A stretch of DNA of 64,000 nt from Squalus acanthias (Eukaryota). The stretch lies in NCBI GenBank assembly GCA_030390025.1, contig CM059432.1, positions 145,080,001 to 145,144,000 on the forward strand, in the 5' to 3' direction. Made by a program: the position numbers and the translations under genes. A model generated the notes under the pieces. That model was not told the DNA's origin. It saw nothing but the letters and a program-made list of their open reading frames with translations, and ran no database searches. Positions 1 to 64,000 of the stretch are shown here, piece after piece (positions within the stretch are counted from its first letter, which is position 1; each line of letters begins with the position of its first letter).

Positions 1-76
1 GAAACCGGCACTTCGGGAACGAATACGGGTGAGTACGCAGCGGGTACTCACCCGAGAACGGCCGAATTTTTGGGCC
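1..76 (-). mobile_element. Terminal fragment of Harbinger-like MITE (related to elements at 14818 and 55796), cut by window start
   Basis: Ends in AATTTTTGGGCC, the reverse complement of the GGCCCAAAAATT terminus at 14818; has the same hairpin (CGGGTGAGTAC...GTACTCACCCG) and GAAACCGGCACTT motif. Confidence 0.7.
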
Positions 77-1184
77 ATTATCACATCCCCATCTCACTAG
101 CCACCCCTCACACTCACCCGCACCCTTGTCCAATCATACCAACTAACAACACACAAGGGTAGGCACGTGTGTGTTTTAGCCAATGCTCATGTGAAGTTTT
201 TGCTAATGTGTTGTCAAACATTGAAATCTTTATTTTGAACACTTTGCCTTCTTGGACAGATTTATGTGCACCTTTGGAAATGGCTTAGTGAGTTATAGTG
301 AATGGTGAGACATAAAGCACCCCCTGCAATGGTGATGAGTGTGAAAGGAATGGTTTGGGCATTGCAGGGATGCTTTATGGTGTTGGTGTGGCGTGTTGCC
401 AACCTGGCACATCATGTGGCAGCCAGGGTGTACAGCATCAAGTGAAGTAAATCTGGCCATGGGGAGGCCATCCCTGGCCTCCCTGGCAGCAATGTGGTCG
501 GGTGCTGATGCCCTGTGTCCTGTCCAGCATCAGGTGATTGCAGAGAAGGTTGGTGTTGTTGTTGGTGCTGCTGGTGTGCCTGATGATGTTGGTGTTGGGG
601 CTGATTGTGGTAGGATTCTGAGGACCAAGGTGAGATTTTTTGAAGGGCACCGATGTTGCTGGATTAGATGGCAGCTGAAGTTGAGATGATAGAAGCGATC
701 TGTCAATAGTGAGATAGGTTGTTCCAAGGAGGTGACAGTGGATAGAGAGTTGACTCCAAACACTTCCAAACTGCATAAAGCTCAAAAGTGTGTTCCAAAT
801 CCTGAAGGTTCCAGCTTCTAACATTGGAAAGTGAACAGCTGTGAAATGGTAGCTTTTATACCACTTTTGCAGCTGTCACCTATTGAGAGCAATGGAGAGT
901 CATTGAAAACCCGACTTACCTACCTGACGTGATCCCCAAGTGCCATGAAACTCGTCAAAAAGCTGGAAAAATGGTAAGTACATGGTAAAATGGTGTTTAA
1001 GTACCTTTTAACAAGCTCTTAAGTATCTGAATTGGCTCACCCGCCCCTTGGTTTCGGCTCTGTAAAGCGCAGACAGATCCGACACTTGGAAAACTGTCAT
1101 GGAGGCGGGTTGACAGCGGGATCCCGATTTTGACAGCGGACCCGCATCCGAACCCGCCCTCTGAGCGCCAGCAAAATTCCAGCC
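77..1184. mobile_element. Degenerate DNA transposon remnant (probably PIF/Harbinger-type), right end
   Basis: Ends in AAAATTCCAGCC, similar to the TIR of the 8662-9403 element; GC-rich subterminal repeats (TTGACAGCGG x2); left end not seen. Confidence 0.4.
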
Positions 1185-2117
1185 TTTGTCTGAGATGAGG
1201 CCAGAATGAAACATTAAGCTATTTTGTTTCTAAGAAAGCAAGTGAATATGCAGAGAAACGGTAATGATTGGATTTACTTAATTCAAGTCAGTACAACTTG
1301 CCTTTGGGTAATAATGCAAAACAACCGCCTGAAATTTGCAGTCCGGATGACAGCGAACTGGCAGCGGGGGAGGGGCCTGTACCAGAGGAAAACTAAGAAA
1401 AACAACAGAGCAGTATAGCTTTTGCAGAAGATCCTGATCCTAGGTACAGCACCGGGCAAAGGGAGGGGGGGTGGGGGGGGGAAGTATCTCAGGACTGCTC
1501 GCTGATCAGCATACATTCCTCCAGCCTGAGTTTCCTCTCGGTGCTGTGCTCAGGCAATCCGATAGGCCCAGAAACAGGAAAACCTCTCTCATAATTATAA
1601 TAAAGGTATATAAATACCTCAAGCATAACTGTAAATATGCAAGTAAACCATCTTAACCACAAGAGCAGGTTAACTGCCTGAAGCAGTACAGCCTATTTTC
1701 ACTGACATGGGTCCGGATACTAACGCATCAATGCTTAACGAGCTTTGTCTGAAATTCCCATTTCAGTGGAGACATCAACCCATTGATTTTAAACCCTTAT
1801 CCACGTCGAGGCTCGATATCTTCAGTGCCCTCCTTCCCACCTCTCCTTTACAAGATAGAACAGCCAAATGTCAGGCCTTACCCACACCCCTCTCTTCCCT
1901 AGCTTCACTGGCTCCCCGTGGTCAGCCAACAGATTCTAAGATCTCAGCCGTTGCCTTCACATCCCTCCACGCACTTTGCCCACCCCACCCCACCCCACCA
2001 ATCTACCCCACCATGCAGCTCTGTACATGCTCTCAGAAGGTAACACTATGCCTGAAGGCAACAAGATAAATCCCCTACACCACATGCAGACTCCACATTG
2101 GGTGAGACTGATTCAGG

Positions 2118-2128
2118 TCATTTCCTGT
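2118..2128 (+). promoter_or_regulatory. ETS-type motif in V promoter
   Basis: TCATTTCCTGT ~55-63 nt upstream of leader ATG; identical 11-mer at a similar offset before V2 (6946-6956). Confidence 0.5.
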
Positions 2129-2180
2129 TTCTCAACATCATTTTACAAATGTGAATCAGTTCAGTGTTCTACACATCAAC

Positions 2181-2588
2181 ATGAAGGTTTATTTCAGTGT
2201 CATTCTGGTGACCTCCTTCCTATGTCAGTATTTAAAGCTCTAACTTGTCTTTGTCGTCCTGTTGCTGTCCATGACATAAAGTAACAATTGTTTTGAATCC
2301 TTTAGCTCCAGATGGATGCGTTGCTCAAAGCTTGATTCAGCCTGAATTATCGATCACCCAAAGCCCGACAAAAAACGTACGGGTTACTTGTAAAGTAGAC
2401 GCACAACTGATCAATGCCAACATTCATTGGTATCGACAAACTCCAGGTCAGACCCTCAAACGGATCCTCTATATTCAGGCTGCAACTGATTCTAAGGTGG
2501 AGGAAGAATTTCGTGAAAGATTTTCAGCTGAAAAGATTCCTGTAGACAACGTTTGCAATCTTGTAATGAAGAGCATCAAACAGACCGA
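2181..2588 (+). pseudogene. TRGV: TCR V segment pseudogene (V1, TRGV-like): leader 2181-2223, intron 2224-2311, V exon 2312-2588
   Basis: Leader MKVYFSVILVTSFL, phase-1 GTCAGT donor, CTCCAG acceptor; V has Cys23 (VTCK), IHWYRQ and RILY but ends at QTD with no YYC/second conserved Cys. Confidence 0.85.
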
Positions 2589-2619
2589 CACAGTGATACA
2601 GAAAAGCTTTACAAAAACG
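2589..2619 (+). other. Aberrant RSS (15-nt spacer)
   Basis: CACAGTG + ATACAGAAAAGCTTT (15 nt) + ACAAAAACG. Confidence 0.8.
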
Positions 2620-2764
2620 TTCAGCTTTTTCCAAGTAGACTTGTGTGCTCTTTGAGTGGTTAATACAGAAATCCACAACTGTACCATTCTACCTTTTCTA
2701 CTGCATCTCCTCCAGCAAGAGTTCACTGCTATAGTGAGAGGGCTACACTGCAAATAAGAGTCAA

Positions 2765-4066
2765 CATAGAGTCATAACGGCACAGAAGGAGGCCATTCGG
2801 CCCATCGAGTCCGTGCCAGCTCTCAGTCCCATTCCCTCACTCTATCCCCGTAGCCCTGCAAGTTTATTTCCCTCAATTAAACTGATATTAAACTAACCGG
2901 CCTATAGTTACTAGGATTGTCTTTACACCCTTTCTTGAACAATGGTGTCACATTTGCCACTTTCCAATCCTCAGGCACCTCCCCCGCGTCTAGGGAAGAT
3001 TGGAAAATTATGGCAAGCCCTTCCGCTATCTCCTCCCCCAATTCCCTTAGCAACCTGGGATGCAAGCCATCTGGACCAGGCAACTTATCCGCTCTAAGCA
3101 TACCCAGTCTTTCTAGTACATTCTGTATCAATTTTCACCCCTTCCATTGCTTCTACCTTTTCCACTTCTACCAATATTTTGTCAGCATCCACCTCCTTAG
3201 TAAACAACGATACAAAGTACTCTGAGTATTCTAGCCTTGCCCTGCGCCTCTAAGCATATATCACCTTCTTTGTCCCTAATAGGCCCCACCCCGCCTCTTA
3301 CTACCCACTTACAGTTTACATGCCGGTAGAAGATTTTTGGGTTCCCTTTTGTTAACCACCATTCTACTCTATATTTTCTCTTTGCCAATCTTATTTTCAT
3401 CTTCACTTCCCCTCTCAATTTATTGTATTTGGTCTGGTTCACCCTTGAAGAATTCACCTGACATTCATCATACACCCTCTTTTTTTGTTTCATCATCTTC
3501 TCTATCTCCCTCGTCATCCAAGGAGCCCTTGCTTTGGTTCCCTTACCCTTCCCTCTTGTTGGAATGTACCTAGCCTGTACTTGGAACATCTCCTCCTTAA
3601 AGATCACCCATTGTTCCGTTATAGTTTTTCCTGTCAGTCTTTGGTACCATTTTACTCTGGCTAGATCCTTTCGCATCCCATTGAAGTTAGCCCTATTCCA
3701 GTTTAGAAGTTCCACTCTAGATTGTTCCTTGTTCCTCTCCATTGCTAATCTAAATCTTATGATACAATGATCACTCGTACCCAAGTGTTCTCCCACAGAC
3801 ACTTGGTCGACCTGGCCCACCTCATTCCCCAGCACCAGATCGAGCAATGCCTCCTTCCTAGTTGGGCCAAGAACATACTGGTCAAGGAACTTCTCCTGAA
3901 CACATTTCAGAAATTCCTCCCCCTCCTTTCCCTTTACCCTAGCATTAGCCCAATCGATATTTGGGTAATTAAAGTCCCCCAATATCACCACTCTATAGCT
4001 CTTGCATGTCTGTGATTTCCCTGCAGATTTGCTCCTCTACTTCCCTTTCACTATTTGGAGGCCTGT
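2765..4066 (-). mobile_element. CR1 LINE fragment with internal deletion
   Basis: ORFs 3197-3991 (GDFNYP, LDLVL, SDH: APE endonuclease end) and 2877-3131 (PGPDGLHP, NYRPVSL); CR1 3' UTR at ~2765-2875. Confidence 0.9.
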
Positions 4067-4689
4067 TCATGTGTTCAATTTATTTTAATGGAACACCACT
4101 ACTATCAGTTAGTGGCAGTCTCACCCAGCAATCAGAAGGCTTTGGGTTCAATCCTCACTCCAGGATTTGAGCACATAGTTCAGAGTGCTGGGCTGCTCGA
4201 GGTCCTGCCTGTTTGATGAGGCCCTGTATTACATAATACAACTCATTATATGGAGACTTTTAATGAGCTACATTTCCGTAGACCGGTACAACGCCCTGAC
4301 TTGTTATCTTATTGATGTCCTGTTACATATAATTGCTATTCTACCAAGTGAAACTTCTAATTATAGGTCTGTTCCATTCCACACCAATCTCCTGCTTCTA
4401 AAAAATGATGTATTCACAGATGTTTCCTTCTGCAGAATGTTATTAACTGATTAAAGTTCTCTGAAATATGTTCAGTGTTCGCTGGAACTTCTTTCAATTA
4501 GGTTTTCTGAATTCACTAAACAGACCATTGTTTCAAGGTCAGTCTTAATTCAACAGTTCAGTGATTATGCTAAACTTTTATTGACTTATGCTTCCCCGCT
4601 TAACAGGCAAAAGCTAAAGGTTACTCTTACTACAATATAAAAGAGAAACCAATAGCAGTTTAACATTAGCAGACTTCAGGACAGTCTGA

Positions 4690-6040
4690 TTAACCCTTTC
4701 CTTAGCGAAAGGATATATTGGCCTTGAGTACAGTGCAGATTCACCAGAGTGATAGAGACTTAAAGGGTTAAATTAGGACAGGTTGCATAAACTTGGCTTG
4801 TATTCTTGAGATTAGAAAGCTGAAGTGTGATCTAATCGAGGTGTTTAAAATGGAAAAAGGATTCAACAAGGTAGATACAGAGAAACGATTTCTTATAGAA
4901 TGGACATATAATTGGCAAATGAATTTCAACACAGCTAAGTGTGAGGTATTATATTTTGGTAAGAAAAATAAGGCGGTCACATGTTACTTGGAAAAGACAA
5001 ATCTAAATGGGATAGAGGAGCAAAGGGATCTGGGAGTACTATTACACAAATCACTAAATGTTGCGACGCAGGTAAATAAGGCCATAAAACAGCAAACCAA
5101 GCACTAGGGTTTATTTCTAGAGGGATAGAATTGAAAAGTAGGAAGTTATGCTAAACTGTATCGAACCTTGGTTAGACCACACTTGGAGTACTGCGTACAG
5201 TTCTGGTTGCCATATTATAAAAAGGATATAGAGACACTGGAGAGAGTGCAAAAAAGATTTACAAGGATGATACCAGAACTGCGAGGTTATACCCATGAGG
5301 AAAGGATGAATAGGCTGGGTCTATTTTCTCCTGAAAAGAGAAGACTGAGGGGTGACCTAATAGAGGTATTTAAAATTATGAAAGGTTTTGATAGAGTAGA
5401 CACAGAGAGTGTTTCCATTTGTGGGAAAGAGCAAAACTAGGGCCCATCAATATAAGATAGTCATCAAGAAATCAAATAGGGAATTCATAAGAAACTTCTT
5501 TACCCAGAGAGGGTGAGAATGTGGAACTCGCTACCGAAGGGAATAGTTGAGGCAAATAATATAGATGCATTTAACGGGAAGCTAGATAAGCATATAAGGG
5601 AGAAGGGAATAGAGGGTTATGTTGATAGAGTTAGATGAGGAAGGATGGGAGGAGGCTCGAGTGGAGCATAAACACATGGACTGGTTAGACCGAATAGCCT
5701 GTTTCTGTGCTGTATATTCTATGTAATTTTATACATTTCCTCTGGTGGGGGAATCCTGAACAAAGGCATAATTAAAATTAGAGCTAGGCCATTCAGGATA
5801 GAAATCAGGAAGCATTTCTTCACACAAGGGGTAGTGGAAATTTGGAACTCTCTCCCCCTAAAGGCTGTGGATCAATTGAAAATTTCAAGCCGGAGATTGA
5901 TAGATTCTTGTTGGGTGAGGGTATCAAGGGATATGGAGCAAAGGCGGGTAAATGGAATTGAGGTACAGATCAGTCATGATCTAATTGTATGGTGGGACAG
6001 GCTCATGGGGCTGAATGGCCTCCTCCTGATCCTATCTAAT
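4690..6040 (+). mobile_element. Cluster of 3' CR1 LINE fragments
   Basis: ORFs with [38 protein letters not shown]; CR1 3' tails (GAATAGCCTGTTTCTGTGCTG; GAATGGCCTCCTCCTG). Confidence 0.85.
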
Positions 6041-6655
6041 GAATAGAATCTATCAACAATTATAATGTTAGAATGAAACTAGAACACTAGACAGAGATCA
6101 AGACTGCCAGGATGGCTCAGCAAATGTATAGGGGAGTATCGGAGAGGTATAGGTGAGTAGCTGAGCCCCTTGGGCTAGCAAGCTGCGGCCATGATCCCTG
6201 TTCTGTGCTGTTTTGGCTGATTTCACCCAAGGCCCTAGTAAGGTTATTACAATTGTCCTCAGTGTCCCTGAGTTAGGGTGGTAGAACCTATCAGGGCTTA
6301 TTCCTAGTTAGTTGAGCTCTCCGTATGGTTTCCCCGATCACAGCAAGTAGTATAACTCAGGTCTGTTTGCCCTGCCTTTTTAAGCAGGTACGTGTAGTAT
6401 GACTGTGTTCAATGTCTTCGATATGAAAACATGTTATAATGCAAGTGCAGGTATCACTAACTCCGGGCAATCCTAACAACATCGACCGATATTGGAGTTG
6501 CGTACAGACCATGTAAGTTACCAGTAACCTCAAGTTACAACAGTAACTATACTTCAATGAGTATCTCGTTGGCTGTGAAGCACGTTGGGACGTCCTGGGA
6601 TCGCTATATAAATAAAAGTTCTTGCCATGCTTCATTCAGAATCCCCGAATGTTCT

Positions 6656-6847
6656 AAAACAACAACAGAAAATGCTGGAAACACTCAGCAGGCCGTGGAG
6701 AGAGAGAAACAGAGTCAACATTTCAGGTCTGTGACCCTTCGTCAGAACGTTAACTCGGTTTCTCTCTCCATGGATGCTGAGTGTTTCCAGCATTTTCTGT
6801 TGTTATTTCAGATTTCCAGCATCCGCAGTATTTTGCTGTTGTATTAG
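6656..6847. mobile_element. Short Penelope-like inverted-repeat element with 13-bp TSD
   Basis: Flanked by CCCCGAATGTTCT (6643-6655 and 6848-6860); perfect 30-bp inverted repeat 6661-6690/6775-6804; minus-strand hammerhead-like core at 6714-6748. Confidence 0.75.
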
Positions 6848-7013
6848 CCCCGAATGTTCTGGTTTGATGAGAAGTGAAACTTGCACCTGGTTACAGATCG
6901 GGACATCCGTTAACTCACCTGCAGTGTTAGAGAAGGCAATTCGCATCATTTCCTGTAGGAATGTATTTCATCAACTCAGCAAACCCACTCAGTTCAGCGG
7001 CAAACCCGGAGAC

Positions 7014-7453
7014 ATGAAGAGCCATTTAATGGTCCTGTTTGTGGCCTCTTTCTCCTGTGGGTACTTTTAGGATTGATTCATTTGAAAGTGTAACATATTC
7101 TTCTACAATAAGTAGTAACAGTCATGTTCTTTTTAAACAGGTGGTTGTGTTGCTCAGTCCGTGACTCAGCCCAAGAGATCCATCACCAGGTCTTTGAGAA
7201 AAACAGCCCGTTTTCGGTGTGTGTTTGAGGGCGTGGATTTCACCGGTGTTACGGTTCACTGGTACCGGCACACTCCGAGCCAAGGCTTCCACCGCATTCT
7301 CCACATTAAGACAGGCACCCGCCCAGTCCACGACGATAATTTCGACGACAGGTTCACAGCCGAAAACTTAGCACAAGAAAAGACGAGTCTACTTGACATA
7401 CTTGACATCCTGGCGGGCGACGCTGGAGTGTATTACTGTGCCTTCTGGGTTAG
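7014..7453 (+). CDS. TRGV: Intact TCR V segment (V2, TRGV-like): leader 7014-7056, intron 7057-7140, V exon 7141-7453
   Basis: Leader MKSHLMVLFVASFS, GTGGGT donor, AAACAG acceptor; spliced frame open: CGCVA|QSVTQ...RFRC...VHWYRH...DAGVYYCAFWV. Confidence 0.9.
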
Positions 7454-7492
7454 CACAGTGACACGGGACTGTAGGGGGCCCTTACAAATACT
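7454..7492 (+). other. 23-RSS of V2
   Basis: CACAGTG + 23 nt + ACAAATACT. Confidence 0.9.
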
Positions 7493-8284
7493 AATCCCCC
7501 GACCACCTCCTCATCTTCTATCAGATGGGCTGTGGAACGAGTGAACACATTACCCACCACACGGAATTCAATTTAGAATCGAGGAGCAATTACTGTTCAC
7601 TGAGTCAGGTTCAACCTGCAGCCAGTCAGTAAGATTTCAAGGTCGTATCTGAATTCTCTAATCCTTTCACCAATACACAGAGTCAAAAGAGCTTTAAATA
7701 CCCAGATACACGAGAATATTCGGGCCAGGGGAGGGGGGAGTACTCAGACCGCATATCGCGACCAAGTGAGCCAATATTAATCCTGGGAACTGTCCACAGA
7801 CCCAAAGATGTCACGCTGTGAGGATACTCGAGATGAGAGCAGCAGAGCCCAGGGTTTGTTTAAAAAATACGGTTTAATGCGGCGATGGAAACACAGACAC
7901 TTGCGGATATTTAGGGACAAAAACTTAATTTTTTTTTAGGTGTTCGGAATTTCTCGTGCTCGGTTTAAAAAGTCTGCACACCACAAGACAATTCCAACAA
8001 CATCACATCAATAAATGAATGATCCCACACACCACACCGGTGTCGAGAATATAATTAAGTTACATGACGGGCTAACTAGAATTCATGGTATAAAACCGAC
8101 TGCAGTGACCTCGGGGTAACCGGTGGATTTAATACAGCGATGATTCGGTTTTTATTTACAACTAACTCTCCGAATAAAGCACTTAGTGTAAAGTTTTCTA
8201 TGTTCAGTTAGCCTGACAGATGGGACTCTCTGATCTTACACAGTGTTTAAATTGTGAATTCTGGGAGATTCTCTCACTGCTAAC

Positions 8285-8412
8285 TTACCCGAGGAAGGAG
8301 CGACAGCTCCGAAAGCTTGTAAAATTAAATAAATCTGTTGGACTATAACCTGGTGTTGTGCGACTTCTCATTTTTGTCCACCCCAGTCCAACGCCGGCAT
8401 CTCCACATCATG
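8285..8412 (+). mobile_element. Penelope-like terminal-repeat fragment with minimal hammerhead motif
   Basis: TTAC-CCGAGGA-A-GGAGC(GACA)GCTCC-GAAA-GCTT-GTAA, followed by AATAAA and TGTTGGAC...GTCCAAC. Confidence 0.6.
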
Positions 8413-8417
8413 ACTTA

Positions 8418-8661
8418 GCAGAGAGGTCAATAACCAGGGGGCATAGATTTAAAGTAATTGGTAGAAGGATTAGAGGGGAGTTGAGGAGAACTTTTATCAC
8501 CTAGAGGGTGGTGGGGGTCTGGAACTCACTGCCTGAAAGGGTGGTAGAGGCAGAAACCCTCATCACATTTAAAAAGTACTTGGATATGCACTTGAAGGCA
8601 CCAAGAACAGGAAAGTGGGATTAGGCTGGATAGCGCTTTTTCGGCTGACACGAGACACGAT
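8418..8661 (+). mobile_element. CR1 3' end, interrupted by the transposon at 8662 (resumes ~9404-9445)
   Basis: Typical CR1 3' sequence (CTGGAACTCACTGCCTGAAAGGGTGG...ACACGAT / CGAATGGCCTCC). Confidence 0.75.
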
Positions 8662-9403
8662 GGGCTGGATTTTCATAGGGCCGTGCAGGCGGGTTTGGAG
8701 GCGTGTGGGGGGTTAAAATTGCAAAAAGCGGTGGGCGGACCTGATCCTCCATTCCGCCTCCACGCAATTTTGATAAAATCATGTGCGGTGTTCCCGACTC
8801 CGTCCCGCCTCCAAGAGGTGGGAGAGGCCATTAAAGCCCTTAACAAGCCCTAAATTGGCTCTGTAATGCCATTTTGAAACATTTTAGCTAGTTTAACCCT
8901 TTTCCCATGTGAAGCACGCCTGATGTGAAACATGCCAGTGAAACCTGGCGGGAGCACAAGTGGGTAGTTGACTATCAGCTGCAGGTCCACTATTACAACG
9001 GAGATGTGATGAAGGTAGTAGTAGTATTAGGTCTGAAAGTCGCCTCTGATGCTGCTGCATTGAATGTCTTCAGAGACTGCCTGGCCTTTGGTGTGAGAGG
9101 ACCTGGATGCAAAAAAATTTTTCTCTCTCTCTCTCTCAGCTACTGCTCATTTTGCATCCAGGTCCACTCACAGCAAAGGCCAGGCAGTCTCTGAAGACCT
9201 TCAATGCAGCAGCAATGATGACATCATCAGAGGCGACTTTCAGACTGAAAACACTAATTGGTTCATGGGTTCCCACATGCTGGAACTCAATTGCCCAATT
9301 AGGTGAAAATTGCATCAATCTCCCACATCCAATTGCAGGCGGGTGGATAACACGAAATGCGGATGACACGACCCCAACCCGCCCCAGTATCAAAATCCAG
9401 CCC
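8662..9403. mobile_element. Non-autonomous DNA transposon (MITE) with 12-bp TIRs and an internal long hairpin
   Basis: GGGCTGGATTTT...AAAATCCAGCCC; internal inverted repeat 9031-9114/9150-9245; TSD not clear. Confidence 0.75.
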
Positions 9404-10967
9404 ATTATGTCGAATGGCCTCCTTTTGTGCCCTAAATTTCTATGAACCTTTGGTGTAATTTACTCAGACTCGGCCTCTGCCCCAGAAGCTCTTCATGTTT
9501 TCATCATTTCTAAACTCAATTGTTCCGCTGTCGCAGTTGATGACTCCCCCTCCCCCCATCCCATCATCATCTCCTATCTGTCCAGAACTCCGCTCCCACC
9601 TCCTGCCCAACCACCATCCTTACTACCCAACACTGGCTCCCTGCCCCCAAACTCATCAGATTTTAAATCATTTTCATCTTTAAATCTCTTGATGGCTTCA
9701 CTCTATTCCATCGCTGCAACTTCCTCCAGTACAGCCGACAGTCCTGGCATAATAGCAAAATACTGCGGATGCTGGAAAACTGAAATAACAACAGAAAGCG
9801 TGGTCCTTCTTTGCTGCACCTTTCGCGGCAGGATCCCGCTGCCTGGAACACTCTGCCGAAACCCCTCCGCCTCTCCCAATAAAACTTTTTCAACCGCCTC
9901 CGGTCACACATCCTAATCTCTCCCTCCAGGGTTTTGGTATCTGGTCCCCAAATCTCAAAGTGTCTCAGGTGTTTCCTAAATTAAATGTCAATATTTAATG
10001 GCAAGTTGCCGTGAGCCGTTTGCCAATTCTCCTGCACTCTGTGCTATCTTTTGAGTTCTGATGCATTTGCACTAATGCAAAACGGAGCAGCCAGTTTGAT
10101 GGTCTGCAATAATGACTTTGCTTCATTATGGGTGTGGAGGTTGTAATTTAAACCGGCTGTCTCGGCACGACCTAAATATAGAGACAAATTGTGACGCCGC
10201 CAGGAGGAGCCAGTCTCGCACCGCTTAAGTTCGACATTACGTGGGAAGTAAATGCAATGCAGAGTCATACTGAGTTTAAACAGTGTCCCTTTAAAATGTT
10301 TGAATTTAACTCAAAGTCGGTTTAAAAAGTGCGGAGACTGTTCTCGCTCCCACGCCCACACGTTCCAAATAAGTAAAATGTAACTGCGGATGGGAGCTCT
10401 GCAAATGGACAAAACTCTCTCCGCAACAGAGTTGGAGCCAAGCTGTATAAACAGGCCAACGTCTGATGAAACTGACATTGCAGCTGAAGCCGGTAATTAC
10501 AATGTAACATTAATCACTCCGTTAACATGTCAGGGTTACCAATTGTATATTAAGCAAATGTGGAGCCCGTGACGTGCAGAAAGACCACGTTTGTGTTCAA
10601 CTAATACCCTGGATTGGTCGAGGGGGAGGGGCGGAAAGACCTTTACAGGTCTAAAGGGCATCCAACCAATTAGAATGGGTCCAGCGGACATTGAAGTCAA
10701 AGGGCACCGGGGTCAATGTGGTTTCTTAATGGTCGCGATAATTTCCAACACAAGATTTCTGATTGGTCATCTTGGAGGACAAGACCTGATTTCTGATTGG
10801 TCCCCTTGGAGGACAAGACACACCTCGCAGTTTCTCTGGAATGTGTAATTAGATCCTGCCTGCCTGCCTAAGTAATCAATTACCTTGCAAAGTGTAATTC
10901 GAGCCATTCGGATTGCCAGGCTCCAGACAGAACAAAGCTCACATAGAACAGGGCTCCCCCTCACGGG

Positions 10968-11640
10968 TTAAGACCTCCTCCCACCCCTCAAACAAGTTCC
11001 TGGCCTCCCCCAACAAGTTCCTAACCTTTCTCCCAGCCCCGAATTCCTGACTACCTCCTCCCTCCCCCCCACAAGATCCTGACCTTCTCTCCCTCCCCAC
11101 CGAGTTCCTCCCCATCCCGGTTCCTGATCTTCTCCCCCCAACAAGTTCCTGACCTCCTCATAGGTGGGGCATTGTGTGGGGGTTCGGATTGTTAACAGAT
11201 TTATTGGGTATGAAGTGAATAGTGACAGTGCCATGACTTCCAGATTTGGTCCAGTCCAATGATATCACTTGCCACACACACACACACACCGAGCTTTCCG
11301 AGAAATCAACCAGGTCTAGGGGGAGGAGAGGAGAACGTGCTACAGGTGTAAAGGGAGTGGGGTTGGAAGAATGTGATCCATCTTACTATCTGGATCACAT
11401 TCTTGCTCTTATCCCCCGCTTTAGACCTGGATCACGTTCTTCCTCCATCCCCACTGTGCTCTCTGTGCTCTTTACCTCCGAGTTCCTGACCTCCCTCCCC
11501 CGAGTTCCTGACCTCCTCCCGCCCCCGAGTTCCTGACCTCCCTCCCCCAGTTCCTGACCTCCTCCCTCCCCCGAGTTCCTGACCTCCTCTCGCCCCCGAG
11601 TTCCTGACCTCCCTCCCCCGAGTTCCTGACCTCCTCTCCC
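10968..11640. repeat. Degenerate minisatellite (CCCCGAGTTCCTGACCTCC-like units), in two blocks
   Basis: Multiple ~21-25 nt units containing AGTTCCTGACCTC at 10968-11160 and 11475-11640. Confidence 0.85.
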
Positions 11641-12165
11641 CTCCCCTCCAATCTGCTCTCTTCCCCCTTCGATCCTCTCTCTCCCTTTGATCCTCTATCT
11701 CTCTCTCTCCCCTCTGTCTCTCCCCTCCCCTCTCTCTCCCCTCCCCTCTCTCTCCCCTCCTCTCTCTCACCCTCCTCTCTCTCTCACCCTCTGTCTCTCC
11801 CCCTCTGATCCCCTCTCTCCTCCCTCCGATTCTCTCTCTCCCCTCTCCTCTCTCTCTCCCCCCTCTCCTCTCTCTCTCCCTCTCCAATTCCCTCTCTCTC
11901 TCCCAGATCTCCTCTGTCTCTCCCCCCTGTGATCCCCTCTCTCTCCCCCTCTGATCTCCGCTCTCTCCCCTCTCTGATCTCTTCTCTTTCTCCCCCCTCC
12001 AATCTCCTCTCTCTCCCCCTCCGAACCTTTCTTTCCCCTCTCCGATCTCCTCTCTCTCTCCTACCTCTGATCTCTCTCTCCCCCTCAGATTCCCTCTCTC
12101 TTTCCCCTTTCGATCTTCTTTCTCTCTCTTCCCTCCCCCCCCCCCCCCCCCCCCCCCCCGCCCCC
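11640..12165. repeat. Polypyrimidine (CT-rich) low-complexity tract ending in a poly-C run
   Basis: Nearly pure C/T with periodic GAT; C run ~12135-12159. Confidence 0.95.
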
Positions 12166-13536
12166 ATCACCAACGGATGTAGTGACCTTCTCCATACAAA
12201 GCCAAGGAAAGCGTGGCTCACAGTGCAGGCTGCAACTGTTGGGTCCTGCACATTCACGGTTCCAGGATACCATGCACATGCACAGAGGCCGCAAAAGTGT
12301 TCGTGCAGATAATCACTCCATTTCTTAATCATCTGCTCATGCGAAGATTTAAGAAAGATGCTTGATTGAAAAGGTGAATAAAACAGATGCATGTTAATGG
12401 TCTCACACTACTACACCTGGGTCTACGTCACCACTGGGTCTGTCTCAGTCATGTATCACAGAGGATCAACTGAGCTCCAATCACCCATCATCATGTATGT
12501 CATCTGGCCTGATCCCCAGAGACCTTGCTATCCCCTCCTCCAAGGAGGAGAGTCATTCATTTTCATTAGACAGCTGATAAGTAGAGATCTGAGCCATTAT
12601 TAGATAGAAAACAGGTACCAAGAACTGCTTCCAAACAGCACAGCAAGCAGATGAACTCACCGTAAAATATGAGTGCATTGCCAGCATCCTGTTGACTACA
12701 GTACCTTCCTTAAACCATCGCAATACCCTATCAATGGGCTTCCACAGCTGGAGATGCAAGACCTGCTGGTCTCTCGGCAACCAGCTAAGTGAAGCATTGA
12801 ATCATGGATATAGAGTGCGTGTTTACACGCTGGGTATTATCAATTCCTTCCACCAGTTTTCAAGACTCAAATTTTCCTCCAGCTATATGACGGGCATCTT
12901 CCTTCAGCAATGTGGAATACCTTACAGGAAAAGTTGCAGTACATCAGTCATCTTGATAATCTAAAATATCCAATTCCAATGGCATGCACCAGTTTTACTC
13001 CTCACCAATGGTTTAATCCAGGTCCTTACTTAAGAGACTTTGTCAAAAAGGCATGCCCATCTTCAACATGACTCCCCCTCAAGCGCGTTGAGTGACAGAA
13101 GTCTTCCCTCTCAGAAACCATTCCTCCTTTTGCCATTAACCACCTCACAGCTTGACCCTGGATCTTGCATGCTGACCAAAGGAAACCCTTCCATTGCATA
13201 CATAGGACCAATGCACCATAAAGAACTGTTTGGACACATAGCTTATATTCCATAAGGTTAGCCTGCATTGAGACTTTGCAGTCACTGAAGAAAAACGCAT
13301 CTCAGCAAAGTCACAAAAAGTGTGTCTAAGCTAAAGTTGACATCACCAGAACTTCCAGGTACTGATTGCAGATACTCTGGCAATGATCTTTCAATCCTCC
13401 TTAGATATGGGAGTGGTGCCAAAGAACTGGAGGATTCCAAATGCTACAACCCTGTTCAAAAAAGGGGAGAGGGATAAACCCGGCAACTACAGGGCAGTCA
13501 GCCTAACGTTGGTGGTGGGGAAAATTCCAGAGGCAC

Positions 13537-14360
13537 TGTAAGATTTGGATCACAGATTACCCAAAGGATCTTAGGAGTCATAGGTCATTTTATTAAGGAG
13601 CGGTAGTTCAAATATAGTTAAATACAACACACAATCAGGATAGACATACAATCCGTAACAGATGAGAACGGTTTACCGGCCCCGGAATGGATGGACAAGG
13701 GTTGAGGCAGAACGGTGGTCTTGGATCCCTGCAGCCTGCGGCAGTGGTCTCTTCCTCTTTGGTCATCTCCCAAGGCTGGTGGGGGTGTTAAGCTGAAGCT
13801 AGCATGAATCCACCCTGGGGAAGCCCTTCCCCTCTCTGTCTCTTCCCCGCCCCAACCCCCGAGGAAGCCCTTCGCCTCTCTGCCCCCCACACCTGCCGGG
13901 AAGCTCTTTCCCTCTCTGCCTATTTTTCCCTTTCAGCTGCCCGTTTATATACCTTATTTTGGGGGGTCAGTGGATACCTCATGTCAATCATTTGTTACCC
14001 ATTCAATTGTCCAATTACAGGGGAATAAGTACCTATGGCAGATCCCTCCCAGACTCATGAGGTCATTCCTCTGCTTATCTCCTGTTTGGACATCTTGCAC
14101 TTTCTCCGAGACAGTTTGTTTATCATAAGGATCCTTACTCGACCGCTTATCAAGCCTAGCTATGGCTGCATGAAGGCCTGTTTCTGCGTTATGCCCTTGT
14201 AAATGACCTCAGTTCTTTGTGCAACTCCTTATCTGATATGATTGGTTTCTTCTGTGTCATCAGCTTATCCTGACTGCTGAGCTAGGCAAAACCATTTCTT
14301 TTATAAAAATCATTATTTCTTTTACAATTCATAATTTCTTGCCATTCACGATTTCTTACA
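13537..14360 (-). mobile_element. Solo LTR (824 bp)
   Basis: TGTAAGA...TCTTACA termini, imperfect 4-bp TSD GCAC/ACAC within CR1, minus-strand AATAAA near 13590; truncated copies start every downstream repeat unit. Confidence 0.75.
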
Positions 14361-14657
14361 ACACTAATCCAGGTCAAAATTAATTGACACTGGAAATATA
14401 TGGACGAATAAATGAGAATCCCAGCACGATTTGTTAAAGGCAAATTGTGTGTAACTAACTTGATTGAGTTCCTTGATGAAGTAACATAGAGGTTTGACCA
14501 GGGTAGTGCGGTTGATGTTGTATATATGGGCTTTCAAAAGGCGTTTGATAAAGTACCACATAATAGATTTATTTGCAAAATTGAAGCCCATGGGATTAAA
14601 GGGATAGTGACTGCATGGATAAGAAATTGGCTAAGGGACAGAAAGCAGTGGTGAATG

Positions 14658-14756
14658 AAAACAGAAAATGGTGGAAATACTCAGCAGGTCAGGCAGCATC
14701 TGTGGAGAGAGAAACAGAGTTAACATTTCAGTTCAATGACCATTTGGCGGAACTAA
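14658..14756 (-). mobile_element. Short Penelope-like insertion in CR1-A (present in all units)
   Basis: Flanked by TGGTGAATG repeats; homologous to the 6656-6847 element. Confidence 0.6.
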
Positions 14757-14817
14757 TGGTGAATGGTTGTTTTTCAGACTGGAGGGAAGTGTGCAGTGGT
14801 AGAAACATAGAAACATA

Positions 14818-15561
14818 GGCCCAAAAATTAGACCTAATACGCGAGAGTATGCACTGTGTACTGTCGCGTTTAAGGTCTCCAATTGCCGGTTTCCTGCATG
14901 CACTGCGCATGCGCGGGAAACCGGCACTTCGTGAGTTCAAAAGGGGGCGGTTCCTAAGTGAACCGCGTGCGCGCTACAGGCTGCGCGCACGCAGTGCACT
15001 TAGTGCTTTGAACGCACAGGTAAGCATGGAAGATTTTACACATAAAGAAAGGAGGCGTAAGACCCTCTTTTAACAAGGTAAGTAGTTAATTAAGTATTAT
15101 TTAAAAAAAATTTCAACAGGTTTATCTTTCTTAGAGACTTTAAAGAAAGGTAAGTTTATTTTTATAACTTTTAAAAAGATTTTAAATTTTTTCAAAAATT
15201 TAATTTTTTGTTTAAAGTGGTTAATTTATTTAACTATACTTATTTTATTAAAGTGATGATTTTTAAAAAATTTTAATTGAGGTTTAGCTGTTCTTTTGGG
15301 GGGGTATAGTATTCTTAGCTTTGACAGGTCTTCCTGTTAAAACTATGAATGAAAGATGGTGTGCTGCCATTGGCTCTAACTGAATCACGTGATCCCAGAG
15401 CTTGCACGAACTAGTTGCGTCTCTGGGTCACGCAAGCACTGCACAGCTGCAGCCTTGAAACTAAAGTTCGTGTGGGCCCGGAGGAAAAAGGTAGGCGCGG
15501 AGTGAGATATCGCGGGGAAGCCTTACCCCCGCGTGAACACTCAGTGTTTAATTTCTGGGCC
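14818..15561. mobile_element. Harbinger-like MITE (744 bp)
   Basis: TIR GGCCCAAAAATTA/TAATTTCTGGGCC, 3-bp TSD ATA; empty site visible in units 4-7. Confidence 0.85.
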
Positions 15562-17012
15562 ATAGAAAAATAGGAGCAGGAGTAGGTCATTCGGCCCTTC
15601 GAGCCTGCTCCGCCATTCAATATGATCATGGTTGATCCTCTATCTCAAAACCATATTCCCGCTCTCTCCCCATACCCCTTGATGCCTTTTGCGTCTAGAA
15701 ATCTATCTATCTTCTTCTTAAATATATTCAGTGACTTGGCCTCCACAGCCTTCTGTGGTAGAGAATTCCACAGGTTCACCACCCTCTGAGTGAAGAAATT
15801 TCTCCTCATCTCAGTCCTAAATGTCCTACCCCGTATCCTGAGATTGTGACTCCCTCGTTCTAGAGCCCCCAGCCAGGGGAAAGATCCTCCCTGCATCCAG
15901 TCTGTCTAGCCCTGTCAGAATGTTATATGTTTCAATGAGAACCCCTCTCATTCTTCTAAACTCTAGTGAATACAGGCCTATTCGACCCAATATCTCCTCA
16001 TACGACAGTCCTGCCATCCCAGGAATCAGTCTGGTGAACCTTCGCTGCACTCCCTCTACGCAAGTATATCCTTTCTTAGGTAAGGAGACCAAAACTGCAC
16101 ACAGTACTCCAGGTGTGGTCTCACCAAGGCCCTGTAAAACTGTAGTAAGACATTCTTGCTCCTGTACTCAAATCCTCTTGCAATGAAGGCCAACATACCA
16201 TTTGCCTTCCTAACTGCTTGCTGCACCTGCATGTTCGCTTTCAATGACTGGTGTACAAGGACACTCAGGTCCCTTTGTACATCAACATTTCCCAATCTAT
16301 CACCATTTAAATAATACTCTGCCTTTCTGTTTTTCCTACCGAAGTGGATAACTTCACATTTATCCACGTTATACTGCATCTGCCGTGTATTTGCCCACTC
16401 ACTCAACTTGTCTAAATCACCTTGAAGCCTCTTTGCATCCTCCTCACAACTCACAGTCCCACCTAGTTTTGTGTCATCAGCAAACTTGGAAATATTACAT
16501 TTGGTTCCCTCATCCAAATCATTGATATATATTGTGAATAGCGGGGGCCCAAGCACTGATCCCTGCAGTACCCCACTAGTCATCACCTGCCACCCCAAAA
16601 AAGACCCATTTATTCCTACTCTCTGTTTCCTGTCTGTTATCCAATTTTCAATCCATGCCAGTATATTACCCCCAATCCCATGTGCTTTAATTTTGCACAC
16701 TAACCTCTTATGTGGGACTTTATCAAAGGCCTTCTGAAAATCCAAATACACCACATCCACTGGTTCTCCCTTATCTATTGTACCAGTTACATCCTCAAAA
16801 AACTCCAGTAGGTTTGTCAAACACGATTTCCCTTTCATAAATCCATGTTGAATTTGTCTAATCCCGTTGATATTTTCTAAGTGTCCTGTTATCACATCCT
16901 TTATAATAGAGTCTAGCATTTTCCCTACTATGATGTTAGGCTAACTGGTCTGTAGTTCACTGTTTTCTCCCTCCCTCCTTTTTTAAATAGTGGGGTTACA
17001 TTTGACACCCTC

Positions 17013-20000
17013 TGTCGTAAGAATGAGCCTTACGCGTGGTGAACTTAAAGTAAGCTTTAATCAACTAAAAAGGTGCTACATACAAAAGAGGTCTTACTCT
17101 ATGCCTCTCCAGGATCCAACTGATCAGTCCAGTATTTATCCTGGACTAATCACAGGAAGTGATGCAATAAAGTTCGAGTCACAGGAAGCTGTATTGTGTT
17201 ACCACATTCTCCCCCCCCCCCAAAAGATTAGGAGGCCGGGATGCTCCCTCCATTTCGTAGCCGCTGGACGAGGGAGAGCCGCACCCGTTTGGGTTCTCGT
17301 AGCGGTAGAGGGCCCCTAGCCCGTTTACCCGCCGCGGGCCGTGGACCAGAGTCCGAGTGATCCAGCCCGCTCTGTGAGGGGTCAGGACGATCCTGACTGT
17401 GTACTGGTGCCTGAACGGGTGTCGGGCAGGGCTGTGGCAGATCCGTTTCTGAGCGTACGGTACGGGGTGGATCGTGGCTGCACGTGCGAGCCCCGACGGG
17501 CTCATAGTCAGTCTGCCCCAGGTCGGCACGCTGGAGTGAGGTACCAGCCGGCGTCAGATCCAGATCGTGATGAGAGGCACCTGGCGAGCCCAGAGATGTG
17601 CCTGATACAATATCATCCCCTGGTGTCCCTCTATGTTTCGGCGGGCAGGGAGCCAGATCCCGCAATGACACGGTAGATTCCCGACCGTCAGGATACCGAA
17701 TATAGGCGTAGGTAGGGTTGACGTCAGTGAGCTCAACCTCATCTACCAGGGGGTCATTCTTAGACGCCCGGACATATCTTCGGAGTAGCACTGGTCCCGG
17801 TGCAGTCAGCCACGACGGGAGAGATATCCCATAGGATGAGCGACGCTGAAATCGGAAGAACCGTTCATGAGGCGTCGTATTTGTGGCGGTCGAAAGGAGG
17901 GACCGTGTGGAGTGTAATGCGTCTGGAAGTACTGCTTCCCATTGCTGGTTGGGTAGGCCCCGAGATCTCAAAGCCAGACGTACCGCATTCCAGATGATAG
18001 CGTTATAACACTCGACTTGCCCATTCCTGACCGGATGATAAGGCGTCGTTTTGCTGGCAGCAATACCCCGTTCCGAGAGATAGGCCTTGAGTTCTCCTGA
18101 CATAAAAGAAGGGCCCCAATCCGAATGAACATAGGATGCCATGCCACAGAAAGCAAATACCTGCTCAAGGCAGCTGATAACCGTGGTCGTCAGCATATTG
18201 GGGCAGGGAAAGGCAAATGGAAAACGGGAATACTCATCGACCATGGTCAATAGATAAGTGTTGCGAGTTGAAGAGGGCAACGGCCCCTTAAAATCAATGC
18301 TAAGCCGTTGCATTGGCTGGGTCGTATGTATGAGTATACCACCCGAGGGGCGGAAAAACTGAGGTTTCAATTCCGCACAGACTCTGCCGTCCGAGCACAT
18401 CTTCTTTACATCCCCAGTAGAGAATGGGAGATTTCGGGACCGCACGAAGTGTAGCATGCGAGTAACGCCCGGATGACACAACCCATCATGGATGTCTACG
18501 AGCGTAGAGGGTGCCATGGCGGAGCAGAATGCTCGTGTGAGGGTATCCGGAGCCACATTCTCCTTGCCAGGTCGATAGTGGATGGTGTAACCAAAAGAGG
18601 CCAATTCCAGCCGCCAAAGCTGGATTTTATTATTTTTAATTTTGGTCCGTTTTCGATTATCGAGCATGAAGGCGACCGATCGCTGGTCCGTGATTAAGGT
18701 AAAGTGCTGGCGAGCTAGGAGATGACTCCACTTCCGTACTGCCTCTATGATGGCTGTAGCTTCTTTCTCGACTGGAGGATAATGTAGCTCAGCCCCTTGA
18801 AAAGTCCTGGACAAAAATGCCACCGGACGACCTTCCTGATTCAGAGTGGCCGAGATCGCCACCTCCGAGGCATCACACTCAACAACAAAAGGAAGACTCT
18901 CATCGATGGAGTGAAGAGCCGCTTTCTCCAACTGTTTTTTCAGGAGGTTAAAGGCTGCAACAGCTGCTGTGTCTAGTGGGAATGTGCTGGCCTTCAGTAG
19001 AGGTTGGATTCGGTCCGAGAAGTTAGGAATCCATTTAGCATAGTATGCAAACAGGCCGAGGGCCCGGCGCAAGGAGGCCGGATTCTTAGGTGGCGGGAGT
19101 TCTTGGAGTGGGCGAAGCCTTTCAGGGTCAGGCTTAATGATGCCATTGCCCACACAATAGCCAAGGATGTTAATGGTTGGTTGTGACTCAATGGATTTAG
19201 CCGCATTTAATGTCAAATTACGGTGCTGGAGTGCATCCCAAAATCGTTGGAGATTGGCGTCATGTTCCCGCTGATTGCGACCTGCGACAGTAATATTGTC
19301 CAGATAAGGAAACGTATCCTTCAAGTCTTCCTGTTTGACCAGGTCATCCATTGCTCGCTGGAAGACAGCCACTCCATTAGTGACCCCAAAGGGGAGGCGA
19401 CGAAATTGATACAGCCGTCCATTGGCTTCAAAGGCCGTATACTGCTTGTCTGAGACCTTCAAGGGTACCTGATGATAGGCACTTTTCAGATCATATGTTG
19501 AGAACACCGTGTACTCAGCCAGTTTATTAACCATATCATCGATGCGCGGCAATGGGTATGCGTCCAAGTCCGTATATTGATTGATGGTCTGTGAATAGTC
19601 AATGCACAGCCGTTTCTTGTGAGGTTGTAGAGAGTTCTTAACAATAACGACCTGGGCACGCCATGGCGACGAACAAGGCTCGATGATATCCTCTGCTAAA
19701 AGCCGAGAAATCTCAGCCGCAATAAAAGACTGGTCTTCCTGACTGAAACGTCGTGACTTTGTTATAATCGGTTTGCATCGAGGAGGGATACTGGTAAACA
19801 GTGAGGGTTCATCCAGTGAAGCTGCTGACAATGCACAGAACGGTAATCGAGGTAGTATATTAGAAATAGTGAGTTCAGGTTTGGATCCGCCGAACTCAAT
19901 GGTGAGCTTCTTATGCTGCTTTTGAAAATCCAGCCCTAAGATAAGATCACTACATAAGTCCTTGAGCACCGAAAGCCGGGTGGAGGGATACCTGTGACCA

Positions 20001-21456
20001 TTAAGTGTTATTTCAACCATACAAAAGCCAGAAATTCTGGTATTAAGTGATGACTGAGCCATCGCAATTGCCTGGTCCGATGGGAAAACATGTAGCTTTA
20101 ACTCTGCAACAATCTGTTCCCTAATGAAACTATCAGTGCTACCTGAGTCAATTAAGGCATCTAAAGTATGTCCATTAATTGATGCTTTTGTAGCTGCATG
20201 GAATAGGTTCTGAGGACAAGCAGCTGTAATTGGTGTCGTTGCACAAAGAGTGGCTGAAACTCTAGGTGTGTTTCTTCGAGAGGAAACCCAAGAGGAAGCA
20301 CGATAGATTTTAGCCGGAACATCTTGATAGGCCCTTACCGGGGCAGTTCGGTAGGACTTAGCTTGATAAGCCCTCGTAGAGGCTCTTGATAGGCAAACCT
20401 TTGCAAAATGACCCTTTTTGTTGCAATGACTGCAAAACGCATTGCGAGCAGGGCAGAATTTCCGAGGGTGAAACTCATCACCACAAAAGAAGCATTTCTT
20501 AGATTGCCAAGAGGCTGCCACAGTGGGGTCATCATCCTCTTCATCAGTGAAGTCATCAGATTGATCGTCAGGGATAAAGACCTCCCTAATAGAGTTCACC
20601 TGTGGCCTTTTAAATTGCCTGACTGTAGTTAAGGCAGTAGACCGAGGTCTGGGCACTGTATAAAGGTCTGCATTTCTTTTTGCCAGATCTAGAGAGCAAG
20701 CCATGTCATAAGCTCTCTGAAGCTCAAGTGTCTTACTTTCCAGTAGACGCTGGCGTATAAATGGGGAGGCAAGCCCGCAGATGAAAGCATCACGGATCAT
20801 TTCTTCACGGTACAGCTCAGCTGAGGCCGCCTGAAAGTTACAGTCCATACTAAGTCTGCGAAGCTCTTGGAGGAATTTATCAATGGATTCCTCCGGCCCT
20901 TGTTGGGCTGTAGCTAGTAGATGTCTGGCATAGACCTCATTCGGTGTCTTAGTATATAGTCTCTTAAGCGTCCGAATTGCCTCCTCGTAACTGCCCCATT
21001 CCTCCACATACTGAAATACATTCGGGGTGACACAGTTGATGAGTATCCGCAACTTTGAGTCATCATCAGCCTTGCAATATTCAAGAAAATTGTCAAACGT
21101 GCGATACCAGTGTTTCCACACCTTACCGGCTGCTGGGGTGTTTGGGTCCAAGTCAAGACGCGATGGTTTAAGGATGTTTTCCATGATGGGTGATTCCCTG
21201 GATCCTTAGTTCCGAGTTCGTCCAAAAAGTTTGAGTGCGAAGTTTTTCAAAGTTGATTAAATTGTCGTAAGAATGAGCCTTACGCGTGATGAACTTAAAG
21301 TAAGCTTTAATCAACTAAAAAGGTGCTACATACAAAAGAGGTCTTACTCTATGCCTCTCCAGGATCCAACTGATCAGTCCAGTATTTATGCAGGACTAAT
21401 CACAGGAAGTGATGCAATAAAGTTCGAGTCACAGGAAGCTGTATTGTGTTACCACA
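17013..21456 (-). mobile_element. Full-length Gypsy/Metaviridae LTR retrotransposon (Mag-like), 4444 bp
   Basis: Two 194-bp TG...CA LTRs (17013-17206, 21263-21456; 3 mismatches), 5-bp TSD CCCTC, PPT at 17207-17221; empty site in other units. Confidence 0.97.
17228..21184 (-). CDS. Gag-Pol polyprotein, 1318 aa (Gag with two Cys/His knuckles, PR, RT, RNase H, IN)
   Basis: CFFCGDEFHPRKFC and CSHCNKKGHFAKVC; LIDSGS; DLKSAYHQ, PFG, YLDN; CDAS/EKEA/TDQ; integrase IDFKG...SDWG...QVE in PR-RT-RH-IN order. Confidence 0.95.
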   Translation of the reverse strand: MENILKPSRLDLDPNTPAAGKVWKHWYRTFDNFLEYCKADDDSKLRILINCVTPNVFQYVEEWGSYEEAIRTLKRLYTKTPNEVYARHLLATAQQGPEESIDKFLQELRRLSMDCNFQAASAELYREEMIRDAFICGLASPFIRQRLLESKTLELQRAYDMACSLDLAKRNADLYTVPRPRSTALTTVRQFKRPQVNSIREVFIPDDQSDDFTDEEDDDPTVAASWQSKKCFFCGDEFHPRKFCPARNAFCSHCNKKGHFAKVCLSRASTRAYQAKSYRTAPVRAYQDVPAKIYRASSWVSSRRNTPRVSATLCATTPITAACPQNLFHAATKASINGHTLDALIDSGSTDSFIREQIVAELKLHVFPSDQAIAMAQSSLNTRISGFCMVEITLNGHRYPSTRLSVLKDLCSDLILGLDFQKQHKKLTIEFGGSKPELTISNILPRLPFCALSAASLDEPSLFTSIPPRCKPIITKSRRFSQEDQSFIAAEISRLLAEDIIEPCSSPWRAQVVIVKNSLQPHKKRLCIDYSQTINQYTDLDAYPLPRIDDMVNKLAEYTVFSTYDLKSAYHQVPLKVSDKQYTAFEANGRLYQFRRLPFGVTNGVAVFQRAMDDLVKQEDLKDTFPYLDNITVAGRNQREHDANLQRFWDALQHRNLTLNAAKSIESQPTINILGYCVGNGIIKPDPERLRPLQELPPPKNPASLRRALGLFAYYAKWIPNFSDRIQPLLKASTFPLDTAAVAAFNLLKKQLEKAALHSIDESLPFVVECDASEVAISATLNQEGRPVAFLSRTFQGAELHYPPVEKEATAIIEAVRKWSHLLARQHFTLITDQRSVAFMLDNRKRTKIKNNKIQLWRLELASFGYTIHYRPGKENVAPDTLTRAFCSAMAPSTLVDIHDGLCHPGVTRMLHFVRSRNLPFSTGDVKKMCSDGRVCAELKPQFFRPSGGILIHTTQPMQRLSIDFKGPLPSSTRNTYLLTMVDEYSRFPFAFPCPNMLTTTVISCLEQVFAFCGMASYVHSDWGPSFMSGELKAYLSERGIAASKTTPYHPVRNGQVECYNAIIWNAVRLALRSRGLPNQQWEAVLPDALHSTRSLLSTATNTTPHERFFRFQRRSSYGISLPSWLTAPGPVLLRRYVRASKNDPLVDEVELTDVNPTYAYIRYPDGRESTVSLRDLAPCPPKHRGTPGDDIVSGTSLGSPGASHHDLDLTPAGTSLQRADLGQTDYEPVGARTCSHDPPRTVRSETDLPQPCPTPVQAPVHSQDRPDPSQSGLDHSDSGPRPAAGKRARGPLPLREPKRVRLSLVQRLRNGGSIPAS

Positions 21457-22409
21457 CCCTCCAATCTGCAGGAACTGTTCCATAATCTGTAGAATTTTGG
21501 AAGATGACAACCAATGCATCCACTATTTCCATGGCTACCTCTTTTAGTACTCTGGGATGCAGATTATCAGGGCCTAGGGATTTATTGGCTTTCAGTCCCA
21601 TTAATTTCTCCAGCACTATTTTTTTACTAATACTAATTTCCTTTAATTCCTCCTTCTCACTAGACCCTTGGTTCCTCAGCATTTCTGGAAAGTTATTTGT
21701 GTCCTCTTCCGTGAAGACAGAACCAAAAGTATTTGTTTAATTGCTCAGCCATTTCCTTGTTCCCCATTATAAATTCTCCTGTTTCTGACTGTAAGGGACC
21801 TACATTTGTCTTCACTAATCTTTTTCTTTTTACATACTTGGAGAAGGTTTTACAGTCCGCTTTTATGTTCCTTGCAAGTTTACACTCATACTCTATTTCC
21901 CGCCCCCCACCCCCCCCCCCCCGCCACTTAATCAATCCCTTGGTCCTTTATTGCTGAACTCTAAACTGCTCCCAATCCTCAGGCTTGCTACTTTTTCTGG
22001 TAACTTGATATGACTCCTCTTTGGATCTAATTCTATCCTTAATTTATTTTGTTAGCCATGGTTGGGCCACTTTTCCTTTTATGTTTTTGCACCAGAAAGG
22101 AATGTATAACTGTTGCAATTCATGCATTCGTTCCTTAAATGTTAGCCATTGCTTATCCACCATCATGCCTTTTAATGAAGCTCCACAATCTATCATAGCC
22201 AACTCCCTCCTCATACCTTCGTAGTTTCCTTTGTTTAGATTTAGGACCCTAGTTTCGGATTGGATTACTTCACTTTCCATCTTAATGAAGGTGTTCTCCA
22301 GGGGACCACTGCTCTTTTTGATATATATTAATGACCTGGATCGTGCCATAATTTCAAAGTTTTCAGATGACAAAAAACTCAGAAATGTAGTAAATAGTGA
22401 GGAGGATAG

Positions 22410-23221
22410 TGTTAGATTCGAATTTGGAGAAACTCTAGACGGAGACGGAATTGAGGACAAGTTCAGAATTTATTAAAATAAACAAAAGACTTGTGCACAA
22501 GGGAGAGCCACTCAGCTTCCTCAAGCTAGGGGCGCACTCTCTGAGGAACAAGTAATGGTTCATTCAAGTTATACATTTCTATAAGCACCGCCCACTTACT
22601 ACAGAATGGGGCGTACACGTACAAACAGTGTCACTACAGTTACTCTCTATTGGTTATATGGTTAGTCACTCAACTGTCGGGCCCTCCCCTTGAACCCTGA
22701 CCATGCCAGTCACAGATGTTGGTTGCCTCATCCTACTCCCCAAATTCTTGCTGTTATCTCTTCCTTTGCGGGCATAGTTTATAGTTTGAGAAAACATATT
22801 TTATCCCTGGCTGTCGGACAGAGCGGGGTGGCTCAAGGCCGTAATGGCTTGGATGCTCAGTGACTGGAACCGTGTTGGTCATTAATTGCTCCCTTATCTC
22901 TTGGGCGACCAGGTTCGAATAGTAGATGTACCCACCGTTCCTGGAACTGTGTTGGTTGTTAATTGCTCCCTTATCTCTTGGGAGGCCAGGCTGTGCTTTG
23001 ACAATGGCTCTACTGAGGTTGTGAATACATATATCCCAAGGTTTGATAAGGGGAGGGAGGCACTTTCCAGTCTACAAATATGCCTTAATTAGCTAAACCT
23101 ACTATCCGAAATAAGTAGAGGGTAATGTAGTCAAGTATCCCAGCATTCTTTGGGAACAAGCAGGATCCTTCAGTAGTAGTCAAGTATCCCAGAGTTCTTT
23201 GGGAACAAGCTGGATCCTTCA
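22410..23221 (-). mobile_element. Solo LTR (812 bp), unit-1 specific
   Basis: TG...CA ends, perfect 4-bp TSD ATAG, minus-strand AATAAA at 22469-22474, internal 49-bp tandem repeat; empty site in other units. Confidence 0.85.
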
Positions 23222-25652
23222 ATAGTAACAGACTTCAGGAGGACAGAGACAGACTGGTGAAACGGGCAGACACAAGGCAGATGAAATTTAATGCAGAGAA
23301 ATGTGAAGTGATTCATTTTGGTAGGAAGAATGAGGAGAGGCAATATGAACTAAATGGTACAATTTTAAAGAGGGGTAACAGAGAGACCTGGGAGTGTATG
23401 TACACATGTCTTTAAAGGTGGCAGGACAAGTTGAGAAGGCTGTTAAAAAAGCATATGGGATCCTTGATGTTATAAATAGAGGCATAGAGTACAACAGAAA
23501 GGATGTTATGCTAAACTTTTATAAAACACAGCACAGGCCCCAAATTATTGTGACCAATTCTGGGCACCACACTTTAAGAAGGATGTCAAGGCCTTAAAGA
23601 AGGTGCAAAGGAGATTTACTAGAACAGTAATAGGGATGAGGGACTTCAGTTACGTGGAGAGACTGGAGAAGCTGGGCTGTTCTCCTTCGAGCAGAGAAGG
23701 TTAAGGGGAGATTTAATAGAGATGTTCAAAATTATGAAGGGTTTTGATAAAATAAGAAGGAATAGTTTCCAGTGGCAGAAGGGTCCGTAACCAAAGGCCA
23801 CAGATTTAAGGTAATTGGCAAAAGAACCATGAGGGAAAAAAATTACACAGCATGTTGTTGTGATCTGGAATGCAATGCCTGTAAGGGTGGTGGAAGCAGA
23901 TTCAATAATTTTCAAAATTGAATTGGATAAATACTTGAAGGGGAAAAATCTACAGTGCTATGGGGAAAGAGCAGGGGAGTAGGACTAATTGGATAGCTCT
24001 TGCAAAGAGCTGGCACAGGCACGATGGGCCAAATGGCATATAATGGCTGTAAGATTCTATGATGCATCAACAATTGGAATAGATGTACCATGCATATCAC
24101 AGTCTCTCCTCTTGAGCTTTGCAGAGCCACAGTAACACACAGGGGGCACTCACCACAACCCCCACTAGTTGGACTATTTTCAAGACAGTGAGTAGCTCTG
24201 GATCCCCAGGTGAATCTGTAAGCAACACATTACTGGGAACAAAAATAAACTTTCATTTGGAAAGGCATGGGTTAAATCAAGGAGAGCCAGCATGGATTTG
24301 TTAAAGGTAAATCGTGTCTGACTAACTTGATTGAACTCTTTGATGAGGTAACAGAGACGGTTGATCAAGGTAGTGCTGTTGTGTATCTGGACTTTTGGAA
24401 AGCATTCCCTTTTGTTCACTCCTGGTGCAGAGACTCACCAGTTGGGAGCTCATATCTAGAAATCCTGTCTGGGCTGCCCATGGTTTTCCATCTATCAAAG
24501 TGAATGGGAATGCAAACAGGAAGTTACCTTCAAGGGTTTAGAAAGTGTCACGTGTCCAAATACCGATCAAAAACAACAACTTGCATTGATATTGCTCCTT
24601 GAGCAGGGAAACACGTCCCAAGTTCTTACAGGAGCGTTATTATACACCTACCAGTCTTAATCAATTAGACAACATCATTGCCCATTGGTGTGGGATCTTG
24701 GCTTAGTTGGCTTCTCCCTCCCCAATTCACAAGGACAGCTCTTCCCTTAACCACCTCTCCCCATCCACAAGGGCTCTCTGTCCCCTTAACCGCCAACTCC
24801 CCCAACTGTTCAGAGCACGCACTCGCCTTGAGCACGATCCTTGGTGGCGGGTGCTCGCCATAGTTCAGCGAGGTCTATCTGGTCACTTGATGCAGCGTTT
24901 CATGCCCGGAGCAGCGGGATCTCAGAGCGGGGAGGAGGCCGCGGCGATGGAGCAGCATAGAGCGGGAGCGGCAACTTTCAGCGGGCAGCTTCTTAACGCG
25001 GAAACCCACACACACTGTGCCCAAGAACATGGATTGGGAGCTCGGGCAGGAGTTACCGACCCGAACAGACCCTGCTCAGCTTAGCAGGAGCCCACACACA
25101 CACAGAGCTTTTACACTGGGGCGCTGTGGAGGAGGGAAAGGTTCGGTGGGAAAGTAAAAATCACAACAAAAATACCTTTAATTCAGATAAATGCGGGTTC
25201 AGAGCATCTACTTCCTTGTCAAATGTAAATTCAAATATGTCAGGGATCTAACACTGGGGAGAGTGAAACAAATTCAGTGTGAAGTTTGATCCAGTCTTGG
25301 GAGAAAGGTTTTCCTCCTCGCCCCTGTCTGACTGCACACATCTCCCAGCTGCTGCAACCAAACAGGATAACTCGGCGCAATTCGTTTGTGATTTTAAAAG
25401 TGAGCAATCCTAAATTGAATTTTGAATTCACAATTTCCGCGAGTGTGAAAGCAATGTGCGAGGTGACTATCGCACAGAGAGTAACTGACGGTCTCACATT
25501 TTATAATGTGGGAGGGGGGACTGTAAACTGGGCGGGTTTTATGCCGACAGGAAATTCGCAGCCTCGGCCTGATAGGGGAGGGGGACTCGGGTCCTTCACA
25601 TTGTTATCAGTGGGGACTAACCGAGTAACGAGGGAGGCTTGGTCACTGCACG

Positions 25653-26075
25653 ATGTTCTGGGTGATTGTGGCGTTATTTTTACCCTGTACGTGTTTCTAT
25701 TTTTTAAAATGTTATTTATGTCCATTCATTGTGCAGCAAATGTTCAGCATTTTCAAATCAGGTCATTTTGTGCATTTTTTCCAGGTGGGTGTTTTGCTCA
25801 GACTTTGACACAGACTCCAATATCGATTACAAAGGAGGCCACTAAAAGTGCCAGATTTCAGTGTGCGATCAGCGGAGGGAGCAACAGAATCCACTGGTAC
25901 CAGCAAAGGCCGGGTCAGGCGCCCGCCAGAATACTCTATTATGATAGCAGCGCCATTCGGGATCCGGAATTCAGCTCCCGGTTCAAAGCAGATAAGAAAG
26001 GCGATGTGTGCACTTTAATAATTAATGACATCGCGAAGAATGACACTGCCACTTATTACTGTGCCTATTGGGACA
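25653..26075 (+). CDS. TRGV: Intact TCR V segment V3: leader 25653-25686, V exon 25785-26075
   Basis: MFWVIVALFLP+GTACGT donor, TTCCAG acceptor; CGCFA|QTLTQ...FQC...IHWYQQ...TATYYCAYWD. Confidence 0.93.
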
Positions 26076-26114
26076 CACAGTGCTCAACAGAGGCAGAAAC
26101 CCTTGACAAAAACC
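26076..26114 (+). other. Canonical 23-RSS (V3)
   Basis: CACAGTG + 23 nt + ACAAAAACC. Confidence 0.95.
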
Positions 26115-29100
26115 CGGCGCGTTGCTTCGCTCCTCTTTCACTTACCACAGAAAAAAAAACTAGAACCAAATAGCGCCTTTAACGTAGTAAAACGTCCCAA
26201 GGCGCTTCACAGGAGCGATCATCAAACAACATTTGACAGCGAGCCAGACTTTAATCAAACTTTTATGTTTCAAATGTACAACAGAAATTCTGGCAGAGTT
26301 TCATATTTGTCCAGGGCTCAAAGGGTTAACATATGAGGATAAGTTGCATAAAAGTTGGCTTGTATTCCCCCTGAGTTACGAAGGTTGAGAGGCGACCTAC
26401 TTTAACCGAGATATTTAACATGATTAAGGGATTGGATAGATAACAGGGAAACTATTTCCTCTGGTGGGAGAGTCCAGAACCTTTAAAATTAGAGCCAGGC
26501 CGTTCAGGGGGTGATGTCAGGAAGCACTTCTTCACACAAAGGGTCGGGGAAATCTGGAACTCTCTCCCTCAAAAGGCCGTGGCTGCTGGGGGACAATTGG
26601 AGCTTTCAAGGCTGAGATTGATAGATTTCTGTTGGGTAAGGGTATCAAGGGATATGGAGCAAAGGAGAGTAATCAGATTGAACGGCTGAACAGGCTCGAG
26701 GGGCTGAATGGCCTCCTCCTGTTCCTACGATACACAATCAGGATAGACATAGTAGACATACAACCCATAACAGATGAGAAGGGTTTACCGGCCCCGGAAT
26801 GGATGGACAAGGGTTGAGGCAGAGCGGTGGTCTTGGATCCCTGCAACCTGCGGCAGTGGTCTCTTCCTCTTTGGTCATCTCCCAAGGCTGGTGGGGGTGT
26901 TAAGCTAAAGCTAGCATGAATCCACTCTGGGGAAGCACTTCCCCTCCCCAACCCCCGAGGAAGACCTTCCCCTCTCTGCAACGCCCCCCGCCCTCCGCGG
27001 CTGGGAAGCTCTTTCCCTCTCTGCCTATTTTTCCCTTTCAGCTGCCCGTTTATATACCTTATTTTGGGGGGTCAGTGGATACCTCACGTCAATCATTTGT
27101 TACCCATTCAATTGTCCAATTACAGGGGAATAAGTACCTATGGCAGATCCCTCCCAGACTCATGAGGTCATTCCTCTGCTTATCTCCTGTTTGGACATCT
27201 TGCACTTTCTCCTAGACAGTTTGTTTATCATAAGGATCCTTACTCGACCGCTTATCAGGCCTAGCTATGGCTGCATGGAGGCCTGTTTCTGCGTTCTGCC
27301 CTTGTAAACGACCTCAGTTCTTTGTGCAACTCCTTATCTGATATGATTGGTTCCTTCTGTGTCATCAGCTGAGCTAGGCAAAACCATTTCTTTTATAAAA
27401 CCATTATTTCTTTTACAATTCATAATTTCTTGCCATTCACGATTTCTTACAACACTAATCCAGGTCAAAATTAATTGACACTGGAAATATATGGGCGAAT
27501 AAATGAGAATCCCAGCACGATTTGTTAAAGGCAAATTGTGTGTAACTAACTTGATTGAGTTCCTTCATGAAGTAACATAGAGGGTTGACCAGGGTAGTGC
27601 GGTTGATGTTGTATATATGGGCTTTCAAAAGGCGTTTGATAAAGTACCATATAATAGATTTGTTAGCAAAATTGAAGCCCATGGGATTAAAGGGATAGTG
27701 ACTGCATGGATAAGAAATTGGCTAAGGGACAGAAAGCAGTGGTGAATGAAAACAAAAAATGGTGGAAATACTCAGCAGGTCAGGCAGCATCTGTGGAGAG
27801 AGAAACAGAGTTAACATTTCAGTTCAATGACCAATTTTCAATCCATGCCAGTATATTACCCCCAATCCCATGTGCTTTAACTTTGCACACTAACCTCTTA
27901 TGTGGGACTTTATCAAAGGCCTTTTGAAAATCCAAATACACCACATCCACTGGTTCTCCCTTATCTATTGTACCAGTTACATCCTCAAAAAACTCCAGTA
28001 GGTTTGTCAAACACAATTTCCCTTTCATAAATCCATGTTGAATTTGTCTAATCCCGTTGATATTTTCTAAGTGTCCTGTTATCACATCCTTTACAATAGA
28101 GTCTAGCATTTTCCCTACTATGATGTTAGGCTAACCGGTCTGTAGTTCCCTGTTTTCTCTCTCCCTCCTTTTTTAAATAGTGAGGTTACATTTGCCACCC
28201 TCCAATCTGCAGGAACTGTTCCATAATCTATAGAATTTTGGAAGATGACAACCAATGCATCCACTATTTCCATGGCTACCTCTTTTAGTACTCTGGGATG
28301 CAGATTATCAGTGCCTAGGGATTTATCGGCTTTCAGTCCCATTAATTTCTCCAGCACTATTTTTTTACTAATACTAATTTCCTTTAATTCCTCCTTCTCA
28401 CTGGACCCTTGGTTCCTTAGCATTTCTGGAAAGTTATTTGTGTCCTCTTCCGTGAAGACAGAACCAAAGTATTTGTTTAATTGCTCAGCCATTTCCTTGT
28501 TCCCCATTATAAATTCTCCCGTTTCTGACTGTAAGGGACCTACATTTGTCTTCAGTAATGTTTTTCTTTTTACCTACTTGTAGAAGCTTTTACAGTCCGC
28601 TTTTATGTTCTTTGCAAGTTGACTCTCATACCCGATTTCCCCCCTCTTAATCAATCCCTTGGTCCTTTATTGCTTAACTCTAAACTGCTCCCAATCCTCA
28701 GGCTTGCTACTTTTCTGGTAACTTGATATGACTCCTCTTTGGATCTAATTCTATCCTTAATTTATTTTGTTAGCCATGGTTGGCCAATTTTCCTTTTGTG
28801 TTTTTGCGCCAGAAAGGAATGTATAACTGTTGCAATTCATGCATTCATTCCTTAAATGTTAGCCATTGTCTATCCACCATCATGCCTTTTATTGAAGCTC
28901 CACAATCTATCATAGCCAACTCCCTCCTCATACCTTCGTAGTTTCCTTTGTTTAGATTTAGGACCCTAGTTTCGGATTGGATTACATCACTTTCCATCTT
29001 AATGAAGGTGTTCTCCAGGGGACCACTGCTCTTTCTGAGATATATTAATGACCTGGATCGTGCCATAATTTCAAAGTTTTCAGATGACAAAAAACTCAGA

Positions 29101-31595
29101 AATGTAGTAAACAGTGAGGAGGATAGTAACAGACTTCAGGAGGACATAGACAGACTGGTGAAACGGGCAGACACAAGGCAGATGAAATTTAATGCAGATA
29201 AGTGTGAAGTGATTCATTTTGGTAGGAAGAATCAGGAGAGGCAATATGAACTAAATGGTACAATTTTAAAGGGGGGGGGGAACAGAGAGACCTGGGAATG
29301 TATGTACACATGTCTTTGAAGGTGGCAGGACAAGTTGAGAAGGCTGTTAAAAAAGCATATGGGATCCTTGATGTTATAAATAGAGGCATAGAGTACAACA
29401 GAAAGGATGTTATGCTAAACTTTTATAAAACACAGCATAGGCCCCAAATTATTGTGGCCGATTCTGGGCACCACACTTTAAGAAGGATGTCAAGGCCTTA
29501 AAGAAGGTGCAAAGGAGATTTACTAGAACAGTAATAGGGATGAGGGACTTCAGTTACGTGGAGAGACTGGAGAAGCTGGGCTGTTCTCCTTTGAGCAGAG
29601 AAGGTTAAGGGGAGATTTAATAGAGATGTTCAAAATCATGAAGGGTTTTGATAAAATAAGAAGGAATAGTTTCCAGTGGCAGAAGGGTCCGTAACCAAAG
29701 GACACAGATTTAAGGTAATTGGCAAAAGAACCATGAGGGAAAAAAATTACACAGCATGTTGTTGTGATCTGGAATGCAATGCCTGTAAGGGTGGTGGAAG
29801 CAGATTCAATAATTTTCAAAATTGAATTGGATAAATACTTGAAGGGGAAAAATCTACAGTGCTATGGGGAAAGAGCAGGGGAGTAGGACTAATTGGATAG
29901 CTCTTTCAAAGAGCTGGCACAGGCACGATGGGCCAAATGGCATATATCTGTGCTGTAAGATTCTATGATGCATCAACAATTGGAATAGATGTACCATGCA
30001 TATCACAGTCTCTCCTCTTGAGGTTGCAGAGCCACAGTAACACACAGGGGGCACTCACCACAACCCCCACTAGTTGGATTATTTTCAAGACAGTGAGTAG
30101 CTCTGGATCCCCAGGTGAATCTGCAAGCAACACATTACTGGGAACAAAAATAAACTTTCATTTCAAAAGGCATGGGTTAATCAAGGAGAGCCAGCATGGA
30201 TTTGTTAAAGGTAAATCGTGTCTGACTAACTTGATTGAATTCTTTGATGAGGTAACAGAGACGGTTGATCAAGGTAGTGCAGTTGTGTATCTGGACTTTT
30301 GGAAAGCATTCCCTTTTGTTCACTCCTGGTGCAGAGACTCACCAGTTGGGAGCTCATATCTAGAAATCCTGTCTGGGCTGCCCATGGTTTTCCATCTATC
30401 AAAGTGAATGGGAATGCAAACAGGAAGTTACCTTCAAGTGTTTAGAAAGTGTCACGTGTCCAAATACCGATCAAAAACAACAACTTGCATTGATATTGCT
30501 CCTTGAGCAGGAAAACACGTCCCAAGTTGCTTACAGGAGCGTTATTATACACCTACCAGTCTTAATCAATTAGACAACATCATTGTCCATTGGTGTGGGA
30601 TCTTGGCTTAGTTGGCTTCTCCCTCCCCAATTCACAAGGACAGCTCTTCCCTTAACCACCTCTCCCCATCCACAAGGGCTCTCTCTCCCCTTAACCGCCA
30701 ACTCACCCCAACATAACAACAGAAAACGCTGGAAAACTCACCCCAACTGTTCAGAGCACGCACTCGCCTTGAGCACGATCCTTGGTGGCGGGTGCTCGCC
30801 ATAGTTCAGCGAGGTCTATCTGGTCACTTGCTGCAGCGTTTCATGCCCGGAGCAGCGGGATCTCAGAGCGGGGAGGAGGCCGCGGCGATGGAGCAGCATA
30901 GAGCGGGAGCGGCAACTTTCAGCGGGCAGCTTCTTAACGCGGAAACCCACACACACCGTGCCCAAGAACATGGAATGGGAGCTCGGGCAGGAGTTACCGA
31001 CCCGAACAGACCCTGCGCAGCTTAGCAGGAGCCCACACACACACACAGAGCTTTTACACTGGGGCGCTGTGGAGGAGGGAAGGGTTCGGTGGGAAAGTAA
31101 AAATCACAACAAAAATACCTTTAATTCAGATAAATGCGGGTTCAGAGCATCTACTTCCTTATCAAATGTAAATTCAAATATGTCAGGGATCTAACACTGG
31201 GGAGAGTGAAACAAATTCACTGTGAAGTTTGATCCAGTCTTGGGAGAAAGGTTTTCCTCCTCGCCCCTGTCTGACTGCACACATCTCCCAGCTGCTGCAA
31301 CCAAACAGAATAACTCGGCGCAATTAGTTTCTGATTTTAAAAGTGAGCAATCCTAAATTGAATTTTGAATGCACAATTTCCGCGAGTGTGAATGCAATGT
31401 GCGAGGTGACCATCGCACAGAGAGTAACTGACGGTCTCACATTTTATAATGTGGGAGGGGGGACTGTAAACTGGGCGGGTTTTATGCCGACAGGAAATTC
31501 GCAGCCTCGGCCTGATAGGGGAGGGGGACTCGGGTCCTTCACATTGTTATCAGTGGGGACTAACCGAGTAACGAGGGAGGCTTGGTCACTGCAGG

Positions 31596-32019
31596 ATGTT
31601 CTGGGTGATTGTGGCGTTATTTTTACCCTGTACGTGTTTCTATTTTTTAAAATGTTATTTATGTCCATTCATTGTGCAGCAAATGTTCAGCATTTTCAAA
31701 TCAGGTCATTTTGTGCATTTTTTCCCAGGTGGATGTTTTGCTCAGACTTTGACACAGACTCCAATATCGATTACAAAGGAGGCCACTAAAAGTGCCAGAT
31801 TTCAGTGTGCGATCAGCGGAGGGAGCAACATAATCCACTGGTACCAGCAAAGGCCGGGTCAGGCGCCCGCCAGAATACTCTATTATGATAGCAGCGCCAT
31901 TCGGGATCCGGAATTCAGCTCCCGGTTCAAAGCAGATAAGAAAGGCGATGTGTGCACTTTAATAATTAATGACATCGCGAAGAATGACACTGCCACTTAT
32001 TACTGTGCCTATTGGGACA
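31596..32019 (+). CDS. TRGV: Intact TCR V segment V4: leader 31596-31629, V exon 31729-32019
   Basis: As V3; CDR1 GGSNI. Confidence 0.93.
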
Positions 32020-32058
32020 CACAGTGCTCAACAGAGGCAGAAACCCTTGACAAAAACC
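32020..32058 (+). other. Canonical 23-RSS (V4)
   Basis: CACAGTG + 23 nt + ACAAAAACC. Confidence 0.95.
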
Positions 32059-35000
32059 CGGCGCGTTGCTTCGCTCCTCTTTCACTTACCACAGAAAAAA
32101 AAACTAGAACCAAATAGCGCCTTTAACGTAGTAAAACGTCCCAAGGCGCTTCACAGGAGCGATCATCAAACAACATTTGACAGCGAGCCAGACTTTAATC
32201 AAACTTTTATGTTTCAAATGTACAACAGAAATTCTGGCAGAGTTTCATATTTGTCCAGGGCTCAAAGGGTTAACATATGAGGATAAGTTGCATAAAAGTT
32301 GGCTTGTATTCCCCCTGAGTTACGAAGGTTGAGAGGCGACCTACTTTAACCGAGATATTTAACATGATTAAGGGATTGGATAGATAACAGGGAAACTATT
32401 TCCTCTGGTGGGAGAGTCCAGAACCTTTAAAATTAGAGCCAGGCCGTTCAGGGGGTGATGTCAGGAAGCACTTCTTCACACAAAGGGTCGGGGAAATCTG
32501 GAACTCTCTCCCTCAAAAGGCCGTGGCTGCTGGGGGACAATTGGAGCTTTCAAGGCTGAGATTGATAGATTTCTGTTGGGTAAGGGTATCAAGGGATATG
32601 GAGCAAAGGAGAGTAATCAGATTGAACGGCTGAACAGGCTCGAGGGGCTGAATGGCCTCCTCCTGTTCCTACGATACACAATCAGGATAGACATAGTAGA
32701 CATACAACCCATAACAGATGAGAAGGGTTTACCGGCCCCGGAATGGATGGACAAGGGTTGAGGCAGAGCGGTGGTCTTGGATCCCTGCAACCTGCGGCAG
32801 TGGTCTCTTCCTCTTTGGTCATCTCCCAAGGCTGGTGGGGGTGTTAAGCTAAAGCTAGCATGAATCCACTCTGGGGAAGCACTTCCCCTCCCCAACCCCC
32901 GAGGAAGACCTTCCCCTCTCTGCAACGCCCCCCGCCCTCCGCGGCTGGGAAGCTCTTTCCCTCTCTGCCTATTTTTCCCTTTCAGCTGCCCGTTTATATA
33001 CCTTATTTTGGGGGGTCAGTGGATACCTCACGTCAATCATTTGTTACCCATTCAATTGTCCAATTACAGGGGAATAAGTACCTATGGCAGATCCCTCCCA
33101 GACTCATGAGGTCATTCCTCTGCTTATCTCCTGTTTGGACATCTTGCACTTTCTCCTAGACAGTTTGTTTATCATAAGGATCCTTACTCGACCGCTTATC
33201 AGGCCTAGCTATGGCTGCATGGAGGCCTGTTTCTGCGTTCTGCCCTTGTAAACGACCTCAGTTCTTTGTGCAACTCCTTATCTGATATGATTGGTTCCTT
33301 CTGTGTCATCAGCTGAGCTAGGCAAAACCATTTCTTTTATAAAACCATTATTTCTTTTACAATTCATAATTTCTTGCCATTCACGATTTCTTACAACACT
33401 AATCCAGGTCAAAATTAATTGACACTGGAAATATATGGGCGAATAAATGAGAATCCCAGCACGATTTGTTAAAGGCAAATTGTGTGTAACTAACTTGATT
33501 GAGTTCCTTCATGAAGTAACATAGAGGGTTGACCAGGGTAGTGCGGTTGATGTTGTATATATGGGCTTTCAAAAGGCGTTTGATAAAGTACCATATAATA
33601 GATTTGTTAGCAAAATTGAAGCCCATGGGATTAAAGGGATAGTGACTGCATGGATAAGAAATTGGCTAAGGGACAGAAAGCAGTGGTGAATGAAAACAAA
33701 AAATGGTGGAAATACTCAGCAGGTCAGGCAGCATCTGTGGAGAGAGAAACAGAGTTAACATTTCAGTTCAATGACCAATTTTCAATCCATGCCAGTATAT
33801 TACCCCCAATCCCATGTGCTTTAACTTTGCACACTAACCTCTTATGTGGGACTTTATCAAAGGCCTTTTGAAAATCCAAATACACCACATCCACTGGTTC
33901 TCCCTTATCTATTGTACCAGTTACATCCTCAAAAAACTCCAGTAGGTTTGTCAAACACAATTTCCCTTTCATAAATCCATGTTGAATTTGTCTAATCCCG
34001 TTGATATTTTCTAAGTGTCCTGTTATCACATCCTTTACAATAGAGTCTAGCATTTTCCCTACTATGATGTTAGGCTAACCGGTCTGTAGTTCCCTGTTTT
34101 CTCTCTCCCTCCTTTTTTAAATAGTGAGGTTACATTTGCCACCCTCCAATCTGCAGGAACTGTTCCATAATCTATAGAATTTTGGAAGATGACAACCAAT
34201 GCATCCACTATTTCCATGGCTACCTCTTTTAGTACTCTGGGATGCAGATTATCAGTGCCTAGGGATTTATCGGCTTTCAGTCCCATTAATTTCTCCAGCA
34301 CTATTTTTTTACTAATACTAATTTCCTTTAATTCCTCCTTCTCACTGGACCCTTGGTTCCTTAGCATTTCTGGAAAGTTATTTGTGTCCTCTTCCGTGAA
34401 GACAGAACCAAAGTATTTGTTTAATTGCTCAGCCATTTCCTTGTTCCCCATTATAAATTCTCCCGTTTCTGACTGTAAGGGACCTACATTTGTCTTCAGT
34501 AATGTTTTTCTTTTTACCTACTTGTAGAAGCTTTTACAGTCCGCTTTTATGTTCTTTGCAAGTTGACTCTCATACCCGATTTCCCCCCTCTTAATCAATC
34601 CCTTGGTCCTTTATTGCTTAACTCTAAACTGCTCCCAATCCTCAGGCTTGCTACTTTTCTGGTAACTTGATATGACTCCTCTTTGGATCTAATTCTATCC
34701 TTAATTTATTTTGTTAGCCATGGTTGGCCAATTTTCCTTTTGTGTTTTTGCGCCAGAAAGGAATGTATAACTGTTGCAATTCATGCATTCATTCCTTAAA
34801 TGTTAGCCATTGTCTATCCACCATCATGCCTTTTATTGAAGCTCCACAATCTATCATAGCCAACTCCCTCCTCATACCTTCGTAGTTTCCTTTGTTTAGA
34901 TTTAGGACCCTAGTTTCGGATTGGATTACATCACTTTCCATCTTAATGAAGGTGTTCTCCAGGGGACCACTGCTCTTTCTGAGATATATTAATGACCTGG

Positions 35001-37537
35001 ATCGTGCCATAATTTCAAAGTTTTCAGATGACAAAAAACTCAGAAATGTAGTAAACAGTGAGGAGGATAGTAACAGACTTCAGGAGGACATAGACAGACT
35101 GGTGAAACGGGCAGACACAAGGCAGATGAAATTTAATGCAGATAAGTGTGAAGTGATTCATTTTGGTAGGAAGAATCAGGAGAGGCAATATGAACTAAAT
35201 GGTACAATTTTAAAGGGGGGGGGGAACAGAGAGACCTGGGAATGTATGTACACATGTCTTTGAAGGTGGCAGGACAAGTTGAGAAGGCTGTTAAAAAAGC
35301 ATATGGGATCCTTGATGTTATAAATAGAGGCATAGAGTACAACAGAAAGGATGTTATGCTAAACTTTTATAAAACACAGCATAGGCCCCAAATTATTGTG
35401 GCCGATTCTGGGCACCACACTTTAAGAAGGATGTCAAGGCCTTAAAGAAGGTGCAAAGGAGATTTACTAGAACAGTAATAGGGATGAGGGACTTCAGTTA
35501 CGTGGAGAGACTGGAGAAGCTGGGCTGTTCTCCTTTGAGCAGAGAAGGTTAAGGGGAGATTTAATAGAGATGTTCAAAATCATGAAGGGTTTTGATAAAA
35601 TAAGAAGGAATAGTTTCCAGTGGCAGAAGGGTCCGTAACCAAAGGACACAGATTTAAGGTAATTGGCAAAAGAACCATGAGGGAAAAAAATTACACAGCA
35701 TGTTGTTGTGATCTGGAATGCAATGCCTGTAAGGGTGGTGGAAGCAGATTCAATAATTTTCAAAATTGAATTGGATAAATACTTGAAGGGGAAAAATCTA
35801 CAGTGCTATGGGGAAAGAGCAGGGGAGTAGGACTAATTGGATAGCTCTTTCAAAGAGCTGGCACAGGCACGATGGGCCAAATGGCATATATCTGTGCTGT
35901 AAGATTCTATGATGCATCAACAATTGGAATAGATGTACCATGCATATCACAGTCTCTCCTCTTGAGGTTGCAGAGCCACAGTAACACACAGGGGGCACTC
36001 ACCACAACCCCCACTAGTTGGATTATTTTCAAGACAGTGAGTAGCTCTGGATCCCCAGGTGAATCTGCAAGCAACACATTACTGGGAACAAAAATAAACT
36101 TTCATTTCAAAAGGCATGGGTTAATCAAGGAGAGCCAGCATGGATTTGTTAAAGGTAAATCGTGTCTGACTAACTTGATTGAATTCTTTGATGAGGTAAC
36201 AGAGACGGTTGATCAAGGTAGTGCAGTTGTGTATCTGGACTTTTGGAAAGCATTCCCTTTTGTTCACTCCTGGTGCAGAGACTCACCAGTTGGGAGCTCA
36301 TATCTAGAAATCCTGTCTGGGCTGCCCATGGTTTTCCATCTATCAAAGTGAATGGGAATGCAAACAGGAAGTTACCTTCAAGTGTTTAGAAAGTGTCACG
36401 TGTCCAAATACCGATCAAAAACAACAACTTGCATTGATATTGCTCCTTGAGCAGGAAAACACGTCCCAAGTTGCTTACAGGAGCGTTATTATACACCTAC
36501 CAGTCTTAATCAATTAGACAACATCATTGTCCATTGGTGTGGGATCTTGGCTTAGTTGGCTTCTCCCTCCCCAATTCACAAGGACAGCTCTTCCCTTAAC
36601 CACCTCTCCCCATCCACAAGGGCTCTCTCTCCCCTTAACCGCCAACTCACCCAACATAACAACAGAAAACGCTGGAAAACTCACCCAACTGTTCAGAGCA
36701 CGCACTCGCCTTGAGCACGATCCTTGGTGGCGGGTGCTCGCCATAGTTCAGCGAGGTCTATCTGGTCACTTGCTGCAGCGTTTCATGCCCGGAGCAGCGG
36801 GATCTCAGAGCGGGGAGGAGGCCGCGGCGATGGAGCAGCATAGAGCGGGAGCGGCAACTTTCAGCGGGCAGCTTCTTAACGCGGAAACCCACACACACCG
36901 TGCCCAAGAACATGGAATGGGAGCTCGGGCAGGAGTTACCGACCCGAACAGACCCTGCGCAGCTTAGCAGGAGCCCACACACACACACAGAGCTTTTACA
37001 CTGGGGCGCTGTGGAGGAGGGAAGGGTTCGGTGGGAAAGTAAAAATCACAACAAAAATACCTTTAATTCAGATAAATGCGGGTTCAGAGCATCTACTTCC
37101 TTATCAAATGTAAATTCAAATATGTCAGGGATCTAACACTGGGGAGAGTGAAACAAATTCACTGTGAAGTTTGATCCAGTCTTGGGAGAAAGGTTTTCCT
37201 CCTCGCCCCTGTCTGACTGCACACATCTCCCAGCTGCTGCAACCAAACAGAATAACTCGGCGCAATTAGTTTCTGATTTTAAAAGTGAGCAATCCTAAAT
37301 TGAATTTTGAATGCACAATTTCCGCGAGTATGAAAGCAATGTGCGAGGTGACTATCGCACAGAGAGTAACTAACGGTCTCACATTTTATAATGTGGGAGG
37401 GAGGACTGTAAACTGGGCGGGTTTTATGCCGACAGGAAATTCGCAGCCTCGGCCTGATAGGGGAGGGGGACTCGGGTCCTTCACATTGTTATCAGTGGGG
37501 ACTAACCGAGTAACGAGGGAGACTTGGTCTCTGCAGG

Positions 37538-37960
37538 ATGTTCTGGGTGATTGTGGCGTTATTTTTACCCTGTACGTGTTTCTATTTTTTAAAATGTTAT
37601 TTATGTCCATTCATTGTGCAGCAAATGTTCAGCATTTTCAAATCAGGTCATTTTGTGCATTTTTTCCAGGTGGGTGTTTTGCTCAGACTTTGACACAGAC
37701 TCCAATATCGATTACAAAGGTGGCCACTAAAATTGCCAGATTTCAGTGTGCGATCAGTGGAGGGAGGAACACAATCCACTGGTACCAACAAAGGCCGGGT
37801 CAGGCGCCCGCCAGAATACTCTATTATGGAAACAGCGCCATTCGGGATCCGGAATTCAGCTCCCGGTTCAACGCAGATAAGGAAGACGATGTGTGCACTT
37901 TAATAATTAATAACATCGCGAAGAATGACACTGCCACGTATTACTGTGCCTATTGGGACA
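37538..37960 (+). CDS. TRGV: Intact TCR V segment V5: leader 37538-37571, V exon 37670-37960
   Basis: As V3; CDR1 GGRNT, CDR2 YGNS, HV4 NADKEDD. Confidence 0.93.
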
Positions 37961-37999
37961 CACAGTGCTCAACAGAGGCAGAAACCCTTGACAAAAACC
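37961..37999 (+). other. Canonical 23-RSS (V5)
   Basis: CACAGTG + 23 nt + ACAAAAACC. Confidence 0.95.
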
Positions 38000-40900
38000 C
38001 GGCGCGTTGCTTCGCTCCTCTTTCACTTCCCACACAAGAAAAAACTAGAACCAAATAGCGCCTTTAACGTAGTAAAACGTCCCAAGGCGCTTCACAGGAG
38101 CGATCATCAAACAACATTTGACACCGAGCCAGACTTTAATCAAACTTTTATGTTTCAAATGTACAACAGAAATTCTGGCAGAGTTTCATATTTGTCCAGG
38201 GCTCAAAGGGTTAACATATGAGGACAAGTTGCATAAAAGTTGGCTTGTATTCACCTTGAGTTAAGAAGGTTGAGAGGCGACCTAATTTAATCGAGATATT
38301 TAACATGATTAAGGGATTGGATAGGGTAGATACAGGGAAACTATTTCCTCTGGTGGGAGAGTCCAGAACCTTTAAAATTAGAGCCAGGCCGTTCAGGGGT
38401 GATGTCAGGAAGCACTTTTTCACACAAAGGGTCGGGGAAATCTGGAACTCTCTCCCTCAAAAGGCCGTGGCTGCTGCGGGACATTTGGAGCTTTCAAGAC
38501 TGAGATTGATAGATTTCTGTTGGGTAAGGGTATCAAGGGATATGGAGCAAAGGCGAGTAATCAGATTGAACGGCGGAGCAGGCTCGAGGGGCTGAATGGC
38601 CTCCTCCTGTTCCTACCATACACAATCAGGATAGACATAGTAGACAGACAACCCATAACAGATGAGAACTCCAGGGAAGCCCTTCCCCTCCCCAACCCCG
38701 GAGGAAGCCCTTCCCCTCTCTGACCCCGCCCCCCCCCACCTCCGGCCGGGAAGCTCTTTCCTTCTCTGCCTATTTTTCCCTTTCAGCTGCCAGTTTATAT
38801 ACCTTATTTTGGGGGGTCAGTGGATACCTCACGTCAATCATTTGTTACCCATTCAATTGTCCAATTACAGGGGAATAAGTACCTATGGCAGATCCCTCCC
38901 AGACTCATGAGGTCATTCCTCTGCTTATCTCCTGTTTGGACATCTTGCACTTTCTCCGAGACAGTTTGTTTATCATAAGGATCCTTACTCGACCGCTTAT
39001 CAGGCCTAGCTATGGCTGCATGAAGGCCTGTTTCTGCGTTATGCCCTTGTAAACAACCTCAGTTCTTTGTGCAACTCCTTATCTGATATGATTGGTTTCT
39101 TCTGTGTCATCAGCTTATCCTGGCTGCTGAGCTAGGCAAAACCATTTCTTTTATAAAAACCATTATTTCTTTTACAATTCATAATTTCTTGCCATTCACG
39201 ATTTCTGACAACACTAATCCAGGTCAAAATTAATTGACACTGGAAATATATGGGCAAATAAATGAGAATCCCAGCACGATTTGTTAAAGGCAAATTGTGT
39301 GTAACTAACTTGATTGAGTTCCTTGATGAAGTAACATAGAGGGTTGACCAGGGTAGTGCGGTTGATGTTGTATATATGGGCTTTCAAAAGGCATTTGATA
39401 AAGTACCACATAATAGATTTGTTAGCAAAATTGAAGCCCATGGGATTAAAGGGATAGTGACTGCATGGATAAGAAATTGGCTAAGGGACAGAAAGCAGTG
39501 GTGAATGAAAACAGAAAATGGTGGAAATACTCAGCAGGTCAGGCAGCATCTGTGGAGAGAGAAACAGAGTTAACATTTCAGTTCAATGACCATTCATCAG
39601 AACTGATGTTGAATGGTTGTTTTTCAGACTGGAGGGAAGTGTGCAGTGGTAGAAACATAGAAACATAGAAAAATAGGAGCAGGAGTAGGTCATTTGTGCT
39701 TGCTCCGCCATTCAATATTATCATGGCTGATCCTCTATCTCAATACCATATTCCCGCTCTCTCCCCATACCCCTTGACGCCTTTTGCGTCTAGAAATCTG
39801 TCTATCTTCTTCCACAGAATTCCAGAGGTTCACCACCCTCTGAGTGAAGAAATTTCTCCTCATCTCAGTCCTAAATGTCCTACCTCATATCCTGAGATTG
39901 TGACCCCTCGTTCTGGAGCCCCCAGCCAGGGGAAAGATCCTCCCTGCATCCAGTCTGTCTAGCCCTGTCAGAATGTTATACGTTTCAATGAGATCCCCTC
40001 TCATTCTTCTAAACTCTAGTGAATACAGGCCTATTCGACCCAATCCCTCCTCATACTACAGTCCTGCCATCCCAGGAATCAGTCTGGTGAACCTTCGCTG
40101 CACTCCCTCTACGCAAGTATATCCTTTCTTAGGTAAGGAGACCAAAACTGCACGCAGTACTCCAGGTGTGGTCTCACCAAGGCCCTGTATAACTGTAGTA
40201 AGGCATTCTTGCTCCTGTACTCAAATCTTCTTGCAATGAAGGCCAACATACCATTTGCCTTCCTAACTGCTTGCTGCACCTGCATGTTTGCTTTCAGTGA
40301 CTGGTGTACAAGGACACTCAGGTCCCTTTGTACATCAACATTTCCCAATCTATCACCATTTAAATAATACTCTGCCTTTCTGTTTTTCCTACCGAAGTGG
40401 ATAACTTCACATTTATCCACGTTATACTGCATCTGCCATGTATTTGCCCACTCACTCAACTTGTCTAAATCGCCTTGAAGCCTCTTTGCATCCTCCTCAC
40501 AACTCACAGTCCCACCTAGTTTTGTGTCATCAGCAAACTTGGAAATATTACATTTGGTTCCCTCATCCAAATCATTGATTTATATTGTGAATAGCTGAGC
40601 CCAAGCACTGATCCCTGCAGTACCCCACTAGTCATCACCTGCCACCCCGAAAAAGACCCATTTATTCCTGCTCTCTGTTTCCTGTCTGTTATCCAATTTT
40701 CAATCCATTCCAGTATATTACCCCCAATCCCATGTGCTTTAATTTTGCACACTACCCTCTTATGTGGGACTTTATCAAAGGCCTTCTGAAAATCCAAATA
40801 CACCACATCCACTGGTTCTCCCTTATCTATTGTACCAGTTACATCCTCAAAAAACTCCAGTAGGTTTGTCAAACACGATTTCCCTTTCATAAATCCATGT

Positions 40901-43900
40901 TGAATTTGTCTAATCCCGTTGATATTTTCTAAGTGTCCTGTTATCACATCCTTTATAATAGAGTCTAGCATTTTCCCTACTATGATGTTAGGCTAACCGG
41001 TCTGTAGTTCCCTGTTTTCTCTCTCCCTTCTTTTTTAAATAGTGAGGTTACATTTGCCACCCTCCAATCTGCAGGAACTGTTCCATAATCTATAGAATTT
41101 TGGAAGATGACAACCAATGCATCCACTATTTCCATGGCTACCTCTTTTAGTACTCTGGGATGCAGATTATCAGTGCCTAGGGATTTATCGGCTTTCAGTC
41201 CCATTAATTTCTCCAGCACTATTTTTTTACTAATACTAATTTCCTTTAATTCCTCCTTCTCACTAGACCCTTGGTTCCTTAGCATTTCTGGAAAGTTATT
41301 TGTGTCCTCTTCCGTGAAGACAGAACCAAAGTATTTGTTTAATTGCTCAGCCATTTCCTTGTTCCCCATTATAAATTCTCCCGTTTCTGACTGTAAGGGA
41401 CCTGCATTTGTCTTCAGTAATGTTTTTCTTTTTACCTACTTGTAGAAGCTTTTACAGTCCGCTTTTATGTTCTTTGCAAGTTGCCTCTCATACCCGATTT
41501 TTCCCCTCTTACTCAATCCCTTGGTCCTTTATTGCTGAACTCTAAACTGCTCCCAATCCTCAGGCCTGCTACTTTTCTGGTAACTTGATATGACTCCTCT
41601 TTGGATCTAATTCTATCCTTAATTTATTTTGTTAGCCATGGTTGGGCCAATTTTCCTTTTGTGTTTTTGCGCCAGAAAGGAATGTATAACTGTTGCAATA
41701 CATGCATTCATTCCTTAAATGTTAGCCATTGTCTATCCACCATCATGCCTTTTAATGAAGCTCCACAATCTATCATAGCCAACTCCCTCCTCATACCTTC
41801 GTAGTTTCCTTTGTTTAGATTTAGGACCCTAGTTTCGGATTGGATTACGTCACTTTCCATCTTAATGAAGGTGTTCTCCAGGGGACCACTGCTCTTTTTG
41901 AGATATATTAATGACCTGGATCGTGCCATAATTTCAAAGTTTTCAGATGACTAAAAATTCAGAAATGTAGTAAACAGTGAGGAGGATAGTAACTGACTTC
42001 AGGAGGACATAGACAGACTGGTGAAACGGGCAGACACAAGGCAGATGAAATTTAATGCAGAGAAGTGTGAAGTGATTCATTTTGGTAGGAAGAATCAGGA
42101 GAGGCAATATGAACTAAATGGTACAATTTTAAAGGGGGGGAACAGAGAGACCTGGGAATGTATGTACACATGTCTTTGAAGGTGGCAGGACAAGTTGAGA
42201 AGGCTGTTAAAAAAGCATATGGGATCCTTGATGTTATAAATAGAGGCATAGAGTACAACAGAAAGGATGTTATGCTAAACTTTTATAAAACACAGCATAG
42301 GCCCCAAATTATTGTGGCCAATTCTGGGCACCACACTTTAAGAAGGATGTCAAGGCCTTAAAGAAGGTGCAAAGAAGATTTACTAGAACAGTAATAGGGA
42401 TGAGGGACTTCAGTTACGTGGAGAGACTGGAGAAGCTGGGCTGTTCTCCTTCGAGCAGAGAAGGTTAAGGGGAGATTTAATAGAGATGTTCAAAATCATG
42501 AAGGGTTTTGATAAAATAAGAAGGAATAGTTTCCAGTGGCAGAAGGGTCCGTAACCAGAGGACACAGATTTAAGGTAATTGGCAAAAGAACCATGAGGGA
42601 AAAAAATTACACAGCATGTTGTTGTGATCTGGAATGCAATGCCTGTAAGGGTGGTGGAAGCAGATTCAATAATTTTCAAAATTGAATTGGATAAATACTT
42701 GAAGGGGAAAAATCTACAGTGCTATGGGGAAAGAGCAGGGGAGTAGGACTAATTGGATAGCTCTTTCAAAGAGCTGGCACAGGCACGATGGGCCAAATGG
42801 CATATATCTGTGCTGTAAGATTCTATGATGCATCAACAATTGGAATAGATGTACCATGCATATCACAGTCTCTCCTCTTGAGCTTTGCAGAACCACAGTA
42901 ACACACAGGGGGCACTCACCACAACCCCCACTAGTTGGACTATTTTCAAGACAGTGAGTAGCTCTGGATCCCCAGGTGAATCTGTAAGCAACACATTACT
43001 GGGAACAAAAATAAACTTTCATTTGGAAAGGCATGGGTTAAATCAAGGAAAGCCAGCATGGATTTGTTAAAGGTAAATCGTGTCTGACTAACTTGATTGA
43101 ACTCTTTGATGAGGTAACAGAGACGGTTGATCAAGGTAGTGCAGTTGTGTATCTGGACTTTTGGAAAGCATTCCCTTTTGTTCACTCCTGGTGCAGAGAC
43201 TCACCAGTTGGGAGCTCATATCTAGAAATCCTGTCTGGGCTGCCCATGGTTTTCCATCTATCAAAGTGAATGGGAATGCAAACAGGAAGTTACCTTCAAG
43301 GGTTTAGAAAGTGTCACGTGTCCAAATACCGATCAAAAACAACAACTTGCATTGATATTGCTCCTTGAGCAGGAAAACACGTCCCAAGTTGCTTACAGGA
43401 GCGTTATTATACACCTACCAGTCTTAATCAATTAGACAACATCATTGCCCATTGGTGTGGGATCTTGGCTAAGTTGGCTTCTCCCTCCCCAATTCACAAG
43501 GACAGCTCTTCCCTTAACCACCTCTCCCCATCCACAAGGGCTCTCTCTCCCCTTAACCGCCAACTCACCCGTGTTCAGAGCACGCACTCGCCTTGAGCAC
43601 GATCCTTGGTGGCGGGTGCTCGCCATAGTTCAGCGAGATCTATCTGGTCACTTGCTGCAGCGTTTCATGCCCGGAGCAGCGGGATCTCAGAGCGGGGAGG
43701 AGGGCGCGGCGATGGAGCAGCATAGAGCGGGAGCGGCAACTTTCAGCGGGCAGCTTCTGAACGCGGAAACCCACACACACCGTGCCCAAGAACATGGAAT
43801 GGGAGCTCGGGCAGGAGTTACCGACCCGAACAGACCCTGCTCAGCTAAGCAGGAGCCCCCCCCCCCCACCCCACACACACACACACAGAGCTTTTACACT

Positions 43901-44435
43901 GGGGCGCTGTGGAGGAGGGAAGGGTTCGGTGGGAAAGTAAAAATCACAACAAAAATACCTTTAATTCAGATAAATGCGGGTTCAGAGCATCTACTTCCTT
44001 GTCAAATGTAAATTCAAATATGTCAGGGATCTAACACTGGGGAGAGTGAAACAAATTCACTGTGAAGTTTGATCCAGTCTTGGGAGAAAGGTTTTCCTCC
44101 TCGCCCCTGTCTGACTGCACACATCTCCCAGCTGCTGCAACCAAACAGGATAACTCGGCGCAATTCGTTTCTGATTTTAAAAGTGAGCAATCCTAAATTG
44201 AATTTTGAATTCACAATTTCCGCGAGTGTGAAAGCAATGTGCGAGGTGACTATCGCACAGAGAGTAACTAACGGTCTCACATTTTATAATGTGGGAGGGG
44301 GGACTGTAAACTGGGCGGGTTTTATGCCGACAGGAAATTCGCAGCCTCGGCCTGATAGGGGAGGAGGACTCGGGTCCTTCACATTGTTATCAGTGGGGAC
44401 TAACCGAGTAACGAGGGAGGCTTGGTCACTGCACG

Positions 44436-44858
44436 ATGTTCTGGGTGATTGTGGCGTTATTTTTACCCTGTACGTGTTTCTATTTTTTAAAATGTTATTT
44501 ATGTCCATTCATTGTGCAGCAAATGTTCAGCATTTTCAAATCAGGTCATTTTGTGCATTTTTTCCAGGTGGGTGTTTTGCTCAGACTTTGACACAGACTC
44601 CAATATCGATTACAAAGGTGGCCACTAAAATTGCCAGATTTCAGTGTGCGTTCAGTGGAGGGAGCAACACAATCCACTGGTACCAGCAAAGGCCGGGTCA
44701 GGCGCCCGCCAGAATACTCTATTATGATAGCAGCGCCATTCGGGATCCGGAATTCAGCTCCCGGTTCAACGCAGCTAAGAAAGGCGATGTGTGCACTTTA
44801 ATAATTAATGACATCGTGAAGAATGACACTGCCACTTATTACTGTGCCTATTGGGACA
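44436..44858 (+). CDS. TRGV: Intact TCR V segment V6: leader 44436-44469, V exon 44568-44858
   Basis: As V3; CAFSGGSNT, YDSS, NAAKKGD. Confidence 0.93.
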
Positions 44859-44897
44859 CACAGTGCTCAACAGAGGCAGAAACCCTTGACAAAAACC
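44859..44897 (+). other. Canonical 23-RSS (V6)
   Basis: CACAGTG + 23 nt + ACAAAAACC. Confidence 0.95.
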
Positions 44898-47800
44898 CGG
44901 CGCGTTGCTTCGCTCCTCTTTCACTTACTACAGAAAAAAAAACTAGAACCAAATAGCGCCTTTAACGTAGTAAAACGTCCCAAGGCGCTTCACAGGAGCG
45001 ATCATCAAACAACATTTGACACCGAGCCAGACTTTAATCAAATTTTTATGTTTCAAATGTACAACAGAAATTCTGGCAGAGTTTCATATTTGTCCAGGGC
45101 TCAAAGGGTTAACATATGAGGACAAGTTGCATAAAAGTTGGCTTGTATTCCCCCTGAGTTACGAAGGTTGAGAGGCGACCTAATTTAATCGAGACGTTTA
45201 ACATGATTAAGGGATTGGATAGGGTAGATAACAGGGAAACTATTTCCACTGGTGGGAGTGTCCAGACCCTTTAAAATTAGAGCCAGGCCGTTCAGGGGGT
45301 GATGTCAGGAAGCACTTCTTCACGCAAAGGGTCGGGGAAATCTGGAACTCTCTCCCTCAAAAGGCCGTGGCTGCTGGGGGACAGTTGGAGCTTTCAAGGC
45401 TGAGATTGATAGATTTCTGTTGGGTAAGGGTATCAAGGGATATGGAGCAAAGGCGAGTAATCAGATTGAACATCGGAACAGGCTCGAGGGGCTGAATGGC
45501 CTCCTCCTGTTCCTACGATACACAATCAGGATAGACATAGTAGACAGACAACCCATAACAGATGAGAATGGTTTACCGGCCCCAGAATGGATGGACAAGG
45601 GTTGAGGCAGAGCGGTGGTCTTGGATCCCTGCAGCCTGCGGCAGTGGTCTCTTCCTCTTTGGTCATCTCCCAAGGCTGGTGGGGGTGTTAAGCTGAAGCT
45701 AGCATGAATCCACTCCGGGGAAGCCCTTCCCCTCCCCAACCCCCGAGGAAGCCCTTCCCATCTCTGCCCCCCCCGAAACCCCCGCAGCCAGGAAGCTCTT
45801 TCCCTCTCTGCCTATTTTTCCCTTTCAGCTGCCCGTTTATATACCTTATTTTGGGGGGTCAGTGGATACCTCACGTCAATCATTTGTTACCCATTCAATT
45901 GTCCAATTAAAGGGGAATAAGTACCTATGGCAGATCCCTCCCAGACTCATGAGGTCATTCCTCTGCTTATCTCCTGTTTGGACATCTTGCACTTTCTCCT
46001 AGACAGTTTGTTTATCATAAGGATCCTTACTCGACCGCTTATCAGGCCTAGCTATGGCTGCATGAAGGCCTGTTTCTGCGTTATGCCCTTGTAAACGACC
46101 TCAGTTCTTTGTGCAACTCCTTATCTGATATGATTGGTTTCTTCTGTGTCATCAGCTTATCCTGGCTGCTGAGCTAGGCAAAACCATTTCTTTTATAAAA
46201 CCATTATTTCTTTTACAATTCATAATTTCTTGCCATTCACGATTTCTGACAACACTAATCCAGGTCAAAATTAATTGATACTGGAAATATATGGGCGAAT
46301 AAATGAGAATCCCAGCACGATTTGTTAAAGGCAAATTGTGTGTAACTAACTTGATTGAGTTCCTTGATGAAGTAACACAAAGGGTTGACCAGGGTAGTGC
46401 GGTTGATGTTGTCCATATGGGCTTTCAAAAGGCGTTTGATAAAGTACCACATAATAGATTTGTTAGCAAAATTGAAGCCCATGGGATTAAAGGGATAGTG
46501 ACTGCATGGATAAGAAATTGGCTAAGGGACAGAAAGCAGTGGTGAATGAAAACAGAAAATGGTGGAAATACTCAGCAGGTCAGGCAGCATCTGTGGAGAG
46601 AGAAACAGAGTTAACATTTCAGTTCAATGACCATTCATTAGAACTGATGGTGAATGGTTGTTTTTCAGACTGGAGGGAAGTGTGCAGTGGTAGAAACATA
46701 GAAACATAGAAAAATAGGAGCAGGAGTAGGACATTCGGCCCTTCTAGCCTGCTCCGCCATTCAATATGATCATGGCTGATCCTCTATCTCAATACCATAT
46801 TCCCGCTCTCTCCCCATACCCCTTGACGCCTTTTGCGTCTAGAAATCGGTCTATCTTCTTCCACAGAATTCCAGAGGTTTACCACCCTCTGAGTGAAGAA
46901 ATTTCTCCTCATCTCAGTCCTAAATGTCCTACCCTGTATCCTGAGATTGTGACTCCTCGTTCTAGAGCCCCCAGCCAGGGGAAACATCCTCCCTGCATCC
47001 AGTCTGTCTAGCCCTGTCAGAATGTTATATGTTTCAATGAGATCCCCTCTCATTCTTCTAAACTTTAGTGATTACAGGCCTAGTCGACCCAATCTCTCCT
47101 CATACGACAGTCCTGCCATCCCAGGAATCAGTCTGGTGAACCTTCGCTGCACTCCCTCTACGCAAGTATATCCTTTCTTAGGTAAGGAGACCAAAACTGC
47201 ACACAGTACTCCAGGTGTGGTCTCACCAAGGCCCTGTAAAACTGTAGTAAGACATTCTTGCTCCTGTACTCAAATCCTCTTGCAATGAAGGCCAACATAC
47301 CATTTGCCTTCCTAACTGCTTGCTGCACCTGCATGTTTGCTTTCAGTGACTGGTGTACAAGGACACTCAGGTCCCTTTGTACATCAACATTTCCCAATCT
47401 ATCACCATTTAAATAATATTCTGCCTTTCTGTTTTTCCTACCGAAGTGGATAACTTCACATTTATCCACGTTATACTGCATCTGCCATGTATTTGCCCAC
47501 TCACTCAACTTGTCTAAATCGCCTTGAAGCCTCTTTGCATCCTCCTCACAACTCACAGTCCCACCTAGTTTTGTGTCATCAGCAAACTTGGAAATATTAC
47601 ATTTGGTTCCCTCATCCAAATCATTGATATATATTATGAATGGCTGGGGCCCAAGCACTGATCCCTGCAGTACCCCACTAGTCATCACCTGCCACCCCGA
47701 AAAAGACCCATTTATTCCTACTCTCTGTTTCCTGTCTGTTATCCAATTTTCAATCCATGCCAGTATATTACCCCCATCCCATGTGCTTTAATTTTGCACA

Positions 47801-50800
47801 CTAACCTCTTATGTGGGACTTTATCAAAGGCCTTCTGAAAATCCAAATGCACCACATCCACTGGCTCTCCCTTATCTATTCTACCAATTACATCCTCAAA
47901 AAACTCCAGTAGGTTTGTCAAACACGATTTCCCTTTCATAAATCCATGTTGACTTTGTCTAATCCCGTTGATATTTTCTAAGTGTCCTGTTATCACATCC
48001 TTTATAATAGAGTCTAGCATTTTCCCTACTATGATGTTAGGCTAACCGGTCTGTAGTTCCCTGCTTTCTCTCTCCCTCCTTTTTTAAATAGTGGGGTTAC
48101 ATTTGCCACCCTCCAATCTGCAGGAACTGTCCATAATCTATAGAATTTTGGAAGATGACAACCAATGCATCCACTATTTCCATGGCTACCTCTTTTAGTA
48201 CTGTGGGATGCAGATTATCAGGGCCTAGGGATTTATTGGTTTTCAGTCCCATTAATTTCTCCAGCACTATTTTTTTACTAATACTAATTTCCTTTAATTC
48301 CTCCTTCTCACTGGACCCTTGGTTCCTTAGCATTTCTGGAAAGTTATTTGTGTCTCTTCAGTGAAGACAGAACCACAGTATTTGTTTAATTGCTCAGCCA
48401 TTTCCTTGTTCCCCATTATAAATTCTCCCGTTTCTGACTGTAAGGGACCTACATTTGTCTTCACTAATCTTTCTCTTTTTACATACTTGTAGAAGCTTTT
48501 ACAGTCCACTTTTGTGTTCCTTGCAAGTTGACTCTCATACCCGATTTTTCCCCTCTTAATCAATCCCTTGGTCCTTTTTTGCTGAACTCTAAACTGCTCC
48601 CAATCCTCAGGCTTGCTACTTTTTCTGGTAACTTGATATGACTCCTCTTTGGATCTAATTCTATCCTTAATTTCTTTTGTTAGCCATGGTTGGGCCACTT
48701 TTCCTTTTGTGTTTTTGCACCAGAAAGGAATGTATAACTGTTGCAATTCATGCATTCGTTCCTTAAATATTATCCATTGCCTATCCACCATCATGCCTTT
48801 TAATGAAGCTCCCCAATCTATCATAGCCAACTCCCTCCTCATACCTTCGTTGTTTCCTTTGTTTAGATTTAGGGCCCTAGTTTAGAATTGGACTACTTCA
48901 CTTTCCATCATAATGAAGGTGTTCTCCAGGGGACCACTGCTCTTTTTGAGATATATTAATGACCTGGATCGTGCCATAATTTCAAAGTTTTCAGATGACA
49001 AAAAACTCAGAAATGTAGTAAACAGTGAGGAGGATAGTAACAGACTTCAGGAGGACATAGACAGACTGGTGAAACGGGCAGACACAAGGCAGATGAAATT
49101 TAATGCAGATAAGTGTGAAGTGATTCATTTTGGTAGGAAGAATCAGGAGAGGCAATATGAACTAAATGGTACAATTTTAAAGGGGGGGGAACAGAGAGAC
49201 CTGGGAATGTATGTACACATGTCTTTGAAGGTGGCAGGACAAGTTGAGAAGGCTGTTAAAAAAGCATATGGGATCCTTGATGTTATAAATAGAGGCATAG
49301 AGTACAACAGAAAGGATGTTATGCTAAACTTTTATAAAACACAGCATAGGCCCCAAATTATTGTGGCCGATTCTGGGCACCACACTTTAAGAAGGATGTC
49401 AAGGCCTTAAAGAAGGTGCAAAGGAGATTTACTAGAACAGTAATAGGGATGAGGGACTTCAGTTACGTGGAGAGACTGGAGAAGCTGGGCTGTTCTCCTT
49501 CGAGCAGAGAAGGTTAAGGGGAGATTTAATAGAGATGTTCAAAATCATGAAGGGTTTTGATAAAATAAGAAGGAATAGTTTCCAGTGGCAGAAGGGTCCG
49601 TAACCAGAGGACACAGATTTAAGGTAATTGGCAAAAGAACCATGAGGGAAAAAAATTACACAGCATGTTGTTGTGATCTGGAATGCAATGCCTGTAAGGG
49701 TGGTGGAAGCAGATTCAATAATTTTCAAAATTGAATTGGATAAATACTTGAAGGGGAAAAATCTACAGTGCTATGGGGAAAGAGCAGGGGAGTAGGACTA
49801 ATTGGATAGCTCTTTCAAAGAGCTGGCACAGGCACGATGGGCCAAATGGCATATATCTGTGCTGTAAGATTCTATGATGCATCAACAATTGGAATAGATG
49901 TACCATGCATATCACAGTCTCTCCTCTTGAGCTTTGCAGAGCCACAGTAACACACAGGGGGCACTCACCACAACCCCCACTAGTTGGACTATTTTCAAGA
50001 CAGTGAGTAGCTCTGGATCCCCAGGTGAATCTGTTAGCAACACATTACTGGGAACAAAAATAAACTTTCATTTCGAAAGGCATGGGTTAATCAAGGAGAG
50101 CCAGCATGGATTTGTTAAAGGTAAATCGTGTCTGACTAACTTGATTGAATTCTTTGATGAGGTAACAGAGACGGTTGATCAAGGTAGTGCAGTTGTGTAT
50201 CTGGACTTTTGGAAAGCATTCCCTTTTGTTCACTCCTGGTGCAGAGCCTCACCAGTTGGGAGCTCATATCTAGAAATCCTGTCTGGGCTGCCCATGGTTT
50301 TCCATCTATCAAAGTGAATGGGAATGCAAACAGGAAGTTACCTTCAAGTGTTTAGAAAGTGTCACGTGTCCAAATACCGATCAAAAACAACAACTTGCAT
50401 TGATATTGCTCCTTGAGCAGGAAAACACGTCCCAAGTTGCTTACAGGAGCGTTATTATACACCTACCAGTCTTAATCAATTAGACAACATCATTGCCCAT
50501 TGGTGTGGGATCTTGGCGAAGTTGGCTTCTCCCTCCCCAATTCACAAGGACAGCTCTTCCCTTAACCACCTCTCCCCATCCACAAGGGCTCTCTCTCCCC
50601 TTAACCGCCAACTCCCCCAACTGTTCAGAGCACGCACTCGCCTTGAGCACGATCCTTGGTGGCGGGTGCTCGCCATAGTTCAGCGAGGTCTATCTGGTCA
50701 CTTGCTGCAGCGTTTCATGCCCGGAGCAGCGGGATCTCAGAGCGGGGAGGAGGCCGCGGCGATGGAGCAGCATAGAGCGGGAGCGGCAACTTTCAGCGGG

Positions 50801-51469
50801 CAGCTTCTGAACGCGGAAACCCACACACACCGTGCCCAAGAACATGGAATGGGAGCTCGGGCAGGAGTTACCGACCCGAACAGACCCTGCTCAGCTAAGC
50901 AGGAGCCCACACACACACACAGAGCTTTTACACTGGGGCGCTGTGGAGGAGGGAAGGGTTCGGTGGGAAAGTAAAAATCACAACAAAAATACCTTTAATT
51001 CAGATAAATGCGGGTTCAGAGCATCTACTTCCTTGTCAAATGTAAATTCAAATATGTCAGGGATCTAACACTGGGGAGAGTGAAACAAATTCACTGTGAA
51101 GTTTGATCCAGTCTTGGGAGAAAGGTTTTCCTCCTCGCCCCTGTCTGACTGCACACATCTCCCAGCTGCTGCAACCAAACAGGATAACTCGGCGCAATTC
51201 GTTTCTGATTTTAAAAGTGAGCAATCCTAAATTGAATTTTGAATTCACAATTTCCGCGAGTGTGAAAGCAATGTGCGAGGTGACTATCGCACAGAGAGTA
51301 ACTAACGGTCTCACATTTTATAATGTGGGAGGGGGGACTGTAAACTGGGCGGGTTTTATGCCGACAGGAAATTCGCAGCCTCGGCCTGATAGGGGAGGGG
51401 GACTCGGGTCCTTCACATTGTTATCAGTGGGGACTAACCGAGTAACGAGGGAGACTTGGTCACTGCACG

Positions 51470-51892
51470 ATGTTCTGGGTGATTGTGGTGTTATTTTTAC
51501 CCTGTACGTGTTTCTATTTTTTAAAATGTTATTTATGTCCATTCATTGTGCAGCAAATGTTCAGCATTTTCAAATCAGGTCATTTTGTGCATTTTTTCCA
51601 GGTGGGTGTTTTGCTCAGACTTTGACACAGACTCCAATATCGATTACAAAGGTGGCCACTAAAAGTGCCAGATTTCAGTGTGCGTTCAGTGGAGGGAGCA
51701 ACACAATCCACTGGTACCAGCAAAGGCCGGGTCAGGCGCCCGCCAGAATACTCTATTATGGAAACAGCGCCATTCGGGATCCGGAATTCAGCTCCCGGTT
51801 CAACGCAGATAAGGAAGACGATGTGTGCACTTTAATAATTAATAACATCGCGAAGAATGACACTGCCACGTATTACTGTGCCTATTGGGACA
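51470..51892 (+). CDS. TRGV: Intact TCR V segment V7: leader 51470-51503, V exon 51602-51892
   Basis: As V3; leader MFWVIVVLFLP, CAFSGGSNT, YGNS, NADKEDD. Confidence 0.93.
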
Positions 51893-51931
51893 CACAGTGC
51901 TCAACAGAGGCAGAAACCCTTGACAAAAACC
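51893..51931 (+). other. Canonical 23-RSS (V7)
   Basis: CACAGTG + 23 nt + ACAAAAACC. Confidence 0.95.
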
Positions 51932-52400
51932 CGGCGCTTTGGCTCGCTCCTCTTTCACTTCCCACACAAGAAAAAACTAGAACCAAATAGCGCCTTTAAC
52001 GTAGTAAAACGTCCCAAGGCGCTTCACAGGAGCGATCATCAAACAACATTTGACACCGAGCCAGACTTTAATCAAACTTTTATGTTTCAAATGTACAACA
52101 GAAATTCTGGCAGAGTTTCATATTTGTCCAGGGCTCAAAGGGTGAACATATGAGGATAAGTTGCATAAAAGTTGGCTTGTATTCCCCCCTGAGTTACGAA
52201 GGTTGAGAGGCGACCTAATTTAATCGATATATTTAACTTGATTAAGGGATTGGATAGGGAGAGTCCAGAACCTTTAAAATTAGCGCCAGGCCGTTCAGGG
52301 GGTGATGTCAGGAAGCACTTCTTCGCACAAAGGGTCGGGGAAATCTGGAACTCTCTCCCTCAAAAGGCCGTGGCTGCTGGGGGACAATTGGAGCTTTCAA

Positions 52401-52802
52401 CATAGAAACATAGAAACTTGGAGCAGGAGTAGGCCATTCGGCCCGTCGAGCCTGCTCCACCATTCAATACGATCATGGCTGATCATCCAAATCCAGTGCC
52501 CTGTCCCTGCTTTCTCACACAGAATCCCCATCGAGCCTGCACCAACACATATCCCACCCTATCCCTGTAACCCCACGTATTTAATTCCCCCCTAACACTA
52601 AAGGTCAATTTATCATAGCCAAATCAACCTAACCAGCACATTTTTGGACTGTGGGAGGAAACCGGAGCACCCGGAGAAAACCCACGCAGACACGGGGAGA
52701 ATGTGCAAACTCCACACAGACAGTCACCCGAGGCCAGGTTCGAACCTGGGTTCCTGGCGCTGTGAGGCAGCAGTGCTAACCACTATGCCACCGTGTTGCC
52801 CT
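52401..52802 (-). mobile_element. Full-length tRNA-derived V-SINE (HE1-like) with CR1-derived 3' tail
   Basis: Minus strand GGGCAACACGGTGGCATAGTGGTTAGC (A box), GGTTCGAACC (B box), V-domain-like core (GTGGGTTTTCTCCGGGTGCTCCGGTTTCCTCCCACA), CR1-like tail; absent from other units. Confidence 0.85.
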
Positions 52803-55795
52803 AGGCTGAGATTGATAGATTTCTGTTGGGTAAGGGTATCAAGGGATATGGAGCAAAGGCGAGTAATCAGATTGAACGGCGGAACAGCCTCGAGGGGCTG
52901 AATGGCCTCCTCCTGTTCCTACGATACACAATCAGGATAGACATAGTAGACATACAACCCATAACAGATGAGAACGGTTTACCGGCCCCGGAATGAATGG
53001 ACAAGGGTTGAGGCAGAGCGGTGGTCTTGGATCCCTGCAGCCTGCGGCAGTGGTCTCTTCCTCTTTGGTCATCTCCCAAGGCTGGTGGGGGTGTTAAGCT
53101 GAAGCTAGCATGAATCCACTCCGGGGAAGCCCTTCCCCTCCCCAACCCCCGAGAAAGCCCTTCCCATCTCTGCACCCCCCCTCACCCCCTCCGGCCGGGA
53201 AGCTCTTTCCTTCTCTGCCTGTTTTTCCCTTTCAGCTGCCCGTTTATATACCTTATTTTGGGGGGTCAGTGGATACCTCACGTCAATCATTTGTTACCCA
53301 TTCAATTGTCCAATTACAGGGGAATAAGTACCTATGGCAGATCCCTCCCAGACTCATGAGGTCATTCCTCTGCTTATCTCCTGTTTGGACATCTTGCACT
53401 TTCTCCGAGACAGTTTGTTTATCATAAGGATCCTTACTCGACCGCTTATCAGGCCTAGCTATGGCTGCATGAAGGCCTGTTTCTGCGTTATGCCCTTGTA
53501 AACAACCTCAGTTCTTTGTGCAACTCCTTATCTGATATGATTGGTTTCTTCTGTGTCATCAGCTTATCCTGGCTGCTGAGCTAGGCAAAACCATTTCTTT
53601 TATAAAAACCATTATTTCTTTTACAATTCATAATTTCTTGCCATTCACGATTTCTGACAACACTAATCCAGGTCAAAATTAATTGACACTGGAAATATAT
53701 GGGCAAATAAATGAGAATCCCAGCACGATTTGTTAAAGGCAAATTGTGTGTAACTAACTTGATTGAGTTCCTTGATGAAGTAACATAGAGGGTTGACCAG
53801 GGTAGTGCGGTTGATGTTGTATATATGGGCTTTCAAAAGGCGTTTGATAAAGTACCATATAATAGATTTGTTAGCAAAATTGAAGCCCATGGGATTAAAG
53901 GGATAGTGACTGCATGGATAAGAAATTGGCTAAGGGACAGAAAGCAGTGGTGAATGAAAACAGAAAATGGTGGAAATACTCAGCAGGTCAGGCAGCATCT
54001 GTGGAGAGAGAAACAGAGTTAACATTTCAGTTCAATGACCATTCATCAGAACTGATGTTGAATGGTTGTTTTTCAGACTGGAGGGAAGTGTGCAGTGGTA
54101 GAAACATAGAAACATAGAAAAATAGGAGCAGGAGTAGGTCATTCGGCCCTTCGAGCCTGCTCCGCCATTCAATATGATCATGGCTGATCCTCTATCTCAA
54201 TACCATATTCCCGCTCTCTCCCCATACCCCTTGACACCTTTTGCGTCTAGAAATCGATCTATCTTCTTCTTAAATATATTCAGTGACTTGGCCTCCACAG
54301 CCTTCTGTAGTAGAGAATTCCACAGGTTCACCACCCTCTGAGTGAAGAAATTTCTCCTCATCTCAGTCCTAAATGTCCTACCCCATATCCTGAGATTGTG
54401 ACCCCTCATTCTAGAGCCCCCAGCCAGGGGAAAGATCCTCCCTGCATCCAGTCTGTCTAGCCCTGTCAGAATATTATACGTTTCAATGAGATCCCCTCTC
54501 ATTCTTCTAAACTCTAGTGAATACAGGCCTATTCAACCCAATCTCTCCTCATACAACAGTTGTGCCATCCCAGGAATCAGTCTGGTGAACCTTCGCTGCA
54601 CTCCCTCTACGCAAGTATATCCTTTCTTAGGTAAGGAGACCAAAACTGCACGCAGTACTCCAGGTGTGGTCTCACCAAGGCCCTGTAAAACTGTAGTAAG
54701 ACATTCTTGCTCCTTTACTCAAATCCTCTTGCAATGAAGGCCAACATACCATTTGCCTTCCTAACTGCTTGCTGCACCTGCATGTTCGCTTTCAGTGACT
54801 GGTGTACAAGGACACTCAGGTCCCTTTGTACATCAACATTTCCCAATCTATCACCATTTAAATAATACTCTGCCTTTCTGTTTTTCCTACCGAAGTGGAT
54901 AACTTCACATTTATCCACGTTATACTGCATCTGCCATGTATTTGCCCACTCACTCAACTTGTCTAAATCGCCTTGAAGCCTCTTTGTATCCTCCTCACAA
55001 CTCACAGTCCCACCTAGTTTTGTGTCATCAGCAAACTTGGAAATATTACATTTGGTTCCCTCATCCAAATCATTGATATATATTGTGAATAGCTGGGCCC
55101 AAGCACGGATCCCTGCAGTACCCCACTAGTCATCACCTGCCACCCCGAAAAAGACCCATTTATTCCTACTCTCTGTTTCCTGTCTGTTATCCAATTTACA
55201 ATCCATGCCAGTATATTACCCCCAATCCCATGTGCTTTAATTTTGCACACTAACCTCTTATGTGGAACTATATCAAAGGCCTTCTGAAAATCCAAATACA
55301 CCACATCCACTGGTTCTCCCTTATCTATTGTACCAGTTACATCCTCAAAAAACTCCAGTAGGTTTGTCAAACACGATTTCCCTTTCATAAATCCATGTTG
55401 AATTTGTCTAATCCCGTTAATATTTCCCAAGTGTCCTGTTATCACATCCTTTTTAATAGAGTCTAGCATTTTCCCTACTATGATGTTAGGCTAACCGGTC
55501 TGTAGTTCCCTGTTTTCTCTCTCCCTCCTTTTTTAAATAGTGAGGTTACATTTGCCACCCTCCAATCTGCAGGAACTGTTCCATAATCTATAGAATTTTG
55601 GAAGATGACAACCAATGCATCCACTATTTCCATGGCTACCTCTTTTAGTACTCTGGGATGCAGAATATCAGTGCCTAGGGATTTATCGGCTTTCAGTCCC
55701 ATTAATTTCTCCAGCACTATTTTTTTACTAATACTAATTTCCTTTAATTCCTCCTTCTCACTAGACCCTTGGTTCCTTAGCATTTCTGGAACGTT

Positions 55796-56561
55796 GGCCC
55801 GAAAATTAAAGCTAATACGCGAGAGTACGCATTGTGTACTCTCGCGTATTAGATTCCAAATTGCCGGTTTCCTGCATGCACTGCGCATGCGCGGGAAACC
55901 GGCACTTCGTGAATTGAAAAGGGGGCGGTTCCTAAGTGAACCGCGTGCGCACTACAGGTTGTGCGCACGCAGTGCACTTAGTTTTTTTTTCAGCTTTGAA
56001 CGCGCAGGTAAGTGGTGAAGATTTTACACATTATGAAAGCAGGCGTAGGACCCCCTTTTAACAAGGTAAGTAGTTAATTAAGTGTTATTTTAAAATTTTT
56101 TCAACAGGTTTATCTTTTTTAGAGACTTTAAAGAAAGGTAAGTTTATTTTTATAACTTTTAAAAAGATTTTTAATTTTTTCAAAAATTTAATTTTTTATT
56201 TAAAGTGGTTAATTTATTTAACTATACTTATTTTATTAATGTGATGGCTTTTTAAAAAAAAATTAATTGAGGTTTAGCTGTTCTTCTGGGGGATTGTAGT
56301 ATTCATAGCGTTGACAGCTCTTGCCGTCAAAACTATGAATGAAAGATGGTGTGCTGCCAATGGCTCTAACTGAATCACGTGATCCCAGAGCTCGCACGAA
56401 CTAATTGCGCCTCTGGGATATGCACACACTACGCGGTTGCAACAAGAAGAGGCTCTGAAACTAAAGTCCGTGTGGGCCCCAAACAAAAAGGTAGGCGCGG
56501 AGTGCGATATCGCGGGGAATCCTTACCCCCGCGGGAACCAACCCTGTTTAATTTCTGGGCC
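55796..56561. mobile_element. Harbinger-like MITE (766 bp), independent insertion
   Basis: TIR GGCCCGAAAATTAAA/TTTAATTTCTGGGCC, 3-bp TSD GTT; homologous to 14818-15561 but at a different site. Confidence 0.85.
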
Positions 56562-59500
56562 GTTATTTGTGTCCTGTTCCGTGAAGACATTTGTTTAATT
56601 GCTCAGCCATTTCCTTGTTCCCCATTATAAATTCTCCCGTTTCTGAATGTAAGGGACCTACATTTGTCTTCACTAATCTTTTTCTTTTTACACACTTGTA
56701 GAAGCTTTTACAGTCCGCTTTTATGTTCCTTGCAAGTTGACTCTCATACTCGATTTTTCCCCTCTTAATCAATCCCTTGGTCCTTTATTGCTGAACTCTA
56801 AACTGCTACCAATCCTCAGGCTTGCTACTTTTTCTGGTAACTTGATATGACTCCTCTTTGGATCTAATTCTATCCTTAATTTCTTTTGTTAGCCATGGTT
56901 GGGCCACTTTTCCTTTTGTGTTTTTGCGCCAGTAAGGAATGTATAACTGTTGCAATTCATGCATTCGTTCCTTAAATGTTAGCCATTGCCTATCCACCAT
57001 CATGCCATTTAATGAAGCTCCACAATCTATCATAGCCAACTCCCTCCTCATACCTTTGTAGTTTCCTTTGTTTAGATTTAGGGCCCTAGTTTTGGATTGG
57101 ATTACATCACTTTCCATCTTAATGAAGGTGTTCTCCAGGGGACCACTGCTCTTTTTGATATATATTAATGACCTGGATCGTGCCATAATTTCAAAGCTTT
57201 CAGATGACAAAAAACTCAGAAATGTAGTAAACAGTGAGGAGGATAGTAACAGACTTCAGGAGGACATAGACAGACTGGTGAAACGGGCAGACACAAGGCA
57301 GATGAAATTTAATGCAGAGAAGTGTGAAGTGATTCATTTTGGTAGGAAGAATGAGGAGAGGCAATATGAACTAAATGGTACAATTTTAAAGGGGGGGGGG
57401 GAACAGAGAGACCTGGGAGTGTATGTACACATGTCTTTGAAGGTGGCAGGACAAGTTGAGAAGGCTGTTAAAAAAGCATATGGGATCCTTGATGTTATAA
57501 ATAGAGGCATAGAGTACAACAGAAAGGATGTTATGCTAAACTTTTATAAAACACAGCATAGGCCCCAAATTATTGTGGCCAATTCTAGGCACCACACTTT
57601 AAGAAGGATGTCAAGGCCTTAAAGAAGGTGCAAAGGAGATTTACTAGAACAGTAATAGGGATGAGGGACTTCAGTTACGTGGAGAGACTGGAGAAGCTGG
57701 GCTGTTCTCCTTCGAGCAGAGAAGGTTAAGGGGAGATTTAATAGAGATGTTCAAAATCAAGAAGTGTTTTGATAAAATAAGGAATAGTTTCCAGTGGCAG
57801 AAGGGTCCGTAACCAGAGGCCACAGATTTAAGGTAATTGGCAAAAGAACCATGAGGGAAAAAAATTACACAGCATGTTGTTGTGATCTGGAATGCAATGC
57901 CTGTAAGGGTGGTGGAAGCAGATTCAATAATTTTCAAAATTGAATTGGATAAATACTTGAAGGGGAAAAATCTACAGTGCTATGGGGAAAGAGCAGGGGA
58001 GTAGGACTAATTGGATAGCTCTTTCAAAGAGCTGGCACAGGCACGATGGGCCAAATGGCATATATCTGTGCTGTAAGATTCTATGATGCATCAACAATTG
58101 GAATAGATGTACCATGCATATCACAGTCTCTCCTCTTGAGCTTTGCAGAGCCACAGTAACACACAGGAGGCACTCACCACAACCCCCACTAGTTGGACTA
58201 TTTTCAAGACAGTGGGTAGCTCTGGATCCCCAGGTGAATCTGTTAGCAACACATTACTGGGAACAAAAATAAACTTTCATTTCGAAAGGCATGGGTTAAA
58301 TCAAGGAGAGCCAGCATGGATTTGTTAAAGGTAAATCGTGTCTGACTAACTTGATTGAATTATTTGATGAGGTAACAGAGACGGTTGATCAAGGTAGTGC
58401 TGTTGTGTATCTGGACTTTTGGAAAGCATTCCCTTTTGTTCACTCCTGGTGCAGAGACTCACCAGTTGGGAGCTCATATCTAGAAATCCTGTCTGGGCTG
58501 CCCATGGTTTTCCATCTATCAAAGTGAATGGGAATGCAAACAGGAAGTTACCTTCAAGGGTTTAGAAAGTGTCACGTGTCCAAATACCGATCAAAAACAA
58601 CAACTTGCATTGATATTGCTCCTTGAGCAGGAAAACACGTCCCAAGTTGCTTACAGGAGCGTTATTATACACCTACCAGTCTTAATCAATTAGACAACAT
58701 CATTGCCCATTGGTGTGGGATCTTGGCTTAGTTGGCTTCTCCCTCCCCAATTCACAAGGACAGCTCTTCCCTTAACCACCTCTCCCCATCCACAAGGGCT
58801 CTCTGTCCCCTTAACCGCCAACTCCCCCAACTGTTCAGAGCACGCACTCGCCTTGAGCACGATCCTTGGTGGCGGGTGCTCGCCATAGTTCAGCGAGGTC
58901 TATCTGGTCACTTGCTGCAGCGTTTCATGCCCGGAGCAGCGGGATCTCAGAGCGGGGAGGAGGCCGCGGCGATGGAGCAGCATAGAGCGGGAGCGGCAAC
59001 TTTCAGCGGGCAGCTTCTGAACGCGGAAACCCACACACACCGTGCCCAAGAACATGGAATGGGAGCTCGGGCAGGAGTTACCGACCCGAACAGACCCTGC
59101 TCAGCTTAGCAGGAGCCCACACACACACACACAGAGCTTTTACACTGGGGCGCTGTGGAGGAGGGAAGGGTTCGGTGGGAAAGTAAAAATCACAACAAAA
59201 ATACCTTTAATTCAGATAAATGCGGGTTCAGAGCATCTACTTCCTTGTCAAATGTAAATTCAAATATGTCAGGGATCTAACACTGGGGAGAGTGAAACAA
59301 ATTCACTGTGAAGTTTGATCCAGTCTTGGGAGAAAGGTTTTCCTCCTCGCCCCTGTCTGACTGCACACATCTCCCAGCTGCTGCAACCAAACAGGATAAC
59401 TCGGCGCAATTCGTTTCTGATTTTAAAAGTGAGCAATCCTAAATTGAATTTTGAATTAACAATTTCCGCGATTGTGAAAGCAATGTGCGAGGTGACTATC

Positions 59501-59681
59501 GCACAGAGAGTAACTAACGGTCTCACATTTTATAATGTGGGAGGGGGGACTGTAAACTGGGCGGGTTTTATGCCGACAGGAAATTCGCAGCCTCGGCCTG
59601 ATAGGGGAGGGGGACTCGGGTCCTTCACATTGTTATCAGTGGGGACTAACCGAGTAACGAGGGAGACTTGGTCACTGCACG

Positions 59682-60107
59682 ATGTTCTGGGTGATTGTGG
59701 TGTTATTTTTACCCTGTACGTGTTTCTATTTTTTTTAAATGTTATTTATGTCCATTCATTGTGCAGCAAATGTTCAGCATTTTCAAATCAGGTCATTTTG
59801 TGCATTTTTTCCCAGGTGGGTGTTTTGCTCAGACTTTGACACAGACTCCAATATCGATTACAAAGGTGGCCACTAAAAGTGCCAGATTTCAGTGTGCGAT
59901 CAGTGGAGGGAGCAACACAATCCACTGGTACCAACAAAGGCCGGGTCAGGCGCCCGCCAGAATACTCTATTATGGAAACAGCGCCATTCGGGATCCGGAA
60001 TTCAGCTCCCGGTTCAACGCAGATAAGGAAGACGATGTGTGCACTTTAATAATTAATGACATCGCGAAGAATGACACTGCCACGTATTACTGTGCCTATT
60101 GGGACAG
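59682..60107 (+). CDS. TRGV: Intact TCR V segment V8: leader 59682-59715, V exon 59816-60107
   Basis: As V3; YGNS, NADKEDD; coding end one nt longer (TGGGACAG). Confidence 0.93.
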
Positions 60108-60146
60108 CACAGTGCTCAACAGAGGCAGAAACCCTTGACAAAAACC
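60108..60146 (+). other. Canonical 23-RSS (V8)
   Basis: CACAGTG + 23 nt + ACAAAAACC. Confidence 0.95.
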
Positions 60147-60766
60147 CGGCGCGTTGCTTCGCACCTCTTCACTTACCACACAAGAAAAAACTAGAACCAA
60201 ATAGCGCCTTTAACATAGTAAAACGTCCCAAGGCGCTTCACAGGAGCGATCATCAAACAACATTTGACACCGAGCCAGACTTTAATCAAACTTTTATGTT
60301 TCAAATGTACAACAGAAATTCTGGCAGAGTTTCATATTTGTCCAGGGCTCAAAGGGTTAACATATGAGGACAAGTTGCATAAAAGTTGGCTTGTATTCAC
60401 CTTGAGTTAAGAAGGTTGAGAGGCGACCTAATTTAATCGAGATATTTAACATGATTAAGGGATTGGATAGGGTAGATACAGGGAAACTATTTCCTCTGGT
60501 GGGAGAGTCCAGAACCTTTAAAATTAGAGCCAGGCCGTTCAGGGGGTGATGTCAGGAAGCACTTTTTCACACAAAGGGTCGGGGAAATCTGGAACTCTCT
60601 CCCTCAAAAGGCCGTGGCTGCTGCGGGACATTTGGAGCTTTCAAGACTGAGATTGATAGATTTCTGTTGGGTAAGGGTATCAAGGGATATGGAGCAAAGG
60701 CGAGTAATCAGATTGAACGGCGGAGCAGGCTCGAGGGGCTGAATGGCCTCCTCCTGTTCCTACCAT

Positions 60767-63700
60767 ACACAATCAGGATAGACATAGTAGACAGACAACC
60801 CATAACAGATGAGAACTCCAGGGAAGCCCTTCCCCTCCCCAACCCCGGAGGAAGCCCTTCCCCTCTCTGACCCCGCCCCCCCCCACCTCCGGCCGGGAAG
60901 CTCTTTCCTTCTCTGCCTATTTTTCCCTTTCAGCTGCCAGTTTATATACCTTATTTTGGGGGGTCAGTGGATACCTCACGTCAATCATTTGTTACCCATT
61001 CAATTGTCCAATTACAGGGGAATAAGTACCTATGGCAGATCCCTCCCAGACTCATGAGGTCATTCCTCTGCTTATCTCCTGTTTGGACATCTTGCACTTT
61101 CTCCGAGACAGTTTGTTTATCATAAGGATCCTTACTCGACCGCTTATCAGGCCTAGCTATGGCTGCATGAAGGCCTGTTTCTGCGTTATGCCCTTGTAAA
61201 CAACCTCAGTTCTTTGTGCAACTCCTTATCTGATATGATTGGTTTCTTCTGTGTCATCAGCTTATCCTGACTGCTGAGCTAGGCAAAACCATTTCTTTTA
61301 TAAAACCATTATTTCTTTTACAATTCATAATTTCTTGCCATTCACGATTTCTGACAACACTAATCCAGGTCAAAATTAATTGACACTGGAAATATATGGG
61401 TGAATAAATGAGAATCCCAGCACAATTTGTTAAAGGCAAATTGTGTGTAACTAACTTGATTGAGTTCCTTGATGAAGTAACACAGAGGGTTGACCAGGGT
61501 AGTGCGGTTGATGTTGTATATATGGGCTTTCAAAAGGCGTTTGATAAAGTACCATATAATAGATTTGTTAGCAAAATTGAAGCCCATGGGATTAAAGGGA
61601 TAGTGACTGCATGGATAAGAAATTGGCTAAGGGACAGAAAGCAGTGGTGAATGAAAACAGAAAATGGTGGAAATACTCAGCAGGTCAGGCAGCATCTGTG
61701 GAGAGAGAAACAGAGTTAACATTTCAGTTCAATGACCATTCATCAGAACTGATGGTGAATGGTTGTTTTTCAGACTGGAGGGAAGTGTGCAGTGGTAGAA
61801 ACATAGAAACATAGAAAAATAGGAGCAGGAGTAGGTCATTTGTGCTTGCTCCGCCATTCAATATTATCATGGCTGATCCTCTATCTCAATACCATATTCC
61901 CGCTCTCTCCCCATACCCCTTGACGCCTTTTGCGTCTAGAAATCTGTCTATCTTCTTCCACAGAATTCCAGAGGTTCACCACCCTCTGAGTGAAGAAATT
62001 TCTCCTCATCTCAGTCCTAAATGTCCTACCTCATATCCTGAGATTGTGACCCCTCGTTCTGGAGCCCCCAGCCAGGGGAAAGATCCTCCCTGCATCCAGT
62101 CTGTCTAGCCCTGTCAGAATGTTATACGTTTCAATGAGATCCCCTCTCATTCTTCTAAACTCTAGTGAATACAGGCCTATTCGACCCAATCCCTCCTCAT
62201 ACTACAGTCCTGCCATCCCAGGAATCAGTCTGGTGAACCTTCGCTGCACTCCCTCTACGCAAGTATATCCTTTCTTAGGTAAGGAGACCAAAACTGCACG
62301 CAGTACTCCAGGTGTGGTCTCACCAAGGCCCTGTATAACTGTAGTAAGGCATTCTTGCTCCTGTACTCAAATCTTCTTGCAATGAAGGCCAACATACCAT
62401 TTGCCTTCCTAACTGCTTGCTGCACCTGCATGTTTGCTTTCAGTGACTGGTGTACAAGGACACTCAGGTCCCTTTGTACATCAACATTTCCCAATCTATC
62501 ACCATTTAAATAATACTCTGCCTTTCTGTTTTTCCTACCGAAGTGGATAACTTCACATTTATCCACGTTATACTGCATCTGCCATTTATTTGCCCACTCA
62601 CTCAACTTGTCTAAATCGCCTTGAAGCCTCTTTGCATCCTCCTCACAACTCACAGTCCCACCTAGTTTTGTGTCATCAGCAAACTTGGAAATATTACATT
62701 TGGTTCCCTCATCCAAATCATTGATTTATATTGTGAATAGCTGAGCCCAAGCACTGATCCCTGCAGTACCCCACTAGTCATCACCTGCCACCCCGAAAAA
62801 GACCCATTTATTCCTGCTCTCTGTTTCCTGTCTGTTATCCAATTTTCAATCCATTCCAGTATATTACCCCCAATCCCATGTGCTTTAATTTTGCACACTA
62901 CCCTCTTATGTGGGACTTTATCAAAGGCCTTCTGAAAATCCAAATACACCACATCCACTGGTTCTCCCTTATCTATTGTACCAGTTACATCCTCAAAAAA
63001 CTCCAGTAGGTTTGTCAAACACGATTTCCCTTTCATAAATCCATGTTGAATTTGTCTAATCCCGTTGATATTTTCTAAGTGTCCTGTTATCACATCCTTT
63101 ATAATAGAGTCTAGCATTTTCCCTACTATGATGTTAGGCTAACCGGTCTGTAGTTCCCTGTTTTCTCTCTCCCTTCTTTTTTAAATAGTGAGGTTACATT
63201 TGCCACCCTCCAATCTGCAGGAACTGTTCCATAATCTATAGAATTTTGGAAGATGACAACCAATGCATCCACTATTTCCATGGCTACCTTTTTTAGTACT
63301 CTGGGATGCAGATTATCAGTGCCTAGGGATTTATCGGCTTTCAGTCCCATTAATTTCTCCAGCACTATTTTTTTACTAATACTAATTTCCTTTAATTCCT
63401 CCTTCTCACTAGACCCTTGGTTCCTTAGCATTTCTGGAAAGTTATTTGTGTCCTCTTCCGTGAAGACAGAACCAAAGTATTTGTTTAATTGCTCAGCCAT
63501 TTCCTTGTTCCCCATTATAAATTCTCCCGTTTCTGACTGTAAGGGACCTGCATTTGTCTTCAGTAATGTTTTTCTTTTTACCTAATTGTAGAAGCTTTTA
63601 CAGTCCGCTTTTATGTTCTTTGCAAGTTACCTCTCATACCCGATTTTTCCCCTCTTAATCAATCCCTTGGTCCTTTATTGCTGAACTCTAAACTGCTCCC

Positions 63701-64000
63701 AATCCTCAGGCCTGCTACTTTTCTGGTAACTTGATATGACTCCTCTTTGGATCTAATTCTATCCTTAATTTATTTTGTTAGCCATGGTTGGGCCAATTTT
63801 CCTTTTGTGTTTTTGCGCCAGAAAGGAATGTATAACTGTTGCAATACATGCATTCATTCCTTAAATGTTAGCCATTGTCTATCCACCATCATGCCTTTTA
63901 ATGAAGCTCCACAATCTATCATAGCCAACTCCCTCCTCATACCTTCGTAGTTTCCTTTGTTTAGATTTAGGACCCTAGTTTCGGATTGGATTACGTCACT
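60767..64000 (+). repeat. Tandem unit 7 (partial; near copy of unit 4)
   Basis: ORFs of 38520-41804 recur at an offset of ~+22147 with the same diagnostic deletions. Confidence 0.9.

Follow-up and report, generated by a model that had tools for sequence, protein, structure and literature searches.

How an LTR retrotransposon that lacks the TGG of a tRNA primer site begins its reverse transcription is the question raised by an element in the window, which is the whole 64,000-nucleotide stretch of Squalus acanthias contig CM059432.1 analysed here. The element (4,444 bp) lies on the minus strand at 21456–17013, and the answer is to be sought at its 5' end. Its 5' LTR (21263–21456) and 3' LTR (17013–17206) are each 194 bp long with TG...CA ends and differ by three mismatches, and they are flanked by a 5 bp target site duplication, GAGGG, with the upstream copy at 21457–21461 and the downstream copy at 17008–17012. 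Between the LTRs, a single gag-pol frame (17228–21205; 1,325 codons from stop to stop, first ATG at 21184) has Pfam domains for Gag with a CCHC knuckle, protease, reverse transcriptase (RT), RNase H and integrase, and a polypurine tract ending in AA (17207–17220) precedes the 3' LTR; all of these features are on the minus strand. The order of protease, RT, RNase H and integrase, together with the TG...CA LTRs, polypurine tract and target site duplication, is that of Ty3/Gypsy elements, and the closest solved structure to the RT is that of Ty3. The first-pass annotation had described the element as non-chromoviral in appearance, and indeed no chromodomain is found in gag-pol (zero Pfam matches at E 0.001).

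The family to which the element belongs (family 1) is young and abundant: identity is 100% in all 150 scored Gag matches, and 1,833 junctions between LTR and primer site in the genome match the 11-mer described below exactly. A second family in the same genome (family 2) has 82% RT identity to family 1 and 624 intact LTR-primer-site junctions. A second family-finding search returned family 2 again, a third family sought in the host genome yielded either nothing or variants of family 2 only, and no relatives were found among viral contigs. Family 1 includes a sublineage in which a duplicated polypurine tract plus LTR 1–37 lies directly before the 3' LTR (L020, L204, L211, L243, L256, L315 and L316). 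The insertion target of the element in the window is LINE sequence within an array of immune-receptor V segments. LINE fragments with RT and endonuclease matches are present at 16056–16940, 21457–22200 and 3197–4036, one LINE fragment is split by the LTR element, and the duplicated V unit includes LINE pieces. The immunoglobulin-type V segments form a tandem array on the plus strand (25283–26173 plus five more copies, at a spacing of 5.9–8.2 kb), and each is followed by a heptamer, a 23-base spacer and a nonamer (at 26076, 32020, 37961, 44859, 51893 and 60108); their YYCAYWD ends suggest T-cell receptor gamma V genes.

After the terminal CA of the 5' LTR there is a one-base spacer, A (21262, minus strand), and then the primer binding site TTTAATCAACT (21251–21261, minus strand), which is without TGG; the earlier statement that a standard tRNA-CCA site is missing, with one A and then an 11-mer following the LTR, is thus correct. 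This 11-mer is the exact complement of AGTTGATTAAA (21316–21306, minus strand), the putative self-primer segment at LTR 141–151, whose last bases are the hexamer ATTAAA, and 44 bases separate the two. The exact complementarity was also part of the original proposal, and a match of at least 11 bases arises in only 2 of 20,000 dinucleotide shuffles of the LTR. The 11-mer is invariant in all 39 fetched loci that have a 5' junction (38 elements), and family 2 has the same 11-mer within a 13-base match. A TATA-like site of putative function (21383–21390, minus strand; LTR 67–74) is 66 nt before the primer, where about 65 nt had been estimated, and family 2 has a perfect TATAAATA at LTR 69. Two small hairpins are predicted on the minus strand, one starting at the first base past the primer (21293–21305) and one at the end of U5 adjoining the LTR end (21266–21284); a helix begins at the first post-primer base in 17 of the 23 families surveyed below, by folding prediction without a shuffle control. 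The 136-nt region as a whole folds no better than its shuffles (z -1.2), so that the signal lies in position and covariation and not in overall stability.

Because there is no TGG, no tRNA 3' end can pair with this site. The best internal tRNA candidate is the D-loop of host tRNA-Ile, which can pair with all 11 bases if one or two G-U pairs are allowed, and a 5' fragment of this tRNA ending in the D-loop might act as the primer. Host genes with such a D-loop do exist, three of the 12 fetched loci being called as tRNA-Ile, but the only exact match among the fetched loci, L228, does not receive a tRNA call. Copying of the commonest form of tRNA-Ile would alter positions 2 and 6 of the primer site together, and there are no such junctions against 1,833 normal ones; single changes at position 2 number two against the same 1,833. 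The primer sites of other families, moreover, follow their own LTRs. The first-pass annotation had named a better-matching host tRNA as a threat to its proposal; in a targeted test, of this tRNA rather than of all small RNAs, the best rival leaves no copying trace, and we regard priming by tRNA-Ile as close to refuted.

Relatives at 46–66% identity are common, and the named ones come from corals, crustaceans, a flatworm and a nematode. The pairing is found in metagenome contigs of the same clade, and the clade is not peculiar to vertebrates. Our survey drew on 93 metagenome and genome-bin loci, with the Gag start in 37 and at least 80 upstream bases in 36. A blind search upstream of the Gag start for the longest inverted repeat returned one of at least 10 bases in 30 of these 36, and six of the 36 were dropped (one unrelated element with TGG, two contigs of insufficient length, two decayed copies whose duplex is damaged, and one case that is unclear). 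With the two host families included, the final set comprises 32 entries in 23 families. The one-base spacer is present in all 32 entries, where it was used as an anchor. The loci L134–L146 are animal retrotransposons with both LTRs in contigs filed as bacterial genome bins, an origin that is probably host contamination.

Covariation across related families had been put forward at the outset as a check on self-priming, and it is clearly seen. Among the 23 families there are 18 different 11-mers. TGG occurs in none of them, and every primer site is paired with the LTR of its own family: of 253 cells in which the primer site is compared with that LTR, 249 are Watson-Crick pairs, one is G-U and three are mismatches. 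At positions 4–13, 223 of 230 cells pair, compared with 135 ± 7 when partners are swapped (0 of 20,000 permutations), a test that is inflated by the relatedness of the families. Pairing continues at positions 14–17 (48 of 92 cells, against 31 ± 4 with partners swapped) and is at background at positions 18–26. Close sisters on the RT tree change in step (L055 and L057; L056 and L059; L071 and L134), and, within a single young family, L059 differs from L063 and L106 by a joint change in its primer site and its two LTRs. The RT tree sets the clade apart from three distant elements, of which two have TGG sites. TGG sites, without such a match to the LTR, are present in four distant elements (identity about 30%). 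In most of the 23 families the bases before the hexamer (21306–21330 in the window) form a T-rich tract followed by AG, which resembles a splice acceptor or an initiator, and the pairing runs across this tract.

G-U pairs are scarce in the duplex, with 1 in 250 pairs compared with 38 in 217 in the predicted U5 helices, although the choice of entries by a Watson-Crick repeat of at least 10 bases is biased against them. From the aligned sequences, this scarcity suggests that the primer site may be rewritten by copying from the primer. Within the two host families we see no compensatory pairs, as four single changes in the primer site are none of them matched in the adjacent LTR. Two further candidates were set aside: an apparent mutation hot spot at positions 14–15, just past the primer site, is mostly one common alternative allele per family among the first 100 matches listed for each, and an A-to-G change at the third-last primer A is present in one LTR only in all nine elements checked, which points to later mutation. 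The same A-to-G change is present in both LTRs of the pair L290 and L291. Together with the fossil read-through insertions described below, the covariation gives strong support to self-priming independent of tRNA, as first proposed for this locus, and we consider it very probable that the element primes itself.

Rearranged copies in the genome provide further insights into where the RNA is cut. In four elements both LTRs are reduced to LTR 1–21 joined to 148–194 via a 5-base homology, two elements are without LTR 133–150 in both LTRs, with a 3-base homology, and L250 and L254 have an inverted U3 end plus two bases in a blunt join to LTR 151–194. In family 2, L207 has a blunt join at the base equivalent to LTR 151. 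All nine of these strong-stop junctions (eight in family 1, one in family 2) have the last primer A as their boundary. With the same search design no such junction is found among nine matches at LTR 160 or 19 matches at LTR 127, the 15 matches at LTR 101 include no pair by coordinates, and the family-2 version of the search has no junction among its 16 matches. Five of the eight family-1 cases derive from one parental rearrangement but have different flanks and internal deletions and, having lost the primer, are probably products of a single round; five of the eight fall in the sublineage with the duplicated polypurine tract. The last primer A is included in all three blunt joins, and these three cases suggest a 10-base core and, at each end of the DNA, an overhang of two bases. 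Most simply read, minus strong-stop DNA stops at LTR 151, its template being severed at that point in the 5' copy; this places the putative cut site at LTR 150/151 or 151/152 (21305–21307, minus strand), and we are fairly confident that cleavage of the 5' copy does take place at the 3' end of the primer.

A second class of aberrant insertion reads through the primer site. A search for family-1 copies differing at the base after the 11-mer gave six loci, in three of which a long stretch of inverted LTR follows, starting at the primer's 3' end and extending to LTR 96–98, 32–43 or 1, and a looser search gave no fourth case. The counterpart search in family 2 gave four loci, three of them independent, which extend to LTR 1 or past the polypurine tract by 126 and 1,454 bases. 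In all six independent insertions the U5 end and the A are followed by inverted LTR that begins at the 3' end of the primer; past the primer site the sequence is that of the LTR and never that of a tRNA. Target duplications are present, exact at 5 bp in five cases and matching at four of five positions in the other, so these copies are products of integration. They leave the length of the primer unfixed, because fold-back of the plus strand, or its annealing to a second RNA, could give the same result. Read-through is found in two of the four elements whose LTRs are without the primer region and in one of about 1,833 normal elements, a difference that fits either a primer that is no longer trimmed or an acceptor RNA that escaped degradation. 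L191 reads into U3 even though its own LTRs lack that sequence, and L205 and L206 read across U3 and the polypurine tract into pol. There are also tiny insertions composed solely of LTR pieces (L194:1319–1667, L313 and L314); L194 is nearly palindromic and has a U3 end on both sides, a hint that integrase accepts two such ends.

Whether the primer is the 5' end of the transcript or lies within it depends on where transcription starts. In the two host families the distance from TATA (at LTR 67–69) to the paired stretch is 66 and 82 nt, and because of this position the start should be near LTR 97–101, some 45–60 bases before the primer; in the element in the window it is predicted at about LTR 97 (TATA + 30; 21358–21362, minus strand). 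The read-through in L189 ends at LTR 96–98, a single case whose end falls inside a 7-of-8 microhomology and near an 8-nt inverted repeat (LTR 62–69 with 92–99) that could pause copying there. Other junctions were sought at the predicted start and only point variants and small indels were seen besides L189; a search for polyadenylated retrocopies found none, and contigs from public sequencing runs, which show neither a start nor an end nor a poly(A) tail, are given no weight here. Judged by eye, only 2 of 23 families have a pyrimidine-purine step at the 5' edge of the duplex, and in most the pairing reaches 1–6 bases upstream of the conserved A at -11 (positions 12–17). TATA-like matches are present in only 5 of 23. 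The initiator-like motif TTAGTT is found at the 5' end of the 11-mer in 4 of 23, this element included, -11 is A in 17 and -10 is G in 20, and the paired stretch ends with AATAAA or ATTAAA in 12 of 23, the other 11 having no canonical hexamer. The first-pass annotation had suggested an internal primer or one from the 3' R; of these the former is favoured by the TATA spacing, the duplex edges and L189, whereas the nine junctions at the primer's 3' end argue against the latter. On balance, the primer seems rather more apt to be internal to the transcript than terminal, probably 40–60 nt inside it.

Two observations in this part of the LTR deserve mention in their own right. At LTR 94 (21363 in the window) the same change is present in both LTRs of five element pairs among 30 matches, with three different bases involved (L320/321, L329/330, L331/332, L333/334 and L337/338), while LTR 95 and 96 are unchanged, and no such point changes in both LTRs are seen at the other LTR positions tested in family 1. 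These may be inherited neutral variants or may mark an error hot spot near the start site. In runs X3, X4, X6 and X7, higher-depth contigs match the family-2 LTR over nothing but its 32-base TATA block (L203:5344–5375), hinting at a further related LTR family in the organisms concerned; the searches for a third family in this genome did not reveal it.

Alongside the pairing, its covariation over 23 families and the genomic junctions at the primer's 3' end, all of which are directly observed, we propose with some reserve that the element probably self-primes from an internal primer, by folding of a stretch of the 5' LTR and cutting of the RNA at the 3' end of that stretch. The 5' copy of the 11-base stretch would fold onto the primer site over a 44-base loop, the RNA would be cut at the stretch's 3' end, probably by the element's own RNase H, and the freed end would be extended. 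With a start about 45 nt upstream of the primer (LTR ~97), the primer would form the 3' terminus of a capped piece of RNA about 55 nt long. The minus strong-stop DNA left by the cut would measure about 45 nt, with its end at LTR 151, and would transfer via the short remaining R. Between 11 and 16 nt of the primer would normally survive to be copied back into the primer site, keeping the two sequences Watson-Crick matched, and where the hexamer is canonical the same duplex may mask the 5' poly(A) signal. Several observations sit less easily with this proposal. The runs of 126 and 1,454 nt past the polypurine tract in L205 and L206 need a template from the 3' end of the RNA, inverted read-through can also arise by fold-back of plus strong-stop DNA and so does not prove a long primer, the host families supply no compensatory pair and the family-2 junction search drew a blank, and the canonical hexamer and the TATA-like site are each confined to the subset of families given above.

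The cut at the primer's 3' end would fit equally well with the plain geometry of Tf1, in which transcription would start at LTR 141 and the primer would be the first 11–17 bases of the RNA. The TTAGTT at the start of the 11-mer in this element and three further families, the preference for A at -11 and G at -10, and the sharp stop of pairing after position 17, as a short primer predicts, all speak for this arrangement. However, pairing in most families passes beyond the A at -11, a pyrimidine-purine edge is rare, the TATA of the host families is 66–82 nt upstream with none about 30 nt upstream, and L189 reaches LTR 96–98; on these grounds we think it unlikely. If some or most cycles instead used a primer from the R at the 3' end, supplied by the same RNA or by one packaged with it and cut after the hexamer, this would explain how L205 and L206 read into pol and how L191 reads into a U3 missing from its own LTRs, and the LTR 94 variants could then mark strong-stop DNAs that reach the cap. 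Yet an intact 5' copy implies strong-stop DNA extending to the cap, and the nine junctions lie at the primer's 3' end instead; annealing of the plus strand to a second RNA accounts for the long read-throughs as well, and LTR 95 and 96 are unaltered in the LTR 94 pairs, so that we judge such a source improbable. It is more improbable still that the duplex merely hides the 5' poly(A) signal while some host RNA primes at the same site. The hexamers in 12 of 23 families, and the position of the partner sequence downstream of the 5' LTR copy only, would be expected if this were so, but about 18 different host primers would be required, G-U pairs are nearly absent, 11 families have no canonical hexamer at the stretch, and neither the concerted change at three sites in L059 nor the junctions at the primer's 3' end would be accounted for.

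The observation is real and well supported, and points to a known mechanism in a new form in a large animal clade. If the clade does prime itself, there is a second and very common self-priming clade in animals, probably with another geometry, and independence from tRNA is neither rare nor bound to chromoviruses. This would bear on whether hairpin or tRNA priming came first, a question raised in PMC3601003 (in its available text). Elements that prime themselves should also escape silencing by tRNA 3' fragments, and their mode of priming accounts for the failure of annotation based on tRNAs to locate a primer site in them. The aberrant insertions used here allow intermediates of reverse transcription to be mapped to the single base from an assembly alone, in any high-copy family.

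As to clade, short LTRs and spread in marine invertebrates are shared with Cigr-1 or Mag C (SURL). Cigr-1 is said to have a single frame of about 1,200 codons, and the Cigr-1 and Oikopleura Tor papers reportedly discuss priming, so an earlier mention for this clade is possible. The Mag C training set has a mean LTR of 174 bp (PMC3601003, available text) and the Cigr-1 and Mag C (SURL) Ty3/Gypsy elements are widespread in marine invertebrates (PMC6238403, available text), although by eye the LTR ends in the window do not match the Mag C end motifs as given in the accessible part of PMC3601003. Saci2/lennie was considered and rejected, having a 4-bp duplication and a tRNA-Leu site where there is a 5-bp duplication here. 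The accessible parts of PMC3601003 and PMC6238403 do not mention priming in the Cigr-1 and Mag C clades. Nor is self-priming in this clade described in the literature searched, the scope of which did not extend to key older papers, including the primary ones on Tf1; the available text of PMC3601003, PMC6934838, PMC6238403, PMC12471100, PMC4558846, PMC5371799, PMC5006619, PMC3587641 and PMC8220671 holds no such description. In dictyostelid Skipper the TGG primer site is lost and unconventional priming has been proposed, and judging from the part of PMC5006619 that is available our element differs in two respects, as Skipper is a chromovirus and the polypyrimidine stretch that it carries is complementary to nothing in its LTR.

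To our knowledge self-priming has been worked out solely in fission-yeast Tf1, and predicted in relatives of Tf1 and in a few plant lineages. In Tf1 the primer site pairs with the first 11 bases, and the RNase H cut falls between bases 11 and 12 (PMC7175516, available text), and Tj1, Tf2 and Tosmo have self-priming of the Tf1 type, chromodomains and a 'pretzel' structure (available text of PMC4600332, PMC5341516 and bioRxiv 10.1101/2022.12.06.519325). Self-priming has been predicted for plant Tcn1 (Ty3/Gypsy) and for the Ty1/Copia elements TAR, Houba and Osr-1 from complementarity of at least 10 bases to the 5' LTR (PMC6317226, available text); these are also outside Tf1/sushi, but belong to other lineages and hosts, and the accessible text of PMC6317226 gives no evidence from covariation or intermediates of the kind presented here. 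As in Tf1/Tf2, Tj1, Tosmo and Tf1/sushi elements generally, there is no tRNA site in our element and the primer site complements about 11 bases of its own 5' LTR, and the nine genomic junctions point, as in the Tf1 group, to a cut in the RNA at the 3' end of the self-primer. Unlike the Tf1/sushi group, it has no chromodomain match; unlike in Tf1, its primer is probably internal rather than the first 11 bases and across the clade often overlaps a poly(A) hexamer. The three-duplex 'pretzel' is not evident here, local U5 hairpins being predicted and no conserved ungapped pairing being found across families beyond position 17, and the loop in this clade is only 24–68 nt, unlike that of the Tf1 group. 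The case for the strongest form of our proposal seems to us evenly balanced: that an animal-wide non-chromoviral clade evolved self-priming apart from Tf1, using an internal poly(A)-signal segment whose one short hairpin masks the 5' signal, releases a long capped primer on being cut and is written back into the primer site in each cycle, with intermediates kept as aberrant insertions. On its sequence features, the element would work like Tf1 and yet, by the chromodomain test, is not a member of Tf1/sushi.

Follow-up and report, generated by a model that had tools for sequence, protein, structure and literature searches.

The window, a stretch of 64,000 nucleotides of shark DNA, carries six closely related V genes, most likely T-cell receptor gamma (TRG) genes, and these belong to a locus that extends well beyond it on the same contig. 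The analysis covered 384 kb of this contig, reaching 120 kb upstream of the window and 200 kb downstream of it. From 5′ to 3′, the locus consists of one broken V gene, a single V gene, an eight-copy V family, five single V genes, a J cluster, one constant (C) gene, and an inverted gene encoding a MENTAL domain (Table 1). This amounts to one broken V gene and 14 intact-looking V genes with a 23-RSS, the latter spanning about 106 kb. Positions beyond 64,000 carry the window count on along the contig (position on G000:C8 minus 145,080,000). The sole run of N in the 384 kb, 500 letters long, lies about 70.4-70.9 kb upstream of the window start (L025).

The eight members of the family are built to one plan. 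Each has a leader exon of 34 nt, then an intron of 98-100 nt with GT..AG borders, and then a V exon of 291-292 nt that is open, carries both cysteines and the tryptophan, and falls into the Pfam family V-set. A 39-nt RSS (canonical heptamer, 23-nt spacer, and canonical nonamer) follows, identical across the family. A genome search with the family V returned nine matches, eight of them full length at 97-100%, all on contig C8. An initial sequence-only reading of the window had proposed the recent expansion of one TRGV family to at least six intact, near-identical copies sharing an identical canonical 23-RSS. Six copies do lie within the window and two more stand just 3′ of it; leader, splice sites, frame, and canonical 23-RSS are intact in 8/8 (broken copies, 0/8), and the same 39-nt signal is found at all of them. 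"Near-identical" translates to 2-16 base differences per pair of V exons, or 94.5-99.3% identity (mean paralogue difference 3.7%), and "recent" holds in a relative sense only, with flank divergence of 0-2.9% between units in a slow-mutating lineage. The V exon identity, head-to-tail units, and shared flanks make the copies one multi-member TRGV subgroup, for which the threshold quoted in PMC8493715 is >75% nucleotide identity. Mobile elements are found in and around the array. The LTR retrotransposon in Table 1 has 200-base LTRs that are 97.5% alike and a single 1,325-aa ORF with protease, RT, RNase H, and integrase families. A 98.5% twin of this element lies about 204-208 kb from the window start.

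Table 1. Features of the locus, in window coordinates continued along the contig.
Feature	Position	Strand	Remarks
Broken V gene	~2183..2610	+	leader and most of V exon; without second cysteine motif or RSS; most 5′ V found
LINE-type endonuclease/reverse-transcriptase fragment	3197-4036	-	
Single V gene, other family	7014..7492	+	intact-looking; 23-RSS at 7454 with two nonamer mismatches
Pyrimidine-rich minisatellite and CT repeats	11478-12165		upstream of array
Eight-copy array	13629 to ~75098	+	from self-alignment, unit ends, and junction motif; reaches ~11 kb beyond window end
Junction motif	13629, 26732, 32676, 38620, 45520, 52926, 60767		once more past the window
LINE-type endonuclease/reverse-transcriptase fragment	16056-16940	-	part of repeated unit
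Full-length LTR retrotransposon	17013..21462	-	in unit 1 only; passenger
V copy 1	25653..26114	+	ATG 25653; leader 25653-25686, intron, V exon 25785-26075; 23-RSS from 26076; Pfam V-set
4.8-kb perfect repeat	25888..30705	+	letter-for-letter the same as 31832-36649
V copy 2	31596..32058	+	ATG 31596; RSS from 32020; V exon 2 differences from copy 1
V copy 3	37538..37999	+	ATG 37538; leader, V exon, RSS from 37961
V copy 4	44436..44897	+	ATG 44436; leader, V exon, RSS from 44859
V copy 5	51470..51931	+	ATG 51470; leader, V exon, RSS from 51893
V copy 6	59682..60146	+	ATG 59682; leader, V exon, RSS from 60108
V copy 7	66574-67036 (G000:C8:145146574-145147036)		3′ of window; intact
V copy 8	74027-74489 (G000:C8:145154027-145154489)		3′ of window; intact
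Five single V genes	RSS at 75860, 80733, 85893, 106338, 113010		3′ of array
J cluster	122.4-126.2 kb		seven FGXG motifs
C1 exon	129973-130293		C1-set domain
Putative hinge exon	near 131.6 kb		identified by eye
TM exon	near 134081-134214		one lysine
MENTAL-domain gene	172-176 kb	inverted	~38 kb beyond TM exon

The recombination signals are arranged as in a TRG locus, with a 23-RSS 3′ of each of the 14 V genes and a near-canonical 12-RSS 5′ of three J segments. Three further FGXG motifs in the cluster have a weaker RSS and a GT donor, and the seventh has neither. A loose search for D segments from the last V gene to the C exon gave no credible candidate, the sole RSS pair being poor (4+2 and 2+2 mismatches) and located 3′ of the J cluster. 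A single lysine in the transmembrane segment is expected of a TRG constant chain, and the constant gene here has this form, with a C1-set domain, a connecting peptide, and a TM segment with one lysine. None of 150 scored candidates for a second C exon was more than 40% alike. The genome contains two MENTAL genes, and a START search put that domain beside neither; a likeness in exon 1 makes the gene at 172-176 kb a candidate STARD3NL rather than STARD3. STARD3NL is reported to border TRG in mammals and alligator (PMC7349638). On the other side, 0/10 BAR matches (AMPH, the 5′ border of TRG) fell on this contig in an exon-wise search, which can miss AMPH. Of 17 near-length V homologues, two are named TCR gamma and one, a duck V, carries an automatic Ig name. 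In a 47-row tree, the family joins the other V genes of the locus and bird TCR gamma V genes with support of only 55/86, and it stands apart from 20/21 V rows of other loci or contigs. Together with this grouping, the J and C segments downstream, the single C with its lysine-bearing TM segment, the lack of a credible D, and the inverted MENTAL neighbour support the name TRGV given in the sequence-only reading.

Two side observations emerged from the same tree. A V gene from contig C23 falls inside the gamma V group on a long branch; it comes from L078 (G000:C23:8326455-8339595), where a V exon with a 23-RSS sits beside C1-type exons. Three of the single V genes of the locus (L043, L045, L044; G000:C8:145155564-145186332) are paired at support 100 with V domains from Heptranchias, Heterodontus, and Carcharodon; the gamma V families are thus old and common to sharks.

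An assignment of these V genes to another locus, whether Ig light chain, TRA/TRD, or TRB, draws on database names. The TM exon is 72-86% alike to five shark V-J-C-TM chains from four species, and all five C-exon homologues have been named "Ig light chain-like" automatically. When a homologous chain was searched in the Atlas, TCR beta-like names stood among the best rows, the tree support is weak, and a PDB sequence search with V and C returned only antibodies among the best 60 rows (the TM exon had no match), a result that is uninformative on chain type. The architecture speaks otherwise. Shark Ig light-chain clusters are V-J-C miniclusters with a secreted-type C that lacks a TM exon, and the translocon layout of many V, few J, and one C with a one-lysine TM exon excludes them. 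The absence of a credible D, the small number of J segments, and the inverted MENTAL neighbour also argue against another locus, and in the tree the large V arrays of other contigs make up clades of their own. We regard this assignment as extremely improbable and the locus as very likely shark TRG.

The array itself is real. Eight units of 5.9-13.1 kb stand in tandem, each closed by one V gene and with unit-specific insertions, and flank divergence is 0.8-2.9% for all pairs other than copies 1 and 2. Across the flank alignment as a whole, divergence is 0.4-2.9%. Depth was raised to about 5-9 times the single-copy level in 2/2 public DNA runs labelled organism A that were compared. For run X1, contig depth over nonrepeat parts of the unit was 105-137 compared with 15.5-18.4 in adjacent single-copy DNA (~7.4x), and for run X2 it was 72-74 compared with 11.6-14.8 (~5.4x); these are contig depths, which collapsed variants lower, and not strict copy numbers. 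Two runs from other organisms (X9 and X12) covered the family region too patchily for copies to be counted. In single-copy DNA, runs X1 and X2 are 0.2-0.5% divergent from the assembly, and a silent CpG change at 25966, present in 0/8 assembled copies, appears at about half depth in both DNA runs and in one RNA-run contig. The two runs therefore seem to come from other individuals or from a very near relative, and the silent variant hints at array turnover between individuals.

An array that is largely an assembly artefact, made of stacked haplotypes or misjoined reads, would fit the step between copies 1 and 2. There, 4.8 kb are perfectly identical, and in the whole 5.9-kb segment the only differences are three gaps and, within the 5′ part of the V gene, three substitutions. 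A false 15-kb duplication has been documented in a chicken TRG assembly (PMC8493715), and the depth of X2 suggests about 5-6 copies rather than 8. The remaining unit pairs, however, differ by more than the runs differ from the assembly and carry unit-specific insertions, the window contains no N, and the raised depth recurs in both samples. The copy 1/2 step is thus a duplication of very young age or else a mistake of the assembly, and seven copies stand whichever holds, with at most one copy doubtful. The expansion is not a false duplication overall, and an artefact of that extent is very improbable.

The junctions between units suggest how the array began. One and the same join recurs at all seven internal junctions, and six bases are common to the two outer ends. 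Priming of the duplication by a long repeat at both ends was considered and is ruled out, as the outer ends share those six bases only. The simplest reading is a single duplication that was joined by microhomology and then amplified. The units have since become mosaics of one another. Among 127 informative sites, incompatibility of close pairs is 0.22 compared with 0.43 after shuffling, with 0/300 shuffles as low, and a minimum of 32 exchange intervals is required. Exchange between germline copies is seen in this site-compatibility pattern. Incompatible pairs make up 40/91 inside the V exon and 90/600 in flanks at like distance, which indicates that the V exon is where shuffling, or else parallel change, is most concentrated; such pairs lack independence, and recurrent mutation can look like exchange. 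Absolute dating was dropped because the rate reported for the epaulette shark (7e-10 per generation, PMC10587355) has a tenfold interval and because exchange resets divergence.

Variation within the V exon bears on whether selection has acted on the copies. Variable sites number 27/291 in the V exon and 281/4,709 in the flanks (rate 0.060), and a hand count divides the former into 21 replacement and 6 silent sites. Eight replacements lie in CDR1 and CDR2 where 1.4 are expected (p = 3.5e-5; Fisher p = 3.3e-4 for their concentration), six lie in the DE loop, and seven lie in the framework where 10.9 are expected, with CDR limits set by IMGT-style rules and DE-loop limits drawn post hoc. By this partition, pN is 0.134 in the loops and 0.016 in the framework, compared with a flank diversity of 0.020. 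For the whole V exon, pN (0.037) equals pS (0.038), so it is the loop partition that carries the signal of selection. Variable sites cluster outside genes as well, since 5/313 flank windows of 15 bases hold >=5 variable sites. The RSS has 0/38 variable columns where about 2.3 are expected at the flank rate. In the flanks, 34 merged gap events occur in 4,981 bases; in 323 coding bases there are no indels, compared with 1.1-2.2 expected (P(0) = 0.11-0.33). The contrast drawn earlier between intact genes and indel-rich surroundings is therefore true, although weak by itself. Flank changes are CpG-biased. Enrichment of AID hot spots at germline variable V sites was not significant (5/27 hot compared with 9/114 other C/G, p = 0.14), and a germline AID footprint is not claimed for that reason. 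Charge changes occur in CDR2 and the DE loop, which points to these loops as a candidate germline-encoded ligand contact. In mammals, HV4 and CDR2 of gamma chains are reported to bind butyrophilins (PMC7608190, PMC7348870).

Several of these numbers are also what neutral copy-number drift would give, that is, unequal crossing-over without benefit among copies too young to break. The absence of coding indels at P = 0.11-0.33 is compatible with the flank rate, overall pN/pS is ~1, and the depth ratios of the two samples differ (~7.4 and ~5.4) as a fluid copy number would have it. The concentration of replacements in CDR1/CDR2 without any framework excess fits drift poorly, as do the invariant RSS and the lack of any broken copy or coding indel, and we consider drift as the whole account unlikely. 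We instead hold it highly probable that this is a tandem TRGV array formed by one duplication and shaped by germline exchange and by diversifying selection on its loops. A single microhomology-joined duplication likely founded the array, unequal crossing-over and germline gene conversion likely multiplied and shuffled its units, and selection, to which we would attribute the clustering of replacements, likely keeps the ligand-facing loops diverse; the order of these events is as we infer it. Each copy would rearrange by RAG to a downstream J like any TRGV, and the array would thereby add germline variety to gamma chains and weight V usage toward the amplified family.

The sequence-only reading further suggested that such an array could mimic somatic hypermutation or supply donors for gene conversion. 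Two runs guessed to be RNA (X18 and X19) yielded five short, low-depth contigs of the family representing several haplotypes, and one X19 contig spans the spliced joint of leader and V exon (25686-25785, GT..AG). In one RNA-run contig (depth 3.45), three bases are changed in tandem and an AGCA motif is altered, in a form seen in 0/8 copies, and another is changed at a second AGCA motif. When the three-base tandem change was sought as a template with a loose motif in the 384 kb, none of the 8 hits fell inside a V gene. The changes fit untemplated hypermutation, although the contigs have depth <5 and derive from other individuals, and the changes may be errors or alleles. In nurse shark TCR alpha, a mutation frequency of 2.3% is reported, with tandem mutations at 41/81 in CDR and 73/192 in framework (PMC5931798). 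Adjacent differences make up 37/302 of the pairwise germline differences here, a share below that of tandem mutations in shark hypermutation. The paralogues differ by 3.7% with a CDR bias, which is comparable to 2.3%, and copies not known to the investigator would inflate hypermutation counts. The claim of mimicry is thus fair for this species, with the reservation that only 37/302 differences are adjacent, and it does not overturn the sandbar shark result, because the evidence for hypermutation there, as cited in PMC5931798, came from a locus sequenced in full. The confounder is already recognised in the field, given that the nurse shark authors are reported to have set aside near-identical germline alpha/delta V genes for this reason (PMC5931798). 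Those V genes are likewise highly similar but belong to another locus with an incomplete assembly.

The other suggestion, that upstream copies also template AID-driven somatic conversion of rearranged gamma V genes and that expressed diversity is partly templated, has a favorable geometry, with up to seven donors of 94.5-99.3% identity in cis and in the same orientation. The fine-scale shuffling densest in the V exon would fit, as would one RNA-run contig whose letter combination is found in 0/8 copies. That same combination occurs in an X2 DNA contig, however, and so may be germline or a collapsed path, and the three-base tandem change lacks a match in any V gene among its 8 loose hits. In conversion donor arrays of the bird or rabbit Ig type, upstream donors typically lack a working RSS or frame, whereas here 8/8 copies are intact with a canonical RSS, unlike an array of pseudogene donors. 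AID is reported to act on shark TCR gamma (PMC5931798), and a review mentions some evidence of conversion in shark V regions while describing shark tandem mutations as non-templated (PMC4279169). On balance, templating of this kind is distinctly improbable. A broader proposal, that the array is ligand-driven, variable in copy number, and diversified in CDR2 and DE/HV4, with upstream copies also serving as templates for AID conversion, we judge unlikely. If it is true, a T-cell receptor would undergo AID-driven gene conversion, and the literature matches listed contained no precedent for that.

Comparison with known systems clarifies what is new about this tandem TRGV array. The sandbar shark TRG locus, reportedly the subject of Chen et al. 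2009, likewise has one V cluster, one J cluster, one C, and several divergent V families. It is described as having five single-member V, three J, and one C (sandbar shark, Carcharhinus plumbeus; review PMC7349638), so the contrast with "about five V" drawn in the sequence-only reading was sound; here there are 14 intact-looking V genes, 8 of them in one family. Nurse shark TCR gamma likewise has more V genes than sandbar shark, with several to a family (9 V genes in 3 families, to which 69 clones were assigned; PMC5931798), but those V genes were predicted from cDNA, whereas here genomic DNA displays the paralogues, their junction, and their mosaic history. Chicken TRG, reported to have grown by tandem blocks (PMC8493715), shares with this array the tandem duplication, the highly similar TRGV paralogues, and the common non-coding flanks; its blocks hold several V genes each and pseudogenes, in contrast to one V gene per unit and 8/8 intact. 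Rabbit TRGV1 has eight members (PMC7349638). The expectation that a near-identical germline array would be unusual therefore fails among vertebrates at large. The matches listed, searched by titles and the starts of abstracts with most subscription literature outside them, did not include any amplified TRGV family described from a shark genome. Birth-and-death expansion of TRGV is thus known in chicken and rabbit and apparently new at the genomic level in a shark.

With one family amplified eightfold beside neighbouring families that are single, the picture of five V genes does not hold for shark TCR gamma in general. Because the paralogues differ by ~4% and do so with a bias toward the CDRs, any measurement of hypermutation in gamma chains of sharks requires the phased germline array. 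The array also supplies marked donors, so that templated and untemplated change in shark T cells becomes directly testable. Finally, the charge changes in the loops make germline-encoded ligand contact in cartilaginous fish worth testing.

What the first reader, a model, noticed from the sequence alone, without database searches (positions are those of the whole stretch)
25940..26010. Linked CDR2 and HV4 dimorphism with charge reversal: possible germline ligand-sensing variants
Seen: V3/V4 have YDSS + KADKKGD, V6 has YDSS + NAAKKGD (both net +1), and V5/V7/V8 have YGNS + NADKEDD (net -3). DS/GN and KG/ED covary perfectly while FR1/CDR1 sites shuffle. Known: in mammals, germline V-gamma HV4/CDR2 surfaces bind butyrophilin(-like) proteins (human Vg4-BTNL3, Vg9-BTN2A1, mouse Vg7-Btnl6). 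Inference: two functional V classes tuned to different BTN/B7-family ligands in a cartilaginous fish. Physical linkage (~45 nt) alone could also explain the covariation.
Basis: partly seen in the sequence, partly recalled or inferred. Interest (0 to 1): 0.7.

Follow-up and report, generated by a model that had tools for sequence, protein, structure and literature searches.

The report
Reshuffled shark TCR-gamma V gene family
Eight near-identical immune-receptor gene segments in a likely shark genome differ mainly in their surface loops, which are likely under selection for variety; the two linked charge types are real in this window but likely reflect short-range linkage, because they come apart in a further copy and in related samples.

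Summary
The residues and charges are there as described, but the two-class reading does not hold. The locus is TCR gamma (V-23RSS, J-12RSS, one C, STARD3NL-like exons 3'). The family has eight intact copies, two beyond the window. V9 is a third type (YENS + NADEKGN) that joins CDR2 N to HV4 KG. A silent and two non-coding sites follow the same split, units are mosaics (at least 20 recombination intervals in 3.4 kb), and 15 of 51 non-coding informative sites have a perfect partner within 60 nt. In contigs of related samples 3 of 6 listed records spanning both loops show the reverse phase (D57+ED; N58+KG; GN+KG). What survives: replacement changes pile up in CDR1, CDR2 and HV4 (12 on 33 sites against 5 silent on 62; p=0.003; CDR1 densest), and the genome holds a large butyrophilin-like family (IgV, IgC, B30.2), so a ligand of the proposed kind exists. 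Best reading: a young, gene-converting V family whose exposed loops are diversified combinatorially. Butyrophilin-driven tuning of HV4 remains possible and untested.

The parts
25653..25686 (+). V3 leader exon (GT donor at 25687)
   Evidence: in-frame splice GT/AG, no stops; same in 8 of 8 copies
25785..26075 (+). V3 V-exon of TCR gamma (C23 at 25862, W41, C104 at 26060, CAYWD end)
25874..25888 (+). CDR1 (5 codons): 6 replacement changes, 0 silent, among 8 copies; densest loop
25940..25954 (+). CDR2 (IMGT 56-65); variable D/G/E57 (25944, 25945) and S/N58 (25947), predicted C'-C'' hairpin tip
25979..26026 (+). HV4 region (IMGT 75-92); variable K/N77 (25987), D/A79, K/E80, K/E83 (25997), G/D84 (26001), D/N85; 84-85 at the predicted D-E hairpin tip, 83 beside it
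25944..26153 (+). Linked haplotype block: V5/V7/V8 (with V9 at some sites) versus the rest, including silent 26053 and non-coding 26150, 26153
26076..26114 (+). 23-spacer RSS, identical in 8 of 8 copies
31729..32058 (+). V4 exon + RSS (YDSS, KADKKGD)
37670..37999 (+). V5 exon + RSS (YGNS, NADKEDD)
44568..44897 (+). V6 exon + RSS (YDSS, NAAKKGD)
51602..51931 (+). V7 exon + RSS (YGNS, NADKEDD)
59816..60146 (+). V8 exon + RSS (YGNS, NADKEDD); two more copies, V9 and V10, follow about 3 and 10 kb beyond the window end
23222..29122 (+). Approximate tandem unit of 6-7.5 kb carrying one V each, 96-98.5% identical between copies, mosaic along its length

Best explanation
This is an eight-copy, recently duplicated T-cell receptor gamma V family of a likely shark, in which the CDR2 and HV4 variants travel together likely because they sit about 55 nt apart on one inherited or converted block, while selection likely favours amino-acid variety in all three germline loops. 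Mechanism: (shown) tandem units of 6-7.5 kb each carry an intact leader, V exon and 23-RSS upstream of six J-like segments and one C; (shown) the units are mosaics whose nearest relatives change along their length; (inferred) unequal crossing-over and gene conversion copy patches between paralogues, so one event spread the G57-N58/E83-D84 patch, with its silent and non-coding passengers, to V5, V7 and V8; (shown) breakpoints between CDR2 and HV4 do occur, giving N58+KG in V9 and D57+ED, N58+KG and GN+KG in contigs of related samples; (inferred) replacement changes in CDR1, CDR2 and HV4 are retained about four times more often than neutral changes, which widens the germline repertoire combinatorially rather than making two classes; (inferred, from published shark work) somatic hypermutation adds to this after rearrangement. 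What the loops are selected against (antigens, or the butyrophilin-like family for HV4) is not determined.
For: Locus: V 23-RSS, J 12-RSS, one C; MENTAL-domain exons on the minus strand about 42 kb 3' of the C exon, as STARD3NL flanks TRG in PMC7349638 (passages). 8 of 8 copies intact. Mosaic: V4=V5 over 23236-24400 but V3=V4 over 25931-26600; Hudson-Kaplan Rm=20 over 3.4 kb; segment trees differ. Linkage control: 15 of 51 non-coding informative sites have a perfect partner within 60 nt; 4 of the 9 sites with the V5/V7/V8 split in six copies are silent or non-coding. Decoupling: V9; run X2 record 6 (96 nt, depth 25.2) is D57+E83/D84 and record 7 (61 nt, depth 12.6) is N58+K83/G84 by depth arithmetic; run X7 record 13 (148 nt, depth 2.6) is GN+KG. 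Mustelus orthologue pairs D57-S58 with D84. Selection: loops 12 replacement changes/32.7 sites vs 5 silent/62.5 sites, p=0.0025, and vs framework 10/180.8, p=2e-5; similar for three HV4 definitions; permutation against non-coding patches P=0.0001-0.006.
Against: Only eight non-independent sequences and five silent changes; whole-exon pN/pS is about 1; Rm can be inflated by recurrent mutation; loop limits were set from IMGT anchors after the data were seen. The 25931-26160 block holds three deep lineages (9-15 differences in about 230 nt between, 0-8 within) against 0-24 in about 1,160 nt upstream, which fits selection keeping distinct CDR2-HV4 types, and the original phase also occurs elsewhere (run X8 records 19 and 20; 2 of 6 spanning records; 1 undetermined). 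Contig evidence is from short unitigs with the CDR2 sites 2-12 nt from a record end, one at depth 2.6, and tables were cut (13 records not shown). A non-coding patch just 3' of the RSS (26120-26186) is as variable as the CDR2-HV4 window (11 sites in 67 nt).
Confidence: 0.7

Rival explanations
1. Diversifying selection on HV4 and CDR2 is driven by the expanded butyrophilin-like family: each germline loop combination (more than two) reads different BTN-like paralogues, as human Vg4 and Vg9 do.
For: CDR2+HV4 alone show a replacement excess (9 on 31.3 sites, p=0.0014; permutation P=0.001-0.017). 44 strong BTN-type IgC exons on C26 and two scaffolds, 21 IgV exons at E<1e-20, and one collinear IgV-IgC-PRY/SPRY set whose IgV matches CD276/MOG/BTN3A/BTN2A1/BTNL chains. 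The stretch after the second Cys of 15 BTN-like IgV paralogues ranges from -6 to +1 in charge. R20 and D79 are kept in the shark orthologues aligned (V6 has A79); PMC7083227 (passages) names Vg9 R20, E70, D72, E76 as docking residues and shows that E70K cuts activation (mapping to IMGT 20/77/79/83 is recalled).
Against: CDR1, whose mutation had little effect on BTNL3 binding in humans (PMC6868513, passages), is the densest loop (0.53 vs 0.29). The shark D-E loop is one residue shorter than human Vg4's (two shorter than Vg9's, recalled). PMC12841164 (passages) reports BTN retained in squamates that lost gamma-delta TCRs, so BTN presence does not imply a TCR ligand role.
Confidence: 0.25
2. One reading: exactly two co-adapted classes (DS/KG basic, GN/ED acidic) tuned to two ligands, held together by epistatic selection.
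For: 7 of 8 copies in this assembly keep the coupling; both combinations of the original kind also occur in run X8; E83-D84 with G57 occurs in the catshark orthologue P0002; the block lineages are deep.
Against: V9 is a third type; reverse-phase records in X2 and X7; silent and non-coding passengers share the split; CDR2 charge change opposes the HV4 change and whole-domain charge is not bimodal; K/N77 cuts across the classes.
Confidence: 0.08
3. Everything is neutral: relaxed loops plus a locally high mutation rate or an old converted patch.
For: Whole-exon pN/pS about 1; mean pS (0.038) close to pN (0.041); equally variable non-coding patch after the RSS; weak AID-hotspot trend in the exon (5 of 24 vs 8 of 110, p=0.057).
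Against: Loop replacement density 0.35-0.37 is four times the silent, intron and downstream density (0.077-0.086) and survives permutation against the most variable flank (P=0.006); 12 of 12 changes in CDR1, CDR2 and IMGT 81-86 are replacements.
Confidence: 0.2
4. The copy variants are assembly or somatic artefacts (mis-joined repeats or hypermutated lymphocyte DNA).
For: Units are 96-98.5% identical, hard to assemble; shark TCR gamma hypermutates with tandem changes (PMC5931798, PMC7349638, passages).
Against: All copies are unrearranged with intact RSS; the same variant letters (for example those of V6, V9, V10 and the extra G at 26075) recur in public runs. Mis-joins could still add to apparent mosaicism.
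Confidence: 0.05

Closest known systems
Shark TRG locus (sandbar shark: 5 V, 3 J, 1 C; nurse shark: 9 V genes assigned in 3 families)
   Same: Translocon V-J-C with one C, V 23-RSS and J 12-RSS; orthologous V in Chiloscyllium, Scyliorhinus and Mustelus at 58-64% identity; signs of tandem somatic changes in one contig. Numbers from PMC7349638 and PMC5931798 (passages).
   Different: 15 V segments here, 8 of them one young subgroup with 89-99% protein identity to V3; the sandbar locus has single-member subgroups.
Birth-and-death and gene-conversion evolution of V-gene subgroups with replacement excess in germline CDRs (general knowledge; e.g. human TRGV1-8 subgroup, recalled)
   Same: Tandem expansion, patchwork exchange between paralogues, loops more variable than framework.
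   Different: Documented here in a cartilaginous fish, with HV4 joining CDR1 and CDR2 as a diversified loop.
Human Vg4-BTNL3 and Vg9-BTN2A1 germline CDR2/HV4 recognition
   Same: Variable residues lie in the same loops; close paralogues differ in HV4 charge (human Vg2/Vg4 differ in BTNL3 binding through few HV4 residues, PMC6868513 passages); BTN-like genes present.

Membership tests
TCR gamma V segments (TRGV) | V-set domain with C23, W41, C104, leader exon and 23-spacer RSS, open frame | tested here: met
   8 of 8 copies
TCR gamma V segments (TRGV) | J segments with 12-RSS and a C exon downstream | tested here: met
   six J-like motifs at +122.4 to +125.8 kb, four with a 12-RSS detected; C exon at about +129.9 kb; 32% to a duck protein named TCR gamma
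TCR gamma V segments (TRGV) | Synteny with STARD3NL (3', inverted) and AMPH (5') | tested here: met
   for MENTAL-domain exons 42 kb 3' on the minus strand; AMPH was not tested
TCR gamma V segments (TRGV) | Rearranges to J | tested here: met
   run X10 record 3 (organism C, KG type) continues into a tail matching the J at +125.8 kb in 27 of 28 nt; one contig, depth 4.25, a related organism
BTN-binding Vgamma (Vg4/Vg9/Vg7 mode) | Variable residues lie in exposed CDR2 and HV4 | tested here: met
   residues 57-58 and 84-85 at hairpin tips of the model (pLDDT about 88); solvent exposure was not computed
BTN-binding Vgamma (Vg4/Vg9/Vg7 mode) | A butyrophilin-type ligand (IgV-IgC-B30.2) is encoded | tested here: met
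   exon linkage into one transcript and the transmembrane exon were not checked
BTN-binding Vgamma (Vg4/Vg9/Vg7 mode) | Direct CDR3-independent binding through CDR2/HV4 | not testable with these tools
   needs binding assays
BTN-binding Vgamma (Vg4/Vg9/Vg7 mode) | Tissue-restricted selection of T cells using the V | not testable with these tools
   only contigs, tissue not on record
Co-adapted two-class dimorphism | Only two states, coupled beyond what linkage gives | tested here: not met
   V9 third type; non-coding control; reverse-phase records
Immunoglobulin light-chain cluster (automatic name of orthologues) | Cluster organisation and C without a transmembrane exon | tested here: not met
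   translocon of 15 V before one J-C block; related full-length shark proteins P0046, P0069, P0085 end in a hydrophobic segment with a lysine

The most novel reading that the evidence does not exclude
The shark Vgamma HV4/CDR2 face is a butyrophilin-reading surface in an arms race with a 40-plus-member BTN-like family, and gene conversion works as a germline mixer that deals CDR1, CDR2 and HV4 modules into new ligand specificities; Vgamma-BTN recognition would then date to the root of jawed vertebrates.
Probability: 0.2. Interest if true: 0.7.

Novelty: new member of a known kind. Interest (0 to 1): 0.3.

Why it matters
As it stands it is a clean example of V-gene birth-and-death with conversion and loop-focused selection in a shark, and a warning that covariation over 50 nt among young paralogues is one event, not six. 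It also hands over a testable panel: natural V domains differing by 1-10 residues, mostly in CDR1, CDR2 and HV4, and a large BTN-like family from the same genome, which makes the open question of how old Vgamma-butyrophilin recognition is directly testable.

Tried and rejected
Complex prediction V3 + one BTN-like IgV (1 of 21 IgV hits): no answer, score 0.28 against a mark of 0.34, alignments not used, no controls folded; not evidence either way. PDB sequence searches to align a human Vgamma residue by residue returned only antibody chains in the rows shown, so the Vg9 mapping stays recalled; fold searches gave generic V domains, with marsupial TCR chains 7k0x first in Foldseek and 1hxm_B at Z 10.2 (rmsd 2.5, 92 aligned) tied with many others. 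Germline AID-hotspot bias: p=0.009 with hotspots taken from any copy fell to p=0.057 with majority-sequence hotspots, none in flanks; dropped. Conversion of GN from the neighbouring V at +75.8 kb (YYGN): codons differ (GGG AAT vs GGA AAC); not supported. No RNA holder listed; X8 and X10 are guesses; 7 of 15 listed runs were laid; X12 covered almost nothing and X1 had a hole. Homologue searches gave only 2 shark proteins among 7 hits, birds among 12 longer hits, and one further clear orthologue among 150 listed representatives, 9 of which I read: too few for cross-species codon models. Chen et al. 2009 (PMC2689029) is not held. Eight paper searches listed no paper whose title or abstract start deals with shark Vgamma HV4 variation or shark Vgamma-BTN binding; most subscription papers and all supplements were not seen. 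Earlier-finding look-ups were empty. Splice scripts had wrong offsets and were replaced.

Full report
Setting. The window lies in a 3.7 Gb vertebrate genome. Six-frame translation shows V-set exons each followed by a 23-spacer RSS. In 254.5 kb around the window there are 15 V segments, six J-like motifs at +122.4 to +125.8 kb (four with a detected 12-RSS), and one C exon at about +129.9 kb. MENTAL-domain exons lie on the opposite strand about 42 kb further 3', matching the STARD3NL border of TRG loci described in PMC7349638 (passages). The nearest proteins are from Chiloscyllium, Scyliorhinus and Mustelus at 58-64%. It is a TCR gamma locus of a cartilaginous fish, likely a shark. Eight of the V segments form one young subgroup (V3-V8 in the window, V9 and V10 about 3 and 10 kb beyond it); 8 of 8 have leader, GT/AG intron, open frame and an identical RSS.

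The observation. By anchor-based IMGT numbering the sites are D/G57, S/N58 (CDR2) and K/E83, G/D84 (HV4); in an AlphaFold model (mean pLDDT 84.6) 57-58 and 84-85 sit at hairpin tips. The +1/-3 charges hold for the HV4 heptapeptide alone; adding CDR2 gives 0/-3, and whole-domain charge runs from +3 to -1 without two groups. V9 (YENS, NADEKGN) is a third type that pairs N58 with K83-G84.

Is the covariation more than linkage? No. Nine sites share the V5/V7/V8 split among the six copies and four of them are silent or non-coding (25637, 26053, 26150, 26153). The split is thus one branch of a local genealogy, a single event rather than six observations. The units are patchworks: V4 and V5 are identical over 23236-24400, V3 and V4 over 25931-26600, and at least 20 recombination intervals are needed in 3.4 kb (recurrent mutation can inflate this); segment trees differ. 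In non-coding DNA 15 of 51 informative sites have a perfect partner within 60 nt, and for the six copies 11 of 39 such pairs split identically.

Other samples. Of 15 listed runs I laid 7. Six listed contigs span CDR2 and HV4. Three show the reverse phase: in X2 (organism A) record 6 must carry D57 (at 37829 the only unchanged depth, 16.6, belongs to record 5) and is the only record with E83-D84 (unchanged depth 25.3 against its 25.2); record 7 has four differences, all accounted for by T74, K77, K83 and G84, so it keeps N58; in X7 (organism C) record 13 has six differences from V5, all listed and none in CDR2, and four from V3, so it reads GN + KADKKGN. Two records in X8 keep the window's phase, and one in X4 is undetermined. 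Limits: these are short unitigs, the CDR2 sites lie 2-12 nt from a record end, record 7 has only 30 nt on each side of its centre, X7's depth is 2.6, and part of the tables was cut. Both loop states occur under two organism labels, so they are not private to one individual. One X10 contig runs from a KG-type V into the J at +125.8 kb (27 of 28 nt), showing rearrangement; one X8 contig carries a three-base tandem change of the kind reported for shark hypermutation (PMC5931798, passages). Among distant sharks, Mustelus pairs D57-S58 with D84, Scyliorhinus has G57 with E83-D84, Chiloscyllium D57-S58 with Q-N.

What is selected. The whole exon has pN/pS about 1, but changes are not spread evenly: CDR1, CDR2 and IMGT 81-86 hold 12 replacement changes on 32.7 sites and no silent ones, against 10 on 180.8 framework sites (p=2e-5) and 5 silent on 62.5 sites (p=0.0025); wider HV4 definitions give the same. 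Drawing patches of equal length from non-coding flanks gives P=0.0001-0.006 for the three loops and 0.001-0.017 for CDR2+HV4. CDR1 is densest (0.53 per site against 0.28-0.29). The block 25931-26160 keeps three lineages 4-6.5% apart, deeper than upstream DNA. Against this: eight related sequences, five silent changes, and a non-coding patch after the RSS that is as variable as the CDR2-HV4 window. I read this as likely diversifying selection on all germline loops.

The ligand idea. Germline CDR2/HV4 binding of BTNL3 and BTN2A1 is established for human Vg4 and Vg9 (PMC6868513, PMC7083227, PMC7348870; passages). This genome has the means: 44 of 79 matches are BTN-type IgC exons at E<=1e-14 on C26 and two scaffolds (the scaffolds may repeat C26 copies), 21 IgV exons and a collinear IgV, IgC, PRY-SPRY set over about 50 kb; PMC12841164 (passages) already reports butyrophilins across jawed vertebrates, four cartilaginous fishes among the species tested, and also in squamates without gamma-delta TCRs. 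So HV4 tuning to BTN-like paralogues stays possible (about 0.2-0.25) but would be graded and combinatorial.

Verdict. Observation partly confirmed; two co-adapted classes unlikely (0.08); best explanation a young, converting TRGV subgroup with loop-focused diversifying selection and linkage-made covariation (0.7). New member of a known kind; interest 0.3.

Noticed in passing
L001:2707-3036 and L002:659-989 (about 3 and 10 kb beyond the window end): Two more intact copies of the family: V9 (YENS, NADEKGN; a third type) and V10 (YDSS, KADKKGD).
   Followed up: yes
G000:C26 about 0.02-7.6 Mb, plus C2738 and C3359: Large butyrophilin-like cluster: 44 strong IgC (PF22705) exons and 21 IgV exons in several subfamilies, one locus with IgV, IgC and PRY/SPRY exons in order; one IgV copy has two stops (L038).
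   Followed up: partly
window 2326-2620: 5'-most V segment lacks the YYC motif: the frame runs ...KQTD straight into a heptamer and nonamer about 15 nt apart; looks like a truncated pseudogene with an odd spacer.
   Followed up: no
window 26009-26011 (IMGT 87) and orthologues: An extra cysteine in FR3 (xCTL) is kept in all eight copies, three other sharks and duck Vgamma; no partner cysteine evident.
   Followed up: no
window 26039-26047: N-glycosylation sequon NDT at IMGT 97 in all eight copies, just before the last strand.
   Followed up: no
window 26075; V8 60107: V8 and V10 have one extra G before the heptamer, changing the coding end; the same insertion occurs in runs X1 and X2.
   Followed up: partly
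window 23236-25640 versus 25799-26600: Upstream DNA of the units is about three times less diverse (pi 0.012) than the V exon (0.038) and 3' flank (0.029): homogenisation seems stronger over the promoter side.
   Followed up: partly
run X8 record 19, run X10 record 2: Tandem and CDR2 changes absent from the eight germline copies (TTC>AAA; I58; V57), compatible with somatic hypermutation or unseen alleles; depth about 3.5.
   Followed up: no
window 26168 onward: A very high-copy repeat begins about 55 nt after the V3 RSS (depth over 10^6 in X1); a possible substrate for the unequal exchanges.
   Followed up: no
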